Of a DNA stretch of 55,008 nt, positions 1 to 55,008 are shown one piece after another. The notes below the pieces were generated by a model, which saw nothing but the letters and a program-made list of their open reading frames with translations, had not been told where the DNA came from and ran no database searches. How positions within the stretch are numbered: the first letter of the stretch is position 1; the number at the start of each line of letters is the position of its first letter. Where the stretch lies: IMG/VR virus record IMGVR_UViG_3300045988_134234, positions 1 to 55,008 of that record, one strand, 5' to 3'. Position numbers and translations under genes: made by a program. The stretch comes from a virus. Lineage: Duplodnaviria; Heunggongvirae; Uroviricota; Caudoviricetes.

Positions 1-248
1 CAAGGCTGGGACGGAAGTCACTGTCGTTCTCAAAATCGGTGGAGCTGCATGACAAAGTCATCGGGCATTATCTGAACATAAAACACTATCAGTAAGTTGG
101 AGTCATTACCAGCCTGCCCGGCGTGAGTGTCCTGTGCGCCTGGCGGCGTTTGCTGTTTTGCTCTTTCCTGATGAGTTCAAATACGCGTGTGAAATCCTTA
201 GAGGACAGGCCGTCAGTGATATATCGCCCGTCCTGATTTTTCAGGAAG

Positions 249-578
249 TCAGGCATTTTCTATCTCCGGTGCCGAGCCAGCGTAATCGCGAATCTTGTTT
301 CTTAGCCATGCTGCGTCAGGAAGAGTTAACGTTGTCCCGACCGGCATTTCTTCCATTTCTGACTCATGGCCCACCAGCACGCGAAATACCCAGCGCAAAT
401 CAGCGTTGCCATAGGCGCGATAGGCCGCCAGGTCTGAGCGATAAACCTCATCAATTTTTATCGTGTACTGGAAATTATCGGAGTGATACTCCGATACCCG
501 CTTGATCATCTCCTGATGGAATAGTGCGCGCAGCACATCGTCTTCAATGCATCGATCGTCGAGCCTGCTGTAACTCAT
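249..578 (-). CDS. hypothetical protein (109 aa)
   Basis: Complete ORF with RBS-like GAGGAA upstream; no recognisable motif. Confidence 0.4.
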   Translation of the reverse strand: MSYSRLDDRCIEDDVLRALFHQEMIKRVSEYHSDNFQYTIKIDEVYRSDLAAYRAYGNADLRWVFRVLVGHESEMEEMPVGTTLTLPDAAWLRNKIRDYAGSAPEIENA

Positions 579-774
579 AACAGTTCCTCACAGTCATAAC
601 CTGGGGGGAACTGTATGCAGGGTGTGAAATGCGAGAAACAGACAGGCCACCAGTTCAGGGGGATGTGGTTCATAAATCCCCTCACTGGTGACAAGTGACT
701 TTCATTAATCTTTATGCGGGGGCCAGCTTCATTGTTTGCTGGCTGTAGATTAAAAATTAAATAGTGTGAATGAC

Positions 775-909
775 ATGGACGTTATTCTCGAATTGTTAAA
801 GCTAATTGTTCTGTTTATGAACGCCTCGTTGACCACGCAAATACTGGCGTTAGTATTTTTGTTACTCTTCTACCTGGTATTAAGGGAGTTAACAAAGCTA
901 CTGAGTTGA
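775..909 (+). CDS. possible small hydrophobic peptide (~44 aa)
   Basis: Short ORF below ORF-track threshold, read by eye (MDVILELLKLIVLF...); approximate coordinates. Confidence 0.2.
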   Translation: MDVILELLKLIVLFMNASLTTQILALVFLLLFYLVLRELTKLLS

Positions 910-1563
910 TTAAAGTATCACCGTATCTTCATCAATTACTTGCCCGGCCAGCGATTTTGGTTGGGTATTTCCTGCTTTAGCTTTTTGATCGCTGATAATG
1001 GACAGGAACGAGGCCATTATCCCTGCTTTGTTTTCTTTCTCTACCGCTCCTGTCATTTGTTTCAGGTAATCCGCGCTGGCAACATTGTGGTATACCGTTG
1101 CATAGCAGCACAGAATCATCAGGATGTGCTCTGGTCGGATATCTTGCCAGTTAACTCGATAAACCTCTTCACCGTTGCCGTTGTATTCGGTATCGACGAT
1201 AGAGTCGGGGATCTCGAATGCCCCTTTGTTCTTGTCAGGCAGGGATAGCAGCCTTTGTAGTTTCAGCTCTCGGTATCTCTCCATGCCGACAATGATCGCC
1301 GCTCTGCCGTCGGCGTGCCGTGTTTTTAATGTTACCTGGCTGGCACCTGTACCGGCTGAAATGGTTGGCGTGATTTCGTCAACCAGCACCTTAAATTCGC
1401 TTTTACGCAGCTCGGCAATTGCTGGTGGAATTTTTCGTTTTTGTTCAATAGCAGATGCTGGGAGGGGCTTTACTTTGTCAATTACAAGCGCACCGTCTTT
1501 CAGGACTGCCGTAGCCATCAGCGGCTTGTTAGTCGAAAGGCTGAATATTGCGATCTTTTGCAT
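910..1563 (-). CDS. hypothetical protein (217 aa)
   Basis: Long ORF, GGAG about 9 nt upstream of ATG; no family recognised. Confidence 0.5.
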   Translation of the reverse strand: MQKIAIFSLSTNKPLMATAVLKDGALVIDKVKPLPASAIEQKRKIPPAIAELRKSEFKVLVDEITPTISAGTGASQVTLKTRHADGRAAIIVGMERYRELKLQRLLSLPDKNKGAFEIPDSIVDTEYNGNGEEVYRVNWQDIRPEHILMILCCYATVYHNVASADYLKQMTGAVEKENKAGIMASFLSIISDQKAKAGNTQPKSLAGQVIDEDTVIL

Positions 1564-1590
1564 GGCTTTTGCTCCACGATAGCAGGCACA

Positions 1591-1614
1591 AAAAAAGGCC
1601 GCACATGGCGGCCT
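1591..1614 (-). terminator. terminator-like hairpin (GGCCGC-loop-GCGGCC followed by T7 on minus strand)
   Basis: Perfect 6-bp GC stem followed by T-run on minus strand; sits in the 5' leader of the 910..1563 gene, so function is uncertain. Confidence 0.3.
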
Positions 1615-1829
1615 GCTTTGGCGTTATGACTCCCTACCGCGCATCGGCTGAAAGTTAGTCGTCAAAAGAACCTTCAACGGGAGCCGTTTGCGCAATGGAT
1701 TTTGTCCAGATTGTGATTTCCAGAATAGTGTCAACAATTTTTTTTGAATTTTTTATTCGCGCTGAATTTGGCCTAAGTCATTTTGGCGTAGATGTTTGTT
1801 TTTGTAACATAAAACTTCAGTTTGTTTAC

Positions 1830-2450
1830 ATGAAGGATGGTTTTGTGAAGTTAAGGGTTTTGGGAGCAGTGCTCGCGGTTATATTGGGGGGAGTTTCTCT
1901 TAATGCTGCCTATGCAGGCGCGTTACCTGCAAAGTATGAGGCTGGACTGAAGGTATTGCGGGACTATAAAACCGATAGACCTGATGAATTTATAGACTTT
2001 TGCGAAAAAGAAAATATCACGCTGCAACCGGTTGAACCGGGGTTTACAGGAAAGGGCGATTTCTGTTTGTTTGCGTATTCAGCAGACCGATTAGACAAGG
2101 CTATACGCAAGGCTGGCTATTCCACCAAAGACACTATGACAGCGTTAAGTAAAAGCTGGATGCAGTTTCAAGTTTATAGCCGGGAAGGAATGGGGGAGCT
2201 GTTGCAGCCGTTGTATGCTCTAGCATTGGTGCCGGAAGGTCAGCAGTTTCTGATCAAGAAAGGGTTCATGAGGGAGGAAGATGTAGCTGGTTTCGATGCC
2301 ATCGTTGCCTATGAAAAACAACTCAAGGAACAGCGCAATAAAAAACCATCTGCCTCATGCGTGCAAAGCAAAACAGCAGAATACAGCGCAGTGGCTGGGC
2401 CTTTAGCCCCACAAATGGCAGAGCAATGGTGTAAACAATACGGGCAATAA
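1830..2450 (+). CDS. secreted protein with N-terminal signal peptide
   Basis: Internal ATG of ORF 1695..2450; hydrophobic signal VKLRVLGAVLAVILGGVSLNAAYA; AT-rich upstream region. Confidence 0.5.
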   Translation: MKDGFVKLRVLGAVLAVILGGVSLNAAYAGALPAKYEAGLKVLRDYKTDRPDEFIDFCEKENITLQPVEPGFTGKGDFCLFAYSADRLDKAIRKAGYSTKDTMTALSKSWMQFQVYSREGMGELLQPLYALALVPEGQQFLIKKGFMREEDVAGFDAIVAYEKQLKEQRNKKPSASCVQSKTAEYSAVAGPLAPQMAEQWCKQYGQ

Positions 2451-2470
2451 GTTACGCAGCGGAGGCAGAA

Positions 2471-2863
2471 TTGAAAAGATTAGCTATTGCTTTATTGGCA
2501 GCTTTCCCTTTGATCGCTCACGCCGGGAATTTACAAGTGAAGTGCGGTAGGTTTGATATAAAAATCTATCCGAACGCCATATTTCTGAATGGGAATAAGG
2601 TCGATAACGCGCACCGGAAAACTGAATCTGACGTAATGAGCTATGTGTTCCAGGAGTATGCCGAGATGGGGGGAACTTACACGTTGTACTCGCTGGATGT
2701 TCCTTCTCGTGGTGATATGACGTTATCTCATCAATGGCAGAATGCCGATGGCGAAGCTCTGCGCGAGGTTAAAACAGAAAAATGTGGCACTTTCCATTCT
2801 TTTAAAGGGAAAGCGCCCAATGTTAAATCTACGCTTGAAAAACAGCGTGCTGGTGAGCTTTAA
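2471..2863 (+). CDS. small secreted protein with signal peptide
   Basis: MKRLAIALLAAFPLIAHA signal-like N-terminus; follows previous gene by about 20 nt. Confidence 0.5.
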   Translation: MKRLAIALLAAFPLIAHAGNLQVKCGRFDIKIYPNAIFLNGNKVDNAHRKTESDVMSYVFQEYAEMGGTYTLYSLDVPSRGDMTLSHQWQNADGEALREVKTEKCGTFHSFKGKAPNVKSTLEKQRAGEL

Positions 2864-3198
2864 GCCCCTTTAATCACGGAGATTTCGTTTCCCGCACGAT
2901 AGCGGCGGGGAACGGAACTCTCCATCAGGTCGCGAATTGCTCCCGCCTCACGCAGTTCCTCTGTCTCCCAGTATCTGTTTGTCACCAGGTCAAGGCTGGC
3001 AATGACTTTATGCCGGTCATTCGGCATTGCTTCTTTTTCAGCCATTATCATCAGTGAGAACTCTTCATCCAGTAGAATTTGATACCAGACTTTTGACAGT
3101 TCCAACTCTCTAATGAGGGTGAAGCGCCGCTCAATTGTGGCGGAAGAATAAGTGAAATCAATTTTTTTCGTGGCATACATTTTGCTGTGTCCGGTCAC
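2860..3198 (-). CDS. hypothetical protein (112 aa)
   Basis: ORF only; no motif recognised. Confidence 0.35.
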   Translation of the reverse strand: MTGHSKMYATKKIDFTYSSATIERRFTLIRELELSKVWYQILLDEEFSLMIMAEKEAMPNDRHKVIASLDLVTNRYWETEELREAGAIRDLMESSVPRRYRAGNEISVIKGA

Positions 3199-3210
3199 TT
3201 AGTAGTTAAA

Positions 3211-3229
3211 GCCCCGGCATGACCGGGGC
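3211..3229 (-). terminator. GC-rich hairpin downstream of Rha-like gene
   Basis: GCCCCGG-catga-CCGGGGC stem-loop; weak T tract; a similar hairpin follows the paralogous module at about 43979..43997. Confidence 0.3.
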
Positions 3230-3236
3230 AAATCTA

Positions 3237-4163
3237 TTAACTAACAATCCAGTCGGTCGCTGCTACATCTTCTGGCTGTAAATCAATCGCACAGATCTTG
3301 CCGTCGCGAATGGTGCGCCAGTTTTTCCGTGAGCCTCTTTCGGGCCATACCCAGACACTTTCAGGCCAGGATGCTCGACGGCATACGGTTGCATACCCTG
3401 TTTTAATCTTCTCTCTGGCGGTATGCAACGACAGGTTTGCCTTTGGACTTTCAGGCACAGGATGGTGAATGGCCTGAAATAGCCCCATCCTGGGATGATA
3501 CCAGCGTTTGTTACGTGGTTCTGCCTCCGACATAACCTGCTTAAAGGCTTTCCGGAAGGGGGCCAGGGCCACAATGGAGCGTCTCGCGAGCAAACCATCG
3601 GGAGTTAAAAACTCATGTGTATCGGTGGGAATCCGATACGCATTGACCAGGTTACGGCATTTGGCTTCAGTCAGGCCGCATTTCGCCGCTAACTGGCGGT
3701 AGCCAATGTAGCCTTCCGGAATATTGCCTTTCTTTATTTGCTCGACGGTTTCAGCGACTTTGGACACTTGTGCCGATACTTCGGCTACCTGGGCATTAAC
3801 GGCGTTGATCCGGCGTTCATGCTCAAGATGCATTTGCGCCATTTCGGCCAGGATTTCGGCTTTTGATTTTAACGGTCCCCTGGCATTCTCCAGTTCGCGC
3901 CAGCGGTCCACCAGCCGGGCGGTGAATTCGGGAGAGAGCTGCGCGACGACAATGATGCTATCGCGCTTGCCTTGCTCGCCTTCGAAGACGTAATAGCTCG
4001 CCGGGCGGCCTGCGGTGGGCTTTTCCTCAATTTGAGGAAAAGATATTACGCCCCGTTCCGCCAAGTGTTCAATGGTGCGTTTAACGTTATCAGGGCGCTT
4101 TCCTACCAGTTCCGCGATCTCAATGCTGGTCATTGTCGCTTTTTGAGAGATGGACAGATTCAT
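3237..4163 (-). CDS. Rha-family phage regulatory/antirepressor-like protein with DUF2829-like C-terminal domain
   Basis: N-terminus IEIAELVGKRPDNVKRTIEHL matches recalled Rha signature (IAE.FGK.H.NV.R.I..L); C-terminal 65 aa (CRRASW...VWVWPE...ATDWIVS) resembles the separate 70-aa ORF at 44006..44218. Confidence 0.6.
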   Translation of the reverse strand: MNLSISQKATMTSIEIAELVGKRPDNVKRTIEHLAERGVISFPQIEEKPTAGRPASYYVFEGEQGKRDSIIVVAQLSPEFTARLVDRWRELENARGPLKSKAEILAEMAQMHLEHERRINAVNAQVAEVSAQVSKVAETVEQIKKGNIPEGYIGYRQLAAKCGLTEAKCRNLVNAYRIPTDTHEFLTPDGLLARRSIVALAPFRKAFKQVMSEAEPRNKRWYHPRMGLFQAIHHPVPESPKANLSLHTAREKIKTGYATVCRRASWPESVWVWPERGSRKNWRTIRDGKICAIDLQPEDVAATDWIVS

Positions 4164-4378
4164 CAGTGCACCTCCACGCAGTTCATTGGCAGATTCCAGT
4201 AATTGAGGATCTCCATCGCATCAAGAGTGAAGCGAGCAGCAAAAATGCAGGGTTCTTCGGGAAGGTATGAGCGCGCCTCTGCTTCGGTAGCAGCCATTAC
4301 GCAGATATAAAGGTGTTTTTGGCAGGAATAGAAACGCCAGATAAATTCAGAATGAGTTGGGGTAGGGATAGTAGCCAT
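4163..4378 (-). CDS. small protein upstream of Rha-like gene (Icd/Ash-like position)
   Basis: 71 aa, AAGGAGG RBS, start overlaps stop of downstream gene; paralog at 44910..45134 shares EFIWRF...AATE.EARS motif. Confidence 0.5.
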   Translation of the reverse strand: MATIPTPTHSEFIWRFYSCQKHLYICVMAATEAEARSYLPEEPCIFAARFTLDAMEILNYWNLPMNCVEVH

Positions 4379-4379
4379 A

Positions 4380-4640
4380 TTGGCAGCCTCCTTTGACTAA
4401 GTTAAGGAGCTACCGCGTGAGGTTCCAATCTCAATGGCGGTAGCACTGACTGGGTTGGAACTACCGGCGTCAAAGGGAACCGGCCTGCCTTTCGGCAGCC
4501 CAGCCAGCACTACCATTGATCTCTGAGCTAAACGCTACGTATGGCTGTGCGATGGCGTGACACAAAAAAAGACGCTTTCGGCGTCTGTGTCGCCTTTGAC
4601 ATTATCCGGGGTTCCAATCCCGGCACCCGTTTTTCTAAGG
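4380..4640 (-). ncRNA. structured leader / candidate antisense-regulatory RNA (C4-like hypothesis)
   Basis: About 260 nt untranslated leader with repeated GATTGGAACC elements and a complementary GTTCCAACC element, multiple hairpins, and an anti-SD hairpin (CTCCTT...AAGGAG) sequestering the RBS of the 71-aa gene. Confidence 0.25.
4562..4586 (-). terminator. rho-independent terminator (minus strand)
   Basis: GACGC-cgaaa-GCGTC hairpin followed by T7 on minus strand. Confidence 0.55.
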
Positions 4641-4690
4641 TGCCGTAGAAATATACCTCACGATAATGCCAGGGCGCAACAGTCAGTATT

Positions 4691-4858
4691 TTATGCTTTG
4701 GCGGATTTCTTCCGGGCTTGCTTGCAGGCGTAGGCCATTGCTTTAGCTTTCACTTCATCCAGCTTTCCGGTGATCACTTCTTTTCCGAGAGTGACAAACC
4801 AGTCATAGCAACCGCCAGTAATGTTCTGGATTTGAAAGTTGAGGTAGCGAACGGTCAT
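4691..4858 (-). CDS. possible small protein (~55 aa)
   Basis: ORF below threshold read by eye (MTVRYLNFQIQNITGGCYDWFV...); G-rich RBS-like tract upstream; approximate coordinates. Confidence 0.3.
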   Translation of the reverse strand: MTVRYLNFQIQNITGGCYDWFVTLGKEVITGKLDEVKAKAMAYACKQARKKSAKA

Positions 4859-5179
4859 TTTGACCCCCCCAGCGCGAGTAAAGAATGCAGATTATCGCGT
4901 GAGTGGCGGACAACGAGTGATGGGAAAAGACAGTAGCTGTTCATAGTGTAGTGACTCCTTGCTTTCGGAGCCGCCATCGACTGTTCCACGGTCTGGTGGC
5001 GGCGCAATAAAGGTTGGAACACCGTGAGTCAACGGGGGCTTTTCAGCCACCTATATTGCACCGCCATTGGTATGGCGGCGGCAATCATACGAAAAACCAA
5101 ACGGTTTGTCTCAAAAAGTTGACCGGTGTACCAATCGGTTGTGAATGTACAACGGCGAATCTCACAATTCAACTTAAAA

Positions 5180-5202
5180 TGTTAGAAAATTAATTTATTA
5201 AT
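5180..5202. promoter_or_regulatory. operator-like motif TGTTAGAAAATTAATTTATTAA
   Basis: Member of a dispersed motif family (more than 12 copies) located at promoter regions. Confidence 0.4.
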
Positions 5203-5765
5203 TCAGTCACCATCTGATACAACGTCATTTCATCAGCATTGTGCCGCCTGAAATCTGCTTTGCCGCCTATTTTTCCATCAGCATGAACAGGAACCAACCA
5301 GGGGTATTGCTCGCGGATCTCTGCTGGCGCTGCGTGTTGATGGTGCCATTTACACAAAGGGAGGACGTATTTATGCGCGTTCTCTGCTGTTCTCCCGAAG
5401 ATGTGGTGCAGGGATACCACAGGGCTATGCTGTCCGTGCATATGGCAGGCAATGCAGGGGAGAGCACCGATGGCAGTTTGTATCCGGCGCTCATCTGCTG
5501 TGAGTGTTCTGCCTTTCAGGCCGCGTGACGCGCGAGTTTTTTTGACAGGAGCAGAAGCGGCCTTCTCTTTTCTTCGCTGTTCATATTGCTTCGCTTTTTC
5601 AATTTTCTTTTGCCGATATTCAGGCGATGCGGCTTTTTCTCGCGCACGCTGCTGCTGGCGTTGAGCTTGCTGAAGACGCTTTGCCCTTTGTTCCTCCCGC
5701 CATTTCGGATCAGCCAGTTTTTGCAGGGCTTTTTGTGTCTGTTTCTCCCAATAGCTTTGCTTCAT
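5190..5765 (-). CDS. HNH-family nuclease with basic N-terminal region (P1 Ref-like)
   Basis: C-terminal C..C / HH...N..H...LCKWHH HNH-like motif; Lys/Arg/Gln-rich low-complexity N-terminus; ATG chosen at Met15 of ORF 5190..5807 (a TTG at 5807 is the alternative); operator palindrome immediately upstream. Confidence 0.5.
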   Translation of the reverse strand: MKQSYWEKQTQKALQKLADPKWREEQRAKRLQQAQRQQQRAREKAASPEYRQKKIEKAKQYEQRRKEKAASAPVKKTRASRGLKGRTLTADERRIQTAIGALPCIACHMHGQHSPVVSLHHIFGRTAENAHKYVLPLCKWHHQHAAPAEIREQYPWLVPVHADGKIGGKADFRRHNADEMTLYQMVTELIN

Positions 5766-5810
5766 AGAAATACCCGGTTTGTCTACATCGCCGCTATGGT
5801 TGATCAAATG

Positions 5811-5840
5811 TGTTAGAAAATCAAAATTGATTTTCTAACA
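5811..5840. promoter_or_regulatory. 30-bp near-perfect palindromic operator TGTTAGAAAATCAAA/ATTGATTTTCTAACA
   Basis: Inverted pair of the dispersed motif between divergent Ref-like gene and the 5882.. operon. Confidence 0.6.
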
Positions 5841-5881
5841 CAAAATGAAGATACTTTTTTCAGACGCTATATCAGGAGGTC

Positions 5882-6037
5882 ATGATGCTTGTCGCAATAA
5901 GTGCAATCCACCAGCAATCCGGTACAGAAATTGGGTTGCTATATGCCCTGTTTTTCACTGTCCTGGCGTTGTTTGAGCTGGGCATTGAACTCTTTGCTCT
6001 CATCAACTTTTGCGTAACGTTCCTGGGGAAACTTTGA
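5882..6037 (+). CDS. possible small membrane peptide (~51 aa)
   Basis: Strong AGGAGG RBS; hydrophobic MMLVAISAIHQQSGTEIGLLYALFFTVLALF...; stop overlaps ATG of next gene (TGATG); approximate coordinates. Confidence 0.35.
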   Translation: MMLVAISAIHQQSGTEIGLLYALFFTVLALFELGIELFALINFCVTFLGKL

Positions 6038-6648
6038 TGTCAAAACGCATTATGAAAATTTACATCGCGGGTCCGATGACTGGTTATCCCGACTACAACC
6101 GCACAGCGTTTTTTTCGAAAGCAAAAGAGCTGATGGAGGAAGGGCATATTGTTCTGAATCCGGCGCTGTTACCTGCTGGCCTCTGCCAGAGCGAATACAT
6201 GGATATTTGCCTTGCAATGGTGCGTTCGGCTAATGCGGTCTATTTGCTCAAGGGGTGGGAGGAATCAGTTGGCGCTCGTGCAGAGCACGAGCTGGCTCAA
6301 AAGCTGGGGCTGAATGTAATTTATGAGTCACCAACCAACATTGAATGCCAAGTTGCTCCGCATATTTACCGGGAACTGGTCAATGCACTGCGTGATATCG
6401 CTGCTGTATATCACGGCACAGAACAGCTTCGTGAGCGTTTAGCCCATACCATTTCCTATTACCTGTCTGCATCTCATGAGCACAAGCTCCGTCAGAAGGT
6501 AATGATCAAATTTATCATGAGGTTATCGAAATCCCTGGCAAACGCCGATCCAAAGAATCCATTACCGAAAGTGGCAATGAATTACCTGAAGTCCTGCAAC
6601 ATTGTTTCTGAAGATGGCGTTCTTTTGGTTAGAAGGAGTTCTGCGTGA
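6037..6648 (+). CDS. nucleoside 2-deoxyribosyltransferase-like (DUF4406-like) N-terminal domain protein
   Basis: KIYIAGPMTGYPDYN...VLNP...YLLKGWEESVGARAEHELAQKLGL resembles recalled DUF4406/NDT-like fold signature; internal ATG of ORF 6010..6648. Confidence 0.4.
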   Translation: MSKRIMKIYIAGPMTGYPDYNRTAFFSKAKELMEEGHIVLNPALLPAGLCQSEYMDICLAMVRSANAVYLLKGWEESVGARAEHELAQKLGLNVIYESPTNIECQVAPHIYRELVNALRDIAAVYHGTEQLRERLAHTISYYLSASHEHKLRQKVMIKFIMRLSKSLANADPKNPLPKVAMNYLKSCNIVSEDGVLLVRRSSA

Positions 6649-6962
6649 GCTGGCGGGGATGGGGAAGGGCAGAAATCATGATACTCCGCCAGTGCGCCGG
6701 GACTATGACAGTCGAGGGTATTGGGAGACTGATCGGGCGTACCGGTGGTGCTGTCAGGACTAAAGCGCGGCAATTGCGGATCAGCATGATTCTGAAAGGT
6801 GACTTTCACCAGTCAGCCAAATACCGGCAGAGCGATATAGAGCTGGCGCGGCAGCTTCATCAGTGTGGCGTTCCCCGCCGTGAGATCGCAGAAAAGCTCG
6901 AAATGCCCCTGGGCATGATTAATCAGTACGTTTATTTCGAAAGGAGAGTGCATGAAGTCTGA
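6645..6962 (+). CDS. small HTH-like DNA-binding protein
   Basis: GTG start after AGGAG; two HTH-like segments (GRLIGRTGGAVRTKARQL; REIAEKLEMPLGMINQYV). Confidence 0.4.
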   Translation: MSWRGWGRAEIMILRQCAGTMTVEGIGRLIGRTGGAVRTKARQLRISMILKGDFHQSAKYRQSDIELARQLHQCGVPRREIAEKLEMPLGMINQYVYFERRVHEV

Positions 6963-7455
6963 AGGTTTAACGCCCGCACAACTGGCAGAGCGTAACGCTG
7001 AGTATGTAACGGAAATTTCCCGACTTGAGAAAGAGCGCGCGGCGCTGGCGGCGGAGAATGCACTTGCTCGTAAAGCTGTTCAGGCATTCTGTGATGTTGT
7101 TGGCGACAACACTGAGATTATCTCCGAGTTGGTTGGGCAAGATGGCGTTCTGGTTATTTTGAAGGCCATGAAGGCAACAGGAAATATGTCAGCCACCGAC
7201 GCTTTCCTGGCTGAAATACGTGCGGAGGCACGCAACGAGGGGATTAACTACACCGCAAGCCGTCTTGCTGCTGCGTTCAATCACGGATTTATCAATAAGT
7301 CTTTGCGTGAAGTTTTCGACGTTACACGCATGATTTTGTCAGCGAAAGAAGAGTTGGCTAATGAACCGCATCCGATTGATGGCCTGTCCGGTGAATATGC
7401 GGAGAAATCCCTTGAAGAATGGGCGGAACAGATTCGCAAAGGAGTTCAGTCATGA
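6952..7455 (+). CDS. hypothetical coiled-coil protein
   Basis: AAGGAGAG RBS; coiled-coil segment ERAALAAENALARK also seen in the 8495.. gene. Confidence 0.45.
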   Translation: MKSEGLTPAQLAERNAEYVTEISRLEKERAALAAENALARKAVQAFCDVVGDNTEIISELVGQDGVLVILKAMKATGNMSATDAFLAEIRAEARNEGINYTASRLAAAFNHGFINKSLREVFDVTRMILSAKEELANEPHPIDGLSGEYAEKSLEEWAEQIRKGVQS

Positions 7456-7685
7456 GCATCCGAACTGAACATGGATTTGGTCCTTCAACGGTCGAAGTCG
7501 AATGGCTTGATGATTGCCCTAAGTGCCAGCACGGCAAAGCCAGGGTAACAGGATGGTCGGTAACCAAAGATTCTTTGTGGGCGGGTGATGAGGCCGTTTG
7601 TTCCAAATGCGGTCACAAAGGTGAAATCGATGCTGATGGAGAGAATGCCTGGGTGGAATGGGACGAAATCGAGGAGGCACAATGA
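7452..7685 (+). CDS. small zinc-ribbon protein (CxxC...CxxC)
   Basis: CPKCQHG...CSKCGHKG; start overlaps upstream stop. Confidence 0.45.
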   Translation: MSIRTEHGFGPSTVEVEWLDDCPKCQHGKARVTGWSVTKDSLWAGDEAVCSKCGHKGEIDADGENAWVEWDEIEEAQ

Positions 7686-8173
7686 GCAACATCGACATCG
7701 ACACACTGGCGCTGCGTGAGGCGGCAGAACGTGCAATTCCGGCAATGGAACGCCTGTTAATGTTGCCAGTTGATGATGATCTGATAAGTGAACAGGAACT
7801 TAAAGATTACGGTGTGGATATTGATGCGCTCAACGCCTTCAAATTTCTGGCCGGACCAGAAACCGTGCTGGCGCTTCTGGATGAACGGGAAAGAAACCAG
7901 CAATACATCAAACGCCGCGACCAGGAGAACGAGGATATTGCGCTAACGGTAGGGAAGCTGCGCGTTGAGCTTGAAGCAGAAAAACAGCGGGCAAAGGTTC
8001 TATTTATGGAAAATGCTCGGCTTAAGTCAGGCATAGCCGGTCTGATACACCTCGGTATTCGATATGCAGATGTTGAGGTCATGAAAATTGCTGGAGATGC
8101 CCAGCTTTCTACCCCATGCACTGACAGCATCATAAACAGCATTGCAACAGGCATTCGCATCAAAGGAGAGTGA
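7682..8173 (+). CDS. Ea22-like coiled-coil protein
   Basis: N-terminal [10 protein letters not shown] motif shared with the 12322.. gene; C-terminal GIRIKGE shared with the 12322.. gene. Confidence 0.4.
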
Positions 8174-8174
8174 G

Positions 8175-8498
8175 ATGACCACATCGCATTCTGCAATCAC
8201 CCAGGAAAAAGTATTTCGCTTGCTCGAACGTCTGGAGGCGCTCGCCACGGAGGAGGATATATCCCCGGAGATGCTGGTCGAGTGCAGCCGTGTGATATTG
8301 CGTCGCAAGAACGACATCGCGCGGCTGACATCTGGCGCACCATCCGTATCAGCCAGTCCAACGCTTTATTGCAGCTTCTGCAACAAATCCCAGCACACCG
8401 TTAAAAAGTTAATTGCCGGGGACAACGTTTTCATCTGCAACGAGTGCGTGAAAGATTGCAACAACATTATCCAGGAAGAGCAAAGGGAATCAGCATGA
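8175..8498 (+). CDS. small protein with ClpX-type N-terminal zinc-binding domain (ZBD) at its C-terminus
   Basis: [39 protein letters not shown] closely matches recalled E. coli ClpX ZBD ([39 protein letters not shown]); no AAA+ domain; AAGGAG RBS. Confidence 0.7.
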
Positions 8499-9205
8499 AA
8501 TTTTCCAAATTTTCTGAGTTGGTGAATCGTATTTTGTCCAACAACCACAGCCATCGTCGCGATATGGATGTAACGATCGTTGTTCATTCGCCTGGCAGCA
8601 TTGGTTCAACACCTTCAGTTGAGGTTCAGTCAATTCACGCTGGTTTTGATTGGGATTCCGGGAAAGTGCTGATTTTCCCAGCACAGCCACTGACCACGCT
8701 AACACCAGAACAGATTACTGATATCACGGATAGTGTGCGCAAAGGTCAGTCTTGGCACGCATATCAGGAATACAAGAAGCATAAAGAGCAGTTGGAAAAA
8801 TTGTCGATTGAACTGGATGCTGCAAGACGGCGCATTACAGAACTGGAGAGCGAACGCGCGGTGCTGGCGGCGGAGAATGCGGAGCTGAAGTCTGTGCACC
8901 CTCAACCATTCGGAGCTGAGATGATGAAGGCTCTTGATGCGTATGAGAAGCATCAGGATGAAGTGCCAGAGACAGGAATGCTCAATGCATTTTTCATCTT
9001 GCGCGACAGCATCCGTGTTGAAACCCCAGCCACCGACTCTTTCCTGTCTGAAGTACGGGCGCAGGGGGTGGATATGGCTCGTAACGCGATGATTGATTTT
9101 GTTGATGGTGAAGTTGGGCCAAACAAGAACGTTCCGGGGCTGATTAGAGGCGCAGAGATATGCGTAAGTATTGCTGAACAGCTTCGCAAAGGAGGCAACC
9201 AGTGA
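8495..9205 (+). CDS. hypothetical coiled-coil protein (Ea22-like region)
   Basis: Internal ATG of ORF 8444..9205 overlapping upstream stop (ATGA); [17 protein letters not shown] coiled coil. Confidence 0.45.
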
Positions 9206-9477
9206 ATATCGACACGACAATAACGATCGATACGCTCCTAAATACCGGTCTGGCACTTCTCGGTTGGCTTTACATCATGTCCCGTACATGGCGATGGCTG
9301 GGTTCCATTTTCCTGAAACAGTGGAAAAAACGGCGCAAACAGGAACTACGCCAGAAGGCATTAGAAGCGTTCTATGACGCATTTGAACTTGGCAGCATTG
9401 AACCCGGCACAACAGCGAGGATAGCGACAAAAGGCGACCTGATGATAGTGATGTTCAGACAGGAGAAAACCAAATGA
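9202..9477 (+). CDS. small membrane protein
   Basis: Hydrophobic segment LLNTGLALLGWLYIM followed by basic stretch. Confidence 0.4.
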   Translation: MNIDTTITIDTLLNTGLALLGWLYIMSRTWRWLGSIFLKQWKKRRKQELRQKALEAFYDAFELGSIEPGTTARIATKGDLMIVMFRQEKTK

Positions 9478-9701
9478 CAGAACAGACGATGACAAATCGC
9501 GAACTTGTTGATGCCGCGATTGAACTTGCTGGCGATTTTTATTCCATGATGGGGTACACGCATCGCCCTGGCTTCAAATATTGGGAGTCTCCGCACCCGC
9601 AAGAGCAACAGGTATTTCAAATGGCCTGCCGCGCTTTTGAAGTTATTCGCGGTTCTGATGTGATGGACGCGGTTGCTGATTTGGAGGATGTTGCAGAATG
9701 A
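9474..9701 (+). CDS. hypothetical protein (75 aa)
   Basis: ORF in tightly packed same-strand array. Confidence 0.4.
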
Positions 9702-10381
9702 TCACCGTTAACGGCCAGGCTTTATATGGCCGTATTGATGGTTCAGGATACAGAAACATATGGGTTGTTGGTGATTTGCACGGTTGCTACACCCTACTTA
9801 TGAATGAACTCCATCGTGTGGATTTTGACCCGACACAGGATTTACTGATATCGGTTGGCGACCTTATCGATCGCGGCACCGAAAATGTTGAATGCCTGGA
9901 GCTATTGCAGATGCCCTGGTTTCGGTCGGTTATGGGAAACCACGAGCGATTAATGATCGATGCGTTAAGTCCCGCAGGCAATGTGAATAACTGGCTAATG
10001 AATGGCGGTCAATGGTTCTTCATGCTGGACGCTGATCGGGAAATATTAGCCAGGGCGCTGGTGGAGCTGGTAAGACGTTTGCCCTATATCATTGAGTTGA
10101 ACACCGGGCATGAAACTATCGTTATAGTCCATGCCGACTATCCTGATAACGAATACCAGTTTGGTAAACCTGTTAGCGATCTCAATGTTACCTGGCGTCG
10201 TGAGCGATTTTATGACGCGGTTGATGGTGTTGGTGGAATGATCACTGGTGCAGATAGCTTTATTTTCGGGCATACGCCAGTAAACAGCCCGAAATCTTTC
10301 TGGAACCAGCACTACATAGACACTGGCGCGGTTTTTTGCGGAAATCTGACGCTAAAGCAGGTGAAGGGAGGACAGCCGTAA
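9698..10381 (+). CDS. Ser/Thr protein phosphatase (lambda-PPase/NinI-like metallophosphoesterase)
   Basis: GDLHG, GDLIDRG, GNHE, and later HADYP / GHTP metallophosphatase motifs. Confidence 0.85.
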
Positions 10382-10413
10382 TCCTGAACACATCGTTTAT
10401 GCACTCAAAATGG

Positions 10414-10443
10414 TGTTAGAATATTGATTTTAATTTTCTAACA
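10414..10443. promoter_or_regulatory. operator-like inverted pair TGTTAGAA...TTTCTAACA
   Basis: Between phosphatase gene and the 10486 gene. Confidence 0.5.
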
Positions 10444-10485
10444 TATTATTTTACCGCTTGGAACAAAACAGAGTCGGTATACATT

Positions 10486-11481
10486 ATGAGTGCAATAATC
10501 ACACCTCATTTCGTAAACGGAGCTGGTGTGGCTGTCTTTCCGGTAGACAAGCCCACCAGCAACTACATTGGCGCAGGTCGCCGTTTCATTATCTCTCCAC
10601 TTCCGCGTGAACAGGCTGAAAACACGCCAGATGGCGTAGTGGATCTGAATTATTCGCTGGTTGCCAACCAGTCTCTGAAACCGTTTTTTCAAAGCGAGCG
10701 CGTATTTAACGCGTTGGGCGGTGAAGATTCGCTTGTTCATTGGGTAAGTTCCAATATCCACGATTGCCAGGCGCACGATAAGCGCGATTGCAGCCACCAG
10801 CTAACCACTCATTTCTATAACGGCTCTGCCGTTCGCCTGTGCTGGAAGCATGATGCGGAATACATGATGAAGGGGTACAGCAAGCTGGACGACCAGTTAT
10901 CCCTGAATCGTGCCAACTGGGTTATGAACTGGGCTGCGAGCGAGTTAAAACTACCGCCAGAACGCGATCTGAGCATGGTTGAACTCACTTTTTGGGCCAT
11001 TCGCCGAAATCTTAAAGACGAGCTGCCAGATGAAGCCGGTCGCATTGCATTTTGTCAGCCAAAACAGGAAATCCCTACCGGCACACTGAAAGAATCGGAT
11101 ATCACCTGGGAGCACAGCACCCGTGAGCTGGTGGACATAACCGCAGAGCAGATCGTCAACCTGTCTGTAGATGAGGATTCCGGCCTGCTGTATATGCGCC
11201 GACCAAAAGCGGTTCTCGGTAAAAGCCCGGCTTATCTCCGGTTTGTGATTTCTCGTCCGTGCATCGGATGCGGTGGCAAAGTTAATCACCCGTTCATGTA
11301 CCGCGCCCGCTCGTTAAACGAACACGATCGCTGGGCCGTTCCTCTTTGCGATGAATGCGCCAGAAGCGCAGAAAACGATGTCCGGGCATGGGAAAAAGCA
11401 CATGGCATACGCCTTTACGTAGCCGCTAACCAGCTTTTCGACTTCGCCATCGAGCGCGGAGTGATCACGTTCAATAACTGA
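10486..11481 (+). CDS. hypothetical protein with C-terminal Cys cluster
   Basis: 331 aa; CIGCGG...CDEC motif near C-terminus; family not assigned. Confidence 0.5.
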   Translation: MSAIITPHFVNGAGVAVFPVDKPTSNYIGAGRRFIISPLPREQAENTPDGVVDLNYSLVANQSLKPFFQSERVFNALGGEDSLVHWVSSNIHDCQAHDKRDCSHQLTTHFYNGSAVRLCWKHDAEYMMKGYSKLDDQLSLNRANWVMNWAASELKLPPERDLSMVELTFWAIRRNLKDELPDEAGRIAFCQPKQEIPTGTLKESDITWEHSTRELVDITAEQIVNLSVDEDSGLLYMRRPKAVLGKSPAYLRFVISRPCIGCGGKVNHPFMYRARSLNEHDRWAVPLCDECARSAENDVRAWEKAHGIRLYVAANQLFDFAIERGVITFNN

Positions 11482-11485
11482 TGGA

Positions 11486-12076
11486 GTGGATCAAAAAATG
11501 AAAGAACGCGGGATGATTTTTAACGATGAAATGGTCCGGGCAATTCTTGGCGGGGATAAAACACAGACTCGCAGGATTGTTGAAGAAAAATTCTATGGAC
11601 GGGCAGTGGCCGCAGAGTTGCTTGCCAAGCATTGTCCATATGGTCAACCGGGCGATCGTATTTGGGTTCGCGAAACCTACCGGGTACATGGCAAAGCGAC
11701 GGACGTCGCAACGCTGGTTTATCGCGCAAGCGTGCGTAACTCCTGGACAGAACAAACGCACCGGGTTCCGGTCGATGTTTGTAATAAACCAGTATCAGAA
11801 AAGTGGACGCCATCAATTCACATGCCGCGCTGGGCATCACGCATTCTTCTGGAAATTACCGACGTGCGTGTGGAACGGCTGCATGACATGAGCGAGGCAG
11901 ATGCTAAAGCAGAAGGCGCAACTCCGGCGACGTACAAGATTACGCCACCTGAAGCTGTTTATCGCGTTGGTTTTGGTGATATCTGGCGCAGTATTTACGG
12001 GCAGGATAACTGGCTATCTAACCCGTGGGTATGGGTAATCGAGTTTAAGCGTATTCAGGGGGCAACCAGTGAGTGA
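11486..12076 (+). CDS. hypothetical protein (196 aa)
   Basis: N-terminal MIFNDEMVRAILGGDKTQTRR motif; family uncertain. Confidence 0.45.
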   Translation: MDQKMKERGMIFNDEMVRAILGGDKTQTRRIVEEKFYGRAVAAELLAKHCPYGQPGDRIWVRETYRVHGKATDVATLVYRASVRNSWTEQTHRVPVDVCNKPVSEKWTPSIHMPRWASRILLEITDVRVERLHDMSEADAKAEGATPATYKITPPEAVYRVGFGDIWRSIYGQDNWLSNPWVWVIEFKRIQGATSE

Positions 12077-12335
12077 GTCAAAATGCCAAATTAATGGCAA
12101 CAAGATAGAACCGTGCGCGGCTTTGGCACAATCGCTGGAGTATGACGCTGAATACACGACGCGAAAAGGGCTTCTGAAATACAAAATTTATAACCATGCA
12201 TTAATTAATTCACAAGACCTGATCATGCTGCGGTCTGGTGAATTTTCTAAATCGCCTATTCGAGTTTCATTTTGCCCGTTCTGTGGTGAAAGTCTGAAAA
12301 CGTGGGAAGCGGAGGCAACCAGTGAGCAAAATTAA
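12069..12335 (+). CDS. hypothetical small protein with CxxC
   Basis: ORF; CPFCGE motif. Confidence 0.35.
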   Translation: MSESKCQINGNKIEPCAALAQSLEYDAEYTTRKGLLKYKIYNHALINSQDLIMLRSGEFSKSPIRVSFCPFCGESLKTWEAEATSEQN

Positions 12336-12999
12336 CTATCAAGAACTGCGCGAGGCGGCGGAACAGGCAACGCAAGATGAATGGGTAGCATATATTTTGC
12401 CGGGTCATAACGGCATTTATCCTGCGCGCACGTCTGAGGGTAGGCATTGCGGATACTTTATTGACTGGCCTGGCATTGATGGGCAAAGGAATGCTGGTGC
12501 TAATGCCCGTTATATCGCGGCTATCCCACCAAAAGTTGCGCTGGCACTACTGGATGAGATCAACGCATTAGAGGAAACGCGTATCAACGATGTTTGCCGT
12601 ATTGCGGAACTAACAAAACAACTGGAGTCGGCAAAATCAAAACTCAACGAACAGCGTGAATATTACGAAGGTGTTATCTCGGATGGGAGTAAGCGCATTG
12701 CAGAACTGGAAGCACGGGAAATAAAACCAGCCAAAGGTGAAGTTCTTGTCGTTGTTTCTGGTTTTACTGGTTGCGGAAAAAGCGCCATCGCCGGGGAAAT
12801 AGAAATCGCGATGCAGGCTATTGGTGTACCGGTTCAGTGGACTAATGGCGATGCGGAAAAGCGCATGACAGGAGCTGACTGGCTGACAGCGATTGATATG
12901 TACAAACCAACAGTGCGCATCGTGGAAGTTAATGTGCCACGCGCCCCTGGCATTCGCATCAAAGGAGACGCAGGAGAACAAAACGATGAAAAACCGTAA
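12322..12999 (+). CDS. Ea22-like protein
   Basis: N-terminal YQELREAAEQA and C-terminal GIRIKGD shared with the 7682.. gene. Confidence 0.45.
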   Translation: MSKINYQELREAAEQATQDEWVAYILPGHNGIYPARTSEGRHCGYFIDWPGIDGQRNAGANARYIAAIPPKVALALLDEINALEETRINDVCRIAELTKQLESAKSKLNEQREYYEGVISDGSKRIAELEAREIKPAKGEVLVVVSGFTGCGKSAIAGEIEIAMQAIGVPVQWTNGDAEKRMTGADWLTAIDMYKPTVRIVEVNVPRAPGIRIKGDAGEQNDEKP

Positions 13000-13570
13000 A
13001 GCAAAATTACTTCTTTTATCGCGTTCGACGGGGTACGAGAAGCTACCAATCAGCAATCACAAACGGGCGGTGATCGGCATGTTTGGTAGGGTGGTATTCG
13101 CATTTAACTATAAACCCACCGCGTCGCGGAACAGACGAGAGAAGGGGTACGCAGTGCGATGAAAAACCGTAAGGCAAAGATGCTGATAGCAAAGCCCGGG
13201 CAGCGTATCCGTATCTCAAATCGGCTTGTTATTTACTATAGATATCTGGGTTTTAGGGGGTGTTCCTCTATTCGTTTTTACGGTGTCTGGCGGAGCAGAA
13301 GCGTGGCGCAAAACCGCTGGAAAAACCACTTGCGCACTAAAGGAGAGTGAGGTGCCTACACTATTCAGGAAAAACTATCCGCGAAAGAGTAGAGCAATAG
13401 AATTGCTGTTTATCATTCTGTTTTTCGTGTTGCTGATACCAATATCCTCAATATTAGTGACTGTTCTAGTGGGGAAAGCATTTGAACCGTTAGTTGACCT
13501 GTATATCGATATAGTGTGTAAACCATTCGGGGCACTACACAATAAAATTAACCCATACAAGGAAACTGAT

Positions 13571-13807
13571 ATGGCAACTTTGACAAAAGAAGATCGTTTT
13601 ACCAAAAAACAAATCGCCGAGGCAAAAATCCTCGATAACAACGGAACCTACTTCATCAACGGTTCCATTCTTCCTGTTTATATCAATGAAGATGGAGACA
13701 CTTACCTTATTGAAGAGTACGAAAAAGGCGAGCCGAGCGAACACCTCATTAAAGATTTGTTCGCGGATGGCGTTATTGTTGCTGTTAATCCGATTGGCTA
13801 CAACTAA
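13571..13807 (+). CDS. hypothetical small protein
   Basis: Internal ATG (Met116) of ORF 13226..13807 in AT-rich region; start uncertain. Confidence 0.3.
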   Translation: MATLTKEDRFTKKQIAEAKILDNNGTYFINGSILPVYINEDGDTYLIEEYEKGEPSEHLIKDLFADGVIVAVNPIGYN

Positions 13808-13817
13808 AGCATAAATT

Positions 13818-14330
13818 ATGACCAGTATTACCAGAGAACAGGCCAAGAAAATTATTGAAGCTGCCGATGAGGTTATTAGTGCGCTTGCCGGAACTAACGA
13901 GGATGTTCACCCTGGTAGCGATAACATGCTACGTCTGTGGGATGACCTGAATGACCGTTACGCGCCCCCTGAAGTTGTGCGTGAGCTGGCACGAATTGTG
14001 CTGGCATCGCTGGAAGCAGAACCGATGGCATGGCGATATCGCTACGTGAAAAAAGGCATTACGGACTCACAGGGGGAGCCGTGGGTTGGTGACTGGAAAT
14101 ATGTACCGACAAAAGAGGATTGCAACGACAGACCGAACTATGAAATTCAGGCGTTATTCACTGCCCCGCCTGTGCCACTAACACCAGAAGGATTGATTAA
14201 AGCAGTGCGCTTCTATGAACAGGTTAAGCGTGAAAATCCGCCAGTCGAAACCGGAGCATGGAAAGACGCTGTTGACTGGGTGCTCAAAGAGGCTTGCCAG
14301 GCTGTAAACATTGGTACCAAAGGAGATTGA
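13818..14330 (+). CDS. hypothetical protein, paralog pair member A
   Basis: Shares ALASLEAEPMAW and LFTAPPVP motifs with the next gene. Confidence 0.5.
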   Translation: MTSITREQAKKIIEAADEVISALAGTNEDVHPGSDNMLRLWDDLNDRYAPPEVVRELARIVLASLEAEPMAWRYRYVKKGITDSQGEPWVGDWKYVPTKEDCNDRPNYEIQALFTAPPVPLTPEGLIKAVRFYEQVKRENPPVETGAWKDAVDWVLKEACQAVNIGTKGD

Positions 14331-14331
14331 T

Positions 14332-14718
14332 ATGAGCGCTTTTACCGACAAAGAACTGATTAAAGAAATCAAAGAGCGCATAGGCAGCTTGGACGTGCGA
14401 GACAATATTGAGCGCCGGGCTTATGAAATAGCGTTAGCCTCGCTGGAAGCAGAGCCGGTGGCATGGGTAATGGCTGACGACCTTAGAGATAATGCAATTG
14501 TATCTACCCCGGCCTACCCATGTCTGGATGATGCGAAAGAGCGAACAATTGGCAGTTTGATTGCTTTGTACGCCGCCCCTCCAGTGCCAGTAGTACCGGA
14601 AGAAAAACCAATGCCTAATCCTCTTAGCATGTACGCGGTTGATGCTGTTGCCGCTATTGCAGAGGTGAGAGGATGGAACGCCTGCCGTGCAGCCATGCTT
14701 AAGGGGGATAAATCATGA
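14332..14718 (+). CDS. hypothetical protein, paralog pair member B
   Basis: Internal ATG of ORF 14311..14718; ALASLEAEPVAW, LYAAPPVP. Confidence 0.5.
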   Translation: MSAFTDKELIKEIKERIGSLDVRDNIERRAYEIALASLEAEPVAWVMADDLRDNAIVSTPAYPCLDDAKERTIGSLIALYAAPPVPVVPEEKPMPNPLSMYAVDAVAAIAEVRGWNACRAAMLKGDKS

Positions 14719-15074
14719 TTAATCGAACCAAACTGGAGCACATCCTCGAGTATGCCAGGCAGCAGAGGCGCTTTGGCCAGCTTTGTAAAATTCTGCCAGG
14801 AGATATGGTTGAAATCGTGGAGATTGCCATGCGTAAGACTGGCAACTCTCCGGTAACTCCGGATAGTTGGATAAGCTGTAGTGAGCGAATGCCAAATGAT
14901 GGTCAGCACGTAATTATTTTATGTGATGGCGCATTCGTTCTTTATGCGCAATATCGAGACGGAGAGTTTTTCGATATTGTCCGCAATGGTGATGAATTTT
15001 TCGAAACACAGAGTCACAATGTAACCGACTGGATGCCTCTACCAGAACCGCCTCAGGAGGTTAACCGTGGCTAA
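14715..15074 (+). CDS. DUF551-like phage protein
   Basis: C-terminal VTDWMPLPEPP signature. Confidence 0.5.
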   Translation: MINRTKLEHILEYARQQRRFGQLCKILPGDMVEIVEIAMRKTGNSPVTPDSWISCSERMPNDGQHVIILCDGAFVLYAQYRDGEFFDIVRNGDEFFETQSHNVTDWMPLPEPPQEVNRG

Positions 15075-15250
15075 CCTGCAACTTATCCTCAAAGGTGAAA
15101 AGATTTGAGGATTCGCATCATTAATAACACCGACAAGCATCCGGATGATTATTTGGATTGCTCGTTAGCAGAGCGCGTGGAATTGATATAAGAGAATCTC
15201 CGCACATCGGCAACACACAGCTAAGTATGTTCGCAATAAAGGTTAAATCA

Positions 15251-15652
15251 ATGGCTAAATTTCGGAGAACTATTATTTTTCTGGCAATGTTATCTGCCTG
15301 CCATTTATCACATGCATCGGTTATTGTTGCAACCGCCGCAACAACGGCAGCAATTAGCGCCTCAGCCGCAAGCGAGCAGGAGCAACGCACTGCAATCAAT
15401 GCATCCGCAAATACCACCACTGTAGCAGTCACGCAAGATAAGCCAAATATAGGCTTTGTTACTTGCGGAAAACGGCATGGAGAGACGGTCGGTTCTCTTG
15501 GTTGCGCAGTGTGGCATGACGAACGAGCAGAAATTCCGTGGAAATCATGGCCTGGTTACATTCTTGGCGAAAAGATACCCACCAGCTATGAAGTAAATGC
15601 TATTTCGTTCGATCAATATAACAGAGTCGCAACGGTTTACTTTTCTTATTAA
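15251..15652 (+). CDS. putative lipoprotein
   Basis: Internal ATG of ORF 15158..15652; MAKFRRTIIFLAMLSAC lipobox-like signal. Confidence 0.45.
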   Translation: MAKFRRTIIFLAMLSACHLSHASVIVATAATTAAISASAASEQEQRTAINASANTTTVAVTQDKPNIGFVTCGKRHGETVGSLGCAVWHDERAEIPWKSWPGYILGEKIPTSYEVNAISFDQYNRVATVYFSY

Positions 15653-15658
15653 CACGGA

Positions 15659-15958
15659 GTGATTATGTGGCGCGGTAATAATCATGGCGGAAGCCAGATG
15701 ATACTTACCGAATATAAGCTAGACCACAAAACCAATAAATCACGCTCAGTATATTTGCTCCGGCACAATAGCCGCGTAAGGAACACCGTGCTGGAGCAAA
15801 ATCTGACCGTTGAAATGGATAATTTGGGAAACTTCAAGCCAACAATATCGCTTGATGATTTTCCTCGTGGTTTAAGCGAAAGAGAAGCAATGCTGAAATT
15901 AGCAGAATGGCTACAAAGATTGAGCATTGTTATTGAAGATAACTGGAGTCAACCATAA
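15659..15958 (+). CDS. hypothetical protein (99 aa)
   Basis: ORF only. Confidence 0.4.
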   Translation: MIMWRGNNHGGSQMILTEYKLDHKTNKSRSVYLLRHNSRVRNTVLEQNLTVEMDNLGNFKPTISLDDFPRGLSEREAMLKLAEWLQRLSIVIEDNWSQP

Positions 15959-16041
15959 TGAAAAACAGAAAGAAATTTTGGATTACTTTTTTTGTTTGTA
16001 TGCCTTTGCGGTTTATTTGTTTTATTAGCTGGTGGTGTTAA
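15958..16041 (+). CDS. possible tiny hydrophobic peptide (~27 aa)
   Basis: MKNRKKFWITFFVCMPLRF...; start overlaps upstream stop (TAATG); approximate coordinates. Confidence 0.2.
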   Translation: MKNRKKFWITFFVCMPLRFICFISWWC

Positions 16042-16155
16042 ATGGGGTACGGTGGGGTGTGGTTTTTGGAGTGGGCTTACTCTTTTCGCAGCCTGGCTTA
16101 TCGCCAACTTTGAGTCAGGCGGAGGGTATTGGTAAGTGGTCTTATTCCCCACTTC

Positions 16156-16207
16156 ATAACGGATATCACGCTCGTGATAACGGATATTCCAATTTTGATA
16201 ACGGATA
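16156..16207. repeat. three direct repeats of (T)GATAACGGATA phased at 21 bp
   Basis: Copies at about 16156, 16177 and 16198 immediately upstream of the 16215 ATG. Confidence 0.6.
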
Positions 16208-16214
16208 AGGCCAA

Positions 16215-16424
16215 ATGAAGCATTTTTTAAGGTTGGCATTTGTTCTGGCGCTATTTGCTCCTCCGGCTGCGATGGCTGGAGAACAGCAACATTGCACAAA
16301 AGAGAATGAACACCCTTTCATCGTTATTCAATGTGATGATGGAACGGTGACAGTAGTTAATGTAAGAGATAAACGTGCAGCCGTATGCCGTAAAGGCGAA
16401 CCATGCAAGGAAATAAAACTATGA
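16215..16424 (+). CDS. small Cys-containing secreted protein
   Basis: MKHFLRLAFVLALFAPPAAMA signal-like N-terminus. Confidence 0.5.
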   Translation: MKHFLRLAFVLALFAPPAAMAGEQQHCTKENEHPFIVIQCDDGTVTVVNVRDKRAAVCRKGEPCKEIKL

Positions 16425-17218
16425 CTAAAATCACTAAATTTCGCATATCAGAGATTATTGCACGCATCGAAATGTATGGACACGGCGCTGGATACACGGC
16501 GGATGAGGTATTGGAGCTTGCCCAAATAGCGTTAGCAACCTGCAAAGACGGTGAGAGTATAAAGCTGATTGACTTGTTGGTGCTGGAGCTGCCAAAGCGT
16601 GGAGGGTGGCCTGATGATGTGCTCGATTGTCGCATGGTTAGAGAGGACTGCTGTGAACCATCATATGGTTTCTTTGCTTTTGGCTCTGATCCAGCGAAAA
16701 GCCCGCGTGGGCGCAATTTTTGCCTTGAGGTCAGGCTTCCGATAAGTAACCTTGATCGCGAGGAATACACGGAAATAATTTCGCGCAAACAATACGAAGA
16801 GGCTCTTGAAGCATCCAATAAGTTAAATTTTGAGCAATGGCTGGGACAACAACGCGAAAAAATCGACCTGGACTGCGGTTGTGTGTCTACTGAAACATTC
16901 ATGCACTGGCTGCGGGTAGCCTATGAATCTGGCAACCGTCTGGATACTCATCCACAAGAGGTGCCGAAGCCAAGAGTAAGCACAACTCTGGAAAGGAGCT
17001 ATCTTGAAACTGCATTAAAGATTAAGGCAGGCCATACGCTAGGCGTCATTGATGCCATGTTGGTTCATGAAATGGCGAAGGCTTTACTACCAGAAATTCC
17101 CGCGAATACGCCTACGCAAGTTCTGGCGCTAATGAACAAACACAATCTGCCCAGGGAAGCATTCTGGTGCTTTGACCATGAACAGTGGAGATACTCATGC
17201 TATGAATGCCGGTATTAA
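16403..17218 (+). CDS. hypothetical protein (271 aa)
   Basis: ORF only. Confidence 0.45.
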   Translation: MQGNKTMTKITKFRISEIIARIEMYGHGAGYTADEVLELAQIALATCKDGESIKLIDLLVLELPKRGGWPDDVLDCRMVREDCCEPSYGFFAFGSDPAKSPRGRNFCLEVRLPISNLDREEYTEIISRKQYEEALEASNKLNFEQWLGQQREKIDLDCGCVSTETFMHWLRVAYESGNRLDTHPQEVPKPRVSTTLERSYLETALKIKAGHTLGVIDAMLVHEMAKALLPEIPANTPTQVLALMNKHNLPREAFWCFDHEQWRYSCYECRY

Positions 17219-17274
17219 TGATGACTGGTGAGCTTGTAGTTCTGGCTACCCGCAGCACCCCTGGTTACTACAAA

Positions 17275-17625
17275 TCATTGTAGTGGGTGGCATTTAACGA
17301 AATCGATCACCCTATCCTGAACTTCAGAAAGAAGGGCTTTTTCACGCGCCAGGACGTCAGGATATTGACGTTCTGGCCTTACCAGATGCCGGAGCTTCCC
17401 ATTAAGCAGAATGGCCTCAGAAAACACTTTTACGCTGTGCTTTATCCCCTCTGTTTCACTTTTCAACGTCAAAATAAAGCGCAATTGCTTATTAGCCTGA
17501 TTCAGATTCAATACACGAATTTGCAGTTCGTCTATGCTGTTTCGCAATGGGATTGATGCCACCACACTGGTGCAGTCTCTGATTGTCTGAATTGAACGGC
17601 TAACATTGAGAACGTTATTGTGCAT
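17275..17625 (-). CDS. hypothetical protein (116 aa)
   Basis: ORF on opposite strand between same-strand arrays. Confidence 0.3.
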   Translation of the reverse strand: MHNNVLNVSRSIQTIRDCTSVVASIPLRNSIDELQIRVLNLNQANKQLRFILTLKSETEGIKHSVKVFSEAILLNGKLRHLVRPERQYPDVLAREKALLSEVQDRVIDFVKCHPLQ

Positions 17626-17657
17626 GTGCCTGATCCACTAACTCCGGGAGGTTTCTT

Positions 17658-17909
17658 GTGTCAGATCGAAATATAGCAGCTAAAAGCCAGGAAGAGCGAG
17701 ACAAGGTGAACGTAGACCTTGCCGCCAGCGGCGTTGCTTACAAAGAACGCCTGAATATACCCGTGATTGCAGAGCAGGTGGCCCGTGAGCAACCGGAAAA
17801 CCTGCGCGCCTATTTCATGGAACGGCTACGGCACTACCGGCAGTTAAGCCTCCAGTTGCCAAAAGGGAGCGATCCGGTGTATCAGAACGAGGATGCACCA
17901 AAAAAATAA
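17658..17909 (+). CDS. hot: DNA polymerase III theta (HolE)-like protein, P1 Hot-like
   Basis: [43 protein letters not shown] aligns with recalled E. coli HolE ([43 protein letters not shown]). Confidence 0.75.
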
Positions 17910-18285
17910 CGGCAAGATGGGGGAGACATTAAACATGCTTAACTATCACGACAACACGCGTTCTATGCAGACAATCCGCACCAATACAGCGGTGGTCGAT
18001 AGCTTTCCTGTACATACTCAAGGCCGTGAAGATACCGTGGAAGTGCGACGCATGTTGTGTCGCCGGTCACCAGGCCACCAGCACTTCATCGTAACGTTTA
18101 AAAGCGATGTAGAGCGCGCCGAGAAAATCTCTAACTCCACATCTCTGGTTAAGCCGTTGGCGGAGGTTATTGTGCGCAACAATAAGGCGCGCTTTGTCCT
18201 TGAGGAGCATCATTCTGATTTTAATGAAAAAATTGAGTCAAGCATTTTGCAATATATGAATGGCAAGTTCACGCCACCAATGTGA
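17893..18285 (+). CDS. hypothetical protein (130 aa)
   Basis: ORF between hot-like and humD-like genes. Confidence 0.4.
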
Positions 18286-18346
18286 TTAGCCCCCAGCGTG
18301 GCGCGCGTACAAACCCCGCTTTCACAAACTATGCCTTTTCAATGTA

Positions 18347-18366
18347 TACTGTATGAATAAACAGTG
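18347..18366. promoter_or_regulatory. LexA (SOS) box-like site CTGT-N8-ACAG
   Basis: taCTGTatgaataaACAGtg about 20 nt upstream of the humD-like start. Confidence 0.5.
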
Positions 18367-18384
18367 TTATTGAGGTAAAACGCT

Positions 18385-18774
18385 ATGGGCTTCCCTTCTC
18401 CTGCTGCGGATTATGCAGAGAGCCGTATTTCTCTTGATCAGCAACTAATCAGACATCCTTCCGCGACCTACTTCATGCGGGCGGCAGACAGCCATCACCG
18501 TGAGGGAATATTGCAAGGTGCTTTGCTGGTGGTTGATTCCTCACTTACTCCGGTTGATGGTTCACTGCTTATATGCGCTATGGAGGGGGAATATCGCGTA
18601 AAAAGATACCGGAAGTATCCGCGCCAGCACCTGGAGGATTTAAGCACCGGGAAGAAAGAGGCGTTACCAGTAGATGACGATGGTTACACGGGTAGTAATG
18701 CTGTTTTTGGTGTGATCACTCATGTCATCAATGATGCCCGAAGTGGGGAGTTTGATGATTGTCCGGTCATTTAA
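18385..18774 (+). CDS. humD: UmuD-like protein (P1 HumD-like)
   Basis: [32 protein letters not shown] matches recalled UmuD ([32 protein letters not shown]); C-terminal FGVITHVI. Confidence 0.8.
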   Translation: [129 protein letters not shown]

Positions 18775-18846
18775 GCTGCAAAGTGCTGGTGCTTTATGCC
18801 TGTGAAGTTTATGATTGCGTACACATAACGAGTACACGAGGTGTTT

Positions 18847-19068
18847 ATGCAATCCATTAACTTCCGTACCGCGCGTGGCAACCTTTCTGAAGTGCTCAAC
18901 AATGTTGAAGCCGGGGAAGAGGTTGAAATCACCCGCAGAGGCCGTGAGCCAGCAGTAATTGTCAGCAAGGCTACTTTCGAAGCCTACAAAAAAGCGGCGC
19001 TGGATGCTGAATTTGCATCCCTGTTTGACACCCTGGACTCCACCAACAAGGAACTGGTTAACCGATAA
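18847..19068 (+). CDS. phd: Phd antitoxin
   Basis: [39 protein letters not shown]... matches recalled P1 Phd; ATG at Met3 of ORF 18841..19068. Confidence 0.9.
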
Positions 19069-19448
19069 TGAGGCATATATCACCGGAAGAACTTATTTCG
19101 CTTCATGATGCGAATATAAACCGCTACGGCGGCCTGCCGGGAATGTCAGATCCGGGTAGGGCTGAGGCCATTATCGGGAGAGTTCAGGCCAGAGTTGCCT
19201 ACGAAGAGATCACCGACCTTTTCGAAGTCTCCGCCACCTACCTGGTGGCTACAGCGAGAGGGCATATATTCAATGATGCCAATAAGCGTACCGCGCTAAA
19301 CAGTGCGCTGCTATTTCTACGCCGTAACGGTATACAGGTATATGATTCTCCCGTGCTGGTGGAACTTGCGGTGGGGGCTGCAACTGGTGAAATCCCCGTA
19401 TCTTCAGTAGCGGAAAAACTACGTGAACTATATGGTTCCAATATTTGA
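19068..19448 (+). CDS. doc: Doc toxin (Fic-fold)
   Basis: Fic-type [11 protein letters not shown] motif; 126 aa; translationally coupled to phd. Confidence 0.9.
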
Positions 19449-19452
19449 AAAG

Positions 19453-19478
19453 AAGCCCGCTCAACCAAGCGGGCTTCC
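19453..19478. terminator. hairpin terminator between convergent doc and TerL-like genes
   Basis: GAAGCCCGC-loop-GCGGGCTTC; T4 on minus strand. Confidence 0.5.
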
Positions 19479-19483
19479 TACTA

Positions 19484-20590
19484 TCACTCAATGATTTTTT
19501 CTGCTGTCAGCCAGCTAACTTCTTGCCTGTCTTTCGGCGGTTTTAGCATGTGGGCGTATTCAGCGACATTCTCCCACGGAATTGTTTTTGCCCACTCAAC
19601 GATAGCATTGTGATCTGCAGTGAAGAGTGGAATGGTGTGCGATTTCAACCACTCTAATGTTGTAACGCCATGTTTTTTGGCGTGGTGCTGTGCATGATGC
19701 CGGGCTATCACTAGTAATGGCATTGTCCATTCACTACCATCATGCATCGTAAAGCGCATTGTTTTCGGCATATCTGATTCAAGAACAGCCTCCCGAATAC
19801 CAGGGAACTCACCAAGAACCATACGACGGTAGTAATCGCTATTTTTACCACCATATATTTCTGCAATGTTATCAAGATAACCTTGAGAAATAATGGGGGT
19901 ATCTTCTGCGTTCAACTTGATGGCTGTATAAATACCACATGGATTTTCTTCAGATTTTGCACGACCATGATGGGAATCGTAAAAGTGTCCATGCTCCTCC
20001 TCTGAAGGAGCGGACATTAAAAGTATACGTGAATCGTCACTTACTAACGATGCTCTTAACATGCTGAATAGCCGATCGCCAGCAAGAGCCGCCTCCGTAA
20101 CAATGATTAAAAGATGTTCAGCATAATATCCACCGAAACCTTCCTCATAATTTCGGTGATATGGCTTAATTTCGCAGCCCCAATATTCCCGGTAACGATG
20201 AGTGATGCCGTTTCCGTCGACTTTAAAATATTCTCCCAGCAATGGGATTCTGTTACTGACTCTATCCCAATACGTACTTATGTATTGGATAACTTGCCTG
20301 CGACAATTATAGAACTTTGGGGAAACAATGACCGTTTTAGACTCAGGCATCAGGATTGTATAAAGAATACTAATTATAGCCATAACCGTCTTTTGGCCTA
20401 TCCCTTCAGGAGTGGTGACGCTGACTGCTGAACCTTTTTGTTGAATCGCCTCAACAATTAGCTTTTGCTGGTGGGTTAACTTAACACCCATCAACTCTTC
20501 TGCTGCTAATGCCCAGTCATGGCTATATTTGCTTACCAGCTCTCTCCACTCTGGTAATTCGGTGATGTTTTTAGGCGTCAGCATCAGCAT
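19484..20590 (-). CDS. truncated terminase-large-subunit ATPase-domain paralog with degenerate Walker motifs
   Basis: Aligns by eye to N-terminal half of window TerL 25963..27471 (HQQKLIVEAIQQKGSAVSVTT vs HQQQQIIQSVQETGSRTTVTS; YYAEHLLIIVTEAA vs EHAEHLLLILDEAS; HFYDSHHGRAKSEENP vs YFYESHHSRAKAEGNP); Walker A GHGTGKS replaced by PEGIGQK, Walker B DE by TE; no nuclease domain. Confidence 0.65.
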   Translation of the reverse strand: MLMLTPKNITELPEWRELVSKYSHDWALAAEELMGVKLTHQQKLIVEAIQQKGSAVSVTTPEGIGQKTVMAIISILYTILMPESKTVIVSPKFYNCRRQVIQYISTYWDRVSNRIPLLGEYFKVDGNGITHRYREYWGCEIKPYHRNYEEGFGGYYAEHLLIIVTEAALAGDRLFSMLRASLVSDDSRILLMSAPSEEEHGHFYDSHHGRAKSEENPCGIYTAIKLNAEDTPIISQGYLDNIAEIYGGKNSDYYRRMVLGEFPGIREAVLESDMPKTMRFTMHDGSEWTMPLLVIARHHAQHHAKKHGVTTLEWLKSHTIPLFTADHNAIVEWAKTIPWENVAEYAHMLKPPKDRQEVSWLTAEKIIE

Positions 20591-21377
20591 CCTCCGCTAC
20601 CTCTGCTTCCACATCTGCCGCGACTTCATCGGACTGTTCTTCTTTGGCCTGTTCTGCAATCGCCGCACGGCATTTCGCCCTGGCTGTGGCGATAGCCTCA
20701 ACTTTCACGTCATTAGGAATACTTGAGGTGACATACATATCCAGTTCTTCAGCACGGAATACTGTTTTGCCCAAGAATTCATCAAGCATCCAGGTTAAGG
20801 AAAAGTCGCAGGAAATCAGGTCTACTTCGCCTTCCGCGCCGTTTGGGAAATGGATAAACATCTGCTTGCCCAGGCCAAGCACGCGACAAGCTGCCATCAT
20901 TACTGCAAGTTCCAGGTCTTTGTTTTCACCTGCTACTGGTTGATCCACACCAGTAATAGTGCCGTTCAAATGGATATTATATGGCTGATATTTAGAGATG
21001 CGTTCTACACGCCATGTGCCGGTTAAGGTTCCCTGGCGGAAGATTATTGGCGTGACCGAAAGCGACAGCTCTCGAATGAGTTGTTGCGCTATGGCTGGGT
21101 CATACAGGGGATCTAACGCGATGCATCCATAAGACTGCGCCAGTTCAAACAATTCTTCCTGTGTGCACTGAATGCCTCTTGCCGTAATAAAACGTCTGAC
21201 TCCCGTTTTTCCGTCACGCCAGATAGCAATGCCATTCTCACTATCTAGCTCTTCGTCTAAGCCCAGGTATGTAAGGATGGTTCGCTCAATGGTGGCAAAG
21301 GGCAGGGACATATCATCGTTTACATCCACCAGCAGGCCGTTACGCAGGCGATATTGAATGTTCTTGGTATTTTCCAC
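20571..21377 (-). CDS. hypothetical protein with acidic C-terminal tail
   Basis: 268 aa; C-terminus EEQSDEVAADVEAEVAEDADADA; overlaps start of TerL-like gene. Confidence 0.5.
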   Translation of the reverse strand: MENTKNIQYRLRNGLLVDVNDDMSLPFATIERTILTYLGLDEELDSENGIAIWRDGKTGVRRFITARGIQCTQEELFELAQSYGCIALDPLYDPAIAQQLIRELSLSVTPIIFRQGTLTGTWRVERISKYQPYNIHLNGTITGVDQPVAGENKDLELAVMMAACRVLGLGKQMFIHFPNGAEGEVDLISCDFSLTWMLDEFLGKTVFRAEELDMYVTSSIPNDVKVEAIATARAKCRAAIAEQAKEEQSDEVAADVEAEVAEDADADA

Positions 21378-21383
21378 GTTAAA

Positions 21384-22070
21384 TCACTCCACAACAAACC
21401 AGTCACAGGCCAGCAGGTCGCCAACTGAAGGCACCCACGGAACAACTACACCTTGTGCATTTTTCAAAGCGAAATGCGTACCATAAGGAGCAAGAGGAGA
21501 GTCGAAATTGATTTCAAGCTCTCCATTGATGGCATGTTTTATAGGGGTTAGTCTTGAAGCGCCCTGTTTGTCTGGAACCAGCCAGCAGAATTGGTTTTCG
21601 CCGTTCCACCCGCGCCGGGCAACTTTCTTGCCATCCTTCAGCCACATCAGCGCGTCAGAAAAGTCGGCTGCTTCAAGGTCGATTTCTTCTTGTAGAGTAG
21701 CGATACCGCCAGCAGAAATAGTTACGTCCCTGGCTGTAATGAATGTCACCCCATTGTGACCTTCAATGCTGAGCGATACCCCATTTTCGGAGGCGTCGTT
21801 AACCCGGCTATAGCATTTTTCAAATGCTTTCTCTGGCACATAGACCAGATAGCCATTTTCAGCAGTGACGAGATATCCTCCTATTTGCGGTCGGAATTTT
21901 TCCAAGAACACACCATCAACACGAAGCGTCATTCCTTTTGGCTCCACGACTTCGATACTGCCAAAAATGGGCGCATAAGCTTCGCCGACAATAACAATAT
22001 CTTTGATTTTCGATGCCCGAATGATGCTGTGGCTTTTGTATTTGGGGAACACCTGAAAAGTGCTGGCCAT
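21384..22070 (-). CDS. two-domain protein with C-terminal DUF2829 (Tad2-like) domain
   Basis: C-terminal ALMWLKDGKKVARRGWNGENQFCWLV...VVPWVPSVGDLLACDWFVV resembles recalled DUF2829 signature (GKKV.R.GWNG...VPW....DLLA.DW). Confidence 0.4.
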   Translation of the reverse strand: MASTFQVFPKYKSHSIIRASKIKDIVIVGEAYAPIFGSIEVVEPKGMTLRVDGVFLEKFRPQIGGYLVTAENGYLVYVPEKAFEKCYSRVNDASENGVSLSIEGHNGVTFITARDVTISAGGIATLQEEIDLEAADFSDALMWLKDGKKVARRGWNGENQFCWLVPDKQGASRLTPIKHAINGELEINFDSPLAPYGTHFALKNAQGVVVPWVPSVGDLLACDWFVVE

Positions 22071-22084
22071 AATCTTTCCTCTAC

Positions 22085-22579
22085 TTAAAACTTTTCGTAC
22101 TGAAGCGGTGTACGCTTGATTTCAATGCGGTCTTCCGATGTGCTACCAAAGCCACCAGCACCTCGCTCTGTTTCATCGAGTTCATCAACTTCTACCAGCG
22201 ATACCGGTTCAACACGCTCAAAAATGCCTTGCATGACCGTCATTCCTGGCTTGAGGCAAACGCCTTCACCACCGGGATCTGTAATCAGTTTTGCTTTGAT
22301 TTCACCGCGATAATCGGAGTCGATAATTCCTACGCAGTTAGCCAGGCGCGTATGCTTTTTGCAGCCCAATCCGGAACGAGGATAAAGTTTCAGACACCAG
22401 CCAGGAGGGATCGCCATAGCGAGGCCGGTATGCACCCACCAGCTTGAGGAAATAGCGCCGTTGCTATTGATACCTGGCGTTATTTCAACAGCAATAAAAT
22501 CCATCGCCGCCGATCCGGCGGTGGCGTAAACGGGGAGTTTTGCCGCCGGATGAAGGCGTTTCACTTTCACGTTAATCAT
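22085..22579 (-). CDS. dut: dUTP diphosphatase (trimeric dUTPase)
   Basis: YATAGSAAMD, PRSGLG, GIIDSDYRGEI, RGAGGFGSTS motifs. Confidence 0.85.
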   Translation of the reverse strand: MINVKVKRLHPAAKLPVYATAGSAAMDFIAVEITPGINSNGAISSSWWVHTGLAMAIPPGWCLKLYPRSGLGCKKHTRLANCVGIIDSDYRGEIKAKLITDPGGEGVCLKPGMTVMQGIFERVEPVSLVEVDELDETERGAGGFGSTSEDRIEIKRTPLQYEKF

Positions 22580-23064
22580 TGCTTTTTAGCTCTCCGGGTA
22601 AATGTATAAATCCGGCGTTTGATATGCGGAGCGGTCGGGACGGAGACGCAGGTATTCTCGATAACACCTTGTTCCTCCAGCGATCGCACAGCACGCAAGA
22701 ACTGTGATGCATCGCCACCGCCAGACAGCCAAAATTTGCGGGCATAGACGCTGCCATTACGGATAATTTCTGCGATCACCCGCGCTTGCGTCTGGCTTTC
22801 TCGATAGCCAAAGAGTTCTCTTGCCTCTCCTTGTGGGATAGCCAACTGATAGCCTTTCCCGCTACGGTGACGGACAAAACCGTGAGCAATGAGGTTCTTC
22901 AGCTCATTTCGGGTGCGGATACACCCGTACTCAGGGAACTGTGTGTTGATATCACCAGGCTTATGCCATTCATCAGGACTATCAGCCAGGAGGGACAGAA
23001 GTTTCCCTGACAGCTCAGGATTAGTGGTTGGATAGCAGTTCAGGGATGGGTAGTAAGTTTTCAT
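22576..23064 (-). CDS. hypothetical protein (162 aa)
   Basis: ORF; start overlaps upstream stop. Confidence 0.45.
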   Translation of the reverse strand: MKTYYPSLNCYPTTNPELSGKLLSLLADSPDEWHKPGDINTQFPEYGCIRTRNELKNLIAHGFVRHRSGKGYQLAIPQGEARELFGYRESQTQARVIAEIIRNGSVYARKFWLSGGGDASQFLRAVRSLEEQGVIENTCVSVPTAPHIKRRIYTFTRRAKKQ

Positions 23065-23405
23065 TTGCGCCCCCTTGCCGGATAGCGCCCGGCATTTGCA
23101 TCAGGGGCAATGAAGCCGCTGGTGGGGCGAGTGAAAACATGGTTAATTTTCTCGGTCATAGCGCGATAATTTTCCTGATAGTGGGCCAGGAGTTTTTCAG
23201 CAGCAATGACGGTTACTTTCCGGACGTAGCGTTCAGCTTCCTCCAGATTTCGCCAGTTTTTTTCGAGGGTAAACACGGGAACGGCATCAAGTCCGGTCAT
23301 AACACCGAACACCACGACCGCCTGGTCGCGCTTAACGCCCGCAGTGAAGGTTATGGTGTAACCGTCAACAGTGAAGCGTTTTGATTCCGTAATACGATTG
23401 TGCAA
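23061..23405 (-). CDS. hypothetical protein (114 aa), first gene downstream of cre
   Basis: ORF; operator-like motif upstream. Confidence 0.45.
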   Translation of the reverse strand: MHNRITESKRFTVDGYTITFTAGVKRDQAVVVFGVMTGLDAVPVFTLEKNWRNLEEAERYVRKVTVIAAEKLLAHYQENYRAMTEKINHVFTRPTSGFIAPDANAGRYPARGRK

Positions 23406-23462
23406 AGTACCCTCCGCAATAGGCGAGGGTACTTTACATTAAAATGCACTGTCTAAAAAGGT

Positions 23463-23484
23463 TGTTAGAAAATTAATTTATGAG
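23463..23484. promoter_or_regulatory. operator-like motif TGTTAGAAAATTAATTTATGAG
   Basis: Overlaps 3' end of cre-like gene, upstream of 23405 operon. Confidence 0.4.
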
Positions 23485-24506
23485 TCCATCAGGCGACTAT
23501 TTGCACCAACGGATGCCCCGCTACGGCGCAAATATCGCATAAGTGTTTCGGGCTTTTTCCATGTGCCTTCCTGCATGATCTCGACCATTGACACCTGTTT
23601 CTCAGCCATATCAATTGCCGCACCAACACGCGCACTATGACCTGTCCACGTCCGGTATCTTCCTTTGTTCGGCGTTGCATCTCGTTTGTTCAGCAACCCC
23701 CAGGCATCGCTGAATATTTTCTCCATTGCAGGTGCAGTAAGGGGAGTTGTCGTGATTCTGGCCTTATTACTGCGGTGTATTGGCGGGAATAGCACCGCGT
23801 CCGGATGTTGACGAAGTCCGGACACCTCCAGCCAGTCGTTCAGTACGGCGGTAGTGCAACGAGAAAGCACCTTATCAAGTCCGGCGGCGGTCGTGATGGT
23901 CTTCGTGTGTGAAATATGCAGCGTTACAGTGTCACCTGTTTGGTCCAGATCTCCGACGCGGATGCGCGAGATTTCTGACATACGCATCAGGGTATTGTAT
24001 GCCACGAAGAGAAACGCCCGATTGCGCAGGTCCACCAGCCGCTCGGAACGGGACAGCAATACGTCGAGCAATTTCAGATCATCCCACCGCAACGGTATAG
24101 CCTGGCCTGTTCGCTCGCCTTTTTCCGTTGCCGCTTCGCGTCGGATGCGCCGCATGGCCAGAGACACACTTTTATCGTCCGACAGTGGCGGGAGGCCACA
24201 TTGCGAAAGCAGCATGTTAAGCATGGCATAGTGCTTATCAATGGTGGTCGAAGCCAGATCGGCCTCATGCAACTGGAGAAGATACTCGCGGGCCATTTCC
24301 GGCGTAATCGGGAACCAGGGGCGCTGGCGCGAATTACACCACCGCGCCCAGGAATGAAACACCAGACGGAGATCACGAAGTGTATTTGGGGCATAAGCTC
24401 CCTGGTCGTTCATGAACTGCATAAAGTTTTTTGCAGCTTCCTGGTATTCGGTGCCAATATCGCGCAGAAAACCACCAGAACCGCCGGAGATAACTAGTTC
24501 ACCCAT
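23478..24506 (-). CDS. cre: Cre-like tyrosine site-specific recombinase
   Basis: 342 aa; colinear with recalled P1 Cre (HSWARWC/RSWAAWC, KHYAMLNML, VSLAMRRIRRE, AYNTLMRMSEISRIRV, GHSARVGAAIDMA, W...Y near C-terminus). Confidence 0.85.
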   Translation of the reverse strand: MGELVISGGSGGFLRDIGTEYQEAAKNFMQFMNDQGAYAPNTLRDLRLVFHSWARWCNSRQRPWFPITPEMAREYLLQLHEADLASTTIDKHYAMLNMLLSQCGLPPLSDDKSVSLAMRRIRREAATEKGERTGQAIPLRWDDLKLLDVLLSRSERLVDLRNRAFLFVAYNTLMRMSEISRIRVGDLDQTGDTVTLHISHTKTITTAAGLDKVLSRCTTAVLNDWLEVSGLRQHPDAVLFPPIHRSNKARITTTPLTAPAMEKIFSDAWGLLNKRDATPNKGRYRTWTGHSARVGAAIDMAEKQVSMVEIMQEGTWKKPETLMRYLRRSGASVGANSRLMDS

Positions 24507-24657
24507 GAAACTATTAAACCTCTATATACAGATAACGCTACGTGAAAAATAGAAAACTGACAGGGTAGTTATAAGTTAATTTTCAAAATTCAAGCCTTTG
24601 ATTCGAGGCATGATTTTTCATCCTTGTCAATACTACCTGTTTACTGGAGATTATAGC

Positions 24658-24691
24658 CTAACTTTAAATAATGCCAATTATTTAAAGTTAG
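24658..24691. other. lox-like recombination site (13-bp inverted arms, 8-bp spacer)
   Basis: CTAACTTTAAATA-ATGCCAAT-TATTTAAAGTTAG; arms resemble loxP arm ATAACTTCGTATA; about 150 bp upstream of cre-like start. Confidence 0.6.
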
Positions 24692-24771
24692 AAATCGGGA
24701 CTTTTTTCCCAAAAAAAACACCGACCAGATCACTTCGCAAATCCGTCAGCCATGCGGTAGCCGTTCCTGGT

Positions 24772-24786
24772 TACATTTTCTAATAG
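24772..24786. promoter_or_regulatory. operator-like motif (ACATTTTCTAATAGG)
   Basis: Inverted relative to the 24860 copy, upstream of candidate repressor gene. Confidence 0.4.
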
Positions 24787-24859
24787 GAACAATCAAAAAA
24801 AAGCGGTTTTATCCTTTACTCACCTTGTTATTCAGCATAAATTTGTCACAGGACTTTTA

Positions 24860-24875
24860 TGTTAGAAAACTAAAT
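24860..24875. promoter_or_regulatory. operator-like motif TGTTAGAAAACTAAAT about 12 nt upstream of the 24888 ATG
   Basis: Motif immediately precedes RBS/start of the 345-aa gene. Confidence 0.45.
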
Positions 24876-24887
24876 CGAGTAGGAATA

Positions 24888-25925
24888 ATGAGTAAGAAGT
24901 CGATCGAGAATGAGTACAAACGGTTCCTGCAAACCGCTGAACGGTGGAAAGAGCTGGTGGTCGCAAACTCTGTTTTCCATGATACCAGTTATGTTGGCGA
25001 GGAATTTCGCCATGTTGCATTAACACATGATCCGGCTGTATTAGAAGAAGCTGAAAAATGCATAGCCGAATGGAAAGCCTTTGTTGATCTGTGTCGCAAG
25101 GATGATGACAAAGCCTCAAACATTGTTGAGTCGGTTTATTTACCGATCCCATTCATTGTTGAGGATACTAATCAGAGTACGCATATCGTTATGCAAAGCG
25201 CAACCACAACGAGAACATTTACGCGCGAAGACCTGCTGAAAAAATACGATAAAACTATAAAGAAAAGCATGAAAAACAGGATATTTTCACAGGTTGTCGG
25301 TGCGCTTGAAGAAGAACGCAGATTCTTCGCCGCTGAACGTGAGGGCGAGGTATACCGCGCAAGAAAAGAAGGTTATACCGATGTGGTGATTACCACCAAT
25401 ATCGAGGGCAACAATGGACTTTCACGCTTCAGAGTGGGTACGCACGGTGCGCTGATCTTTGCCAGAAAAGCAAACACAGAGATTCCCGTTGTTAACAACG
25501 TTGGTGAGCGCCGCACCCTTACCATTTACACTGGCATTAAACCGCTTCCGTGCGGACTTCTCGGCGAATTTGACCTTTATCGGGTTCGTGATCTGGAAAA
25601 GCAGCAGCCAAGCTATGTCGTGAAGTCATATATCCTGAGAAACATTGATATCCGCAATCAGAGTTTAAAAAACAAATCAGATAAAATGCTGGCCGAAGCC
25701 GATCCAGCCATACACCAGATCGTTAGCCGGAAAATTCAAGAGGCTAAAGATGCAATGGCAAGGCTGGATAAAATGGACCTGGAACTACTGGAAGTTATGA
25801 TTGCCTCCGGCGATGACCTGACAGGCATCCGCCTTACTGAAGCCAGGAAAAAATACGGTAAAAGCGTTGAAGAACGCTATGGGTACACATTCACACAAAC
25901 GATGTACGCGGCAAAACTCTGGTAA
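24888..25925 (+). CDS. hypothetical protein; candidate master repressor by position and operator context
   Basis: Internal ATG (Met22) of ORF 24825..25925 with AGGAA RBS; between lox/cre and terminase, convergent with pacB; no sequence-level family assignment possible. Confidence 0.35.
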   Translation: MSKKSIENEYKRFLQTAERWKELVVANSVFHDTSYVGEEFRHVALTHDPAVLEEAEKCIAEWKAFVDLCRKDDDKASNIVESVYLPIPFIVEDTNQSTHIVMQSATTTRTFTREDLLKKYDKTIKKSMKNRIFSQVVGALEEERRFFAAEREGEVYRARKEGYTDVVITTNIEGNNGLSRFRVGTHGALIFARKANTEIPVVNNVGERRTLTIYTGIKPLPCGLLGEFDLYRVRDLEKQQPSYVVKSYILRNIDIRNQSLKNKSDKMLAEADPAIHQIVSRKIQEAKDAMARLDKMDLELLEVMIASGDDLTGIRLTEARKKYGKSVEERYGYTFTQTMYAAKLW

Positions 25926-25942
25926 TCGCAAACCACCCACAA

Positions 25943-25964
25943 GCCCCGAATCGCCGGGGCTTTT
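25943..25964 (+). terminator. rho-independent terminator
   Basis: GCCCCG-aatcgc-CGGGGC followed by TTTT, directly after the 24888..25925 stop. Confidence 0.55.
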
Positions 25965-27471
25965 AAATGTCAATATCAGGAATATCCACTTCTGCCAACA
26001 CCTGATCGCGGAATGTTGCGAGTTCTGCGCCAATGTCTTCATTAGCAGGCACGTAATCCACCAGCATAGTGAAGCAGTAGGTATCCCATCTGTCCGGCGA
26101 CTTGATGTTTAACTTCTGCCGCATGTGCTCCTTGCGCATCATCGCTACCTTCCCTTCTTCGTTAAGCATATACGGGATTTTTGATGCCTGATCTGCGGTT
26201 TTGGGGTCACTATCGATACGCATACGCCCGGATTTAATGGCATCCCCTGCCATAATATTGGCGTAAGCACGCTGATTGACAAAGCGTTCTCTGTCTCTTA
26301 GCGCAAACATAGGCTTACCCCAACGGATGCGAACGGGATTAGCACCACGGCGGACAAGCTGCGCACACGTATCTGAACCAAAGCCATCAGCATCCACAGC
26401 AATGGTGATGTTCGGGTATTTATCAGGAGTGCATTCGTTATAGATAAAGTCGGCAAAAGCCAACGGGTCCATAGTGCCTGACATCTCCAGTATCTTAAAG
26501 TTCACAACGCGTCGTTTCTCACGATAACCGGATACTTTGCATATATTGAGCACCGATTTGTCGCGACCATTACCGACGTCAGCGGTCGCTACCCAGCCCC
26601 AATCTTTCTCCAGCAACACTTTACGCCGTGCGGCGCGGTCGCACTCATCACGACCAAGCAAATACCCGTTAATTGCACGCGGGAACTGGCCCAGCACCTT
26701 AACCATGTACTCCAGCGAATCCCTGCCGCCGTACTCCAGCAATTTCTCACGAATAAAGCTCGGTTCAACGAATGGTGATTCTTCAGAGTTAAGGACTATT
26801 GCCGTCCAGACACCTTCCGGATTGCCTTCTGCCTTTGCCCTTGAATGGTGAGATTCATAAAAGTAACCGCTTGGACGCGTAGGCTGGGAAAGCATGAGCA
26901 TACGGTTATCTTTCTGCGTTAACGCCCCCGTCATGACGTTAATCGCCTTATCGGATATGCCCGATGCTTCATCAAGGATTAGCAGTAAATGCTCCGCGTG
27001 CTCCCCCGCCAGTGCCTCTTCGTTACCGAGTCGATAACCTTTACAGAGCACTTCCCATATCCCTTTACGGGAACGCTCATAAAACATGGTGTCAGACAGG
27101 ACAAAATAGGTCTGTAACCAGCCGTGGCGCTTAACAGCATTCGCCCAAAACTGTTTCACGTATTTGAATACGCCTGTTTTTACCTGGCCTATTTTGTTCG
27201 CAACAATAATGACGCGGGCGTCGGGGAACAGGATCATAAAAATTAGTAGCAACATCGCGGTAAGGGACGACTTACCCGTTCCGTGTCCGGACGTAACGGT
27301 CGTCCTGCTCCCCGTCTCCTGCACTGACTGAATGATCTGCTGCTGCTGGTGGGAGGGGAACATCCCAAAAATATCGACAACCGCTTGGGTAAAGTTGTAT
27401 CGATACCTGATAACCATATCGCGCCAACGTGGATCACTGGTGACGCACTTAATCTTACGACCACCAGCCAT
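25963..27471 (-). CDS. pacB: terminase large subunit (PacB-like)
   Basis: Walker A VTSGHGTGKSS, Walker B LLLILDEAS; C-terminal nuclease-type region; 502 aa. Confidence 0.85.
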   Translation of the reverse strand: MAGGRKIKCVTSDPRWRDMVIRYRYNFTQAVVDIFGMFPSHQQQQIIQSVQETGSRTTVTSGHGTGKSSLTAMLLLIFMILFPDARVIIVANKIGQVKTGVFKYVKQFWANAVKRHGWLQTYFVLSDTMFYERSRKGIWEVLCKGYRLGNEEALAGEHAEHLLLILDEASGISDKAINVMTGALTQKDNRMLMLSQPTRPSGYFYESHHSRAKAEGNPEGVWTAIVLNSEESPFVEPSFIREKLLEYGGRDSLEYMVKVLGQFPRAINGYLLGRDECDRAARRKVLLEKDWGWVATADVGNGRDKSVLNICKVSGYREKRRVVNFKILEMSGTMDPLAFADFIYNECTPDKYPNITIAVDADGFGSDTCAQLVRRGANPVRIRWGKPMFALRDRERFVNQRAYANIMAGDAIKSGRMRIDSDPKTADQASKIPYMLNEEGKVAMMRKEHMRQKLNIKSPDRWDTYCFTMLVDYVPANEDIGAELATFRDQVLAEVDIPDIDI

Positions 27472-28835
27472 TAGTCATCCTCCGGCTGGTCTATCGCAAT
27501 CTCGTCATCCACAGCATCAAAACCGGTATCCCCCGCGTCATAATCACCGTAGATATCAGCCGTGGCGGAAGGGTCTATATTCAGGTCTTCATCATTGGCC
27601 TCAAATTCACCGGCTTTACGTTCTCCGTTCCGGTCGTAATCCCCCATCCCAAGCCTATCAACGATTTTCGCTACTTCAGCCCGGCGTTGTGCAAGCCATT
27701 GTGGGAGTCCAGCTTGTTGCTCGGCAAACTGCTTCGCCTCTTTATCCAGTTGCTCATCATCAACATCGTTAACGTCAGAAACCGGAGGCTCCAGAAGTGA
27801 GATCGCTTTTGCCGCTCGTGCCGCCAGGATAGCCGGGACACTGACGCCCTGCCGCTCGATATATTCAGCAACACCTATATCATCCAGCTCCTCGCGCTCA
27901 CGCATACGTATAGCGGCGGCGATAACTCTGGCGGCGCGTGCGTCAGCGCCAATGCGATACTCAATCTCCTTGCCACGCTGCTCGGCTTGTAGGCGGGCAA
28001 TCGCCAGTTTTTCTCTGGCCTCAGCCTCCCTGAATGCCTGCTGACGCGCGCCCTGCGCAAGTTTTTCATCCCCCTGGCGTAGCTTCTGCTCGTTCTGATA
28101 GATGGCTGCCAGCCTGGTGATAAAGTCATTCATGTAGTAGGCCGCATCGCTGATCAGTCCGAGAAGACGCTGCCCTGGGTGCATCCCCTCTGGCTGTGTA
28201 TCACCGAGGGCGTCAATCTCTTCCTGTAGTCGCTCCGCTTCCTGGTCAACGATAGCCTGATACTGAATTGCTCGTTCCTGCGCCATCTGTATCGCAAGTC
28301 GTAAATGTTCAGTCGCGCCGTTCTTCATCATCTCACGGGCGACGTTGGTGGCTGGCAAAGTGGCGCTTTGAGCTGATGAATCAGGGATCATTTGCAATGA
28401 TCCCTTGTTTCGTTGGGCTTTTTCGCTGCTTTTAGGGATCATTTCTCCAATTTCATCACAAAATGATCCCTTCACATCCTTGTGTATCTTGCTGTTATTG
28501 CTTGACTTTTCTTTGTGATCCGCATTTTGTTTTTGCGGCATGGCGCGGAACCGTCCACCAGCTAACGATTTGTCAGTTTTTGTAAATTCTGTGCTTTTAT
28601 CAGCCTTTTTTTGCTCTTTTTTTGAGCCGGTGGCGCAGCTTTTTGCGCGCTGTTTTGTACTTTTCCCGGCAGCCTTAGCTTTCGCCTTAACCTCATTTTT
28701 TTTCATATTGAGATGCTTTCTGGCGGTGTTAAAGCTGAGGTCATGCTGCTCGCAATATTCTTTTATGGTGATCCCGGTTTCTTCTCTTAACTCCAGGAAC
28801 TTAGCTCGATGCGCTTCCCAGTTAATTAACGTCAT
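27471..28835 (-). CDS. pacA: terminase small subunit (PacA-like) containing pac-like GATC cluster
   Basis: N-terminal HTH-like (ITIKEYCEQHDLSFNTARKHL), Lys-rich region, acidic C-terminus; overlaps pacB start. Confidence 0.6.
   Translation of the reverse strand: MTLINWEAHRAKFLELREETGITIKEYCEQHDLSFNTARKHLNMKKNEVKAKAKAAGKSTKQRAKSCATGSKKEQKKADKSTEFTKTDKSLAGGRFRAMPQKQNADHKEKSSNNSKIHKDVKGSFCDEIGEMIPKSSEKAQRNKGSLQMIPDSSAQSATLPATNVAREMMKNGATEHLRLAIQMAQERAIQYQAIVDQEAERLQEEIDALGDTQPEGMHPGQRLLGLISDAAYYMNDFITRLAAIYQNEQKLRQGDEKLAQGARQQAFREAEAREKLAIARLQAEQRGKEIEYRIGADARAARVIAAAIRMREREELDDIGVAEYIERQGVSVPAILAARAAKAISLLEPPVSDVNDVDDEQLDKEAKQFAEQQAGLPQWLAQRRAEVAKIVDRLGMGDYDRNGERKAGEFEANDEDLNIDPSATADIYGDYDAGDTGFDAVDDEIAIDQPEDD
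28383..28520. promoter_or_regulatory. pac-like cluster of five GATC-containing heptamers (GGGATCA/TGATCCC)
   Basis: GATC at about 28386, 28399, 28437, 28465, 28516 arranged as inverted pairs within pacA codons about 105-150. Confidence 0.5.
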
Positions 28836-29224
28836 AGGGAAGCCTCACGTTTTTTCACAGCGGCGTTCCATAGCTGGTTAGTCATCGCCACCAACTGACG
28901 CTGCTCCTTTCGTAATTGAGCTTCTATCTTTCGGTTGGTGTTTTTCACCAACAGCCGACCGAATTCAGGAGTGCGCCCGCGCACCTTGAACTGGTATCCA
29001 TTCAGGCCATGTAACCAATATTTCCGGGGGTATACGCGGTCGTCTATTTCGCAAATGGCACGACTGGAACGAACAAAAAAACGTATGATGTTATTTACGT
29101 TTACGCGCGACACATGAAGGTGAGGATATTGTGCTTTTGCACGGCTGGTGATTTCGGTGACCGTCAGATAGCAGTCAGCCCTGATCATGATATCCGCTAT
29201 TTCGGCGCTACTGATTTGCTCCAT
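28832..29224 (-). CDS. hypothetical protein immediately upstream of pacA (Lpa-like position)
   Basis: 130 aa; operator palindrome directly upstream. Confidence 0.35.
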   Translation of the reverse strand: MEQISSAEIADIMIRADCYLTVTEITSRAKAQYPHLHVSRVNVNNIIRFFVRSSRAICEIDDRVYPRKYWLHGLNGYQFKVRGRTPEFGRLLVKNTNRKIEAQLRKEQRQLVAMTNQLWNAAVKKREASL

Positions 29225-29301
29225 TTATCCCCCGGATAGAAAAAGACCGAGGGGATGATAATCAGCTTGTTAATACTGAGAAGACTGTCAAAAACATGAT
29301 G

Positions 29302-29331
29302 TATTAGAAAATTAATATTAATTTACTAACA
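29302..29331. promoter_or_regulatory. operator-like imperfect palindrome TATTAGAAAATTAAT/ATTAATTTACTAACA
   Basis: Upstream of the 29224 start. Confidence 0.5.
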
Positions 29332-29715
29332 CTACCAGCGGGATAAACGAACAACATGCTTAACTTTTGCCTCCCACTTCCCTTTATGTTTGTTGATCAC
29401 CGCCTGGGCCATCTTCAGACTGGCTTCAAAATCGGCTTTTCGACCACTATTACCCACCAGCAACGCTCCGTCTATTTCAGGTAAGCATAAGTAATCCTGC
29501 TCGACGGTAAGCGGCATTGATGATGTAACCTGGCAGGCTTTCCATCTGAAGCGTATGCGCACACTCCTGACTGACATCACGACATAACCTGATATTGTGC
29601 TCTTGTGTCCGGCGTCTGTGCGTGTAGCCTTGCATGATGTTATCTTGCAGGTGATGATGTCCCAACCAATGTGCATCGCATCCTCAATGCGTAATTTAGT
29701 AGCCTCGTACATCAA
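29332..29715 (-). CDS. hypothetical protein (127 aa)
   Basis: ORF; overlaps next gene. Confidence 0.4.
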   Translation of the reverse strand: MMYEATKLRIEDAMHIGWDIITCKITSCKATRTDAGHKSTISGYVVMSVRSVRIRFRWKACQVTSSMPLTVEQDYLCLPEIDGALLVGNSGRKADFEASLKMAQAVINKHKGKWEAKVKHVVRLSRW

Positions 29716-30287
29716 AAAACCTCCCAGTCAGTAGCGATAATATCAACACCAGTTGCAAACCAGTCTGTCTGCGCCTGTAAATCCCCATTCATCATTACCA
29801 GGCGAGGCATAACCATCACATCACAACCTTCAACAATATCGAATGCCTCTTCCGGCAGGAATTCGACGAGCTTTTCTTTGCTACCAACACTGCCACGGAG
29901 CATCGATATATAGCTCCCTTTAGGCCATGATGTTCGCCGGGCATCAAGCCCCTTCATCATCCAGTAAAAGGCCGATGAGAACGGGATGTTCTTTTTGGCG
30001 ATGAGCACGTTATTCGCTTCTGTGTACTTCAGGAACTTAACTAACCTTACCATCGACTCGGATAACGCAATGTACGGCTCATGATTGATTGCTGACACAC
30101 TTACGCCGTGCAGTCCAACACTTACCACTGTCATATCACCGTTCTGTGCGGTTTCGATGTTGACGCCTTTACGAACTAACGCTGCATAAAGCTCCTCGCG
30201 CTTTTGCGTCCAGCATTCTCGTCGCCCTATAAAGTCACTCAAAACGAGATCATCTTCTGAATACGCGTTATCGTTCGCCGTTAACAT
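29712..30287 (-). CDS. hypothetical protein (191 aa)
   Basis: ORF downstream of tRNA island. Confidence 0.45.
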   Translation of the reverse strand: MLTANDNAYSEDDLVLSDFIGRRECWTQKREELYAALVRKGVNIETAQNGDMTVVSVGLHGVSVSAINHEPYIALSESMVRLVKFLKYTEANNVLIAKKNIPFSSAFYWMMKGLDARRTSWPKGSYISMLRGSVGSKEKLVEFLPEEAFDIVEGCDVMVMPRLVMMNGDLQAQTDWFATGVDIIATDWEVF

Positions 30288-30507
30288 AACGTCTCCTTTT
30301 TTACACGCGCGACTATCCCCCGGCTGAACCGGTAGTGACGTCGTAACTTCGTATTAATTAAGGGTTACAGCCTGAGCGGCTATATGATGAATTGAAAGGA
30401 GTTGTGGCGGTGGTGCCTCCACCTGCCAGGTTAGCCACGCCCGGCGACGACACTTATCAGAACGTAGTGAATGAAAATGGCTTCGTCACGAGCGCATAGC
30501 CGCAATT

Positions 30508-30556
30508 ACCACAACGGAGAAGGCGCTCGTATTAATTAAACACCTTTTCCTGTTGT
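30508..30556. repeat. long-hairpin family unit A
   Basis: ACCACAACGGAGAAGG...CCTTTTCCTGTTGT inverted arms. Confidence 0.45.
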
Positions 30557-30741
30557 ACGCCGTGCTATTCCGGCTGTCACACCGAATCGCCAGGATGGTG
30601 AGTCCCTGAGTCCGCTATCCTACCAACGGTGACTTGCACATTCCGGCTACCTGATGTGCCCATGCAGTGTTAGTAAGGCACCTAACAGCTACACCAGACC
30701 GCTAACGACGCATGTGCCATACGCCGTGTTACAACCAAATG

Positions 30742-30817
30742 TGGTGGCCCCTACCGGACTTGAACCGGTGACCGTGCGATTATGAGTCGCCCGCTCTAAC
30801 CACTGAGCTAAGGGGCC
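30742..30817 (-). tRNA. tRNA anticodon CAU (Met or Ile2 via lysidine)
   Basis: RC reads GGCCCCTTAGCTCAGTGGTTAGAGC...CTCATAA...GGTTCAAGTCC...GGGGCCACCA; resembles recalled E. coli ileX/ileY-type tRNA. Confidence 0.8.
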
Positions 30818-30826
30818 AGATTACTG

Positions 30827-30955
30827 TTAATTACGCTTACGCTTTTTGCCAGAACCGCGTAAGGCTTTTGCCGCTTGCTCTACCCCGTATGCAACCACCA
30901 GCAGAAACAATAATGTCCACTCCGGGTTTTTATCGGCAAACGCCCAAAAATCCAT
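30827..30955 (-). CDS. possible small membrane peptide (~42 aa)
   Basis: MDFWAFADKNPEWTLLFLLVVAYG...; AGGTGG RBS-like upstream; approximate coordinates. Confidence 0.3.
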   Translation of the reverse strand: MDFWAFADKNPEWTLLFLLVVAYGVEQAAKALRGSGKKRKRN

Positions 30956-31133
30956 CACTTGCAGCCACCTTTTAAGACAAAACGCCATTGCTGTTAGGTT
31001 GCGGTGCCGGGTGCCTCCCGGTGACGTTAACCAGTTAACAATTAACGCCGGATCACTTATGGATTCTCGTTACGCCAGTAAAAAGACCACCTTTACTGTT
31101 TTAACTGTTCCGCGTGCGCTTAGCCGCATTCAC

Positions 31134-31246
31134 CGCAATGGTAAGAGCATTTGGCTGACTGGGCGGCGATGACGCCTGTACGCATTTGGTGATCCGGTTC
31201 TGCTTCCGGCATTCGCTTAATTAGCCAAATACTCTTAACGTTGCGA
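31134..31246. repeat. long-hairpin family unit B (abuts 3' end of tRNA-Ser)
   Basis: CGCAATGGTAAGAGCATTT ... AAATACTCTTAACGTTGCG. Confidence 0.45.
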
Positions 31247-31333
31247 TGGCGGAGAGTAATGGAATCGAACCATCATCGCTTGCGCGACGGGACGGTTTTC
31301 AAGACCGCTTGAGCACCATGCTCCCTACTCTCC
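31247..31333 (-). tRNA. tRNA-Ser (anticodon UGA), class II with long variable arm
   Basis: RC reads GGAGAGT...GCGGTCTTGAAAACCGT (anticodon TGA)...long variable arm...GGTTCGATTCC...ACTCTCCGCCA. Confidence 0.65.
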
Positions 31334-31483
31334 AGTGATTGTGGTGGTCGGTACTGATCTCCGACTGCGCCTCTTTTTTTCATAGCGCATAAGGCCGGTC
31401 AGTGCGCTTGATGACTGAGGCATCGATATTTACTACGCCGCCTCGTTGCCATAGGGCGGACTTGCGCGCCAGCAACGCGCATT

Positions 31484-31573
31484 CACCACAACGGAAAGAG
31501 CATTTATGGCTCGCATCGCGGGAAAAAGCCCACGGTAGAGAGTCGAACTCTACAAATGCTCTTACCTGTTGTG
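31484..31573. repeat. long-hairpin family unit C with internal T-loop-like hairpin
   Basis: CACCACAACGGAAAGAGCATTT ... AAATGCTCTTACCTGTTGTG; internal GTAGAG-TTCGACT-CTCTAC on minus strand. Confidence 0.45.
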
Positions 31574-31698
31574 TTGTGATGACCGGTGCTGATCTCCGGC
31601 TTGCGGTAATTTCAGACTCTCACGGGCGTTTAATTGCCCCGCCGAACAGCTCTTTTCCGCAATAGCTGCAATGTCTTTCGCGCATCAGCCTGCGCATT

Positions 31699-31788
31699 CA
31701 TCACAACGGTAAGGGTACTTCGTAGGGATTCGAACCCTCTGCCAAGCTCGGCGATCTCCGACGTCGCAAAATACCCTTACCTGTTGTG
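31699..31788. repeat. long-hairpin family unit D with internal T-arm-like GGGTTCGAATCCC (abuts tRNA-Thr)
   Basis: CATCACAACGGTAAGGGTA ... TACCCTTACCTGTTGTG; tRNA-like but lacks D-arm and CCA. Confidence 0.45.
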
Positions 31789-31789
31789 C

Positions 31790-31865
31790 TGGTGCCGATT
31801 AACGGACTCGAACCGCTGACATCCTGCTTACAAGGCAGGCGCTCTACCAACTGAGCTAAACCGGC
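31790..31865 (-). tRNA. tRNA-Thr (anticodon UGU)
   Basis: RC reads GCCGGTTTAGCTCAGTTGGTAGAGC GCCTGCCTTGTAAGCAGG...GGTTCGAGTCC...AATCGGCACCA. Confidence 0.8.
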
Positions 31866-31867
31866 AT

Positions 31868-31943
31868 TGGCGATGGTGGATGGATTTGAACCATCGACCC
31901 GTTGATTAACAGTCAACCGCTCTAACCGCTGAGCTACACCATC
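31868..31943 (-). tRNA. tRNA-Asn (anticodon GUU)
   Basis: RC reads GATGGTGTAGCTCAGCGGTTAGAGC GGTTGACTGTTAATCAACG...GGTTCAAATCC...CACCATCGCCA. Confidence 0.8.
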
Positions 31944-32131
31944 ACTTGCCGGGTACGTCTCCGGCGAGGGCTTCCACCTCCGTATGCTTTTCGGCGCACC
32001 GCGCCCTGGCTGCAATTCGGTAACAGGGGATGCATAACCCTGGCTTCTAGCGTGATTAGCGCCTTCAGCATGACGGGATATACCCGTTACAAGACATTAT
32101 TCCAGAAAGCCATTAACCAATGGCTGTTACG

Positions 32132-32225
32132 CGGGAAGGACGTAACAGGTAAGGGCGCTGACCAGAAAGACCTGACCCTTCTCATTCATCTGGTTAATCA
32201 CACCAGCGCCCTTGCCTGTTATGCC
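32132..32225. repeat. long-hairpin family unit E
   Basis: CGTAACAGGTAAGGGCGCTG ... CAGCGCCCTTGCCTGTTATG. Confidence 0.4.
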
Positions 32226-32841
32226 TCCCCGTTCCCTAATACACAGACGGGGACACTCTGCGGTCGATTTTTTGACGGGGGACGACTCATACCCCGTGGC
32301 GTCTGGCTTCTTAGGCCGCTACCATCATCAGATCATCGTTTGCATTTACTTTAATGGTCGGATTCTAAACCGCCGCAAAGTCGCTAACCATGACGAAAAC
32401 CCTGAAAAAACACCCACCCGAAGGTGGGCAAATATCCCACTCACGGTATTGCCACTTAGGCGTATGGTCAGCCTGGCAAATCGGCGTCATAAGGGGGAAG
32501 GAGTCACTGCCCCGCCATACTTGCCGCCGCGCCTGTCGCGGTTATCGCTACGTATCAACATAAAAGCCGACTGCCTGAGCAAGATTCACTTTCAAAGGCC
32601 CGCAGAAAGGAATCCATAGTCGGCTTTTATCTTGAAGCGGCTCTCTCTCCGCCCGTCACCGTCCTATCCCGGTTGTCGCGTTTGCCACGCCAGCCGTAAC
32701 GAGGTTTAAAGTCTTTTCACGTTTTCATCACTCGACTGCCGTCTATGGCTGTTCGTTGCAGCGGGGGTGCCTCCCCCTGGGGATATCCCCGGCCTTACCC
32801 CCATTCTTTCAAAACACAATGCAAGGCCACATCCGCATAGG

Positions 32842-32930
32842 TGCATTACCGCAACGTTAAGGAGACTCAGAGTCAGCAAAATAAGAGGAAAACCCAACTC
32901 TGCGCCTCCTTAACGTTGAGGATGTGCACT
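32842..32930. repeat. long-hairpin unit F (about 22-bp stem)
   Basis: GTGCATTACCGCAACGTTAAGGAG ... CTCCTTAACGTTGAGGATGTGCAC. Confidence 0.4.
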
Positions 32931-33139
32931 GATGATGACCCGATGCAGCCTGGCCCACTTAACATACTCACTGCCAGATCATCATCAATGAACACCTTAA
33001 AAAGACCTTCCGTGGCTCAAGTCACTGTCGTTTACTCCGTAAAATGCTCTCGCTGAAACCACTTTACGCACTAAACCTGCCGGGCATGTATTTGCACGGT
33101 GCCGGAGCTTTCCCTTACCTTAAAATTTACTTTCTAACA

Positions 33140-33150
33140 CTTAAATTTGT
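33140..33150. promoter_or_regulatory. operator-like motif (ACTTTCTAACA)
   Basis: Single arm near the head of the non-coding island. Confidence 0.35.
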
Positions 33151-33259
33151 TTTATGCTGGTGGGGAAAGACAATGAAGTGACTATCAAACCCGCAAGCGA
33201 CATGGGAAGCTCCCCACCAGCACGAAAAATTCTATGTTAAGTTAACCTCATAATCAATA

Positions 33260-33289
33260 TGTTAGAAAGACAATTCTAATTTTCTAACA
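33260..33289. promoter_or_regulatory. operator-like inverted pair TGTTAGAAA-N12-TTTCTAACA
   Basis: Perfect 9-bp arms; downstream of the 402-aa gene, at the head of the non-coding tRNA island. Confidence 0.5.
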
Positions 33290-33291
33290 CA

Positions 33292-34500
33292 TTATTTCCC
33301 GTAAAGATTTTCAACTCCACCGTTCTTCTTATCCCACTCGTTCGCCCATACCCGGCAAGCATCAATTATTTCCTGACGGCGATCGCCCTGCATGAACGGA
33401 ATGCTTTCATGAAAGCTGCTTGGAATGCAGGCCACACTGAACACTGTATCAAACTCAGTCTGCTTGATTGCCTCCAACGTCTCTGGACGCATTTTCAATT
33501 CGTCGATCGGTGCATCCTTAGAGTCCATAATCCGGCGATGCAAGCGTGGAAAATCCGTTTCAAGGTACGCCATAATTTTATCTGCCAGACATTCGTCTAT
33601 GTCGGTATTCCAGTCAGTTTCGAAGCCAGGAATTCGGTAGTAAAGCGGCGTTCCCCATACTGACGGGATCACATCCATCGTCAGCAGGCGGCTGGTTCTG
33701 ATTTGCTGATGGTAATTTGCCGTCAGCAACGCTTCGCCACGTTGCCCAGTCTCCGCGACCAGACCATGCGGAAACTCATGGATATAGGCAATAGCTTCTC
33801 TTCCGTCATACATTAGCGGGAATGTCTCTGGCCTTTGCCCCATGCCACAGGCGCGATTCAGATCATGACCAAGCTCTGAACACTCTCGTTTCAATGTTTC
33901 AATAATGCTCTGCGCCGCTGCTAACTTTTTACGCAGTGTGACGAGTTCGCCTTGATACTCAACGCATTGCTGATTTAGCTTGGTTAAACGCTCTTTTAGT
34001 TCGCGACGCTCTCTTTTCAGCGTGCGGTTATCTTTCTCCGCAACATCCAGTCGTTTTGTCAGGCTTGGCGGATAGTCTTTTTTGTAACGACTCAAATCGA
34101 CTTCAGCAGATTTGCGCAGTGTATTTGCCTGCTCAAGACGCGCCTCCAGATTGCCGATCTCATTACGCATATTCGCGGCAAATTGATTAACTGCATCCCC
34201 CAGGCTTTCAACTGTCGCTGATACACCAGTGACTTGAGAAAAACGGATCAAGCCATCATTAACGGCTTGCTGATATTCCTCAAACTGATCCACCAGCTTA
34301 TTGTAATCAACTGCCCCATCATCAAGGAGCTGGTTGATTTCCGCCACCAGGTTATCTGTAGTGGCAATGACGCTCTCATGCAGTCGCTTTGACAGGTCAT
34401 CGCCCGGATTTCGTTTCTGTATAAGCGCGATTTGTGTCCGCAGTGTTTCAATTGCGGTTGAGATGATCTCCAGGCTTGATGATTCTACTTGCTGACTCAT
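33292..34500 (-). CDS. hypothetical protein (402 aa), coiled-coil N-terminal half
   Basis: Monocistronic unit bracketed by operator motifs and an upstream terminator. Confidence 0.55.
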   Translation of the reverse strand: MSQQVESSSLEIISTAIETLRTQIALIQKRNPGDDLSKRLHESVIATTDNLVAEINQLLDDGAVDYNKLVDQFEEYQQAVNDGLIRFSQVTGVSATVESLGDAVNQFAANMRNEIGNLEARLEQANTLRKSAEVDLSRYKKDYPPSLTKRLDVAEKDNRTLKRERRELKERLTKLNQQCVEYQGELVTLRKKLAAAQSIIETLKRECSELGHDLNRACGMGQRPETFPLMYDGREAIAYIHEFPHGLVAETGQRGEALLTANYHQQIRTSRLLTMDVIPSVWGTPLYYRIPGFETDWNTDIDECLADKIMAYLETDFPRLHRRIMDSKDAPIDELKMRPETLEAIKQTEFDTVFSVACIPSSFHESIPFMQGDRRQEIIDACRVWANEWDKKNGGVENLYGK

Positions 34501-34520
34501 GTTTGTTCCCTTTCTTGAAA

Positions 34521-34534
34521 TTAGTTTTCTAACA
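34521..34534. promoter_or_regulatory. operator-like motif (TTAGTTTTCTAACA) in promoter of the 402-aa gene
   Basis: About 20 nt upstream of the 34500 start. Confidence 0.4.
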
Positions 34535-34575
34535 TATTTTATTAGTATGCAATTTCAATAAAAAGACTCAGGCAA

Positions 34576-34597
34576 CAAAAAACCCGCCAACTGGCGG
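34576..34597 (-). terminator. rho-independent terminator (minus strand)
   Basis: CCCGCC-agtt-GGCGGG followed by T6 on minus strand. Confidence 0.5.
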
Positions 34598-34609
34598 GTT
34601 TATGACCGT

Positions 34610-34936
34610 TTAGACGTGTTGGAGTAGCATGTATGCCATATAAATCAAAGCTATCAGTACGACAACTACCTCTGAAATTCTAAACGCGCGCTTTACTATC
34701 TGCCGCTCACCGTGGGGTATACCATCCGAGTATTCCTGATCCGTCATTTTCCCCAGCCAGCTTACCGATAACAGAGCTGCATTCTCACTCATATCAAGTT
34801 CACTTACGGCCTCTCGTATAAGTGGAGCGGTTACTTTCCTGGAAGCAACTTTCATGGTTATGCTTCTGGTTCTTCCGGCGTCATCAGCAAACGTCAGATT
34901 TACGTGGTGTTTTCTGCTCAATGAACAAACTCCCAA
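34610..34936 (-). CDS. hypothetical tail-anchored membrane protein
   Basis: C-terminal hydrophobic VVVVLIALIYMAYMLL. Confidence 0.4.
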   Translation of the reverse strand: MGVCSLSRKHHVNLTFADDAGRTRSITMKVASRKVTAPLIREAVSELDMSENAALLSVSWLGKMTDQEYSDGIPHGERQIVKRAFRISEVVVVLIALIYMAYMLLQHV

Positions 34937-35118
34937 TCATTGGCTGTCGCGCTTTCCGGGGTAATGCATACCTTGTCGCCGGTAACTATGTTTCGGGCTT
35001 CTAATGCCCCATCATCCATCTTTTTAAGCTCTATACAGAAAGAATGAGGCCATGAGCAGCGACGAGCAACAACGTTAGCACCGGCAGGGATAAGTTCAGC
35101 CACGTTAAGTAAACGCAA
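34918..35118 (-). CDS. hypothetical small protein (66 aa)
   Basis: ORF only. Confidence 0.3.
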   Translation of the reverse strand: MRLLNVAELIPAGANVVARRCSWPHSFCIELKKMDDGALEARNIVTGDKVCITPESATANDWEFVH

Positions 35119-35132
35119 AACGATTTCTCCGT

Positions 35133-35576
35133 TTAATCAAGATTTACATATTCCGTGATAGCTTTTATGGCTTCATCGGCACTGCGCGCCTCAAAGCAGT
35201 AATAGCCTGCTTCCGTGAGGCGGGTCATCCAGACGAGCTGTTCGGGAGTCAGACGGTTTCTCCCGTGCTTCATCTCAATGCGCATTCCGTGATACCCACC
35301 ACGAGCAAGGTCAATAGAAAGGTCCGGATAGCCCTTCTTCTGACCTTCTGCCACCATCTTAATGGCTGTCCTTTTGCCTCTCAGGCCGCCGTTCGGTGTT
35401 GAGTGTGTGTGCTCATACACGTATCGCATGTTGCGATACAGCCAATCCAGAACGCGAACCTGTTCGTAATGTTCGTAATTCCGTTTTAATAAGTCAGGAT
35501 TTCTTTCTAACTCTCTTAGTGCAGCAGCGTGCGGGGATATTTCAGAATACGCACTATGATGCCTGCGCCTTCGCAT
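35133..35576 (-). CDS. VRR-NUC domain nuclease-like protein
   Basis: GYPDLSIDLARGGYHGMRIEMK resembles recalled VRR-NUC (PD-(D/E)xK) signature; ATG at second Met. Confidence 0.55.
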   Translation of the reverse strand: MRRRRHHSAYSEISPHAAALRELERNPDLLKRNYEHYEQVRVLDWLYRNMRYVYEHTHSTPNGGLRGKRTAIKMVAEGQKKGYPDLSIDLARGGYHGMRIEMKHGRNRLTPEQLVWMTRLTEAGYYCFEARSADEAIKAITEYVNLD

Positions 35577-35579
35577 CAA

Positions 35580-35590
35580 ATTTCTAACAC
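35580..35590. promoter_or_regulatory. operator-like motif abutting VRR-NUC start
   Basis: TGTGTTAGAAATTTG immediately 5' of start on minus strand. Confidence 0.35.
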
Positions 35591-35765
35591 AAACTTCCTG
35601 AAATCATGAACACGATAATAACAAGAGCGTTAGTTTTATCAAAACCGAGGGGAATACTACTAAAGAGATAGGTGGATGCAACAGGTCGGACTTGTTTTTA
35701 GAGTAAATGGTGATGCGGGTCAACAAGCCGGGTAAATTGTATGTCATTTACCCAACTTGTTATTT

Positions 35766-36026
35766 TTAATGGTTTATTTTATCCGGTTCGTTAATTTCCG
35801 TAACCGCCTTGTCGATAGCAATCATCCATCCTTCATAGGATAAATCATCAACAAGCCCCACCAGCTTATCGTCAGTGTGCGGAAAATAAATCCATCCCCA
35901 TTTCGAAGGGTTTTCTATATGCCGCAGGGTAAATACCCGCTTATAACGGTGGTATTCAAGGGCGTATCCCTTCCCTTGTGAGTACGCTTTTAAGTCGTCG
36001 ATCGTAAACCTACGATTCTTTCGCAT
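35766..36026 (-). CDS. hypothetical protein (86 aa)
   Basis: ORF downstream of DarB-like gene. Confidence 0.4.
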   Translation of the reverse strand: MRKNRRFTIDDLKAYSQGKGYALEYHRYKRVFTLRHIENPSKWGWIYFPHTDDKLVGLVDDLSYEGWMIAIDKAVTEINEPDKINH

Positions 36027-36028
36027 GG

Positions 36029-36463
36029 CTACCCCACGATTCGATATTTCTCTATAGACTCGTCGTAACTTGTGTATACGTATGGCTCTGTATCATCAGC
36101 ATAAGGCGCGACTTCCAGAGCATGAACGGGATTGTATACCGCGTCATTTTCCAGGCGATCGCTCGAATACAGATGCCCGGCTAAAACCGTAAGCGCCGGG
36201 CGACTCATTTTGTAGATCTCTGCCACATCACTATCTACAACTTGTCCAAATGATATGTCGCCGCGCTCCAGCAATAACGTTTTAAGCGCAGGCCACCACG
36301 GCCCATAAAGGTGATAAAGCTGTGGATCTCTTTTCAGCCTTTCCACCATGCCATCCAGATATGCATCCAGAAACGCCTCTTCACTCCTGCCATTGAGCGC
36401 CTGCGGCAAAATGTCCTCAAGGTAGGATTCCGTCGGTTTTACAGTGTCAATTAATGTCGTCAT
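36029..36463 (-). CDS. hypothetical protein (144 aa)
   Basis: ORF downstream of DarB-like gene. Confidence 0.45.
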   Translation of the reverse strand: MTTLIDTVKPTESYLEDILPQALNGRSEEAFLDAYLDGMVERLKRDPQLYHLYGPWWPALKTLLLERGDISFGQVVDSDVAEIYKMSRPALTVLAGHLYSSDRLENDAVYNPVHALEVAPYADDTEPYVYTSYDESIEKYRIVG

Positions 36464-36499
36464 TCAAATTCGGCCCCGGATGGGGCCGCTCCTTATCTG

Positions 36500-39400
36500 T
36501 TAGGCCGCATCGGCGATTATTTTACGCAGTTCATCTACCGAGTAACGCGTAGATACCATCCATGCCGGACGGTCAAAGTTCACATCAGCAACCGGGTTTG
36601 CTTCAAAATTCCAGAAACGCCCGCCAATCTTCTTAATCGCGTCTTTGGCGTTCCGTATTGTCGAGGAACCAGGTTGGTCGGCAATGAGATAAACCGCGCC
36701 AACGTCCTCGCTGACGCTCCACCAGCGCCCGCGAACACGCGCCTTAGCGCGAATCGGCTTATCATTAACCACAATGATATAGTCATCATTCGCCGCTTCA
36801 TCAGCTCTGGCTTCTGCCACTGCCGCCTGCTCTTCTCTTTTGCTTTCAGCCTGTTCAAGCCTTTCCGCGATCTCTGATTCGGTGGCTCCGCCGTTTTTCA
36901 GCGATACATAGTCTTGCCACGTTGCTGATTTGAGCGCATCCGGCAACTCATTCACATAGTCACCGTCTTTCAACTCACGGGCGCGGCGGGTAGCCATTTC
37001 TACCAGGCGATTAACAGAAACAGCATCAGCAAAATCGTCCTTACTAATGTGTTTTTCATCAAATGCATTGATGACAGCCCCCACCTTAATCCACTGTGCT
37101 GCCGGTGATTCCAGGGGGTTATCAGCCTGGACAATGGCGAGTTTCGCTCCATCTACCCCATTATTCGCCAACTGTTCCAGTGCCGCCCATCCATCTGCAT
37201 CACTGAGTGATTTATATTGCTCAAACAATGCATCGCGCCAGGCCACCAGCGCAGAACGTGTTTTTTCGATCTTCGTCTTAATTTTCGCGATCTTGACCTG
37301 ATTAAACATCCGTTCAATATCATCGATATTGCTAAAGGCTTTCATCCTGCCCTTGAATAAACGGTATGCCAGCACGGTCCTCCAGAATGATTCCAGACCT
37401 TCTCCGGACGGTTTGCGGAACAAGCTAAGAATATCTTCAGAAGTGACTTTATTAAGCGAACGACCTGACAGACCACGCCCAGCCATCCAGTTTTCGAACT
37501 CCTGGGCAACATCATCCATCGTTGCCTGTGCGCCCCATGCCTGCATTCCCTGGATGTAATCATACCCATACAATGCCTGGAGGAATCCCTCACCGTCCAC
37601 GATATTCAGCGGGTTATCACTGGCTTGTATTTTTGCCACTTCACGCTTCAGCGCCTCATCGTTGCCATCTGGATATATCCATCGTTCAGGTGCTATATCC
37701 GATGCTCGCCCGATTTTTTGGCCTATCACGCCATCATAGGCCGATGACAGCGCGATCTGACCATCATCTGTGCGATATGCCCAGTATTTAATAGCTGACC
37801 CACCGCCCCATGCATTACCAGGTTTACCAGCAATAACATTCATTACCCCATTGCGAATAGCATCATAGAACTGATCGCGAGTAAGTATTGTTGATAGCTG
37901 GTGGCACTGAACACCACGCGCAGCCGTTGCGCGCGATTCAGCTACCCCCTCTTCAAAAGTTACCGCTTCAATCACAGAGTCAAACGGCAATGTAACGATT
38001 GACCCCGGTGATCGAGCGTAACGACTTGCTCTATCCAGCCAGGCGATACGGCAGAGGTATTGTGCTTTTTCACCGTCAATTTTTTCCACCCGGACAATCG
38101 CTGTTGTTTCGCGATCATCAATGACTGCACGGTAATAACTACCTTTATGCAACAGGATATTCTTGTCAGTGCGCATATATTCCTGTGGGTTCTGAATAAC
38201 ATCGATACTGATATCCAGCACACCAGACTTAATAGCGCGCTCCACATCACCACGAGAGCGTTTCATTATGGTATCCGCGTCTTTTGCCCTGGTGATCGCA
38301 AACCGCAGCACCCGCGCACGTTTTCTGTAGCTACTCAACTGCTCAAGCGCGAATTTTTGCCCATTCCTGTTCGTACCCGCTTTTATCAGGTCGTCAAGAT
38401 TTCGCTGGTAATACTCTATCTGTTCCATCGCGCTTTTCAGTTCTGTCTCCATCATGCCGATATCTTTTCCAGCGGCGTTTGCCGCTTTCAGGTAGATATC
38501 GAGAGCATTGTTGGCCTCGCGCTGTGCTTTCAGTTTCAGACGTTCTTCACGCTCTTGCGCCTGGCGAGCCATGATTGCGCGGCGTTCTTCCGGGTTTGCC
38601 GCCAGCATAATGGCGCGTTCATCAGCATCATCCGCATCACCATTGGCGATCTCTGACATGTCGGAGGTCATCACCATCTTGATCCAGTCTTTCTTACGTT
38701 TCAGCGTATCCAGACGGAAGTCGTCGAATGTGCCTTTGCCACAATAGTAGTGAACATTGACCTTCTCTTGCGGTGAACCTACGCGCGCACCGCGCCCATT
38801 TCGTTGGTCGATACTGGCTGGTGTCCAGGGTAGTGTCAGGTGGTGGATATCGGTTGTCCCGATATGCAGGTTAATACCTACTTCAGCCTTCTTGTTACAG
38901 ATAATGATGCGCGTGCGCCCTTCGTTATAGTCGGCGGCAATGCCTTCCATACCCTCAAGGCCAGCATCATTTTTAGCTGAGAGATAATCCTCATATTGGG
39001 CAAGTTTGCTGTAGTAGGTTTCCCATGCCCCTTCTTTGTATTCACCGTTTTTATTCGGAGTAGGTTCAGTCGGCTTATTCACCTTCTTCAGCTTGATGCC
39101 GCCAGCCTGGCTAACGGTCGTCGCATTGATAATGCCTATCTCCTGCTCCGGCATTTGCAGTGCACTGGCGATAATACGGCGCAGCTTCTGGTGCTGGGCT
39201 TTTTCATCAATGAAGACAATTTGTTTACCGTTCTTCAGACCTTCACGAAGGTTTTCGATCAGCGCGGCATACTTCGGCGGGATGGGGTGTGATACCTGCT
39301 GCAGATCAATCCCGGCGGCAGCAATGGCCTTCAGTATTTCAGCTTCCAGTTCAATGCTGGCACGTATTTCAACATGCGCCGGATGTTCACTAAAGGTGGT

Positions 39401-42400
39401 CTTCACTACCTTACTGGTGCGCGTACTAACCAGCCCACCAGCGCCGTCTTCTTCGGCCTCGTCTGCATCATCTGCCACTTTACCGCCAGCTACTTTTGGC
39501 AGGGCATCAGCAATAGCTTTTACCTTGTCTGCAAGCTCAACGGGGAACTGGAATGTAATCGCACTGGCATACAGATCCGGATCTATAGCAACCTTATCCA
39601 TGTCGCGGATGATGGAGAAGATGAAATCATCCGGTTTTTCGTTTGTGATATGCCCGTTTTCATCAACCGTCAGCGCATCTTTACTACTTAACTCCTGTGC
39701 ACGCTTACGAAGCTCTTCATAAGCAGCCTCCTGCTCCCCTGTCATCGGGATCTGCAAGGTATTCTCGACAATATCAGGGATTTTAACCGTCGCCCCGACG
39801 TCCGCAGCAGTCTTCAGAGTAGTCCAGCGATGGAAAATACCACGCAGGCCATCAAGGTTCTGGAAGCCAACCAGCCCCTGCTTCTCTTCCACTTCCCCGG
39901 AAATTTTCTGGACCTGAACTGTGGCTGTTTTACCAAACACACGAACGAAATCATCAGGCGTAATGATGCCCATGCGCATCCACTCTTCCTGCGGAATGAC
40001 AGTAGACAGCATGTTGAAGGCATCAATCGGACTGTTCACCAGCGGTGTTGCCGTCAGCATCACTACACCACGCCCGTTGTTGCGTTTCATCATGTACGCA
40101 GCTTTTACAGCCATGTCGCGGGCCATCTTGGATACTGCCGGGTTAGGCAAATATGCCAGTTGTCCCGCTTCACGCCCGGCATTAAAGGAGTTGCGGTAGT
40201 TATGCCCCTCGTCGGCAATCACGCTATCGAAGTTCATATCCTCAAAGTACGGGATATTCTGCTTCTTCGTTGTACCGGTATTCGCGGCCTGATCCTTAAT
40301 CTTGTTCTTCTTCTGCGCATCACGGTGTTTACCAGACGCCAGGTCAAGACGCCCCATTTCCACAGCATTAAAGACAGCTTGCTGTGAGTTCTCCTCGATG
40401 GTTTTTTCTCGTAGCGGGATAGACGCGAATTGTTCTTTTGTCATGATGACCGTTCGCCAATTTGACGACGGGATCATGTTCATGCGCTGAACGATAACGG
40501 CGCTGGCGGACTCTTTCACAACATTTCTGGTAAGAGGCTGCCCGTTACTGTCGAGGCGTGGTTCGCCATTTTCATCAAGCACCGGCGCGGTCAGAATATT
40601 TCCGCTGTCATCACGAACTTCATCCAGACCGATAAACATCATATTGGCGAAGGCATCAGCACTGTAGAAGCTCTGTGCCTCGTGATACCAGTTCTGATAA
40701 ACCGCCTTCGGAACAACAATACACGTGCGTTTAGTACGACCTGTTTCGAAGTTATACGCCTCAAGCGCAAGCGCGGTCGTGGTTTTACCCAGCCCGGTAC
40801 CAAATCCCATGATGCCGCGCCCATCTTCTGACAAGCGACGAACTTCTTCATTCTGATAAGTCAGAGGAATGCGCTTTCCACTAATCCCTTCCAGGCCAAG
40901 CGGTGCGTTAGAGTGCGTGAACGGAATGAAGCCATTGAATGCGTCGTTATAGTCACGGGCTATCTGATCCGCCTGCGGGTGGGTGCGTAACCAGTCGTTA
41001 AAGCTAACTTCCAGTTGAGCAATTTTATCCAGGTACTCGTTAGCGTTCTGCCCACGCGGTTTAACACCGTTCAGGTAGTTTTCTAACTGGTTCAGGAAGC
41101 CGTCTTTATTGTTGGCCTTCTTGAACTCATTCCCGTTTTTGCCGTTTACGGTTCGTAGCTGATAGCCGGTAAATACCCCGTCCTTACCTTCGTAATCGTC
41201 CGGAGATACCAGAATGCCATCGACGACCTTCAGATCAGGTTCAGTGTACTTAAACTCGTCATAGCCCTGCTCTGCCAGGAACTCTTTTATCAAGCGGCGA
41301 TCCAGCCAGCGGGCGTTCAGATTAACGGTGACTTTATTTAGTGGCGTGAAAATGCGTTTCTCTTCGATTTTCGCCAACTGACGCTCAAAGTTCGCTTTCT
41401 GCTCACCTGTTGATGCATCACGCCAGCCCACCAGCAATGCTGTTTTGGTTACAATATCGCCGCTGGTGGCGCGGTCCATCGGCAGCAGGCAGCCATACCC
41501 ATCAATAGCGATATCATCAAATTTCGCCAGGTATTCAAGGGCCGCGTCGTCGTCCTCTGGCAGTTCACCAGCAAACGCCTCACGAAAGTCGCCCAGCGTT
41601 ATAGGATTAAGGGCTACATCACTGAAAAGATGTGCTATCACTTGTTCCGGACGTGTAAAGTCAATACCGGCAGCACCATCCGTTACATCAAGTCGCCCTG
41701 CCAGAAGGTCAGAAGTGGAACCATCCTGTTTCACATTGCCAGTGAACGTCATCCAGTTTTTAGCGCCAGCTTCAGCAAGCCCATTCAGCTTAATCGCGTG
41801 CGGTGGTCCATACTTCGCAACTTCTGCTGCCGCCAGGCGGGATGCATCTGCCAGTTTGTCATCAACGTTCACCCCCAGGTTACGCAAATCAAGTGCCTTG
41901 TTGATCAACTGCCCTATCAACGCACCGCGCATAACGCGCTCCCTGTCTTTTTCTCGCTGTTTGCCAGCAAAGCGAATCATTGCTGCCACTTCATCACTGA
42001 CAACCGATGGATAGTCGGACGCGATCGCCGATATCTGGTCCCATGACAAAGCCAGAATCCCGTTTGTTGACTGGAACGCGATCTGCAGATCGCCAAACGT
42101 CGAAACACCATATCGACTTACATCAAGCGCGGAGGATTTGGTTGTCGTGTCCTTAACCCATTTCAGGCCATCAAACTCATGCCAGATACCGCCTACAAGA
42201 CGCTTATCCCCTACTTTTGCGCCCTGCCATGCCTGGGTAGTTACTCCGAGCAAATCCCAATTAATACGGCTTTCAAAGCGGCGTGATAACGCGGTTTTCA
42301 TCGACTCATTGGATACACGACCGTCCTTTTTCACCACCAGGGTATTGCGGAAGCTGGTGCGTTCCATGTCGCCGTAAACAAATCGCTTCCCTTCGGTTGT

Positions 42401-43351
42401 AAACCATTTCCCTTTGAGGAAGGTATCCCAAAGGACGTTTGCCGATTTGAGCGTTGCATCATCCGTGTCGGGGATCATCTCCAGGAAGGTTTCCGGGTGT
42501 TTACGCAATACCCATACGTCCACCACGGTATCTGTACCGGATTCGCTGAACGTACCAGAAGGCATACGATGCGCGCCCAAAAATTCCGCTTTACGGCTGA
42601 CTTTATCGCGCAATTTTTTGTATTTCGTACCATCGGTCATGCCATTCGGCACCACCAATACAATTAGTCCACCAGGCTTAACCTTGTCGATCGTGCGCAG
42701 CACAAAATAATTGCCAACGTTCTTCTCGTTTGCATATGCCGGATCAAGCCCGGCGACGCCGGAACGCCCTTCACCAAACGGTACGTTACCAACTGCGTGG
42801 TCATACATTGCATCTTTCGCCGCCAGCGCCTCAAACGCCCCGATATTCACATCATCTTCCGGGTGCAAAAGCTGGTTTATTCGACCGGAGATCGGAGACA
42901 GTTCGGCGCTGGTCATTATCATGCCCTGCCGTTTTGTCTCCTGGAAAATACCTGTGCCTGCTGACGGTTCCAGTACGTGACCGCTATCAATACCGTAGTC
43001 GCCGAAGAGATCCCATATACCTTCTGCCATAAACTGTGGCGTATAGTATTCGTATTGGCTGCCCTCACCATCTGTCAGGCCGCCTTCACCGGTATACCCG
43101 GCAAGAATCTGACGCTGTTCGTCAGTTAATTTCGCCCCATCGAAGCCAGGCGGAAGGGAATTAAGAAGATTTACTGCGGCGTTGTTTGCTGCCCGGCGTG
43201 TTTTCTGAATACTGACGCCATCGACTTTCTTAACGCCAAAGGTCACTACAGCTCGCGGTTTATGCAACCGACTAACAATTTCAATCAGCGCCCCAATGCT
43301 GGTGGCCTGGCTAATTGAATCAATTATTTTGTCCAAAGGAAGCCCCCTCAA
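36500..43351 (-). CDS. darB: giant methyltransferase-helicase (P1 DarB-like antirestriction protein)
   Basis: 2283 aa; N6-MTase motifs EPSAGTGIF and NVPFGE; SF2 helicase motifs GFGTGLGKTT, DEGHNYRN, TATPLVNS, QRNGRGARVG; size close to recalled P1 DarB (about 2255 aa). Confidence 0.7.
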   Translation of the reverse strand: MRGLPLDKIIDSISQATSIGALIEIVSRLHKPRAVVTFGVKKVDGVSIQKTRRAANNAAVNLLNSLPPGFDGAKLTDEQRQILAGYTGEGGLTDGEGSQYEYYTPQFMAEGIWDLFGDYGIDSGHVLEPSAGTGIFQETKRQGMIMTSAELSPISGRINQLLHPEDDVNIGAFEALAAKDAMYDHAVGNVPFGEGRSGVAGLDPAYANEKNVGNYFVLRTIDKVKPGGLIVLVVPNGMTDGTKYKKLRDKVSRKAEFLGAHRMPSGTFSESGTDTVVDVWVLRKHPETFLEMIPDTDDATLKSANVLWDTFLKGKWFTTEGKRFVYGDMERTSFRNTLVVKKDGRVSNESMKTALSRRFESRINWDLLGVTTQAWQGAKVGDKRLVGGIWHEFDGLKWVKDTTTKSSALDVSRYGVSTFGDLQIAFQSTNGILALSWDQISAIASDYPSVVSDEVAAMIRFAGKQREKDRERVMRGALIGQLINKALDLRNLGVNVDDKLADASRLAAAEVAKYGPPHAIKLNGLAEAGAKNWMTFTGNVKQDGSTSDLLAGRLDVTDGAAGIDFTRPEQVIAHLFSDVALNPITLGDFREAFAGELPEDDDAALEYLAKFDDIAIDGYGCLLPMDRATSGDIVTKTALLVGWRDASTGEQKANFERQLAKIEEKRIFTPLNKVTVNLNARWLDRRLIKEFLAEQGYDEFKYTEPDLKVVDGILVSPDDYEGKDGVFTGYQLRTVNGKNGNEFKKANNKDGFLNQLENYLNGVKPRGQNANEYLDKIAQLEVSFNDWLRTHPQADQIARDYNDAFNGFIPFTHSNAPLGLEGISGKRIPLTYQNEEVRRLSEDGRGIMGFGTGLGKTTTALALEAYNFETGRTKRTCIVVPKAVYQNWYHEAQSFYSADAFANMMFIGLDEVRDDSGNILTAPVLDENGEPRLDSNGQPLTRNVVKESASAVIVQRMNMIPSSNWRTVIMTKEQFASIPLREKTIEENSQQAVFNAVEMGRLDLASGKHRDAQKKNKIKDQAANTGTTKKQNIPYFEDMNFDSVIADEGHNYRNSFNAGREAGQLAYLPNPAVSKMARDMAVKAAYMMKRNNGRGVVMLTATPLVNSPIDAFNMLSTVIPQEEWMRMGIITPDDFVRVFGKTATVQVQKISGEVEEKQGLVGFQNLDGLRGIFHRWTTLKTAADVGATVKIPDIVENTLQIPMTGEQEAAYEELRKRAQELSSKDALTVDENGHITNEKPDDFIFSIIRDMDKVAIDPDLYASAITFQFPVELADKVKAIADALPKVAGGKVADDADEAEEDGAGGLVSTRTSKVVKTTFSEHPAHVEIRASIELEAEILKAIAAAGIDLQQVSHPIPPKYAALIENLREGLKNGKQIVFIDEKAQHQKLRRIIASALQMPEQEIGIINATTVSQAGGIKLKKVNKPTEPTPNKNGEYKEGAWETYYSKLAQYEDYLSAKNDAGLEGMEGIAADYNEGRTRIIICNKKAEVGINLHIGTTDIHHLTLPWTPASIDQRNGRGARVGSPQEKVNVHYYCGKGTFDDFRLDTLKRKKDWIKMVMTSDMSEIANGDADDADERAIMLAANPEERRAIMARQAQEREERLKLKAQREANNALDIYLKAANAAGKDIGMMETELKSAMEQIEYYQRNLDDLIKAGTNRNGQKFALEQLSSYRKRARVLRFAITRAKDADTIMKRSRGDVERAIKSGVLDISIDVIQNPQEYMRTDKNILLHKGSYYRAVIDDRETTAIVRVEKIDGEKAQYLCRIAWLDRASRYARSPGSIVTLPFDSVIEAVTFEEGVAESRATAARGVQCHQLSTILTRDQFYDAIRNGVMNVIAGKPGNAWGGGSAIKYWAYRTDDGQIALSSAYDGVIGQKIGRASDIAPERWIYPDGNDEALKREVAKIQASDNPLNIVDGEGFLQALYGYDYIQGMQAWGAQATMDDVAQEFENWMAGRGLSGRSLNKVTSEDILSLFRKPSGEGLESFWRTVLAYRLFKGRMKAFSNIDDIERMFNQVKIAKIKTKIEKTRSALVAWRDALFEQYKSLSDADGWAALEQLANNGVDGAKLAIVQADNPLESPAAQWIKVGAVINAFDEKHISKDDFADAVSVNRLVEMATRRARELKDGDYVNELPDALKSATWQDYVSLKNGGATESEIAERLEQAESKREEQAAVAEARADEAANDDYIIVVNDKPIRAKARVRGRWWSVSEDVGAVYLIADQPGSSTIRNAKDAIKKIGGRFWNFEANPVADVNFDRPAWMVSTRYSVDELRKIIADAA

Positions 43352-43488
43352 AACCGTTAAATCCGCCTTAAGCGGTTCGGTTTGAGAGGGTATGGAGAAT
43401 GTTATTTTCAGGGATGAACGACACTACCGTCAAAATCACATACTCACCATAGTTTGCCTACTTATTAACCCATGAGCGGGAGAAATAT

Positions 43489-43974
43489 ATGGCAAACATT
43501 GAACCTCGCTGGCTTATTGAGGCCCGTAAAAATATTGGAGTCACCGAAATAAAAGGAGCGAAACACAATCCAGAGATCGTTCAGTTCTGGCGGGATATTA
43601 AGCGCAGCGGAATTAAAGACGACGAAACGCCGTGGTGCGCTGCATTTGTTGGTGCAATGCTGGAACGTGTAGGTATCCGCTCAACAAGATTTGAGTCGGC
43701 AAAATCCTATCTGGATTGGGGCGAGAAATTAGATACACCGGCATACGGATGTATCGTTGTATTTACTCGCGCAGGCGGTGGGCATGTAGGCTTTGTTGTC
43801 GGACACCGCGCCAATGGCGATCTGCTTGTCTTGGGTGGGAACCAGGGGGATGCTGTTAATATTCGCGCATTCCCAACATCAAGAGTGTCTGGCTATCGCT
43901 GGCCTGCTGGCGAACCACGCAATACAGCTCTGTTACCAGTCGGAGACGCAGCAACCTCAACTAATGAGGCATAA
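43489..43974 (+). CDS. NlpC/P60- or CHAP-like peptidase family protein
   Basis: Conserved Cys (TPWCAAFVG) and His (GGGHVGFVVG) spacing typical of papain-like cell-wall hydrolases. Confidence 0.5.
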   Translation: MANIEPRWLIEARKNIGVTEIKGAKHNPEIVQFWRDIKRSGIKDDETPWCAAFVGAMLERVGIRSTRFESAKSYLDWGEKLDTPAYGCIVVFTRAGGGHVGFVVGHRANGDLLVLGGNQGDAVNIRAFPTSRVSGYRWPAGEPRNTALLPVGDAATSTNEA

Positions 43975-43978
43975 AAAA

Positions 43979-43997
43979 GCCCCGGCCAGGCCGGGGC
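43979..43997. terminator. GC-rich hairpin between convergent genes
   Basis: GCCCCGG-ccagg-CCGGGGC; A6/T6 on one side. Confidence 0.45.
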
Positions 43998-44005
43998 ATC
44001 ACACT

Positions 44006-44218
44006 TCAAGTTACGATCCAATCATTACCGACTGCATCCGCCGTCGATAAATCGACTTCCCGGATCTGGTATCCATTGATACAAAACCATCCAGTAGTAG
44101 AGCTATTATCAGGCCAGACCCATACACCAACACTCCATGCTTTACGGCGGCACACTTCAGCCTGTCCTTCCCTGATTTTTTTTACCGCCTGCATGATGTC
44201 CATCACTCGCCTCCCCAA
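44006..44218 (-). CDS. DUF2829-like small protein (separate ORF; fused to Rha-like gene in the first module)
   Basis: AVKKIREGQAEVCRRKAW...VWVWP...NDWIVT parallels C-terminus of 3237..4163 product; overlaps upstream ORF by 16 nt in a different frame. Confidence 0.4.
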   Translation of the reverse strand: MGRRVMDIMQAVKKIREGQAEVCRRKAWSVGVWVWPDNSSTTGWFCINGYQIREVDLSTADAVGNDWIVT

Positions 44219-44910
44219 CCGATTACCTGGAATTGCCCCATCCTTGGGTGATACCAGCGTTTTCCTCGGTGTTCAGCCTCCGACATCATCAGGGTAAAGG
44301 CATTCATGAAGGGAGATAAGGCCACAATAGTACGACGCGACAATACCCCCTCTGGCGTCAAAAACTCATGCGTATCTGTGGGGATCCGGTAAGCGTTGAC
44401 CAGGTTGCGGCATTTGGCTTCAGTCAGGCCGCATTTCGCCGCCAACTGGCGATAGCCAATGTAGCCTTCTGGTATGTTGCCTTTCTTGATCTGCTCGACG
44501 GTTTCAGCGACCTGGCTAACCTTTGACTCAACAGCATGAAGCCGCTTTTGCTGCTGAACTGCATTCGCAGCCATTGCAGCGATCATCTCTATTTCGGTCA
44601 ACGGCTGGCGTACTTGTTCTTCCAGTTCGCGCCAGCGGTCCACCAGCCGGGCGGTGAATTCGGGAGAGAGCTGCGCGACGACGATAATGCTATCGCGCTT
44701 GCCTTGCTCGCCTTCGAAGACGTAAGCCTCAACACTACGTCGTAGTCCTAAGTTATTGATTTTTTCGAAAACCTCAATTTGAGGACGAACAATAACGCCA
44801 CCTTTGGCTAATGTCTCAATAGTGCGTTTCACATTGTCATGACGTTTTCCCACCAGCTCCGCGATCTCAATGCTGGTCATTGATGGCTTTTCGAGAATGC
44901 AGATATCCAT
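44203..44910 (-). CDS. Rha-family regulatory/antirepressor-like protein (paralog of 3237..4163)
   Basis: IEIAELVGKRHDNVKRTIETL; long stretches identical to the first module. Confidence 0.6.
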   Translation of the reverse strand: MDICILEKPSMTSIEIAELVGKRHDNVKRTIETLAKGGVIVRPQIEVFEKINNLGLRRSVEAYVFEGEQGKRDSIIVVAQLSPEFTARLVDRWRELEEQVRQPLTEIEMIAAMAANAVQQQKRLHAVESKVSQVAETVEQIKKGNIPEGYIGYRQLAAKCGLTEAKCRNLVNAYRIPTDTHEFLTPEGVLSRRTIVALSPFMNAFTLMMSEAEHRGKRWYHPRMGQFQVIGWGGE

Positions 44911-45134
44911 CAGTGAGCCTCCGCAATGCCGGGATTGGTAATATTGCGATACCAGGGATTGGTGTTTGGTTGTGGGGAAGTAGAGAAACGACCAGTGAGA
45001 ACGCCATACTGATCAGGGATCAGAGAACGGGCTTCTTTTTCAGTTGCGGCAATTGCGAAGTGATCGCAGTGTTTTTGCAGGGAGTGAAAACGCCAGATGA
45101 ATTCTGGACGTGAGCAAGGATTGGCATTAACCAT
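44910..45134 (-). CDS. small protein (paralog of 4163..4378)
   Basis: EFIWRFHSLQKH...AIAATEKEARS. Confidence 0.5.
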   Translation of the reverse strand: MVNANPCSRPEFIWRFHSLQKHCDHFAIAATEKEARSLIPDQYGVLTGRFSTSPQPNTNPWYRNITNPGIAEAH

Positions 45135-45159
45135 AGTTACGGCCTCGTAAGTTGATAAA

Positions 45160-45360
45160 CAACCTGCGACCCGCTGTCAAACAGGTGGCAGGACGTGACA
45201 GGGTTGACAGACTGGCACTTACGAAACCAGCAGGCCGAAGCCTCCCCATCACGCCCCACCATAATTCGGGCGTAACGTGGTTTTACGGACACAAAAATAC
45301 CGCAATATCGGAAATGTGCGGTTGTCCGCGTAAGTATTCAGGCTGTCAAACCTGGTCGCA
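45160..45360. repeat. TGTCAAAC / GTTGACAG short repeats in leader region
   Basis: CGCTGTCAAACAGG, GGGTTGACAGACTGG, GGCTGTCAAACCTGG: two direct copies plus one complementary copy. Confidence 0.4.
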
Positions 45361-45462
45361 GAATTTGCTACGACGGCATGAATATAAGCCTGAACATTAG
45401 AAAGATCAACAGAATTTTTATCAAATGCTGTTTTTTAGTGACAATGTAAATCATACATTCTT

Positions 45463-45491
45463 GATTAGAAACATCAATTTAATTTTCTAAC
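45463..45491. promoter_or_regulatory. operator-like inverted pair GATTAGAAA...TTTTCTAACA (plus a single copy at about 45395..45410)
   Basis: Upstream of second Icd/Ant-like module. Confidence 0.5.
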
Positions 45492-45549
45492 ATACATTTT
45501 CGAGCGATGAAATTCCCGCCGCACGGTTATTGTACAGTCAATCGCAACA

Positions 45550-46497
45550 TCATCCCCGAAAGCCCTCCGGAATTGACCAGTCTTCCCGGTCAAATTCAGA
45601 CCTATAGCCACGCTGTTTCATCAGGTCAAATGCTTCATTGATGGTTGCACATCCCTGGGAAGCAGAATAATCCATAGAGAAATCCAGGGCGCTGGATCGT
45701 TTGGGCTTATTCACTGTGGTAGCACTACGTAACCATGCAAATTTTTTTGCCAGTTTTTCAGCGGTACGATACAGAGCCTGCCGTTTTGCGTACCCCTCGT
45801 CTGAACGACGCTTTGCAGCTCTCGCTTTTGCTGCCGCCAGGCAGTGGTTGGTATGTTCTTCCCTGATTACTGTCAAGCCATTATCCGCTTGAGAACTATC
45901 TGCTGGTGAAGCCTTTGGCTGAACCGCGCATGATCTTTCTCTTCTTTTGGCTATAGAGTGACTCTTATTTTCTATTGGCTGTTCATTTTGAACATGGGGG
46001 GACTTGTTCAATTTGAACAGGGGGTTCCCAGTTTCAAAAAAATAACGAACCTTTGAAATCAACTGCTTAACCAGTTTTGTGGCGTTGGCAAATTTGATGC
46101 CCTGCTTACTCCCTATCTCCATTGCTACATGAATGAAGTGGAGAAATTGTGTTGTAAACCGGTACACGTTACACACCTGAGCATTGTTATTCGCTACCTG
46201 ATGCTGCTTAACAAGCATTCCGCACTTCGTCGCTTCGGTAAATGCCCGGCGCACAGTAGAAATACTGCGTCCTGTAATCTCGGACATATCAGCATATGAG
46301 CGACGGATCATGTATTCATCGGTAGCTCCTGCCAGGTTGGCGAACTCGGCAATAATGGCGCTATGTGAAGGGGAAAGAAAACCGCTATGACGAGCAAAAA
46401 AACTCAACTGATGACCTTTGATTTTTTTGTGGTATTCAGTGTTGTTTTTATACTCAGAAGTGTTGAAAGTAACTGAAACTGAATTTAAAATACTCAC
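45550..46497 (-). CDS. HTH-containing protein; candidate replication initiator (speculative)
   Basis: HTH-like MSEITGRSISTVRRAFTEATKCGML; own operator-bearing promoter; repeats downstream. Confidence 0.3.
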   Translation of the reverse strand: MSILNSVSVTFNTSEYKNNTEYHKKIKGHQLSFFARHSGFLSPSHSAIIAEFANLAGATDEYMIRRSYADMSEITGRSISTVRRAFTEATKCGMLVKQHQVANNNAQVCNVYRFTTQFLHFIHVAMEIGSKQGIKFANATKLVKQLISKVRYFFETGNPLFKLNKSPHVQNEQPIENKSHSIAKRRERSCAVQPKASPADSSQADNGLTVIREEHTNHCLAAAKARAAKRRSDEGYAKRQALYRTAEKLAKKFAWLRSATTVNKPKRSSALDFSMDYSASQGCATINEAFDLMKQRGYRSEFDREDWSIPEGFRG

Positions 46498-46669
46498 CAG
46501 ATAGTTCCGTGAAAAATCTATCTACCGTATAAATCTATGCCAGTGGATTTATACACCCAAAAGCCGCTACTCAGCGGCTTTTGCTTTTTTTGGCAGTCGC
46601 TACCGAAGCAGTGACCGCGATCCTACTCGATCACGTGCCGTCGGATCAACAGTGTATAAAAACACACTG

Positions 46670-46693
46670 TGTTAGAAAATTAAGCTAGCTTTT
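46670..46693. promoter_or_regulatory. operator-like motif TGTTAGAAAATTAAGCTAGC
   Basis: In the 200-bp gap upstream of the 46497 start. Confidence 0.45.
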
Positions 46694-46696
46694 AGC

Positions 46697-47695
46697 TCAC
46701 ATCCTCTTAGACACAAAGATCAGCGGAGTCACCGTCTTGTTCTCTTTCACCGGTATTTCTTGTTGTTTATTGGCTGATATTGGCAGACCATAAGTGGCAT
46801 TAGCCCCTAGGGATTCAAGCATCGCTGCGACAATGCGTGCATCATCCTCTGACTGCATACGGCAGAGCGCCCGGCGCTGTTCTGCGCTGATAAAAACAGG
46901 CATTTCCTGGATAGCATCACGCAAAATACGGCGGCATTTCTTCGCGTTCTCCCCCTGGCTTTCCATCATCGCGGCCTGGTCGCGTAGTTTGTCGCGAAGC
47001 TGCATATTTTCCACTTCAAGATGTATCAGTTCCGACTCCAGAACTTCACGTTGTGCTGATTCGAATATGGCTTGCTGACTCTTCATTGCTGAAAAGTGGT
47101 GAACCAGATCCGTAGCAGCATTATCGGTAAAACCTTGTTCGATAAGTGCCGCATGAATCGCCGCGTCGCGTTCTTCTGCTGATTCAAGCATCAGGCTTTT
47201 CTTGTCGAGGCTGATATAGTTAGGCACAGTTACGTAATCAAAACCGTGAAAAGACTTTACCAGGGATACAGAGTAATCTGGACCAGATGTAGCCCATGAC
47301 CAACCACCTGCGCCAGAATTAATCATACCCTGAACAATACGTCCGGTGTCCGTATCCAGTATTTCCTGTGTATGGGTAACAATGCCGTTGTCGTCAATTG
47401 AAATGTCGATAGTCCTGTTTGACGGCACGTTCTCCAATACAACAGGCTTCCCATCTACCATCACAACAGAGACTTCCGGCAAGTCCAGGCTTTTCGTTTT
47501 GTTATAGTGCATCGCCCGGCGACCATGACCGTAATAACCATACATCTCACCCAGTGCGATACGCTCTTTTGTTTCTGGCGAGTTGAATGTGTCTCGTACC
47601 GACTGGATAACGTAATTGCGATTGTTCTGAGGTGTGTGTTTGCGGATTTTCTCTACCAGGGAGAAGCGATCCGTAACGGTATTCAGTGATTGCAT
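46697..47695 (-). CDS. putative prohead protease/scaffold-like protein (Pro-like position)
   Basis: Globular N-terminal half plus C-terminal coiled coil; adjacent to portal-sized gene; assignment by context only. Confidence 0.3.
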   Translation of the reverse strand: MQSLNTVTDRFSLVEKIRKHTPQNNRNYVIQSVRDTFNSPETKERIALGEMYGYYGHGRRAMHYNKTKSLDLPEVSVVMVDGKPVVLENVPSNRTIDISIDDNGIVTHTQEILDTDTGRIVQGMINSGAGGWSWATSGPDYSVSLVKSFHGFDYVTVPNYISLDKKSLMLESAEERDAAIHAALIEQGFTDNAATDLVHHFSAMKSQQAIFESAQREVLESELIHLEVENMQLRDKLRDQAAMMESQGENAKKCRRILRDAIQEMPVFISAEQRRALCRMQSEDDARIVAAMLESLGANATYGLPISANKQQEIPVKENKTVTPLIFVSKRM

Positions 47696-47708
47696 TATTT
47701 CCCTCCGG

Positions 47709-49394
47709 TTAATTATTGCTCATCACAAATTTTGCAAAGTTGATTAATTGTTCTTGCGTCCAGTTTTCCGGATCGTCACCGGACGACAACGGCGCGGATT
47801 CGTACATACCATGCTCGTTGTTTTGCTCTGATTCATTCGCCTTAAACTCTTTGATCATTACGTTGAGAGTGTCATCGTCGATACGAAGCTGTTCGGTGAA
47901 CAGATAACGCATAAACGCGTCGCTACCCGCCAGTTTCGGGTTGTTCTGGATCTGGTCCATTATTTGCGAGATGACAGCTACGAAGTTGGCGCGCGCATCC
48001 AGCTCTCGGTTTTCCTCTTCCTGGATAGCTGTGTTCATTGAGTTGAATTGCACGTCATAAGGACGGTTTTTTTCGGTGTAAACCTTCCCGTATTTATAAG
48101 CGAGGTGAATGTCATGAAGCCGATAAATAGTTCGCTGGGCGGCCTGTCTGATCCAGTTCGCACGTAATGCGGCCTGGATAGCTGTTTGCTGCCAACCGCC
48201 TTCTCCAAGTCCCCCACTCATCTGATCAGCCCAGCCAAGCATTGTTGCGTCAATGCCGAGGCTTGCCGCGAGCTGTCGGAGATGAAACATAACGTCTTCG
48301 ATACCACTGATATCTGCGGGTATAGATTGCGTATCAATGGTGATCCCGTTCTTCCCATCCCCCATGACAGGTATCAGATGGTTAAGTACAGATGGGAGAG
48401 CATTAGAATTAATCGACCGTTGCGCTACGAGGTCGCTATGGCGCTTCAGCGCCTGGCTGACCCCGCGCGTATAATTCGCCGCGTTTACCGGATCTATCGT
48501 GTTCGTTGTGAGTGCAATCAGGCGATCAATTTTTGCAGCGTTGTTTCGCGTTGCTTTCAGCGCAGCAAGCGCGGCACATAAATTCAGGTAGGGTTCATAA
48601 CTGTATTCAAGAAACGACGTACCGTAGTTCTGCGTCTCCATTAACGGCTTGTCCTGCTGTTCACTAAGCAAGGAATAGCCTTTAGTGCCGTAAGTTACTG
48701 GCATTACTTTATGCTGAGGCGTCCAGTACGGGTTTTTCATGGAAACCAGATTCCACGGTTCGGTTATAACTCTGCGCAAAGTATGCGTATCCAGAATATA
48801 ATCACCGCTGAATCCGACAAGTTGGCTACCGCGATAAAACTCCTGAATGAAATGAGGGAGCGTGTAATAGCTCGACTCAATTCCAGTTATCCCCTTCCCT
48901 TGCTCTGCATATGGACGGATATACGACACACCGAAAATAGCCATGATCATGGCCCACGATGGCAGGCCATCATTAATCATTGAGCTTAAATCAGCGGTCA
49001 ATTCCTCACATCGACTTACAGCCTCCTTATCCGCCCCATTTTTCGGAGCGAGAATAAATGCGAGGCCTGTTTTTTTTGATGGAGCCAGAGAATGCGCAAT
49101 GTGAATGTTTAATGCTGTGGAGATAGTCGGACTTTTCGCCATCGTCTCCAGTATGTTGTATTTTTGCAGGCGGTCACTCGGTAATTCTGCCGATATAGAT
49201 ACTGTATCCGCCGCGCTTGTCATGCCATCGCTATTGCTCCCCAGGATGCCAGGACGCAAGGCGGACAGGCCAGAACGAGCAACGACGCTATGCCCGCTCG
49301 CAAATACGACCGGATCGGCAGGCGTAACATCACCACCGCTGAAGGCTTTCTTCAATGCCGACAGAAAGCCCTTGTTTTTGTCTTTCGTTGCCAT
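47709..49394 (-). CDS. putative portal protein (Prt-like position)
   Basis: 561 aa; size and position next to protease-like gene; no motif-level proof. Confidence 0.3.
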   Translation of the reverse strand: MATKDKNKGFLSALKKAFSGGDVTPADPVVFASGHSVVARSGLSALRPGILGSNSDGMTSAADTVSISAELPSDRLQKYNILETMAKSPTISTALNIHIAHSLAPSKKTGLAFILAPKNGADKEAVSRCEELTADLSSMINDGLPSWAMIMAIFGVSYIRPYAEQGKGITGIESSYYTLPHFIQEFYRGSQLVGFSGDYILDTHTLRRVITEPWNLVSMKNPYWTPQHKVMPVTYGTKGYSLLSEQQDKPLMETQNYGTSFLEYSYEPYLNLCAALAALKATRNNAAKIDRLIALTTNTIDPVNAANYTRGVSQALKRHSDLVAQRSINSNALPSVLNHLIPVMGDGKNGITIDTQSIPADISGIEDVMFHLRQLAASLGIDATMLGWADQMSGGLGEGGWQQTAIQAALRANWIRQAAQRTIYRLHDIHLAYKYGKVYTEKNRPYDVQFNSMNTAIQEEENRELDARANFVAVISQIMDQIQNNPKLAGSDAFMRYLFTEQLRIDDDTLNVMIKEFKANESEQNNEHGMYESAPLSSGDDPENWTQEQLINFAKFVMSNN

Positions 49395-49626
49395 GATTCA
49401 CCGCAAAAGGTTTCCGATTTCGTGGCAGCTTATCCAGTGTGTGATTTCATCAGTAATTTTTCGTTGTTTTCACCATATGCTGATGTTTTTTCATATGCGG
49501 AAATGCTTTTCCAAAAACGCAACCACCAAACAAATAAGTTATGTTTATAAACATTTTTGTTGTGTTTTATGTCTTTTGTGTTACTATTCTTATCGCCCAT
49601 GATGGATAAATTGCATAAGGAAACTT

Positions 49627-49809
49627 GTGAAGTATTCAGAGTTCAAACGCTGGTTAATCCAGCAAGGGGCAGAGTTCAGGAAAGCGCCAGGTGGCGGCAG
49701 TCATCAGAAAGTGAACCTGAACGGAAAGCGGTCGGTTTTCCCGGACCACGGTTCAAAGGAAATGCCTGAACCGCTACGCAAGAAAATAATGAAGGACCTG
49801 GGGCTTTAA
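49627..49809 (+). CDS. hicA: HicA toxin (mRNA interferase)
   Basis: 60 aa; KYSEFKRWLIQQGAEF...GGSHQKV...PLRKKIMKDLGL matches recalled HicA; GTG start after AAGGA. Confidence 0.85.
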   Translation: MKYSEFKRWLIQQGAEFRKAPGGGSHQKVNLNGKRSVFPDHGSKEMPEPLRKKIMKDLGL

Positions 49810-49839
49810 GCCCCAGCCTTTTTCACTAGGAGCTTCTCT

Positions 49840-50271
49840 ATGTTTAACTATCCGGTAAAACTGGAGCGCGACGACAAAACCGGCGCGTATGTCGTATCAT
49901 GCCGCGACCTACCATTGTTTAATTCCGTGGGTGACTCAGTTGAAGAAGCGTTGCTTGAGGCTGGTTATGGATTGGTCGCAGCGGTTGCGATTGAGATTGA
50001 AGAACGCCGACCTGTTCCCACTGGTAGCGAGCCAAAAGAAGGTGAGTACGTTGTCTCTTTGCCAGTGCTACCAGCAATGAAGGCTGCACTCCACAACGCG
50101 ATGATAGAAACCGGCACACGCAAAGCAGAGTTGGCGCGCAAACTCGGAAAAAATGGAACACAGATTGATCGGCTTCTCGACGTCGAACATTCATCGAAAG
50201 TTGAAACTGTCGAGCTGGCACTGCATCAACTGAATAAAAATATCGCCGTATCTGTCACACCAATGCGGTGA
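49840..50271 (+). CDS. hicB: HicB antitoxin
   Basis: N-terminal MFNYPVKLERDDKTGAYVVSCRDLP HicB fold signature plus C-terminal HTH-like region (ELARKLGKNGTQIDRLL). Confidence 0.8.
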   Translation: MFNYPVKLERDDKTGAYVVSCRDLPLFNSVGDSVEEALLEAGYGLVAAVAIEIEERRPVPTGSEPKEGEYVVSLPVLPAMKAALHNAMIETGTRKAELARKLGKNGTQIDRLLDVEHSSKVETVELALHQLNKNIAVSVTPMR

Positions 50272-50383
50272 CTGCTCCCCGCCCTGGCTGGGCGAGGATT
50301 TACGGGGTATTTGTTAAAAACGCTCTATTCAAAGAAGAAATACCGAATCCCCCGGAGGTTATCCGGGGTGTCCGGTCGCCAGG

Positions 50384-51769
50384 TCAGGTTTCCAGCCCAA
50401 AATCGCTTTGTTCTGTTTTGGCTTCGAACATCGTGAAGTTAAGCCCTTTCCCCTCTCCATGTTCCAGTTCAATCTCATTAGAAACAGCGGTCAAAATACT
50501 ACGTAGATCGACATCTCCACCGCCGAACATATCGCCCAACGCCTGCTGTTTATGAATCAGTTCGTCGTTGATTTTTTGTGCCATTTTTTTGAATGCAGCC
50601 CCCATGCGCTTCGCGCTTCGATTATTTGCCACGATGAATAGCGCCAACGCCTCAGCTTCCGGCGTGCTATCACCGAAGAGTCCGCGCTGGGCTATCACCT
50701 CTTCCACTGCCTGACCGTTGTCTTTGGCTTCACGAACAAGGTTAATCGCGTCCTGGAGTGCTGCTATAGCCTGTTTATCCAGACCGTTCACCTGCTCTAT
50801 ACCATCAACCAGACCAGTTACAGCATCATGATGTGCATCGCCAGAAATCGACTGCATTTGCGCAAAGTCACTGGCTGCTGTATTAAGCGCGGTCAGGATA
50901 TTGCGCATTTCCGGATCCGGTTCTTCCGCCACAAGCCGAACAAGTCGCTCATCCTTATAGGCTTTGGCAAAAATCGCATTCTGAATGCGATCGATAAGCT
51001 GTTTCGTTGGACGTCCATCGGCTGTAAGCAAACCTGCCGTCGCCGTATCACCTATTTCGCGCAAAAACGCACGAATAAACGCATCATTGGACCGCGCCAG
51101 TAGATTTCCATCATCTGAAGGATTAAATAGCGCCATGACGCTCTCAGTGAGAAATTGCGCATCCGCATACGCTTTCTCACTTGCAGCCATCTCTTGCAGA
51201 TCGCTGATGTTTGAGTCGCGTGCAAATTGAGCACGATCAACGTCAGTGAGGCGCTCGCGAACCAGTACAGGCATCACCATTGCCCTGACGTCTTCGGGAT
51301 TAAGGCCAAACTCTTTAGCGTGATCGATAAGATATTGTCGGTAATCTTCAGCCTGCCCTTGTTCATAAGCACGCCAGATTCCCATGCTTCGACCATTACC
51401 AGACTCAACGACATTATCCGGACCAACAATCGGGGAACCATGACTACTCATACCCGAATCAGTGAGTTGTGCCGGGCGTAAATTGGCGGCGATACGGTTA
51501 ACCTGGAGCTTGCTTGACAGTCGGGTGCGATCGCGAGGCTGGAGTTCCTCCGGAAATGACGGATTTATACTTCCGTCCAGGTTGTTAGAAATGATGAGCT
51601 TTTTGGCATCAATAACCTTGAACGCTGTTTTAACTTCGTCGCCTTTGCTGGTGACGACATAGCTGCTACGCCCCAACTTCGTCTCTTGCTTTTCAAGAGA
51701 TGACACCACAGCGATAACCCCCTCAATGTTCGCTGCGGCCAGAAGTGCTGATGTTACGTTTTGAGTCAC
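50384..51769 (-). CDS. hypothetical protein (461 aa), last gene of DarA-like operon
   Basis: ORF in same-strand operon 54816 to 50384. Confidence 0.45.
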   Translation of the reverse strand: MTQNVTSALLAAANIEGVIAVVSSLEKQETKLGRSSYVVTSKGDEVKTAFKVIDAKKLIISNNLDGSINPSFPEELQPRDRTRLSSKLQVNRIAANLRPAQLTDSGMSSHGSPIVGPDNVVESGNGRSMGIWRAYEQGQAEDYRQYLIDHAKEFGLNPEDVRAMVMPVLVRERLTDVDRAQFARDSNISDLQEMAASEKAYADAQFLTESVMALFNPSDDGNLLARSNDAFIRAFLREIGDTATAGLLTADGRPTKQLIDRIQNAIFAKAYKDERLVRLVAEEPDPEMRNILTALNTAASDFAQMQSISGDAHHDAVTGLVDGIEQVNGLDKQAIAALQDAINLVREAKDNGQAVEEVIAQRGLFGDSTPEAEALALFIVANNRSAKRMGAAFKKMAQKINDELIHKQQALGDMFGGGDVDLRSILTAVSNEIELEHGEGKGLNFTMFEAKTEQSDFGLET

Positions 51770-51860
51770 AATTAACCACCTTTCTGTAAAAAAGGCAGTG
51801 TAAAAAGTGTGTTATTTCGCTGACTATTTTAAGAAGAAAGGGGCATTCTGCCCCTCTCTT

Positions 51861-52232
51861 TCACGCTGCATACCCGTTAGCTGAAACCCAGTTTACGGTC
51901 TGTTCTTTGGCCTGGTCGAGTGTCAAAAATTCACCAATATATTGAGATATGCCTCTCAAAGCATCGATGAACTCCATTTGTGATGATTTAGTAAATGCAC
52001 CACTAAGGAAGTCAGCAACAATTTTAGGCGTTTCTTGTGCCGCCGGTTGCACTTCCTCTTCTTGCTGTTGTGCTGGATTATTCGATGAACCAAGCCCCAG
52101 CTTCATCATCACTTCAACTATCCGCACGCCAATAGTGACACGTTGTACCGCAGTCGCGCTTTTTTGCGCTGACATCAGCTCAGACAGTTCTTTGCCTAAG
52201 CTAAGGCGCTCCGTTACTGATATTTTCACCAC
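51861..52232 (-). CDS. hypothetical protein (123 aa)
   Basis: ORF; overlaps upstream gene end. Confidence 0.4.
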   Translation of the reverse strand: MVKISVTERLSLGKELSELMSAQKSATAVQRVTIGVRIVEVMMKLGLGSSNNPAQQQEEEVQPAAQETPKIVADFLSGAFTKSSQMEFIDALRGISQYIGEFLTLDQAKEQTVNWVSANGYAA

Positions 52233-54178
52233 ACGCCCCCTTGTTGTATCTCTGCCAGAATGTTGATCAGGTGATCGGCTGCCGCACCGACAAGTGACTC
52301 GTTCTCATCATATCGACCTGCGTTGATAAGAACATTAGCTGCCTCCTGAATGCGATCAAACTCCGCTCTAATCACCGTCAAATCACGAGACGTAAACTGC
52401 AACGGCACGGATTTCAGATATTCCAGCGCACTGTCCGCCTCCTGATCAGCCTCACTAACTACTGGCCCATCTGAACCTGTATCAGACTCTTGGGGGGATT
52501 CAGGTTCAGACTCAGGTTCTGGTTCTTGTACAGCTTCCGGTGCCTGATCTAATGTCTGTTCAGCTTCGACTACTTCTGATTGATTCTGAAGCGCGTCATA
52601 GATATCCATTATAAAAAGGTTCTCCCCATCTCCAAGTGGATAAGCGACGTTAGGAAATGCTTTGCGGAAGAGGATTTTTATCTGCGCCTTAAAGGTTTTC
52701 AAGTCGCTTCCAAACAGATCAACATAGCCATCAATATGGTTCGACATACTGGACGCAACCAATTCGCCTGCAATCTCTTTCAATTCATCGTCACCAGGGA
52801 GATATAGCAACTCGTACTGACTGACTTCTTCGTCTGTCAGTTTGCGGTCATACGTAATGATTCCGTGACGAGCATATTCGTAATACGGATCAGCCTGATC
52901 AGGACGGTCAAGTACAGCTTTATTTCCTTCAGGAACCGCACCAACACCCGCCGGGCGAGATTGGAGCGCATAGCGATATTTACCAACTTCCAAGGGATCA
53001 GGATGTGATTCTGGTTGTGGCTCCTGTTCAGGCTGCGGCTGATCAGTTGGCTCAGGCTGGCCCGGCAACACATCCACTTTGTATTGATCAGCATTATGTT
53101 CACGATAGGCTTTAAGTAATTTGGTTGCAGCGTCCGCTGAACTCCCACCTTTAACAGCACTGACATCAATACTGAAATTGCCTTCTGGTGCCTCAATCGT
53201 GACAAAGCTATCACTGCCTGACGTGACATACTTAACTACAGCACCATTATCCAGCGTTGTTTGGCCTTCTGTAGCAAGATTATGTTTTATGTGTCGCAGT
53301 TGATCATTGAAGGCACGCTCTTTAGTTCCTTGGCTCTTAGCTGACAATAAATTATCGCGTTTAGCCTGCAATTCCGCGTTAAGGGCTTTTTGTGCGTCTA
53401 ATTTATTCTGCATATCATTGAGTGTTGAGCGTTTCTCTGCCAGCCCCCGCTGTGCGTCTTCAACCTGCTCAATCAGCACAGAACGTTCTTCTGCCAGCTT
53501 GTCGGCTTCATTGAGATACCCCTCAATATCAGCCTTCATTTTGTCCTGGCGCTCCTTTGCTTTTTTGAATTTTGCACTGTTACGCTCAATGAGGTTAGAA
53601 AGCGCCTGACACACCTGGCTCAGAGATACATCACGCCCACCGATTGGCGCAACAACATGCGTAACGTTTCTTTTGTTAAGAAGAAACTGAAACGCAACCA
53701 GCTCGTCATCCCCTTTAATTCTTGTGCCGTCTGCGGTTGGAGAATGGAAAATTATGCTTGTCGTTTGCCCATCGGTTAGAGGTATTTGTGCTGTTACAAC
53801 AGGGATATTAGCAACCCGGCGCACGCGCCCAATGATTGCCCCACCGATACTATTACGTCCGTCTTCATATTCACCTGCCTCATCCGTACCCGCAGCAATG
53901 TTAGTGCCATTCAGGCCGCGATTAAGCGCCCGGACAAATGCTCGCATTGTTTGCGCTAACCGCAATTTTGTTGTGGTTATAGCTTCGAACATTGCCTCAT
54001 TGGTAGTTACCAAAATTTCGTTGCCCATATAGGCCAGCTCGATATCTTCCAGCGTCGCAGGCTCGATAAGTAAATCATCCTCGGTGATATCTTCCGCCAC
54101 CCAACGATTAGGCGTATATCCAGTGAGCGTATCTGCAAAAGTGGACTGGATATTTATTCGAATAGGTTTCTTTATCAT
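52226..54178 (-). CDS. large acidic coiled-coil protein (DarA-like internal head protein by size and context; speculative)
   Basis: 650 aa; central coiled coil; Pro/Glu-rich linkers (PEPTDQPQPEQEPQPE; EPEPESEPESPQE). Confidence 0.3.
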   Translation of the reverse strand: MIKKPIRINIQSTFADTLTGYTPNRWVAEDITEDDLLIEPATLEDIELAYMGNEILVTTNEAMFEAITTTKLRLAQTMRAFVRALNRGLNGTNIAAGTDEAGEYEDGRNSIGGAIIGRVRRVANIPVVTAQIPLTDGQTTSIIFHSPTADGTRIKGDDELVAFQFLLNKRNVTHVVAPIGGRDVSLSQVCQALSNLIERNSAKFKKAKERQDKMKADIEGYLNEADKLAEERSVLIEQVEDAQRGLAEKRSTLNDMQNKLDAQKALNAELQAKRDNLLSAKSQGTKERAFNDQLRHIKHNLATEGQTTLDNGAVVKYVTSGSDSFVTIEAPEGNFSIDVSAVKGGSSADAATKLLKAYREHNADQYKVDVLPGQPEPTDQPQPEQEPQPESHPDPLEVGKYRYALQSRPAGVGAVPEGNKAVLDRPDQADPYYEYARHGIITYDRKLTDEEVSQYELLYLPGDDELKEIAGELVASSMSNHIDGYVDLFGSDLKTFKAQIKILFRKAFPNVAYPLGDGENLFIMDIYDALQNQSEVVEAEQTLDQAPEAVQEPEPESEPESPQESDTGSDGPVVSEADQEADSALEYLKSVPLQFTSRDLTVIRAEFDRIQEAANVLINAGRYDENESLVGAAADHLINILAEIQQGGVW

Positions 54179-54816
54179 GCATCTTCCTCCAGGCGCGCTA
54201 TTTCTTCTTTCAATACGCGAGTTTTCGCCAGTTCCTGCGCCATCTCGGTTCTAATGATTTCAGTTTCTCTTGTTGCGCGGTCTGAATTACCTTGCACCTG
54301 ATTTAATTTTTCTTTGGCCCTTTCAATATCCTCGCGGATCGCATCGCGAGATTCCTTTGCCTCTGCTAGTTTCTGCGCATTGGACTTAACGCCTTTTATT
54401 TTCTTATTTCCATCATCAATATCTTTCGCCGCACGAGCTAACTTACGCGCCAATGATTTCTGAAATGATGATGCGCCTTTATTAAATAAAGCAGCCAGTG
54501 ATTGCCCTAAAGCCGTCAGCGTTTTAACTGGCTTGAAAGGAACAATTTTTCCGTTCAGTTTTACACCAGAAATATCACCAGTATCATTAACCTGAACGTC
54601 CATCGTCTGCTCATCGATTCCGATAAGGGTAAACGTGCGCGTCATGATCCCGTCTTTCTTCCTGCCATTACTGGCGGGGATCACCCTCGCTATCTTGTAG
54701 CCTCCTTTACCGATTTCTTTGACGAGTTTTGCCAGCCCCTTTTCGTTTAACTCATCATAATTAAGAAGAACATAATTAGACTTATTTGACATTCCAGTCT
54801 CCTTCACACTTTTCAA
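54175..54816 (-). CDS. hypothetical coiled-coil protein (Hdf-like position; speculative)
   Basis: 213 aa; first gene of operon; overlaps next gene start. Confidence 0.3.
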   Translation of the reverse strand: MKSVKETGMSNKSNYVLLNYDELNEKGLAKLVKEIGKGGYKIARVIPASNGRKKDGIMTRTFTLIGIDEQTMDVQVNDTGDISGVKLNGKIVPFKPVKTLTALGQSLAALFNKGASSFQKSLARKLARAAKDIDDGNKKIKGVKSNAQKLAEAKESRDAIREDIERAKEKLNQVQGNSDRATRETEIIRTEMAQELAKTRVLKEEIARLEEDA

Positions 54817-54863
54817 TCATAAACTGGCGTTCTATGCAGTCATTGATAGGGAAAATGCGATAA

Positions 54864-55008
<145 letters not shown>

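Follow-up and report, generated by a model that had tools for sequence, protein, structure and literature searches.

Five small, probably unrelated genes of a D6-like phage-plasmid, one of them frameshifted

The window, the whole 55,008-nucleotide stretch that we analysed, belongs to the P1 family of phage-plasmids and is D6-like. A preliminary description had listed five plausible small hydrophobic or basic peptide genes in it, and all five (here c1 to c5) are present as intact, ATG-initiated ORFs at exactly the coordinates given there (Table 1). That they fell below the size cutoff of the ORF track does not mean that they had escaped annotation. Nearly all are recorded elsewhere as hypothetical proteins (D6 orf77, orf85 and orf88, P1 tciC, and the PGAP entries WP_000218500.1, WP_157209371.1, WP_157924453.1 and WP_255097511.1), and the finding is a largely ordinary one.

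Table 1. Small ORFs and neighbouring features of the window.
Feature	Position	Strand	Description
c1	775-909	+	44-aa hydrophobic peptide gene; D6 orf77 orthologue; phrog_38362, E 2e-23
ant	3237-4163	-	After C4 RNA, same strand; D6 annotation
icd	4163-4378	-	After C4 RNA, same strand; D6 annotation
C4 antisense RNA	4433-4520	-	immI region; 77.1 bits
IsrK-like sRNA	4565-4643	-	Rfam RF01394, 62.7 bits (gathering 50); directly downstream of c2
c2	4691-4858	-	55-aa soluble protein with basic tail; 100% identical to D6 orf85; phrog_7786; WP_000218500.1
29-codon ORF upstream of c2	4855-4944	-	C-terminal part of D6 orf86; stop overlaps c2 start (ATGA)
Inverted pair of operator-like motif TGTTAGAAAATCA	5811-5840		Between ref and c3
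c3	5882-6037	+	50/51-aa hydrophobic peptide gene; D6 orf88; phrog_8890; WP_157209371.1
c4 as first described	15958-16041	+	27-codon frame: 12 native codons and 15 out of frame
Full gene behind c4	15958-16135	+	58-aa two-TM membrane protein, MKNRKKFWITFLFVCLCGLFVLLAGGVKWGTVGCGFWSGLTLFAAWLIANFESGGGYW in relatives; WP_157924453.1
T7 homopolymer	15987-15993	+	T6 in every aligned relative; extra T gives +1 frameshift
tRNA, CAU anticodon	30742-30817	-	Met by ARAGORN, Ile by PGAP: lysidine tRNA-Ile2, equal to P1 trnI
c5	30827-30955	-	42-aa TciC-family protein; start ATG 30955 or GTG 30958

Between positions 1 and 32,000 we counted 157 ATG-initiated ORFs of 27-59 amino acids, against 167 ± 12 in shuffled sequence. 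Since such ORFs are as common as in shuffles, size is no evidence and conservation had to be the test. TM-like small ORFs were enriched in the same region (14 vs 5 ± 2 in shuffles); of these, only c1, c3 and c4 lie outside larger ORFs. Relatives were retrieved through neighbouring genes or an adjacent tRNA, never through the small ORFs themselves (anchors were Mat for c1, Icd for c2, DUF4406 for c3 and the tRNA for c5), and dN/dS was calculated as the pooled pairwise Nei-Gojobori ratio without a tree. In all five proposed frames, variable alignment columns pile up at codon position 3 (binomial p = 0.004-0.02) and are depleted at position 2. With c4 taken as its full 58-aa gene, dN/dS was 0.16-0.26, values that rest on few substitutions because each family is shallow and spans few clusters (3-26). 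Stops interrupt the remaining two sense frames, where dN/dS is 0.6-3.1 (c2 and c3) or 0.56-0.82 (full-length c4). These comparisons demonstrate, at the level of sequence, purifying selection on c1, c2, c3 and c5 in the proposed frame, and this evolutionary pattern points to their translation. The preliminary description had named frame conservation with synonymous bias as one of its checks; once run on independently sampled relatives, the check found the frames kept, and thus not the loss of frame that would have spoken against genes.

The ribosome-binding sites that had been claimed are strong for c3 (AGGAGGT) and acceptable for c2 (a G7 tract), c4 (GGAG at 9 nt) and c5 (AAGGTGG); that of c1 is weak in the window (AGTGTGA), where most relatives have GGAG. 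Overlaps with neighbours are real: the start of c4 shares bases with the stop before it (TAATG), that of c2 with the stop of the 29-codon ORF, and the stop of c3 with the next start (TGATG). Hydrophobicity, scored as the best 19-aa Kyte-Doolittle window, holds for c1 (2.30), c3 (2.25) and c4 (1.74). c5 has a short core (1.49, ~13 hydrophobic residues) and a strongly basic tail, and c2 is not hydrophobic (0.51) but has a basic C-terminus. From hydropathy and charge layout under the positive-inside rule, c1, c3, full-length c4 and c5 would be small inner-membrane proteins.

The stop of c1 meets that of mat tail-to-tail with no gap, and c1 was intact as a 44-codon ORF abutting the mat stop in 29 of the 31 loci fetched through Mat. 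Its 15 alleles vary at 19/10/29 columns by codon position (dN/dS 0.26), and two alleles with a diverged N-terminal half (L014 and L026) are of unchanged length. The final ~55 nt are almost invariant, even where the remainder diverges. PGAP makes no call for c1 in a 100%-identical plasmid. An amphipathic N-terminal stretch precedes a TM segment at about residues 18-36, and the protein is predicted to be single-pass, its acidic N-terminus outside and its basic C-terminus inside.

c2 lies directly upstream of an IsrK-like/C4 RNA-icd-ant immunity region and of the promoter of its IsrK-like RNA, and homology between the window and P1-type loci begins just past its stop. It was intact in 24 of the 25 usable D6-type loci, with dN/dS of 0.22 overall and 0.086 over codons 1-46; both alternative sense frames are interrupted by stops and exceed 1 in dN/dS. 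An AF2 model (pLDDT 85.8) has four strands and a C-terminal helix, and the core motif is kept in a distant homologue, P0015, at 61% identity. The 29-codon ORF just upstream ends in the G7 tract that doubles as the c2 Shine-Dalgarno sequence. It is open in all 25 aligned relatives, two of which (L185 and L186) carry in-frame 3-nt and 9-nt indels, and some database entries fuse it in frame with c2. Since it lacks codon periodicity (variable sites 7/8/9), it behaves as a leader or coupling ORF and not as a selected protein. c2 may be translated by coupling to this short leader, in a transcript that would run on into the immunity region, and it is most likely a small nucleic-acid- or protein-binding modulator of the immunity switch.

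c3 starts at 5882 or, by Shine-Dalgarno spacing, more likely at 5885. All 32 P1/D6-like loci fetched through DUF4406 have it intact, 31 of them with the TGATG overlap with the DUF4406 start, while it is absent from 13 distant DUF4406 loci. Its dN/dS is 0.155, compared with 0.19 for the neighbour and 0.62 and 3.1 for the alternative sense frames, both with stops. Only three clusters at 50% identity were found among 1.84 billion proteins. The motif TGTTAGAAAATCA has 15 sites in the window where 1.8 are expected, and these fall at lpa, ref, the c1 gene and immI, as do the C1 operators of P1; judging by position, it is probably a prophage-repressor site. c3 would head an operon that diverges from ref and sits behind the paired motif. 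Translationally coupled to the DUF4406 (nucleoside deoxyribosyltransferase-like) gene in this operon, it would therefore be made early after induction or infection. Its product is predicted to form one long or re-entrant hydrophobic helix with two conserved glutamates.

The end of c4 at 16041 in the preliminary description is the product of a 1-nt insertion private to the window and not the true gene end. The 58-aa ORF is intact in six relatives (L083, L084, L086, L087, L106 and L116), and diverged homologues of 52-54 aa occur in three more (L129, L130 and L137); PGAP calls the gene as a 177-nt CDS. The plasmids of E. coli, Salmonella and Shigella that gave the best full-length matches all lack 1 nt relative to the window. 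Full-length c4 has dN/dS of 0.26 (variable columns 12/5/18). The antisense strand, too, has an open shadow frame in most relatives (dN/dS 0.32). We assign the gene to the sense strand because the TAATG junction is conserved, the sequence resembles that of a membrane protein, stops occur in L106 and the direction of the operon agrees. We found neither a PHROG nor a Pfam model for this family. The intact protein would be a helical hairpin with its N-terminus inside, preceded by an MKNRKK anchor, and the allele of the window is probably null.

c5 is located between tRNA-Ser and tRNA-Ile2(CAU) on the same strand, the latter beginning 9 nt past its stop. An MxFWxFADKxP motif at the N-terminus is followed by a short TM segment and a KKRKRN tail, and the protein would be single-pass with its acidic N-terminus outside and basic C-terminus inside. 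c5 matches phrog_23152 at E 0.0018 (3e-27 for P1 TciC), hhalign aligns it with P1 TciC at 97% (E 7e-11), and by these profile comparisons c5 is a TciC homologue. A further ATG upstream, at 30988, is out of frame in L284 and L323. Among tRNA-anchored loci with enough upstream sequence, P1-type TciC occurs in 59 and D6-type in 17; dN/dS of c5 is 0.195 (variable columns 6/1/13). Since tciA and tciB are absent, c5 is an orphan, and its retention where both are lost suggests that TciC is independent of them. The name 'tellurite/colicin resistance/inhibition of cell division' stems from TciA homology only. P1-like elements vary in their tciABC region (PMC9603915), and a CRISPRi screen found that P1 does not need TciC for lytic growth (PMC10695390). 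c5 is part of a tRNA operon, and RNase P cleavage at tRNA-Ile2 would set the 3' end of its mRNA.

We consider it likely that the five sites are five unrelated small genes in accessory and regulatory regions of the phage-plasmid and not one system, with c1, c2, c3 and c5 intact and c4 a frameshifted 58-aa gene. It is very unlikely that the ORFs are untranslated and their conservation reflects DNA or RNA signals: the mat terminator in c1, an immI leader RNA at c2, a DUF4406 operon leader at c3 and tRNA-operon spacer or processing signals at c5. The near-invariant end of c1 fits such signals, as do the positions of c2, c3 and c5 in transcript leaders or spacers and the shuffle-like frequency of small ORFs, and the open but aperiodic 29-codon ORF shows that frames can persist here without protein-level selection. 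However, the position bias and low dN/dS of the proposed frames argue for proteins, the start-stop overlaps are conserved, and protein motifs outlast strong nucleotide divergence (c1 in L014 and L026, c2 in P0015, c4 in L129 and L130, and P1- versus D6-type TciC). We regard as extremely unlikely that the 27-aa c4 peptide is itself functional, or that T7 is a programmed or phase-variable switch between 27-aa and 58-aa products. Homopolymers are the usual substrate of slipped-strand variation, L127 carries an independent 1-nt deletion in another homopolymer of the gene, and the large genes of the window have no frameshifts, so the assembly is not generally error-prone. Yet the 15 out-of-frame residues occur nowhere else, every other IMG/VR allele is one base shorter or T6, as are the best plasmid matches, and seven T's are short for efficient transcriptional or replicative slippage.

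The preliminary description had also likened the peptides to holins, Kil or type I toxins. That some of them, c1 above all, are membrane-damaging toxins silenced by antisense RNA or timing, serving addiction, lysis timing or host shut-off, is in our view unlikely. c1 would suit this role as a stand-alone gene for 44 aa, amphipathic in the N-half and very hydrophobic in the C-half (a composition that we take to resemble TisB/Hok-type peptides), with a weak Shine-Dalgarno sequence and transcription opposite to both neighbours; given the zero gap to mat, the convergent mRNAs must overlap. The replicon is moreover a low-copy plasmid prophage with phd-doc already aboard. Against this, no holin, Hok/Gef, Ldr, TisB, Fst, Kil or defence model in Pfam, NCBIfam, PHROGs or PADLOC matched c1-c5, no known antitoxin sRNA in Rfam lies beside them, and none has an endolysin neighbour. 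The c2 product is soluble and of beta+alpha type, coupling to an enzyme gene makes c3 unlike a type I toxin, and TciC in P1 is dispensable and, in its context, non-toxic. Frameshifts of the c4 gene in two lineages fit dispensable cargo and a counter-selected toxin equally. As accessory 'moron'-type genes, c1, c3, full-length c4 and c5 most likely encode proteins that bind or modulate host or phage membrane proteins, and not lysis or killing functions.

Compared with known systems, c1, c3 and full-length c4 resemble type I toxins (Hok, TisB, Ldr, Fst) and class I-III holins in size range, hydrophobicity and plasmid-prophage setting, whereas c1-c5 differ in having no family match, cognate antisense RNA family or endolysin neighbour, and c3 in its operon coupling. 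Among the closest counterparts are those of D6, with the same position, length and strand: orf77 (YP_009914754, PHROG 38362; ~84% protein identity by eye) for c1, orf85 (YP_009914762, PHROG 7786) for c2 and orf88 (YP_009914765, PHROG 8890; ~70% by eye) for c3. Their records carry the label 'hypothetical protein', with no selection, context or function data attached. The 58-aa hypothetical protein WP_157924453.1 of P1/D6-like plasmids shares the TAATG junction with the upstream phrog_1258 gene and is ~95% identical to c4 once one T is removed, the allele of the window being frameshifted after codon 12. P1 TciC, third gene of tciABC, shares with c5 the motif, a single hydrophobic segment, the A-L-R/K ending and a place directly upstream of a CAU-anticodon tRNA. 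c5 is longer (42 vs 35 aa), its hydrophobic core is shorter and its KKRKRN tail is an addition; it lies 9 nt instead of 3 nt from the tRNA, and stands alone where P1 TciC is accompanied by tciA (TerB-like) and tciB (DUF3927). Small protein-coding ORFs also occur in bacterial tRNA operons, such as that for the basic Tpr peptide in the E. coli tyrT operon. c5 is, like these, short and basic-tailed, but it shares no homology with them and has a membrane segment.

The window was assigned to the P1 family of phage-plasmids by megablast, with Escherichia phage D6 as the closest annotated relative (approximately 89-90% identity over 56-76% of the two tested halves). The gene map around the five candidate small ORFs, c1 to c5, was taken from the D6 annotation; their neighbors are the baseplate and mat genes, immI, ref and DUF4406, accessory genes and tRNAs. 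Rfam models also identified an IsrK-like RNA, an a1b1 element and C4 antisense RNAs at two loci. Near the candidates, generic scans for sigma-70 promoters and terminators exceeded shuffled sequences only at the IsrK terminator.

Positions 1-32000 contain 157 ATG-initiated ORFs of 27-59 aa, compared with 167 +/- 12 in shuffled sequences. Small ORFs with TM-like segments were enriched in the same region (14 versus 5 +/- 2 in shuffles), and among these only c1, c3 and c4 were not located inside larger ORFs. Since ORF size is no evidence by itself, the decisive test was conservation of the frame with synonymous bias, as the preliminary description had proposed. To avoid selecting for the small ORF itself, IMG/VR loci were fetched through a neighbor: Mat for c1, Icd for c2, the DUF4406 protein for c3 and the upstream 99-aa phrog_1258 protein for c4, while c5 was anchored by 33 invariant nucleotides of the adjacent tRNA. 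In these independently sampled relatives, c1, c2, c3 and c5 kept their reading frames and showed synonymous bias. For c4 this was true of a 58-codon frame but not of the 27-codon frame originally reported. Sequence comparison thus supports small-gene status for four candidates and for the corrected fifth. Wider homolog searches confined all families to P1/D6-type plasmids of approximately 90 kb; tblastn gave no matches for c1, probably an effect of the low-complexity filter. The c1, c2 and c3 loci were carried by approximately 95-125 of 5,426 complete E. coli genomes. The loci are already in public annotation, as hypothetical proteins or TciC.

Features of the window, with the variable alignment columns at codon positions 1/2/3, dN/dS (here and in the text pooled pairwise and not tree-corrected, from narrow families and shallow alignments) and the P-value for the excess at position 3
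Feature	Position	Strand	Variable columns	dN/dS	P	Source or context
c1	775-909	+	19/10/29	0.26	0.006	
c2	4691-4858	-	8/5/16	0.22 (codons 1-46: 0.086)	0.013	
c3	5882/5885-6037	+	17/9/28	0.155	0.004	
c4, reported 27-aa frame	15958-16041	+				
c4-full, 58-aa gene	15958-16135	+	12/5/18	0.26	0.020	frameshifted in window
c5	30827-30955	-	6/1/13	0.195	0.004	
Perfect LexA-box core	568-583					over start codon of gene-26 homolog
27-codon ORF, D6 orf76	615-698	+				upstream of c1
17-bp near-palindrome	682-698					overlaps D6 orf76
Icd	4163-4378					D6 annotation; known division inhibitor of the replicon
C4 antisense RNA, first locus	4433-4520	-				Rfam; IsrK-like RNA before, icd-ant after
IsrK-like RNA	4565-4643	-				Rfam
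29-codon ORF	4855-4944					upstream of c2, overlaps its start
G7 tract	4859-4870	-				just upstream of c2 ATG
T7 tract	15987-15993					within c4
Four tRNAs	30742-31943	-				
Second C4 locus, separate	45181-45266, 45335-45387	-				a1b1 target element before, second Ant-like gene after
TGTTAGAAAAT(T/C)A sites	5180-5192, 5811-5840, 10431-10443, 23463-23475, 24860-24872, 29302-29331, 33127-33139, 33260-33289, 34522-34534, 45480-45492, 46670-46682					

All five ORFs translated cleanly, and the overlaps with neighboring starts and stops are real: TGATG for c3, TAATG for c4 and ATGA for c2, with c1 and mat lying tail to tail at zero gap. Three of the peptides are hydrophobic: c1 (44 aa), c3 (51 aa) and the 27-aa c4. 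In c5 (42 aa) the hydrophobic core is short and the tail is KKRKRN, and c2 (55 aa) has a basic tail but is not hydrophobic. The best 19-aa hydropathy windows of c1, c3 and c4-full ranged from 2.25 to 2.6, c5 was borderline, and c2 failed as a small hydrophobic peptide. Membrane topologies were assigned from hydropathy and charge only, and operators and promoters from position.

We found c3 in all 32 P1/D6-like loci, 31 of which have the TGATG overlap, and it was absent from 13 distant DUF4406 loci. Its two alternative sense frames contained stops and had dN/dS values of 0.62 and 3.1; the value for the adjacent DUF4406 codons was 0.19. An end-to-end HMM match (E 7e-31) and conserved synteny identify c3 as D6 orf88 (phrog_8890, WP_157209371.1). 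Only three c3 clusters at 50% identity were found among 1.84 billion proteins, and the sole phage record with c3 is D6. We favor the second ATG (5885) as the start, based on SD spacing and the PHROG alignment, while PGAP takes the first. An inverted pair of TGTTAGAAAATCA lies between ref and c3. This motif, TGTTAGAAAAT(T/C)A, occurred 15 times in the window with at most two mismatches, compared with 1.8 occurrences expected, and several of these were inverted pairs. Its sites mirror the P1 C1-operator regulon: they are found at ref, at immI, at the c1 repressor gene (not the candidate ORF; the C1 homolog is at 24888-25925), and upstream of both lpa and the second C4 locus. Judging from these positions, the motif is probably the D6-type prophage-repressor operator. 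The pair between ref and c3 would therefore place the c3-DUF4406 operon under repressor control, and c3 appears to be its first cistron.

In relatives, the ATG of c4 begins a 58-aa protein, MKNRKKFWITFLFVCLCGLFVLLAGGVKWGTVGCGFWSGLTLFAAWLIANFESGGGYW. The window has a T7 tract where every aligned relative has T6, so the 27-aa frame consists of 12 native and 15 out-of-frame codons, and the remainder of the gene runs on in the +2 frame to 16135. Owing to this frameshift, the boundaries first assigned to c4 were wrong. Among E. coli genomes and in PLSDB, every one of the best full-length matches was one base shorter than the window, and PGAP annotates the 177-nt CDS as WP_157924453.1. Diverged homologs of 52-54 aa are still open, and in one relative this gene has independently lost 1 nt. 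Since the window's large genes have no frameshifts relative to D6, the additional T is a true null mutation or else a one-off homopolymer error.

On the opposite strand, a frame over c4-full is open with a dN/dS of 0.32 and spans the intergenic gap and the start of the next gene. We rejected this frame, a 116-aa ORF at 15949-16299(-), as a gene, considering it a shadow frame with a TTG start, a low-complexity product and three stops in one relative. Nor is it D6 orf106, which has the same length (351 nt) but maps to window positions 17278-17625 (tblastn). The slot after the phrog_1258 gene (window 15659-16424, loci L080-L159 of the relatives) is a cargo-exchange hotspot with a shared junction, TAATGAAAAAC (MKNRK...). 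Depending on the locus, it holds the 58-aa gene, a membrane protein of 124 or 102 aa, a remnant of 12 codons, or a fusion with the secreted/lipoprotein-like 69-aa gene that follows downstream (16215-16424).

The 44-codon c1 ORF, which abuts the mat stop, was intact in 29 of 31 loci and missing from L007 and L031, which have other DNA in its place. Its dN/dS, calculated from fifteen alleles, compares with 0.085 for mat, and the remaining frames contained stops in at least some alleles. In L014 and L026 the N-terminal half is strongly diverged, but both alleles retain the ORF length, the amphipathic pattern and, at the C-terminus, the invariant VFLLLFYLVLRELTKLL. This ORF is D6 orf77 (phrog_38362; end-to-end HMM match, E 2e-23) and has the same neighbors as in D6. 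The family comprised 26 clusters from D6-type plasmids only. The SD of c1 is weak in the window and GGAG in most relatives.

Upstream of c1, the near-palindrome TCACTGGTGACAAGTGA occurs once in the window and is followed by a conserved CTTTCATTAATCT. Together these could form a promoter/operator that works in both directions between gene 26 and c1. A Lpa-type late promoter in front of c1 is doubtful, as TCACTGGTGACAAGTGA is unique in the window and so is no repeated late-promoter box here. LexA control was rejected: the perfect LexA-box core CTGT-N8-ACAG (CTGTAACTCATAACAG) is not conserved in relatives, approximately 0.8 such sites are expected by chance, and its presence is likely coincidental.

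Identical to D6 orf85 (phrog_7786, WP_000218500.1; end-to-end HMM match, E 2e-43) and in the same synteny, c2 was restricted to D6-type loci. Homology to P1-type elements begins just after its stop, where the IsrK-like and C4 RNAs begin, placing c2 at the entrance of the IsrK/C4-icd-ant immunity region. It was intact in 24 of 25 usable loci, and the exception is a contig with length-changing indels also in mat and DUF4406. The two alternative sense frames had stops and dN/dS >1. A homolog at 61% identity retains Y-L-x-FQI-x-N-x-TGGCYDW...LD-x-VKAKAMAYAC. The AlphaFold2 model was confident (pLDDT 85.8), with four strands and a C-terminal helix, and its structural neighbors were weak and heterogeneous. 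The 29-codon ORF overlapping the c2 start stays open through in-frame indels with no codon periodicity (7/8/9), and we interpret it as an ORF for coupling or as a leader. At the position of the window's G7 tract, the sequence in every IMG/VR relative is GGGGG(T/A)G, and some database proteins of 83-85 aa join the 29-codon ORF to c2 through ...LLALGG(G)(G)K-MTVRY. These differences suggest indel variation at the G-rich junction. In NZ_CP159120, PGAP called a 39-aa 'ash family protein' CDS over the C4 antisense RNA (198-317 of the fetched locus, L360; window ~4400-4520), probably mistaking an RNA gene for a coding sequence.

The proposal that such peptides might be holin-like, Kil-like or type I toxin-like found no support. 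None of the candidates matched holin families or lambda Kil in Pfam, NCBIfam or PHROGs, and no endolysin/spanin cassette adjoins them. Searches of Pfam, NCBIfam and PADLOC revealed nothing relevant among the Hok/Gef, Ldr, TisB, Ibs, Sho, Fst and Zor toxin families, and no Rfam antitoxin RNA family was found near any candidate. Further, c3 is operon-coupled and c2 has a soluble fold. Some type I-like features are kept by c1, a stand-alone hydrophobic peptide with an obligatory 3' overlap with a convergent gene, and transcription of the convergent mat gene could provide an antisense RNA for it. We consider this the most interesting open reading, albeit one of low probability. If c1 were a TisB-like pore-forming peptide, it would be gated by the obligatory 3' overlap with mat mRNA, and the plasmid prophage would then carry a type I-like module of a new kind. 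In a second reading, c2 with its coupled leader ORF would be a previously unrecognized small regulator of the second-immunity switch in D6-type phage-plasmids; by binding either the IsrK-like/C4 leader RNA or its promoter DNA, it would set expression of the anti-repressor (Ant) and Icd. Both readings are improbable.

The small-gene observation was essentially right, and none of these results overturns current understanding. In practice these results serve annotation: explicit evolutionary support as genes is gained for four short ORFs of D6-type phage-plasmids, c1 proved to have been missed by PGAP in a 100%-identical E. coli plasmid, and what was called c4 should instead be annotated as a 58-aa membrane-protein gene with a frameshift. 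For research on small proteins of phage-plasmids that spread in E. coli and Salmonella, the candidates offer targets that are well defined and inexpensive to study.

Alignment with D6 and a P1-like phage placed c5 in the tciC position beside the CAU-anticodon tRNA. An upstream ATG (30988) was rejected as its start, being out of frame in two loci and missing from other alleles; the correct start is therefore the one originally proposed or PGAP's GTG, one codon further upstream. The tRNA-anchored loci with enough upstream sequence comprised 59 with a P1-type TciC (35 aa), 17 with a D6-type TciC (37-53 aa), 34 with an SPFH cassette instead and one with none, and in some other loci TciC lies behind an SPFH gene. 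The gap between stop and tRNA is 9 nt for c5 and the 17 D6-type loci, and 3 nt in the 59 P1-type loci. In the D6 reference (NC_050154, ~6100-6280), a TciC-like ORF, MMDFWTYIDKNPGWSLLFLLVIVYGVEQVAKNLRRRK, and a CAU-anticodon tRNA are found downstream of tciB, both unannotated. The window cleanly lacks tciA and tciB at 30956-31246. From c5 to tRNA-Ser, its spacer is nearly the same as in D6, with identity above the regional average of ~89%, and the 33-nt junction piece that gives c5 its SD has no D6 counterpart.

In P1, tciC is non-essential for plaque formation (PMC10695390), and tciABC belongs to the regions that vary among P1-like elements (PMC9603915). The HMM of the P1 TciC family (phrog_23152) matched c5 itself with only E 0.0018, whereas the D6-type and P1-type alignments matched each other with an hhalign probability of 97% (E 6.7e-11, 34 columns). 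Like P1 tciC before trnI, c5 is located upstream of and co-oriented with a CAU-anticodon tRNA. Unlike in the P1 tciABC operon, it stands without tciA and tciB, a layout common to 51 E. coli genomes. The retention of TciC beside tRNA-Ile2 without TciA and TciB sets it apart from its 'tellurite/colicin' label.

Follow-up and report, generated by a model that had tools for sequence, protein, structure and literature searches.

How is an operon controlled in which a small gene and an antirepressor-like gene follow a long, structured and repeat-bearing untranslated leader? For the module at positions 3237–4640 an earlier note had proposed C4-antisense-like control of an icd/ant operon, as in the immI operon of phages P1 and P7. 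Our analysis bears this out: the leader carries a full-length match to the C4 family RF01695, the a and b elements are laid out as in P1 immI, and these elements covary in triplets. We conclude that the locus is very probably an immI-type immunity operon under the control of a C4-family antisense RNA. The window, by which we mean the whole stretch of 55,008 nt that was analysed, is a D6-like, P1-related phage-plasmid. For plasmids of this kind c4, icd and an antirepressor have already been reported, and an ImmI-like region plus a second c4-icd region have been described in D6-like plasmid prophages (PMC6799933). The module is real, but it belongs to a type of phage immunity switch that was well known before, and since it is a standard C4/IsrK-controlled immunity operon there is nothing new to explain. 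The earlier picture does need additions, among them that the upstream part of the leader, judged by its sequence, is an IsrK-type RNA with an intrinsic terminator of its own. All RNA elements and genes of the module lie on the minus strand, and their coordinates are collected in the table.

Table. Features of the module and its upstream neighbourhood in window coordinates
Feature	Position	Strand	Evidence or remark
Rha/Roi-family antirepressor-like gene, 308 aa	3237..4163	-	PF09669; PHROG 63 "anti-repressor Ant", E = 1e-62
icd-like gene, 71 aa	4163..4378	-	NCBIfam NF033153 phage_ICD_like, 49.4 bits (cut-off 25); PHROG 1426
Hairpin enclosing b2 and Shine-Dalgarno	4382..4414	-	Predicted fold; CUCCUU pairs with AAGGAG
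Target b2 (GUCAAAGG)	4397..4390	-	Overlaps icd Shine-Dalgarno AAGGAGG, 4393..4387
39-codon ORF	4397..4516	-	AUG inside C4, stop at first base of b2; PF10554 Phage_ASH, 32.2 bits
Target a2 (UUGGAAC)	4422..4428	-	Directly 3' of C4; full repeat GATTGGAACC at 4430..4421
C4 antisense RNA gene	4433..4520	-	Rfam RF01695, 77.1 bits (gathering score 45), E = 2e-13, full length 1-87
Spacer, terminator to C4	4521..4564	-	Assigned by position only
IsrK-type leader RNA	4565..4643	-	Rfam RF01394, 62.7 bits (gathering score 50), model positions 1-77 of 77
Predicted leader start site	G4643	-	Matches the first position of the Rfam isrK model
Predicted sigma-70 leader promoter	4650..4679	-	-35 TTGCGC 4679..4674, 18-nt spacer, -10 TATATT 4655..4650
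Tandem upstream C4-like RNA (C4-ii)	4992..5071	-	Rfam C4, 42.3 bits, just below gathering score 45; local E = 2e-6

The Rfam search for C4 that had been suggested as a check returned a match far above the gathering score of the family. The 88-nt segment has the architecture of C4, a long closing stem enclosing two hairpins, and folds with a minimum free energy (MFE) of -46.5 kcal/mol (z = -5.0), the MFE structure being also the centroid. Among 32 distinct homologous leaders, compensatory changes are seen in 8 of the 16 pairs of the long stem and in 4/5 pairs of hairpin 1. The fold leaves two short segments accessible, one (b', CCUUUGAC, 4476..4469) in the loop of hairpin 2 and the other (a', GUUCCAA, 4461..4455) in the 3' joining strand. 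The stem is followed by a 3' tail CCA, and the GCCA after the closing stem is invariant among the homologous leaders. C4 RNAs arise from the transcript of their own operon, with RNase P making the 5' end of a stable species of about 77 nt, and the present one would be processed likewise.

These accessible segments have their partners in the repeats of the leader. The direct repeat described earlier is present as GATTGGAACC at 4619..4610 and 4430..4421, exactly two copies in the 55-kb window (chance expectation 0.07; at least two copies in 0 of 100 shuffles), and the complementary element as GTTCCAACC at 4461..4453, between them. A second complementary set consists of GTCAAAGG at 4600..4593 and 4397..4390 with its partner CCTTTGAC at 4476..4469; the earlier note had caught the a set and overlooked the b set. 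The composite TTGGAAC-N(10-40)-GTCAAAGG occurs twice, 0.01 occurrences being expected, and a chance origin of the repeats is ruled out by these shuffles and expectations (GATTGGAACC 0.07; composite 0.01). On their sequence and on their order, which is that of the annotated P1 immI, we read the repeats as the targets a1 and a2 and the complementary element as a'. Both a' and b' are perfectly complementary, over 7 bp and 8 bp respectively, to one site downstream (a2, b2) and to one site upstream within the IsrK-like RNA, where a1 (UUGGAAC, 4617..4611) occupies the loop of the second hairpin and b1 (GUCAAAGG) lies at 4600..4593.

Had the repeats lost their conservation or complementarity in homologous modules, the antisense reading would have been in difficulty; they do the opposite and covary in triplets over the 32 distinct leaders. 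The a'/a2 helix is paired in 100% of these leaders with both sides changed in 4 of 7 pairs, the b'/b2 helix likewise in 100% with both sides changed in 3 of 8, and the covariation with a' and b' extends to a1 and b1. Pairing across the leaders holds in 99.8% and 100% of cells, with 7 of 15 pairs changed on both sides, while slid controls pair at 25-58%. The leaders have a covariation score of 0.40 and shuffles one of 0.13, and 0/500 shuffles attain the observed value. In an allele survey of 81 IMG/VR loci together with D6 and the window we found seven combinations, and in six of them a1/a'/a2 and b1/b'/b2 change together; the series comprises three b alleles and four a alleles, each altered in triplicate. 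This concerted change of the three a copies and of the three b copies is strong evidence for the antisense mechanism. In a natural recombinant (L033) a mismatched a1 is tolerated, so the upstream copy may be dispensable. Single-sequence duplex energies of the 7-8-nt helices are weakly better than shuffles (z between -0.9 and -2.7); over all comparisons of antisense segments with target regions against 1000 shuffles z ranged from -0.1 to -4.3, and in the second module (ii) the best duplex lay away from the expected site. Such energy tests are too weak for helices of 7-8 nt, and the case therefore rests on covariation and not on thermodynamics.

The earlier note had also seen an anti-Shine-Dalgarno hairpin occluding the ribosome binding site. 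The hairpin is present, but it is no more stable than shuffled sequence (z = -0.67), and in homologues it is paired in 94.9% of cells with zero compensatory changes. Keeping the ribosome away would fall chiefly to b' paired with b2 across the Shine-Dalgarno sequence, with the hairpin in cis secondary. A rival reading is a purely cis-acting attenuator, a model in which alternative structures would set both read-through of the terminator and access to the ribosome binding site, with no diffusible RNA and no role in immunity. Such a model can point to the enclosed Shine-Dalgarno sequence, to the MFE fold of the 284-nt leader, in which a1/b1 pair in cis with a'/b' (z = -4.3), and to the position of the terminator between a1/b1 and a'/b'. 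We nevertheless consider it very improbable. Membership in the C4 family is strong, and the C4 RNAs of P1 and P7 are processed, trans-acting repressors (PMC8546580); the very stable fold of C4 itself, with its many compensatory pairs, leaves a' and b' exposed and not paired in cis; and the leader cassette, which shifts as a unit between unrelated flanks and is exchanged between phage lineages, shows an allelic diversity in a and b typical of specificity determinants.

Upstream of C4, the distance from the 5' end of the IsrK model at 4643 to the icd ATG at 4378 is 265 nt, in agreement with the roughly 260 nt estimated earlier for the leader. The -35 core TTGCG and a TAT-containing -10 are retained in 3/3 upstream lineages of homologues, yet the promoter is kept here as inferred because a consensus promoter scan did not flag 4650..4679. 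The IsrK-like element would fold into three stem-loops and a weak fourth stem, and it ends in the Rho-independent terminator that is a hallmark of the Hfq-binding RNA IsrK (stem 4586..4570 plus a U7 tail); together with the C4 fold this shows the several hairpins described before to be real. The Rfam c4-a1b1 model overlaps the element weakly, at 22 bits. The spacer that follows is variable and partly deleted among homologous leaders, and, by analogy with P1, C4 processing presumably cuts it away.

The presence of an IsrK-type RNA raises the question whether activation of the kind known from isrK-orf45-anrP of Gifsy-1 could be the dominant control, with C4 serving chiefly as a structural element of the message. 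Cis pairing of IsrK with C4 would then keep the full-length transcript inactive, the short RNA would open it in trans, and translation of the 39-codon ORF that overlaps C4 would drive the downstream genes. The isrK match is good and its terminator intact, the cis pairing in the leader fold resembles "structure A" (PMC4825925), the ORF runs from an AUG in C4 to the first base of b2, and both translation of orf45 and trans-activation by IsrK have been demonstrated experimentally in Gifsy-1 (PMC4825925). The ORF itself is less accommodating. It stops 19 nt ahead of the icd ATG with no overlap into a following gene, and icd, with a Shine-Dalgarno sequence of its own, intervenes; no convincing Shine-Dalgarno sequence precedes its AUG at 4516; its stop varies by lineage, falling before b2, in frame with icd or out of frame, so that the frame relative to icd is not conserved; its P1 equivalent runs for 14 codons before closing; and substitutions that are compensatory in the RNA are non-synonymous in the protein. 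Moreover a2 and b2 covary with C4 as tightly as a1 and b1 do, which a model of cis structure alone does not need. We regard dominance of IsrK-type activation as somewhat unlikely here, and it overlaps with C4 antisense control rather than excluding it.

The same ORF invites a further reading, that 4516..4397 makes a small "Ash family" protein and that the RNA is not the functional product. Its translation scores 32.2 bits with Phage_ASH (PF10554; cut-off 26), PGAP places an "ash family protein" at the same position in near-identical plasmids, and the ORF overlapping C4 is open in 32/32 distinct leaders. It corresponds to orf45 of Gifsy-1 and to that PGAP entry. Against a protein product, the residues diverge just where the RNA stems compensate (VLAGLPKG against GCVVASSE or GCMGLPSG), neither the position of the stop nor the frame relative to icd is conserved, and the P1 equivalent is closed. 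The equivalents in Gifsy-1 and in the third module (iii) are without a family match, NCBIfam yields none for the ORFs overlapping the C4 RNAs, and the conservation is accounted for by the covariance-model score and by pair covariation. A functional Ash protein in place of the RNA is thus scarcely credible to us, and the ORF probably arises incidentally from the RNA gene.

Of the two genes under this control, the small protein is Icd-like, as NCBIfam NF033153 indicates, and is 63% identical to P1 Icd (E = 6e-28); by analogy it would inhibit cell division and be needed for expression of ant, the start of which overlaps the icd stop (UGAUG). The larger product had been described as a Rha-family antirepressor-like protein, and this holds: PHROG 63 is matched strongly, and a Phage_pRha domain (PF09669) at residues 11-93 is marginal, at 30.6 bits against a cut-off of 29.9. 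It is 85% identical to D6 orf82, and in tblastn it matches Roi/Rha proteins of Stx phages, HK-type phages and APSE phages. Filing it as a homologue of P1 Ant1/2 was rejected, since BLASTP against P1 Ant1 gave no significant similarity (best E = 0.015, over a 67-aa low-information stretch); similarity to AnrP of Gifsy-1 is not significant either. As this cargo is homologous to neither of the experimentally characterised ones, P1 Ant1/2 and Gifsy-1 AnrP, we assume from its position and family annotation that it acts as an antirepressor on the D6-type C1 repressor.

Under C4 antisense control the locus would probably work as follows. Minus-strand transcription would start near 4643, and some transcripts would end at the intrinsic terminator at about 4565 to give a 79-nt IsrK-like RNA bearing a1 and b1. 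Read-through transcripts would contain C4 (4520..4433). By analogy with P1 it would be excised from them, with RNase P acting at the 5' end, to leave a stable species of about 77-88 nt that displays b' in a hairpin loop and a' in a single-stranded joint. C4 could then pair, in cis or in trans, with a2 and b2; the complementarity and covariation are observed, and repression is what we infer from them. As b2 overlaps the icd Shine-Dalgarno sequence, we propose that icd would remain untranslated. In P1 the coupled gene depends on icd translation, and without it the transcript is also exposed to premature termination; if the same applied to the ant-like gene here, which starts at the icd stop, the Rha protein would be off in the lysogen as well as in a superinfecting phage with the same a and b alleles. 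The a1 and b1 copies in the IsrK-like RNA may compete for C4 as a decoy, and an excess of the short RNA may titrate C4 and turn the operon on, as IsrK does in Gifsy-1. By analogy with P1 and P7, C4 would repress icd/ant in trans, with the a and b sequences setting the specificity of immunity. The window carries GGAAC and GUCAAAGG and D6 carries GAGAC and GCAAAAGG, from which we predict that the two are heteroimmune at immI. The allelic differences fit the heteroimmunity logic of P1 and P7 reportedly set out by Citron and Schuster in 1990.

Among known systems, immI of P1 and P7 has the same layout: promoter, a1, b1, C4, a2, b2 at the icd ribosome binding site, icd and a coupled gene follow each other as in the P1 annotation, and the RNA belongs to the same family, with a of 7 nt, b of 8 nt and the similar Icd. 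The two differ in that the a1/b1 segment here is of the IsrK type while that of P1 is of the c4-a1b1 type, in the cargo, which here is of the Rha/Roi family with no significant similarity to Ant1/2, and in the absence of kilA-repL downstream. An extra C4-like module is inserted here between a C1-operator-like site and the leader promoter, and the window additionally holds a true P1-type module at about 45.2 kb. Gifsy-1 shares the order of an IsrK RNA with its terminator, a C4-family RNA (Rfam finds both) and an antirepressor-like gene, as well as pairing of IsrK with the C4 segment in the read-through transcript, seen here in the fold and there in PMC4825925; by eye the Gifsy-1 locus has matching a/b sets of its own. 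There the short form of IsrK switches on translation of the downstream antirepressor-like gene in trans, and the read-through transcript yields a processed species of about 80 nt, STnc1160 (PMC4825925). Gifsy-1 has no icd, however, and its C4-overlapping orf45 is coupled directly to anrP, whereas the 39-codon ORF here ends before a separate icd; AnrP is unrelated to the Ant-like protein; and Gifsy-1 is an integrated lambdoid prophage of Salmonella, the present element a plasmid prophage.

Phage D6 (NC_050154) and the D6-like plasmid prophages (pYU39_89, PMC6799933) are of the same genome type at about 92% identity, with the same gene order mat, simB-like, pmgF, ant, icd, ref, but the alleles of D6 differ at both elements (GAGAC/GUCUC and GCAAAAGG/CCUUUUGC). 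The CI RNA of P4 (seqA/seqC) is alike in that a processed leader RNA pairs with flanking complementary repeats and silences downstream genes, a comparison already drawn for the IsrK locus (PMC4825925). P4 thereby terminates transcription of its replication genes prematurely, whereas here a translational block of icd would result. The Pfam "Ash" family, which matches the translation of the C4 gene here, was named after P4. The CA RNA in the anti-immunity region of N15 is said to follow the same processed-leader-RNA logic.

The practical value of these findings lies in annotation. The D6 RefSeq record has no RNA annotated in this region and carries a hypothetical ORF on the opposite strand instead; in public annotations this spurious ORF and the "ash family protein" ORF stand in place of the RNA genes, and the label "Ant" masks a Rha/Roi cargo unrelated to P1 Ant. 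The natural allele series in turn provides a ready-made map of the bases that set immunity specificity.

The window also holds further C4-like RNAs. The tandem upstream C4-ii, which lacks annotation, folds with an MFE of -36.5 kcal/mol (z = -5.3) and is present in 25 D6-like sequences (D6, the window and 23 IMG/VR loci). A 29-codon ORF (4944..4855) and then a 55-aa ORF (4858..4691) follow 3' of it and run into the leader of the module; its target sites can be named only tentatively. C4-ii and the C4 of the module share the a' element GUUCCAAC, and C4-ii could therefore bind a1, a2 and the IsrK-like decoy of the module. The third, P1-type module lies at about 45.2 kb, and each of the paralogous modules has matching a/b sets of its own. 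One may imagine a layered network in which C4-ii gates the two small ORFs and three C4 specificities with partial cross-talk form a reassorting immunity code. We find this doubtful; if true, it would mean that a and b elements reassort independently, as a combinatorial code swapped between D6-like and P1-like plasmids. The C1 operator sequence of P1 is absent from the window. A 15-mer, ATGTTAGAAAATTAA, is present in 12 copies against 0.14 expected, one of them at 5179-5193, upstream of the tandem C4-like module, and another upstream of the 45-kb module.

The operon under study has all of its genes on the minus strand of the window and runs from a plausible promoter through two structured RNA elements and an icd-like gene into a Rha-type ant-like gene, the start of which overlaps the icd-like stop codon (UGAUG). 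Scanning the whole window against Rfam with curated thresholds matched both RNA elements at full length. The upstream element belongs to the isrK family (62.7 bits; gathering score 50), and its 3' end is an intrinsic terminator made up of a stem (4586..4570) and a T7 run. The downstream element is a C4 antisense RNA (77.1 bits; gathering score 45), which bears out the C4-like arrangement that the earlier note had proposed, and it folds into the family shape of two hairpins inside a long closing stem (MFE -46.5 kcal/mol, z = -5.0). Between the ant-like stop codon and a pmgF-like gene lies a perfect 6-bp GC hairpin (CCCCGG-N5-CCGGGG, 3212-3228), which CUUUAA follows on the minus strand; possible roles are weak termination and protection of the RNA end.

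Features of the C4-type modules and associated sites in the window
Feature	Position	Strand	Remarks
Plausible promoter	TTGCGC 4679..4674; TATATT 4655..4650	minus	18-nt spacer
isrK-like element	4643..4565	minus	79 nt; Rfam RF01394
Spacer	between the 79-nt and 88-nt elements	minus	44 nt
C4 antisense RNA element	4520..4433	minus	88 nt; Rfam RF01695
Stretch from C4 to icd-like start		minus	54 nt; ends AAGGAGG and ATG (4378)
icd-like gene	4378..4163	minus	71 codons
Rha-type ant-like gene	4163..3237	minus	308 codons
Tandem C4-like RNA	5071..4992	minus	below Rfam threshold
29-codon ORF	4855-4944	minus	3' of tandem C4-like RNA
55-aa ORF	4691-4858	minus	3' of tandem C4-like RNA; PHROG 7786 (unknown function)
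P1-type immI module	44006-45387	minus
c4-a1b1 of P1-type module	45387..45335	minus	Rfam
C4 of P1-type module	45266..45181	minus	Rfam
Icd-like gene of P1-type module	45134..44910	minus
Split 'ant' ORFs of P1-type module	44910..44203; 44218..44006	minus	235 aa; 70 aa
ATGTTAGAAAATTAA sites, first half	5179-5193, 5810-5841, 10430-10444, 23462-23476, 24859-24873
ATGTTAGAAAATTAA sites, second half	29301-29332, 33276-33290, 34521-34535, 45479-45493, 46669-46683

The pairing sites are named here after the annotated P1 immI region, with targets a1 and b1 located 5' of C4, targets a2 and b2 located 3' of it, and antisense segments a' and b' within it. Element a is the 7-nt element adjoining C4, here UUGGAAC, and a' (GUUCCAA) lies in the 3' joining strand of C4; element b, of 8 nt and placed at the ribosome-binding site, is here GUCAAAGG, and b' (CCUUUGAC) lies in the loop of hairpin 2. 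The direct repeats and complementary element described previously are confirmed: GATTGGAACC occurs exactly twice in the 55 kb (4619..4610 and 4430..4421; 0.07 expected by chance, at least two copies in 0 of 100 shuffles), and its complement GTTCCAACC is found at 4461..4453, between the copies. That description covered the a set and missed the b set, which consists of GTCAAAGG at two places (4600..4593 and 4397..4390) and the complementary CCTTTGAC at 4476..4469. The composite TTGGAAC-N(10-40)-GTCAAAGG occurs twice against 0.01 expected, and the icd Shine-Dalgarno sequence (4393..4387) lies partly within b2 (4397..4390). The reported hairpins are real, and the one enclosing the Shine-Dalgarno sequence (4414..4382) is present, but its stability taken alone does not exceed that of shuffled sequences (z = -0.67); it is 94.9% paired in homologues, with no compensatory change seen in it among 32 leaders. 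When the whole leader (284 nt) is folded, the MFE structure pairs a1/b1 in cis with a'/b', which corresponds to the inactive 'structure A' of PMC4825925.

Conservation and complementarity of the repeats in homologous modules had been set beforehand as a test, for which we fetched 80 IMG/VR loci encoding relatives of the window Icd and extracted the six a/b elements from each. Leaving out one locus that lacks the leader, the 79 remaining loci together with phage D6 and the window carry seven allele combinations, built from the a alleles GGAAC, GAGAC, GGUCU, and GGCCU and the b alleles GUCAAAGG, GCAAAAGG, and GUCUAAGG; the window has GGAAC with GUCAAAGG and D6 has GAGAC with GCAAAAGG. Upstream target, C4 segment, and downstream target change jointly in six of the seven. 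The exception is a natural recombinant on an IMG/VR contig (L033), where a1 is UUGAGAC, facing a' GUUCCAA and a2 UUGGAAC; a mismatched upstream target is thus tolerated, at least transiently. In the covariation alignment of 32 distinct leaders, a1:a' and b1:b' are paired in 99.8% of cells (33–58% in slid controls) and a2:a' and b2:b' in 100%, each with both-sided change in 7 of 15 pairs; the covariation score of the upstream pairings is 0.40 against 0.13 when shuffled, a value reached by 0 of 500 shuffles. Compensatory pairs are also found in the C4 closing stem (8/16) and in hairpin 1 (4/5). The 265-nt leader (window 4379-4643) is 96–98% identical to that of some P1-like contigs (L062, L070, L072), whose 150 nt upstream and gene after icd are unrelated (~60%) and whose icd is only ~73% identical; the RNA leader cassette is therefore exchanged horizontally as a unit.

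The small protein and Rha-family antirepressor-like gene recognized in the earlier note are likewise supported. NCBIfam assigns the 71-aa protein to an Icd-like family (NF033153, 49.4 bits), and it shares 63% identity with P1 Icd. The 308-aa protein carries a Rha domain at its N terminus (PF09669, 30.6 bits; cut-off 29.9) and hits PHROG 63 'anti-repressor Ant' (E = 1e-62), with Roi/Rha proteins as its phage relatives. It shows no significant similarity to P1 Ant1 or to Gifsy-1 AnrP, and 'Ant' should therefore be read as a label by position and family, without homology to a characterised antirepressor. For the closest plasmids (E. marmotae NZ_CP099353, 482-1463), the incomplete PLSDB gene table has no CDS at this gene, which may be flagged there as a pseudogene or simply be absent from the table.

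P1 immI has its parts in the same order: a1, b1, C4, a2, b2, icd, and then a coupled downstream gene. According to work of the Schuster laboratory, and in part to the P1 annotation, C4 in P1 and P7 is cut from the leader, pairs with a2 and b2, and blocks icd translation. By analogy, C4 would here be cut out of the leader and pair with a2 and b2, blocking icd translation, and the downstream gene would be kept off via translational coupling and polarity. Gifsy-1 has isrK and then C4 (Rfam), within an interval termed orf45/STnc1160, and experiments on it have shown that the read-through transcript is translationally silent, that short IsrK activates it in trans, and that an ~80-nt RNA is processed from it (PMC4825925). 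If the Gifsy-1 scheme holds, the terminated IsrK-like RNA with a1 and b1 would compete for C4 and hence act as an activator. Family membership, geometry, complementarity, and covariation of the C4 module are directly observed, and the reading as a C4-antisense-controlled icd/ant operon is supported by family match, layout, and covariation.

The feature is genuine and of a well-known type: Rfam has families for the two RNA parts, and each has been described in this group of phages. The region shares its gene order and ~92% identity with the P1-related plasmid prophage Escherichia phage D6, and it reaches 98.6% identity with E. marmotae, E. coli, and Salmonella plasmids of ~90–94 kb; 456 PLSDB records match in all. 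In D6-like plasmids, c4, icd, and an antirepressor have been reported from the ImmI-like region, along with a second c4-icd region (PMC6799933). In some Stx-phage records, 'isrK' and then 'C4 antisense RNA' are annotated ahead of a downstream gene. The P1-type module at ~45 kb and the Gifsy-1 locus, which has its own matching a and b sets, are independent replicates of the C4 arrangement. In the P1-type module the a element (UUUGACAG/CUGUCAA) is that of P1, whereas the b element (ACUUACG/CGUAAGU, against GUUAGUG/CACUAAC in P1) departs from that of P1 in all three copies. The Rha-type 'ant' of this module shares 70% identity with the ant-like protein of the main operon and is split, which could reflect a frameshift, a pseudogene, or two genes.

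A 39-codon ORF (4516..4397, minus) opens at an AUG within C4, matches Pfam PF10554 Phage_ASH above cut-off (32.2 bits), and is labeled 'ash family protein' by PGAP in near-identical plasmids. Its residue changes track the compensatory changes in the RNA stems, its stop and frame are variable, and the P1 equivalent is closed after 14 codons; we regard the ORF as a by-product of the RNA gene, and it may have an orf45-like coupling role. The substitution pattern at 4397-4516 fits an RNA gene, and thus part of the Ash family may have been built on translations of C4/CI-type RNA genes. On the opposite strand, D6 'orf84' (4496-4795, plus; approximately window 4434-4733, plus) spans both the isrK-like RNA and C4; it probably results from calling a spurious ORF across RNA genes.

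Only the clean natural allele series and a tandem, sub-threshold C4-like RNA go a little beyond the literature consulted. The latter adjoins the studied leader on its upstream side, reaches 42.3 bits with the C4 model (threshold 45; local E = 2e-6), and has a fold z of -5.3; the 29- and 55-codon ORFs behind it extend into the leader promoter. Twenty-five D6-like sequences carry this RNA (D6, the window, and 23 IMG/VR loci), and no annotation of it was seen in the D6 and plasmid records examined. The a' core GUUCCA is common to it and the main C4 (GUUCCAAC in the window), and its target sites are tentative. With up to two mismatches allowed, the window contains 12 copies of the 15-mer ATGTTAGAAAATTAA where 0.14 would be expected, including two inverted pairs, with copies upstream of the tandem C4-like module, the 45-kb module, and a ref-like gene. 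At the equivalent place, P1-like relatives carry a sequence very similar to the C1 operator of P1 (cf. annotated Oc4), which makes the 15-mer a candidate operator of the D6-type C1 repressor. Three tRNA genes (30745-30817, 31793-31865, and 31871-31943, minus; Rfam tRNA, 68–75 bits) are also present in the window.

Follow-up and report, generated by a model that had tools for sequence, protein, structure and literature searches.

Segmental sharing between two Rha-type putative antirepressor genes of a D6-like phage-plasmid, probably reflecting inter-locus exchange

Two immI-type modules and their gene context

The window analysed here, a stretch of 55,008 nucleotides, is part of a D6-like (P1-related) phage-plasmid, with 90-93% identity to phage D6 at both of the loci described below and 99% identity to the E. 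marmotae plasmid NZ_CP056699.1. Its minus strand carries a pair of paralogous immI-type modules, both composed of a C4 antisense RNA, an icd gene and a Rha-type ant gene. At locus A, the ORF of the putative antirepressor ant-A (3237-4163, 308 aa) is accompanied by an icd-like gene (4163-4378), a C4 antisense RNA (4433-4520; Rfam RF01695, 77.1 bits, gathering score 45) and an isrK-like leader RNA element (4565-4643; RF01394, 62.7 bits, gathering score 50). Locus B encodes the putative antirepressor ant-B (44203-44910, 235 aa), an icd-like gene (44910-45134), a C4 antisense RNA (45181-45266; RF01695, 69.6 bits, gathering score 45) and, in the leader, an a1/b1 target element of C4 (45335-45387; RF03163, 55.2 bits, gathering score 46.7), along with a small ORF of 70 aa downstream of ant-B (44006-44218; PHROG 7385, E 5e-47). 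All these features lie on the minus strand. The a1/b1 element was found at locus B only, and the equivalent place in locus A is taken by the isrK-like element. The two icd-like ORFs (71 and 74 aa) matched PHROG 1426 with E values of 4e-41 and 6e-39, and in both modules the icd stop and the ant start overlap as TGATG (4161-4165 in A, 44908-44912 in B).

The two ant copies are separated by 40,732 bp, in line with the original prediction of same-strand copies about 40 kb apart with terminase, recombinase and tRNA genes between them. The interval carries pacA/pacB, a Cre-like recombinase, a c1-like repressor, phd/doc, darB and three tRNAs, as assigned by colinearity with the annotated 99%-identical relative and by Rfam. 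The duplication of the module is ancient and both operons are old, diverged paralogs: the leaders and C4 regions of the two loci are barely alignable, icd and leader together differ by 44% between A and B with 98 fixed differences among 14 genomes, and the flanks within the ant genes of the window show a synonymous difference (pS) of 0.61-0.80.

Domains and putative function of the Ant proteins

The N-terminal part of both proteins matched PF09669 (Phage_pRha) over profile positions 1-91 of 91, with 30.6 bits for ant-A and 36.7 bits for ant-B at a cutoff of 29.9. The original description as Rha-like genes missed that each of them is the ant gene of a complete C4-icd-ant immunity module. Both matched PHROG 63 'anti-repressor Ant' (E 1e-62 for ant-A and 2e-48 for ant-B), and their orthologs in phage D6 are orf82 (ant-A; annotated as anti-repressor) and orf18 (ant-B). 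From their position and from annotation, namely the PHROG 63 name and that of D6, an antirepressor function is putatively assigned to them. For the C-terminal two thirds of Ant, comprising the central helix, the patch 1 domain and the tail, no Pfam family was matched. Residues 247-307 of ant-A matched PHROG 7385, and the final ~65 aa of this protein have their homolog in the separate 70-aa ORF of locus B, which itself gave a sub-threshold Tad2-like match (PF11195, E 0.016). The single-sequence AlphaFold model of Ant-B was unusable (pLDDT 45, pTM 0.23) apart from a hint of a long helix at residues 83-142, and it is from this low-confidence model that the central segment of ant is predicted to form a long helix. 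PDB sequence searches with Ant-B and the 70-aa ORF returned nothing meaningful. The annotation of ant-A is missing in PLSDB; its reading as a pseudogene was rejected, as the ORF is intact in 12/14 genomes and is named a Rha family regulator in RefSeq.

Sharply bounded patches of near identity

Self-BLASTN of the window returned only one substantial repeat, a direct one between 3473-4175 and 44226-44922 with 74.3% identity over 729 columns. This identity was not uniformly moderate. Once the limits were resolved by global and multiple alignments, high-identity patches with sharp edges stood out between neighbouring segments that are 37-71% identical, bearing out the original prediction that the two genes share near-identical patches amid more diverged DNA. 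Patch 2, located at 3889-3993 and 44621-44725, was identical at 103/105 positions (98.1%; uninterrupted runs of 62 and 39 bp), and its translation, YVFEGEQGKRDSIIVVAQLSPEFTARLVDRWRELE, makes up the C-terminal end of the Rha domain; the patch had first been placed at 3891-3993, where 101/103 positions are identical. Patch 1, whose maximal segment spans 3607-3758 and 44360-44511, was identical at 138/152 positions (90.8%; exact runs of 35, 20 and 17 bp) and encodes VAETVEQIKKGNIPEGYIGYRQLAAKCGLTEAKCRNLVNAYRIPTDTHEFL, which may be a second HTH-like segment and for which Pfam gives weak HTH hints. Its first placing at 3643-3770 was right in the main, with 108/116 identical positions over 3643-3758 (93.1%), but the upper limit had been set 12 nt too far, into an indel or diverged stretch (108/128 over the range as claimed). 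A third small patch, absent from the earlier account, lies at 4099-4135 and 44846-44882 (35/37 identical, 94.6%; exact run of 25 bp) and encodes the winged-helix start MTSIEIAELVG.

Between patches 3 and 2 lies a hypervariable winged-helix cassette (3994-4098 in ant-A, covering ~aa 22-61, and 44726-44845 in ant-B), and between patches 2 and 1 a locus-specific central segment (3759-3888 in ant-A and 44512-44620 in ant-B), whose ant-A version is 7 codons longer. Identical columns beside the patches numbered 48/130 for 3759-3888, 58/121 for 3994-4098 and 96/135 for 3473-3606. Against a uniform background of 74.3%, the probability of at least 103/105 identical positions is 2e-11 and that of at least 138/152 is 3e-7. 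At synonymous sites, 3 of ~25 were changed in patch 2 (pS 0.118) as compared to a pS of ~0.67 in the flanks (P 2e-8), while in patch 1 the signal from the window alone was much weaker, with 17 of ~37 changed (pS 0.455, P 0.007). Since dN was 0.000 in patch 1 (0.025 in patch 2), the fully conserved protein accounts for much of the patch 1 identity in the window.

Variation of the patches among D6-like genomes

We compared the two loci across 14 D6-like genomes chosen from BLAST lists and partly redundant, all of which (14/14) share the two-locus architecture and the patch pattern. No fixed A/B difference was found in patch 2 (11 shared polymorphisms), patch 1 (19) or patch 3 (2), giving 0 fixed and 32 shared for the three together, against 29-98 fixed differences in the adjacent segments. 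The central segment had 56 fixed and 2 shared sites with a within-locus diversity of 5%, and the C-terminal segment 29 fixed and 3 shared. Mean A-B pS in the patches (0.31 and 0.34) was equal to the within-locus pS of 0.18-0.31, whereas in the flanks A-B pS was 0.62-0.78 against 0.05-0.42 within a locus. The nucleotides of the patches are themselves not frozen, as third-codon polymorphism is present inside them and their within-locus diversity is 5-9%.

We did not accept shared polymorphism by itself as proof of exchange, as dense third-position polymorphism allows many chance overlaps; for parallel mutation, a rough estimate gives ~10-15 shared sites expected in patch 1 if sites are independent. 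Exchange was instead inferred from the absence of fixed differences together with linkage phase, an identical haplotype and an observed tract. The phase of shared polymorphisms agreed between A and B in 18/22 site pairs of patch 2 and 19/20 of patch 1 (37/42 in total). The 105-nt haplotype of patch 2 in locus A of CP032875 is identical to that in locus B of AP019805, and at all 8 positions where patch 1 of locus B differs between the window and its closest relative, the relative agrees with its own A copy.

The tract was found in NZ_CP047013.1, in which the locus-B ant (242 aa) is B-type throughout except in the central segment, flanked by patches 2 and 1, which is A-type; the tract ends within the patches. 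Elsewhere in the sampled genomes the A-type central segment occurs at locus A only, and the ant-B central segment, present in 109 PLSDB records, occupies a single place in every one of them. It weighs against the exchange that transfer of the central segment is rare, at about 1/110 locus-B genes.

In a permutation test, the two copies of one genome were not significantly more similar than copies taken from different genomes (patch 2, p 0.43; patch 1, p 0.043), and recent intramolecular conversion in the window is for this reason not demonstrated; nor is classical intragenomic concerted evolution. The gene conversion proposed in the original prediction therefore stands as inter-locus exchange, which the population data support well, and not as a recent or intramolecular event in the window. 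The pool of patch sequence that the loci share seems to extend across the population instead of being confined to single genomes.

Exchange between the loci and alternative explanations

We consider it probable, at roughly three chances in four, that the ant genes are segmental mosaics whose patches are homogenised by repeated inter-locus exchange on the D6-like phage-plasmid. Each locus would then have its own version of the first ~10 codons, of the helical segment in the centre and of the C-terminal third, and patch 3, the hypervariable cassette, patch 2 and patch 1 would belong to a gene pool common to both. As the patches encode invariant protein cores, they would retain nucleotide identity sufficient for RecA-type homologous recombination, and repeated short non-reciprocal exchanges (gene conversion) may have erased the locus-specific differences within them. 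The exchange may take place within one plasmid, between its two loci, or between loci of D6-like plasmids that share a host, and the sequence between two patches would occasionally be transferred along with them. The process would probably be RecA-dependent and possibly aided by an adjacent Ref-like nuclease gene. As to the route, the exchange could be mostly in trans rather than in cis, or it could be an old process whose traces were later shuffled by recombination between plasmids.

The patches might instead be relics of genes that were once identical, the intervening segments having been replaced later by foreign DNA and no exchange being under way. The eight deeply diverged cassette classes, at 37-73% identity, do look imported rather than mutated in place, and phage mosaic boundaries commonly fall at conserved segments. 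We nevertheless regard this as unlikely. The duplication predates the 5-9% diversification of the 14 genomes, since 14/14 have the same two-locus architecture, and yet the patches hold no locus-specific difference; moreover, the modules were not recently identical, because the flanking icd, C4 RNA and leaders are anciently diverged.

An equally unlikely source of the homogeneity is a third party, each locus recombining separately with an external Rha/Roi pool in other prophages. Rha/Roi genes from lambdoid, Stx and APSE phages can indeed be aligned over patch 2 and the N-terminal part, and some plasmids carry a third A-type module (CP042620.1, NZ_CP172188.1). However, the external matches are only 75-78% identical, no donor above ~80% was found outside D6-like elements in the phage collection, and the A-type central segment in locus B of NZ_CP047013.1 is one that the sampled genomes otherwise hold at locus A alone.

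Purifying selection and codon preference acting on the most conserved protein segments could produce DNA identity with no recombination at all. This would suit the nearly invariant peptides encoded by both large patches (dN 0.000 and 0.025) and patch 1 of the window in particular, where pS is still 0.455 and most of the 91% identity comes from amino-acid conservation. It fails on patch 2, where pS is 0.118 against 0.61-0.80 in flanks that are likewise under protein constraint, and on the 14 genomes, in which the patches have normal synonymous polymorphism (pS 0.18-0.31) yet 0 fixed A/B differences. The multi-site haplotypes and phase common to both loci and the A-type tract in a B gene also go against it, and we take this very improbable explanation to be already contradicted.

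Least probable of all is that the patches are nucleotide-level functional elements (an RNA target, operator, internal promoter or recombination site) kept at both loci: antisense RNAs control both, which makes a constraint at the RNA level conceivable, but the known C4 targets lie outside ant, in the leader (RF03163, 45335-45387) and the icd ribosome-binding region, as they do in P1, and variation in the patches, as frequent as elsewhere in the plasmids, falls almost entirely at every third base and is therefore a signature of protein constraint and not of DNA or RNA constraint.

Returning to exchange between the loci, the cassette flanked by patches 3 and 2 had 3 fixed and 37 shared polymorphisms in the 14 genomes, where it falls into 8 allele classes that are 37-73% identical among themselves and are not grouped by locus. 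The cassette is a candidate specificity determinant. It is a speculative and rather doubtful extension that the patches, instead of merely being left over from protein constraint, act as recombination anchors of cassette exchange, shuffling a winged-helix specificity cassette between the two antirepressor operons, each under its own antisense control, and between co-resident plasmids. The recognition of repressors or other targets by Ant would so be diversified as D6-like phage-plasmids compete in an arms race over immunity.

Rearrangement between the repeats

The original prediction also took the repeats to be a substrate for rearrangement, and their geometry is right for it, as they are direct, on the same strand and contain perfect runs of 62 and 39 bp, besides runs of 35 and 25 bp. 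The minimal processing segment for homologous recombination is ~25-30 bp, and recombination between the copies is physically possible. No product was found, however, in plasmid or E. coli collections. Both reciprocal hybrid junctions (B-head/A-tail and A-head/B-tail) were built in silico, and neither had a full-length single-piece match in PLSDB (72,556 plasmids), nor did the B-head/A-tail junction have one in 5,426 complete E. coli genomes. The high-coverage junction hits were rejected as deletion products, as they correspond to the third A-type modules or to the conversion allele of CP047013. The p75 deletion variant of Salmonella D6-like plasmids was also set aside, being a 15-kb loss in the tail/baseplate region unrelated to the ant repeats. 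A reciprocal crossover would yield a 40.7-kb circle and a remainder of ~50 kb; these are expected to be dead ends, lethal or lost, because the former would be without a plasmid replicon and the latter without repressor, pac, cre-lox and phd-doc, and therefore only conversion products would be expected to persist.

Relation to known systems

Both modules resemble immI of P1 and P7 (c4 - icd - ant1/ant2) in having a leader, a processed C4 antisense RNA and an icd translationally coupled to the downstream ant. DNA similarity to P1 and P7 is confined to c4 and the 5' part of icd (85-90%) and does not reach the ant genes, which, compared as DNA only, are unmatched there and carry the Rha domain PF09669. 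Unlike P1/P7, each genome has two modules with mutually unalignable leaders and C4 regions, and the locus A leader is isrK-like with no detectable a1b1 element. The same two loci occur as direct orthologs (86-93% DNA identity) in phage D6 (orf18, orf82) and in D6-like plasmid prophages such as pYU39_89.

With the Rha/Roi regulators (Rha of phi80/P22, Roi of HK97) the Ant proteins share the N-terminal winged-helix domain, above the PF09669 gathering threshold, and Roi genes of Stx/lambdoid phages show 75-78% identity over patch 2 and the N-terminus; the immI-type operon placement, in contrast, is specific to D6-like elements. An isrK-family leader (RF01394) upstream of an antirepressor-type gene is also found in the IsrK - AnrP module of Gifsy-1 in Salmonella, in which the leader RNA is reported to control the downstream antirepressor-like gene (PMC4825925). 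Here, unlike in Gifsy-1, a C4 RNA and the icd ORF intervene between the isrK-like element and ant. That D6-like plasmids have a second c4/icd region has been published before (PMC6799933). The sections of the D6-like plasmid literature that were covered make no mention of patchwise A/B homogenisation, a hypervariable cassette or a conversion tract, and literature searches on antirepressor gene conversion returned nothing specific.

Among bacterial paralogs, tufA/tufB in Salmonella and the rRNA operons evolve in concert by gene conversion, and phage mosaics have their boundaries at conserved 'linker' segments. The ant genes are like these in having diverged flanks around homogenised tracts, polymorphism shared across loci and exchange bounded by retained homology. 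They differ in that only patches of 37-152 bp within a single gene are homogenised and that same-genome copies are no closer than different-genome copies. This is an ordinary case of phage gene mosaicism and no new kind of system. It offers a quantifiable example of homologous recombination inside a phage-plasmid, in which regulatory RNAs and private protein segments stay distinct and patches of 37-152 bp form one shared pool. Typing or phylogeny of D6-like plasmids based on ant would be misleading in the shared segments, and assemblies made from short reads may contain false joins at the identical run of 62 bp.

Identity and setting of the two ant modules

Both paralogous immI-type modules of the window, locus A and locus B, showed 90-93% identity to Escherichia phage D6, a P1 relative whose prophage is a circular plasmid, and also matched many ~90-kb non-mobilizable plasmids of Escherichia and Salmonella. 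The nearest relative was the E. marmotae plasmid NZ_CP056699.1, which is colinear with the entire window and 99.4% identical at locus A. Each locus is a complete P1-immI-type module whose final major gene is Rha-like, namely ant-A (3237-4163, minus strand, 308 aa) and ant-B (44203-44910, minus strand, 235 aa). Their products match PHROG 63 'anti-repressor Ant' and carry an N-terminal Phage_pRha domain that barely passes the Pfam threshold. In each module the stop codon of an icd-like ORF overlaps the start of ant, and the equivalent icd/ant pairs in the D6 annotation are orf83/orf82 and orf19/orf18. A second c4/icd region was noted earlier, in a paper on pYU39_89, a D6-like plasmid of Salmonella (PMC6799933), and duplicated immI modules as such have already been described.

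The leaders identified through Rfam differ in type, with an isrK-like Hfq-binding RNA (RF01394; 4565-4643, minus strand) at locus A against a classical c4-a1b1 target element (RF03163; 45335-45387, minus strand) at locus B. These leaders and the C4 antisense RNA regions (4433-4520 and 45181-45266) are scarcely alignable between the loci, which suggests two antisense circuits under independent control. Directly downstream of ant-B, a 70-aa ORF (44006-44218, minus strand; PHROG 7385, E 5e-47) shares homology with the C-terminal ~65 aa of ant-A (3237-~3440, minus strand), and thus a single domain appears as its own gene at locus B and as an in-frame antirepressor fusion at locus A. This ORF aligned over its full length, below threshold, with the Tad2-like domain of Thoeris anti-defence (PF11195; E 0.016, 16 bits against a cutoff of 25), and a search of PDB by sequence gave no match.

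Patch structure of the repeat

Self-BLASTN of the 55-kb window returned a single substantial repeat, direct and 74% identical overall (3473-4175 and 44226-44922), and alignment of the two copies revealed that this average conceals strong patchiness. The original prediction of near-identical patches inside more diverged DNA was therefore borne out, with small changes of coordinates. Patch 2 (3889-3993 and 44621-44725), expected at about 3891-3993, is identical at 103 of 105 positions with exact runs of 62 and 39 bp. Patch 1 (3607-3758 and 44360-44511) is identical at 138 of 152; its narrower core as first proposed holds up to 3758 (3643-3758 and 44396-44511; 108/116, 93%), but the last 12 nt up to the proposed limit of 3770 are diverged. 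A third patch, absent from that prediction, lies at 4099-4135 and 44846-44882 (35/37). The central segment, which separates patch 1 from patch 2 (3759-3888 and 44512-44620), has 37% of columns identical and a 21-nt indel, and the cassette between patches 2 and 3 (3994-4098 and 44726-44845) has 48%. Against a uniform 74% background the binomial probability was 2e-11 for patch 2 and 3e-7 for patch 1.

Probable exchange between loci A and B across D6-like plasmids

We aligned 28 sequences, comprising both loci of the window and of 13 other D6-like genomes (D6 itself and plasmids of E. marmotae, E. coli and Salmonella), and the identical patch pattern was present in all 14 genomes. Within the patches the mean synonymous difference between A and B copies (0.31 and 0.34) equals the diversity within A or within B copies (0.18-0.31), and in the flanks it reaches 0.62-0.78 against 0.05-0.42 within a locus. 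Fixed A/B differences were altogether absent from patches 2, 1 and 3, which carried 11, 19 and 2 shared polymorphisms, respectively. The fixed and shared counts were 56 and 2 in the central segment, 29 and 3 in the C-terminal common part, and 98 and 1 in icd plus leader.

As both large patches encode an invariant peptide, synonymous and non-synonymous changes were separated by the Nei-Gojobori method on a codon alignment. Between the two copies of the window the synonymous difference (pS) was 0.118 in patch 2 (deficit P about 2e-8), 0.455 in patch 1 (dN 0) and 0.61-0.80 in the three remaining segments. Amino-acid constraint cannot account for the identity of patch 2, and patch 1 departs only mildly from expectation when this genome is considered by itself (P 0.007). 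Variation within the patches is confined to a three-base rhythm and is no less frequent than in other regions, which argues against a functional element at the DNA or RNA level. Parallel mutation would yield some shared sites, third-position polymorphism being dense, and linkage phase was therefore examined for closely spaced shared sites, taken in pairs that reached |r| of at least 0.3 at both loci. Phase was concordant between the loci in 18 of 22 pairs in patch 2 and 19 of 20 in patch 1, and the full 105-nt patch-2 haplotype of CP032875 locus A is identical to that of AP019805 locus B.

Across the 14 genomes, A and B copies that share a genome were not clearly more similar than pairs drawn from separate genomes (permutation p 0.43 for patch 2 and 0.043 for patch 1). 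The window's own pair is the most similar of all in patch 2 (2 differences, range 2-18) and middling in patch 1 (14 differences, range 4-18). Together these data show that the two loci draw on one gene pool across the D6-like plasmid population, where exchange may be intramolecular or between co-resident plasmids. Gene conversion, as proposed earlier, is thus supported at the population level, but a recent event in this molecule is unproven. The phenomenon is homologous exchange limited to conserved segments of paralogous mosaic phage genes, a kind already known.

The cassette is hypervariable and spans about aa 22-61, where the winged helix of the Rha domain has its recognition helix and wing. 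Eight allele classes with 37-73% nucleotide identity occurred in the 14 genomes, four at A and four at B, and the A classes are as far from one another as from the B classes, with no sorting by locus (3 fixed differences, 37 shared sites). The ant genes thus have a segmental build of private leader peptide, shared patch 3, cassette and patch 2, private central segment, shared patch 1 and private tail. The central segment is predicted, in a low-confidence model, to form one long helix. The patches may simply permit cassette exchange or may be kept because of it, the latter being the stronger reading and one we consider improbable. Besides, ant-A is broken in two of the 14 genomes (CP042620.1 and CP088384.1, longest ORFs 160 and 212 aa) and ant-B is intact in all, which hints that locus A is the more dispensable.

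Conversion-type tracts in other plasmids

A search with in-silico recombinant junctions brought up NZ_CP047013.1, in which the locus-B gene (27232-27960), located between the darB/CHAP genes and repL, encodes 242 aa instead of 235 aa. Painted at the 300-odd columns that tell A from B, it is B-type all along save for the central segment, flanked by patches 2 and 1, which is A-type; this allele represents a conversion-type double exchange that begins and ends inside the patches. At locus A of the same plasmid (8590-8911) ant-A is missing entirely, together with the greater part of icd-A and DNA downstream (window-equivalent 1881-4224). Central segments seldom move in this way: the B-type centre was found once per record in 109 PLSDB records and the A-type centre at 107 places in 93, and the additional A-type places, where sampled, were extra A-type modules or the NZ_CP047013.1 allele. 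Extra A-type places numbered 14; a third icd-ant module, of A type, is present elsewhere in some D6-like plasmids (CP042620.1, 79056-80254; NZ_CP172188.1, 62118-63305), that of CP042620.1 having a short B-like stretch where icd begins. The B copies of the window and its closest relative differ at eight patch-1 positions, and at each of them the relative's B copy agrees with its A copy, which suggests local A-to-B conversion in the lineage of that relative.

Possible rearrangement between the repeats, and other repeated sequences

The two copies lie on one strand 40,732 bp apart, in agreement with the predicted 40 kb, and colinearity with the annotated relative together with Rfam places darB, three tRNAs, pacA/pacB, a c1-like repressor, a Cre-like recombinase and phd/doc between them; the terminase, recombinase and tRNA island named in the prediction are thus inside the interval. 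RecA-dependent recombination in E. coli requires a minimum homology of roughly 25-30 bp, and the uninterrupted identities in this direct repeat, 62, 39, 35 and 25 bp long, place it above that limit. A gene for a Ref-like recombination-enhancement nuclease adjoins locus A. A reciprocal crossover would yield two circles, one of 40.7 kb with the repressor, cre, pac, phd-doc, darB and the tRNAs, and a remainder that would keep the plasmid replication initiator, partition genes, repL, lysis and virion genes without the repressor, a gene content that the annotation shows for D6. The annotation of the closest relative shows no plasmid replicon in the 40.7-kb arc and places repL beyond it. A cell deprived of the repressor and the Phd antitoxin would be expected to die. 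Neither the B-head/A-tail nor the A-head/B-tail junction was found among 72,556 PLSDB plasmids, nor the B-head/A-tail junction in 5,426 complete E. coli genomes, which is consistent with such a lethal loss. The proposed role as a rearrangement substrate accordingly fits the geometry and is plausible on paper, but is without support from the data. The sole described natural deletion variant, p75, is unrelated to these repeats, its deletion being elsewhere in the genome.

Apart from these, palindromic or near-palindromic sequences of 34 bp occur at 24658-24691, 5809-5842 and 33260-33293. The first, of lox-site size, immediately precedes the gene for the Cre-like recombinase. The second borders the Ref-like gene (5190-5807) at its start; together with its related copy at 33260-33293 it may form a pair of repressor operators. 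Two more short direct repeats of 39 bp with 87% identity (7023-7061/8842-8880 and 7190-7228/9027-9065), spaced about 1.8 kb, sit among the early genes that form a block on the right-hand side of locus A.

What the first reader, a model, noticed from the sequence alone, without database searches (positions are those of the whole stretch)
5180..46693. Dispersed operator-like motif family (consensus about TGTTAGAAAATTAATTT), frequently in inverted pairs, at promoters of early-type genes
At least 14 copies seen at about 5180, 5811 (30-bp near-perfect palindrome), 10414, 23463, 24772, 24860, 29302, 33140, 33260, 34521, 35580, 45395, 45463 and 46670. They sit upstream of the Ref-like nuclease, the cre-downstream operon, the gene upstream of pacA, the 402-aa orphan gene, VRR-NUC, the second Icd/Ant-like module and the HTH protein gene. 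This mirrors the P1 arrangement where one repressor (C1) controls many scattered asymmetric operators; the 3' half (AAT.AATTT) resembles the recalled P1 C1 operator ATTGCTCTAATAAATTT. The 24888..25925 gene has a copy about 12 nt before its start and occupies the repressor-like position next to lox/cre, making it the best candidate for the cognate autoregulated repressor.
Basis: partly seen in the sequence, partly recalled or inferred. Interest (0 to 1): 0.65.

Follow-up and report, generated by a model that had tools for sequence, protein, structure and literature searches.

The report
Operator set of a D6-type C1 repressor
The repeated motif is real and is almost certainly the set of binding sites through which the master repressor of a D6-like (P1-family) plasmid-prophage keeps its lytic genes off: an expected system in a new sequence flavour, whose repressor is predicted to share the fold of Tus, the protein that halts DNA replication forks at the chromosome terminus.

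Summary
There are 16 strong half-sites (core TGTTAGAAA plus an AT-rich tail) at 12 loci, where about 0.03-0.2 are expected by chance. All lie in or at the edge of intergenic DNA, and five loci are 30-bp inverted pairs. Of the 14 positions listed, 12 hold. 24772 is a weak but positionally conserved core, and 45395 is rejected.

The window is a D6-like P1-family phage-plasmid. Gene 24888-25925 is the D6-type c1. It is 81% identical to D6 C1 and only 21% identical to P1 C1, but both match PHROG 1678 end to end.

Ten of the 12 loci occupy the same gene contexts as experimentally defined P1 C1 operators (ref, ref 3' end, c1, lpa, tRNA/ban-type operon, pmgS, pmgM, c4-icd-ant, repL). The core is conserved at these positions in three relatives, down to 40% C1 identity, while the flanks diverge. 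P1-type and D6-type operator sets are mutually exclusive.

It is a new member of a known kind.

Differences from P1: operator sequence, bivalent geometry (30 vs 28 bp), no detectable Coi or Lxc, and a roughly 100-aa C-terminal extension on C1.

Unexpected extra: the predicted C1 core resembles only Tus among solved structures. That would explain monomeric reading of asymmetric sites. Binding itself is untested.

The parts
24888..25925 (+). c1: candidate cognate repressor (345 aa), D6-type member of the P1 C1 family
   Evidence: 81% identical to D6 C1. 21% identical over 241 aa to P1 C1, E=2e-7. Full-length match to PHROG 1678, as for P1 C1. NCBIfam phage_rep_C1 scores only 24 bits against a cut-off of 500. 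Annotated 'phage repressor protein' in related plasmids. The predicted core fold matches only Tus.
24860..24876 (+). Operator E (monovalent), 11 nt upstream of the c1 ATG; presumed autoregulatory site
   Evidence: PWM 26.2 bits. Core invariant in 4 genomes, downstream of a conserved TTTACT-17-TAAATT promoter-like block. Positional equivalent of P1 Oc1.
24769..24785 (-).
   Evidence: TATTAGAAAAT core, PWM below 0. An inverted TTAGAAAA core is conserved at this position in the window, D6, the S. dysenteriae plasmid and the Enterobacter plasmid. Its core centre is 83 bp from that of E.
5180..5196 (+). Operator A (monovalent), overlapping the stop codon of the ref-like gene (5190-5807, -); upstream of the second isrK/C4-icd-ant module
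   Evidence: Exact consensus. Conserved in D6, L008 and L009. Same position as P1 Omat, which overlaps the ref 3' end. C4 RNA at 4433-4520(-) and isrK at 4565-4643(-).
5811..5840 (.). Operator B (bivalent, 30-bp palindrome) between divergent ref (-) and the rightward early operon (+)
   Evidence: Two half-sites of 31.6 and 32.8 bits, offset 13 bp. Ref homologue confirmed. P1 Oref equivalent. Internal TTGATT acts as a -35-like hexamer for the rightward unit.
10414..10443 (.). Operator C (bivalent), upstream of the pdcB-like DUF968 gene (10486-11481, +)
   Evidence: 27.1 and 32.2 bits. Conserved in D6, L008 and L009. TTGATT-17-TATTTT promoter-like site inside it. No operator at this position in the P1 annotation.
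23463..23479 (+). Operator D (monovalent), overlapping the 3' end of the dre/cre-like recombinase gene; precedes the leftward orf117-dut-isaA operon
   Evidence: Exact consensus. Conserved in D6, L008 and L009. Cre homologue confirmed. No P1 counterpart.
29302..29331 (.). Operator F (bivalent), upstream of lpa (late-promoter activator, 28832-29224, -)
   Evidence: 31.9 and 29.4 bits. The lpa-proximal half is conserved in 4 genomes. Lpa homologue confirmed. P1 Olpa equivalent.
33260..33289 (.). Operator H (bivalent), heading the leftward tRNA (Asn, Thr, Ser, Met-CAT) operon
   Evidence: 25.9 and 28.1 bits. Abuts the - strand promoter-like site 33257>33229, TTGATT-17-TAGAAT. tRNAs lie on the - strand downstream. 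Same position and valency as P1 bivalent Obanab, which heads the tRNA-tci-ban operon.
33123..33139 (-). Operator G (monovalent), in the leader about 100 nt downstream of the H promoter
   Evidence: 28.7 bits. Conserved in D6, L008 and L009.
34518..34534 (-). Operator I (monovalent), upstream of the 402-aa pmgS-like gene (33292-34500, -)
   Evidence: 31.5 bits. The -10 of promoter-like site 34558>34531 overlaps it, and a terminator-like hairpin (34601-34580) lies upstream. PmgS homologue confirmed. P1 OpmgRa/b equivalent.
35573..35589 (-). Operator J (monovalent), over the start of the VRR-NUC (pmgM-like) gene
   Evidence: 23.4 bits. About 26 nt downstream of the best promoter-like site in the region (35642>35615, 10/12, TG-extended). 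PmgM homologue confirmed. Counterpart of P1 O26/Oppp, which flank pmgL-pmgM. Absent in L009.
45463..45492 (.). Operator K (strong half 45476-45492 on the - strand, degenerate partner 45463-45479 on the + strand), upstream of a1b1-C4-icd-ant (immI)
   Evidence: 30.0 bits and 1.9 bits. The -35 of promoter-like site 45477>45450 lies inside it. Rfam finds the c4-a1b1 target at 45335-45387 and C4 RNA at 45181-45266 just downstream. P1 Oc4 (Op51) equivalent.
46670..46686 (+). Operator L (monovalent), upstream of repL (45550-46497, -), the lytic replication gene
   Evidence: 22.0 bits. Conserved in D6, L008 and L009. RepL homologue confirmed. P1 OrepL (Op53) equivalent.

Best explanation
The motif family is the operator set of the prophage master repressor of a D6-like, P1-family phage-plasmid. 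In the lysogen, the 345-aa C1 homologue (24888-25925) is proposed to bind each asymmetric site. The protein most likely reads the 9-11 bp core TGTTAGAAA(AT), and the AT-rich tail contributes little specificity. Single sites would bind one molecule. In the 30-bp inverted pairs the two cores are 21 bp apart, which is two helical turns, so two molecules would sit on the same DNA face. Because the sites overlap, abut or lie just downstream of sigma-70-like promoters, occupancy would block initiation or early elongation of the following units: ref, the rightward early operon, the pdcB-like operon, the operon downstream of dre, lpa (the late-gene activator), the tRNA operon, pmgS, pmgM, both c4-icd-ant antirepressor modules, repL (lytic replication) and c1 itself (autoregulation). 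Shown here: the sites exist, are non-random, intergenic, positionally conserved, and in the same gene contexts as proven P1 C1 operators, and a C1 homologue is encoded at the canonical place. Inferred: that this protein binds them, as a monomer per half-site, and represses.
For: Statistics. Replicon identity and c1 homology. P1 operators are annotated in the P1 record and their gene contexts match 10 of the 12 window loci; the flanking-gene homologies were confirmed by tblastn. A C4 RNA and its a1b1 target lie immediately downstream of site K, as they do downstream of P1 Oc4. A tRNA operon lies downstream of bivalent H, as it does downstream of P1 bivalent Obanab. Footprint: core positions 1-9 are 82-100% identical at orthologous loci in D6 and in the plasmids whose C1 is 68% and 40% identical, while the flanks are 44-75% identical. 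Genome-wide, a 97-99% identical plasmid has 14 loci, and one of the two extra loci is a pair upstream of rdgC/hrdC, which is the P1 Odmt position. Specificity tracks phage type in the same host genus: there are no P1-type sites in the window or D6 and no D6-type sites in P1. A relative with 30% C1 identity carries a tentative third motif at the same slots. Promoter-like hexamers overlap or abut sites H, I and K and lie just upstream of J. P1 background (22 dispersed asymmetric 17-bp operators; C1 represses repL, lpa and ref): PMC8546580, PMC4713147. The predicted C1 core has the fold of Tus, which binds an asymmetric site as a monomer (monomeric binding is from my own knowledge); this is consistent with half-site-by-half-site recognition.
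Against: There are no binding, expression or genetic data for this element. C1 homology to P1 is remote (21% identity, far below the NCBIfam equivalog cut-off). Promoter-like sites in these regions are not more frequent than in shuffles, so promoter assignments are weak. Sites A and D sit at the 3' ends of genes, 20-70 nt from any predicted promoter. Site orientation relative to transcription is mixed (5 parallel, 3 antiparallel). Co-variation with C1 is confounded, because P1 and D6-type phages differ in all their genes. Coi and Lxc, which are integral to the P1 circuit, were not detected (PMC6799933).
Confidence: 0.84

Rival explanations
1. The sites are bound by a different regulator, either another phage-encoded DNA-binding protein or a host factor, and the C1 homologue recognises something else.
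For: No direct link between protein and motif was tested. The window and its relatives encode other putative DNA-binding proteins ('DNA-binding protein', HTH and Rha-family annotations). The core stays the same while C1 drops to 40% identity, so fine-scale co-variation with C1 is not seen.
Against: A host factor is unlikely, because P1 and D6-type elements share Escherichia hosts yet carry mutually exclusive motifs at the same gene positions. The positions coincide with experimentally defined P1 C1 operators, including the c1 promoter itself. No other dispersed word apart from Chi is enriched that could serve as 'the' C1 operator.
Confidence: 0.07
2. The motif is a promoter element (an early-promoter signature or the Lpa-dependent late-promoter box) rather than a repressor site.
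For: Several sites supply or overlap -35- or -10-like hexamers (TTGATT inside pairs B and C; TATGTT at I).
Against: The P1 late-promoter box is CAAGTGACT...TAnAAT, which is unrelated, and occurs once in the window at 690-714. Sites occur at variable distances and in both orientations relative to the promoter-like hexamers, as palindromic pairs, in leaders (G, J) and over stop codons (A, D). That pattern fits operators, not RNA polymerase recognition elements. The genes served are early or regulatory, not late structural genes.
Confidence: 0.04
3. The sites are Ter-like polar barriers: a Tus-fold C1 bound to asymmetric sites primarily arrests replication forks (or acts as a polar roadblock) rather than acting as a classical operator.
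For: The only significant structural match of the predicted C1 core is Tus bound to Ter. The sites are asymmetric. Some lie in leaders or at gene ends rather than on promoters.
Against: In P1 the homologous protein is an established transcriptional repressor (PMC8546580, PMC4713147). Five loci are symmetric pairs, which would give no polarity. Single-site orientations show no pattern around repL/oriL or the plasmid replication gene. The Ter sequence is not significantly similar to the operator. Sequence-level homology to Tus is unproven.
Confidence: 0.04
4. The copies are a chance AT-rich repeat or remnants of a small mobile repeat with no regulatory role.
For: The tail of the motif is AT-rich, like the intergenic DNA around it.
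Against: 16 sites are observed where 0.02-0.2 are expected. The core is conserved at orthologous positions while the flanks diverge. The copies share no similarity beyond about 20 bp.
Confidence: 0.01

Closest known systems
Bacteriophage P1 C1 repressor and its dispersed operators (Oref, Omat, Ossb, Oc4, OrepL, Odmt, Obanab, O26, Oppp, OpmgR, OpmgT, Olpa, Oc1a-e)
   Same: One repressor gene lies between pacB and the lox/cre-type module. There are about 14-20 asymmetric 17-bp sites scattered over about 90 kb. Monovalent sites and overlapping inverted 'bivalent' sites are mixed. The same targets are served (ref, c1, lpa, repL, c4-icd-ant, tRNA/ban operon, pmgR/S, pmgM region, hrdC/dmt operon). 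Both motifs have an information-rich core of about 9 bp followed by an AT-rich tail.
   Different: The core sequence is TGTTAGAAA instead of TGCTCTAAT, with no cross-matching sites. Bivalent sites span 30 bp (core centres 21 bp apart) against 28 bp (15 bp apart) in P1. The C1 proteins are only 21% identical, and the D6-type carries an extra C-terminal helical region of about 100 aa. No Coi, ImcA/B or Lxc homologue was found (PMC6799933). There is one strong and one weak site at c1 against five in P1. Operators at pdcB and after the recombinase gene have no P1 counterpart.
Phage D6 immC region and D6-like plasmid prophages (AY753669, NC_050154/MF356679, pYU39_89)
   Same: Same gene order and the same C1 type (81% identity). 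The same motif lies at syntenic positions. The window belongs to this lineage and is 97-99% identical to E. marmotae plasmid NZ_CP099353.1.
   Different: Several pairs in the window are single sites in D6 (for example lpa and ref). The window lacks the D6 tciAB segment. The public D6 records annotate c1 and rox but no operator features. I could not read the D6 genome paper (Gilcrease & Casjens 2018) to see whether the sites are described in its text.
Tus-Ter replication fork trap of Enterobacterales (PDB 1ECR, 4XR0-2)
   Different: There is no detectable sequence family relationship: no Pfam PF05472 hit, the profile search against PDB sequences is empty, and hhalign probability is 0.3-9.5%. 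TM-scores are only 0.44-0.49. The Ter sequence is not significantly similar to the operator. The function is transcriptional repression, not fork arrest.
Mycobacteriophage L5/L1 repressor with many asymmetric operators ('stoperators')
   Same: It works alike: a single prophage repressor recognises numerous dispersed asymmetric sites, some within transcription units rather than on promoters (PMC1934351 abstract; details of L5 gp71 are from my own knowledge).
   Different: The protein family is unrelated (HTH repressor), the sites are 13 bp, and the phage lineage and host are different. No homology was tested or implied.

Membership tests
P1-type C1 repressor / multi-operator immunity (immC) system | Repressor homologous to P1 C1 | tested here: met
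   Both proteins match PHROG 1678 end to end (E=4e-159 and 3e-140). BLASTP gives 21% identity over 241 aa, E=2e-7. The homology is distant: NCBIfam NF041318 scores 24 bits against an equivalog cut-off of 500, so the protein is a family member but not an equivalog.
P1-type C1 repressor / multi-operator immunity (immC) system | c1 located between pacB and the lox/cre-type recombination module | tested here: met
   pacB lies at 25963-27471(-), c1 at 24888-25925(+) and the dre/cre homologue at 23478-24506(-).
P1-type C1 repressor / multi-operator immunity (immC) system | Many dispersed asymmetric ~17-bp operators, some as overlapping inverted (bivalent) pairs | tested here: met
   16 half-sites at 12 loci in the window and 20 half-sites at 14 loci in the near-identical complete plasmid; five loci are pairs.
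P1-type C1 repressor / multi-operator immunity (immC) system | Operator sequence ATTGCTCTAATAAATTT (P1/P7 immunity specificity) | tested here: not met
   There is no P1-type site in the window (best 10.7 bits, TGCTCTAAT 0 copies) and no window-type site in P1. The element is therefore a different specificity class, not a P1/P7-immunity member.
P1-type C1 repressor / multi-operator immunity (immC) system | Operators placed at the promoters of the lytic-control genes (repL, lpa, ant module, ref, ban operon, c1 itself) | tested here: met
   10 of 12 loci share gene context with annotated P1 operators. Overlap with promoter-like hexamers is seen at H, I and K, but those predictions are weak.
P1-type C1 repressor / multi-operator immunity (immC) system | Accessory modulators Coi (antirepressor upstream of c1) and Lxc (corepressor) | tested here: not met
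   tblastn of P1 Coi, ImcA, ImcB and Lxc against the window finds nothing at E<=0.01. The 86-aa ORF in the lxc position (35766-36026) shows no similarity to Lxc. PMC6799933 also reports Lxc undetected in D6-like elements. Non-homologous analogues are not excluded.
P1-type C1 repressor / multi-operator immunity (immC) system | Specific binding of C1 to the sites and repression in vivo | not testable with these tools
   Requires EMSA or footprinting, ChIP or reporter assays.
Tus (Ter-binding protein, Pfam PF05472) family | Tus fold (two alpha/beta domains joined by DNA-contacting beta-strands) | tested here: met
   [not shown]
Tus (Ter-binding protein, Pfam PF05472) family | Sequence membership (Pfam PF05472 or a significant profile match) | tested here: not met
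   No Pfam hit even at E<=10. The C1 profile against PDB sequences finds nothing. hhalign probability is 0.3% and 9.5% with a 71-sequence C1 profile. C1 homologues carry a separate Pfam family, PF27008.
Tus (Ter-binding protein, Pfam PF05472) family | Polar arrest of replication forks at its sites | not testable with these tools
   Needs fork-arrest assays. Site orientations show no obvious trap-like arrangement.

The most novel reading that the evidence does not exclude
The C1 repressors of P1/D6-type phage-plasmids are Tus-fold proteins. A small family (87 clusters among 1.84 billion representatives), confined as far as sampled here to Enterobacterales, Aeromonas and Acinetobacter plasmids, would read asymmetric operators as monomeric clamps. 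It may share ancestry with the replication terminator Tus, which is thought to have been 'domesticated' in Enterobacterales. If so, C1-operator complexes could also act as orientation-dependent roadblocks to transcription or replication, and the D6-type C-terminal helical extension could mediate pairing of two monomers on the 30-bp, same-face bivalent sites.
Probability: 0.35. Interest if true: 0.7.

Novelty: new member of a known kind. Interest (0 to 1): 0.4.

Why it matters
This defines the immunity specificity and the repressor-controlled regulon of the D6-like phage-plasmids, which are widespread in Escherichia, Salmonella and Shigella (153 plasmid records carry this C1 type). That allows prediction of hetero- or homo-immunity among co-resident P1-like and D6-like elements. 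It also provides orthogonal repressor/operator parts next to the already exploited Dre/rox system, and it marks which cargo and lytic genes are silent in lysogens. The side result, a Tus-like predicted fold for the C1 family, offers a testable structural explanation for how P1-type repressors read asymmetric operators without dyad symmetry. It also hints at a possible evolutionary link between a phage-plasmid repressor and the chromosomal fork-trap protein.

Tried and rejected
1. The D6 genome paper (Gilcrease & Casjens 2018), Sauer & McDermott 2004 and Lobocka 2004 are not in the library. Full-text searches for the motif string and for 'C1 operator' with D6 found nothing relevant. I therefore cannot say whether the D6-type operator consensus has been printed before.
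2. Site 45395 is rejected.
3. Late-promoter (Lpa box) identity is rejected.
4. The 86-aa ORF at the lxc position shows no similarity to Lxc.
5. For the Leclercia relative (30% C1 identity), exact k-mers gave no motif and a CTCTTTCA candidate had incoherent flanks. A mismatch-tolerant intergenic search then gave a tentative CCTTAGAAT(C/T)TAT motif, with too few copies to be sure.
6. The Ter-versus-operator sequence resemblance (TATGTT..AACTAA) is not significant: 62% of shuffles do as well against the consensus, and p is about 0.04 (uncorrected) for site E only.
7. Sequence-level C1-Tus homology was probed four ways. The profile against PDB sequences found nothing. hhalign gave probabilities of 0.3% and 9.5%. 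The Tus homologue search returned only proteins at least 81% identical among the 120 listed, so no deep Tus profile could be built.
8. The AFDB50 fold library was unavailable.
9. Site orientation relative to transcription or to the replication genes showed no consistent rule.

Full report
OBSERVATION. The motif is real. TGTTAGAAAATTAATTT with up to 3 mismatches occurs 14 times against 0.23 expected. An iterated position weight matrix separates 16 half-sites (22-33 bits) from everything else in the window (next best 6.8 bits). Simulating the window's own intergenic DNA with first- or third-order Markov chains gives 0.02-0.04 sites against the 14-16 observed, so AT-richness does not explain it. 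An assumption-free count of dispersed 9-mers recovers the core as the most frequent word after Chi. The sites form 12 loci. Seven are single sites. Five are inverted pairs whose two 17-mers overlap by 4 bp to give a 30-bp palindrome. One of those five pairs (45463/45476) has a degenerate partner. '24772' is a weak, core-only match that is nevertheless conserved in position. '45395' is not a site. Information content and cross-species conservation both show that the specific part is TGTTAGAAA(AT). The AT-rich tail carries little information.

WHAT THE REPLICON IS. The window is a D6-like member of the P1 family of plasmid prophages. It is 75-98% identical in DNA to phage D6 over syntenic blocks. 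It is 97-99% identical to an Escherichia marmotae plasmid, NZ_CP099353.1. Gene 24888-25925 is 81% identical to the protein annotated in D6 as 'C1; similar to the C1 repressor of P1'. Its similarity to P1 C1 is remote (21% over 241 residues) and far below NCBI's equivalog cut-off. Even so, both proteins match PHROG 1678 over their full length. The gene also lies in the P1 position, between pacB and the recombinase/rox module.

POSITIONAL ORTHOLOGY WITH PROVEN P1 OPERATORS. The P1 RefSeq record annotates all C1 operators. Using tblastn-confirmed homologues of the flanking genes, Rfam and tRNA detection, ten of the 12 window loci fall in the same contexts:
- 5811-5840 corresponds to Oref.
- 5180 overlaps the ref stop codon, as Omat does.
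- 24860, with the weak 24769-24785 site, corresponds to Oc1.
- 29302-29331 corresponds to Olpa.
- The bivalent 33260-33289, with 33123 in its leader, heads a tRNA-Asn/Thr/... operon exactly as bivalent Obanab does.
- 34518 corresponds to OpmgR.
- 35573 corresponds to O26/Oppp, which flank pmgM.
- 45463-45492 lies immediately upstream of the a1b1 target, C4 RNA, icd and ant, as Oc4 does.
- 46670 corresponds to OrepL.
In the complete related plasmid, a further pair sits upstream of rdgC/hrdC, which is the Odmt position. Two loci (10414-10443 before the pdcB-like gene, and 23463 after the recombinase gene) have no P1 counterpart.

CONSERVATION AND SPECIFICITY. The same motif occupies the same slots in D6, in a Shigella dysenteriae plasmid whose C1 is 68% identical, and in an Enterobacter plasmid whose C1 is only 40% identical. 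Across orthologous loci, core positions 1-9 are 82-100% identical while the flanks are 44-75% identical. In the most distant relative the core is 85% identical against about 50% for the flanks (alignments). P1-type and D6-type sites are mutually exclusive between genomes that share hosts. That argues against a host factor and for a phage-type-specific protein. A Leclercia plasmid (C1 about 30% identical) lacks the motif and shows a tentative third one, CCTTAGAAT(C/T)TAT, again before c1, after the recombinase gene and after the gene in the pmgS position.

HOW IT PROBABLY WORKS. By analogy with P1, C1 represses repL, lpa, ref and other genes from 22 dispersed asymmetric 17-bp operators (PMC8546580, PMC4713147). 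Here the C1 homologue is inferred to occupy these sites in the lysogen.
- Promoter-like hexamers overlap or abut sites H, I and K and precede J.
- In pairs B and C the internal TTGATT doubles as a -35-like element.
- These promoter predictions are weak, because the counts do not exceed shuffle expectations.
- The site 11 nt before the c1 ATG lies about +10 to +27 from a conserved promoter-like block. With the distal inverted core 83 bp away, it suggests autoregulation, possibly by looping as reported for P1 (looping in P1 is from my own recollection).
Control of lpa, repL and both antirepressor modules would suffice to hold the whole lytic programme.

DIFFERENCES FROM P1.
- The cores differ (TGTTAGAAA vs TGCTCTAAT).
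- Bivalent sites are 30 bp with core centres 21 bp apart (two helical turns, same face). In P1 they are 28 bp with centres 15 bp apart.
- D6-type C1 carries a roughly 100-residue C-terminal helical extension that P1 C1 and most of the family lack. A role in pairing monomers on bivalent sites is my speculation.
- No Coi, ImcA/B or Lxc homologue is detectable. This agrees with PMC6799933.

RIVALS. Three rivals remain possible but unlikely: a different binding protein, a promoter-element role, and a Ter-like barrier role. Chance is excluded.

NOVELTY AND LIMITS. This is the expected regulatory architecture of a P1 relative, realised with a different operator sequence and geometry, so I class it as a new member of a known kind. 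The public D6 records carry no operator annotation. I could not read the D6 genome paper, so prior description in its text cannot be excluded. Nothing here demonstrates binding; every functional statement is inference from position, conservation and homology.

Noticed in passing
[not shown]
   Followed up: yes
window 25623-25925 (C1 residues 246-345): D6-type C1 proteins carry a roughly 100-aa C-terminal extension that is predicted helical. P1 C1 and most of the 87 family clusters (250-290 aa) lack it. Its function is unknown. It coincides with the different bivalent-operator geometry (core centres 21 bp apart here, 15 bp in P1).
   Followed up: partly
whole window, e.g. 371, 1421, 3908, 5908 ...: Chi sites (GCTGGTGG) are strongly over-represented: 39 copies (14 on the + strand, 25 on the - strand) against about 1.7 expected. 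The same holds in D6, P1 and the other relatives, where Chi-containing words are the top dispersed 9-mers.
   Followed up: partly
window 4433-4520(-), 4565-4643(-), 45181-45266(-), 45335-45387(-): There are two separate C4 antisense-RNA modules, each followed by icd and an antirepressor-type gene. One has a c4-a1b1 target element, and the other is preceded by an isrK-like RNA. Each has an operator upstream (45476 and 5180).
   Followed up: partly
window 30742-31943(-); L003 6084-7850: The tRNA genes (Asn, Thr, Ser-UGA, Met/Ile2-CAT) lie on the - strand, downstream of the bivalent operator at 33260-33289. The D6 RefSeq record lists its tRNAs on the + strand, whereas ARAGORN finds them on the - strand. 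The window also lacks the D6 tciA/tciB segment (D6 6281-6909).
   Followed up: partly
window 29229-29254(-): A GC-rich hairpin (CCCCTCGG...CCGGGGG), conserved in four genomes, sits directly before the lpa start codon and includes the likely Shine-Dalgarno sequence. It may add translational or attenuation control to the late activator.
   Followed up: no
window 690-714(+): There is a single strong match to the P1 late-promoter box (GACAAGTGACTTTCATTAATCT). No other P1-type late promoter reached 14 bits in the window, so the D6-type Lpa may recognise a diverged box.
   Followed up: no
window 35766-36026(-): An 86-aa ORF lies immediately downstream of the ulx homologue, where P1 has lxc. It shows no similarity to Lxc (PHROG 6844, unknown function) and could be a non-homologous analogue.
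   Followed up: partly
L010 (Leclercia plasmid NZ_CP042508.1) 9473, 8084, 24320, 19207, 4069: A tentative third operator type, CCTTAGAAT(C/T)TAT, occurs in an element whose C1 is about 30% identical. Copies lie before c1, at the 3' end of the recombinase gene and after the gene in the pmgS position.
   Followed up: partly
proteins P0001-P0011: All close C1 homologues carry a precomputed Pfam family, PF27008, which is absent from the local Pfam copy. I could not retrieve its name or description, which might already state a structural classification.
   Followed up: no
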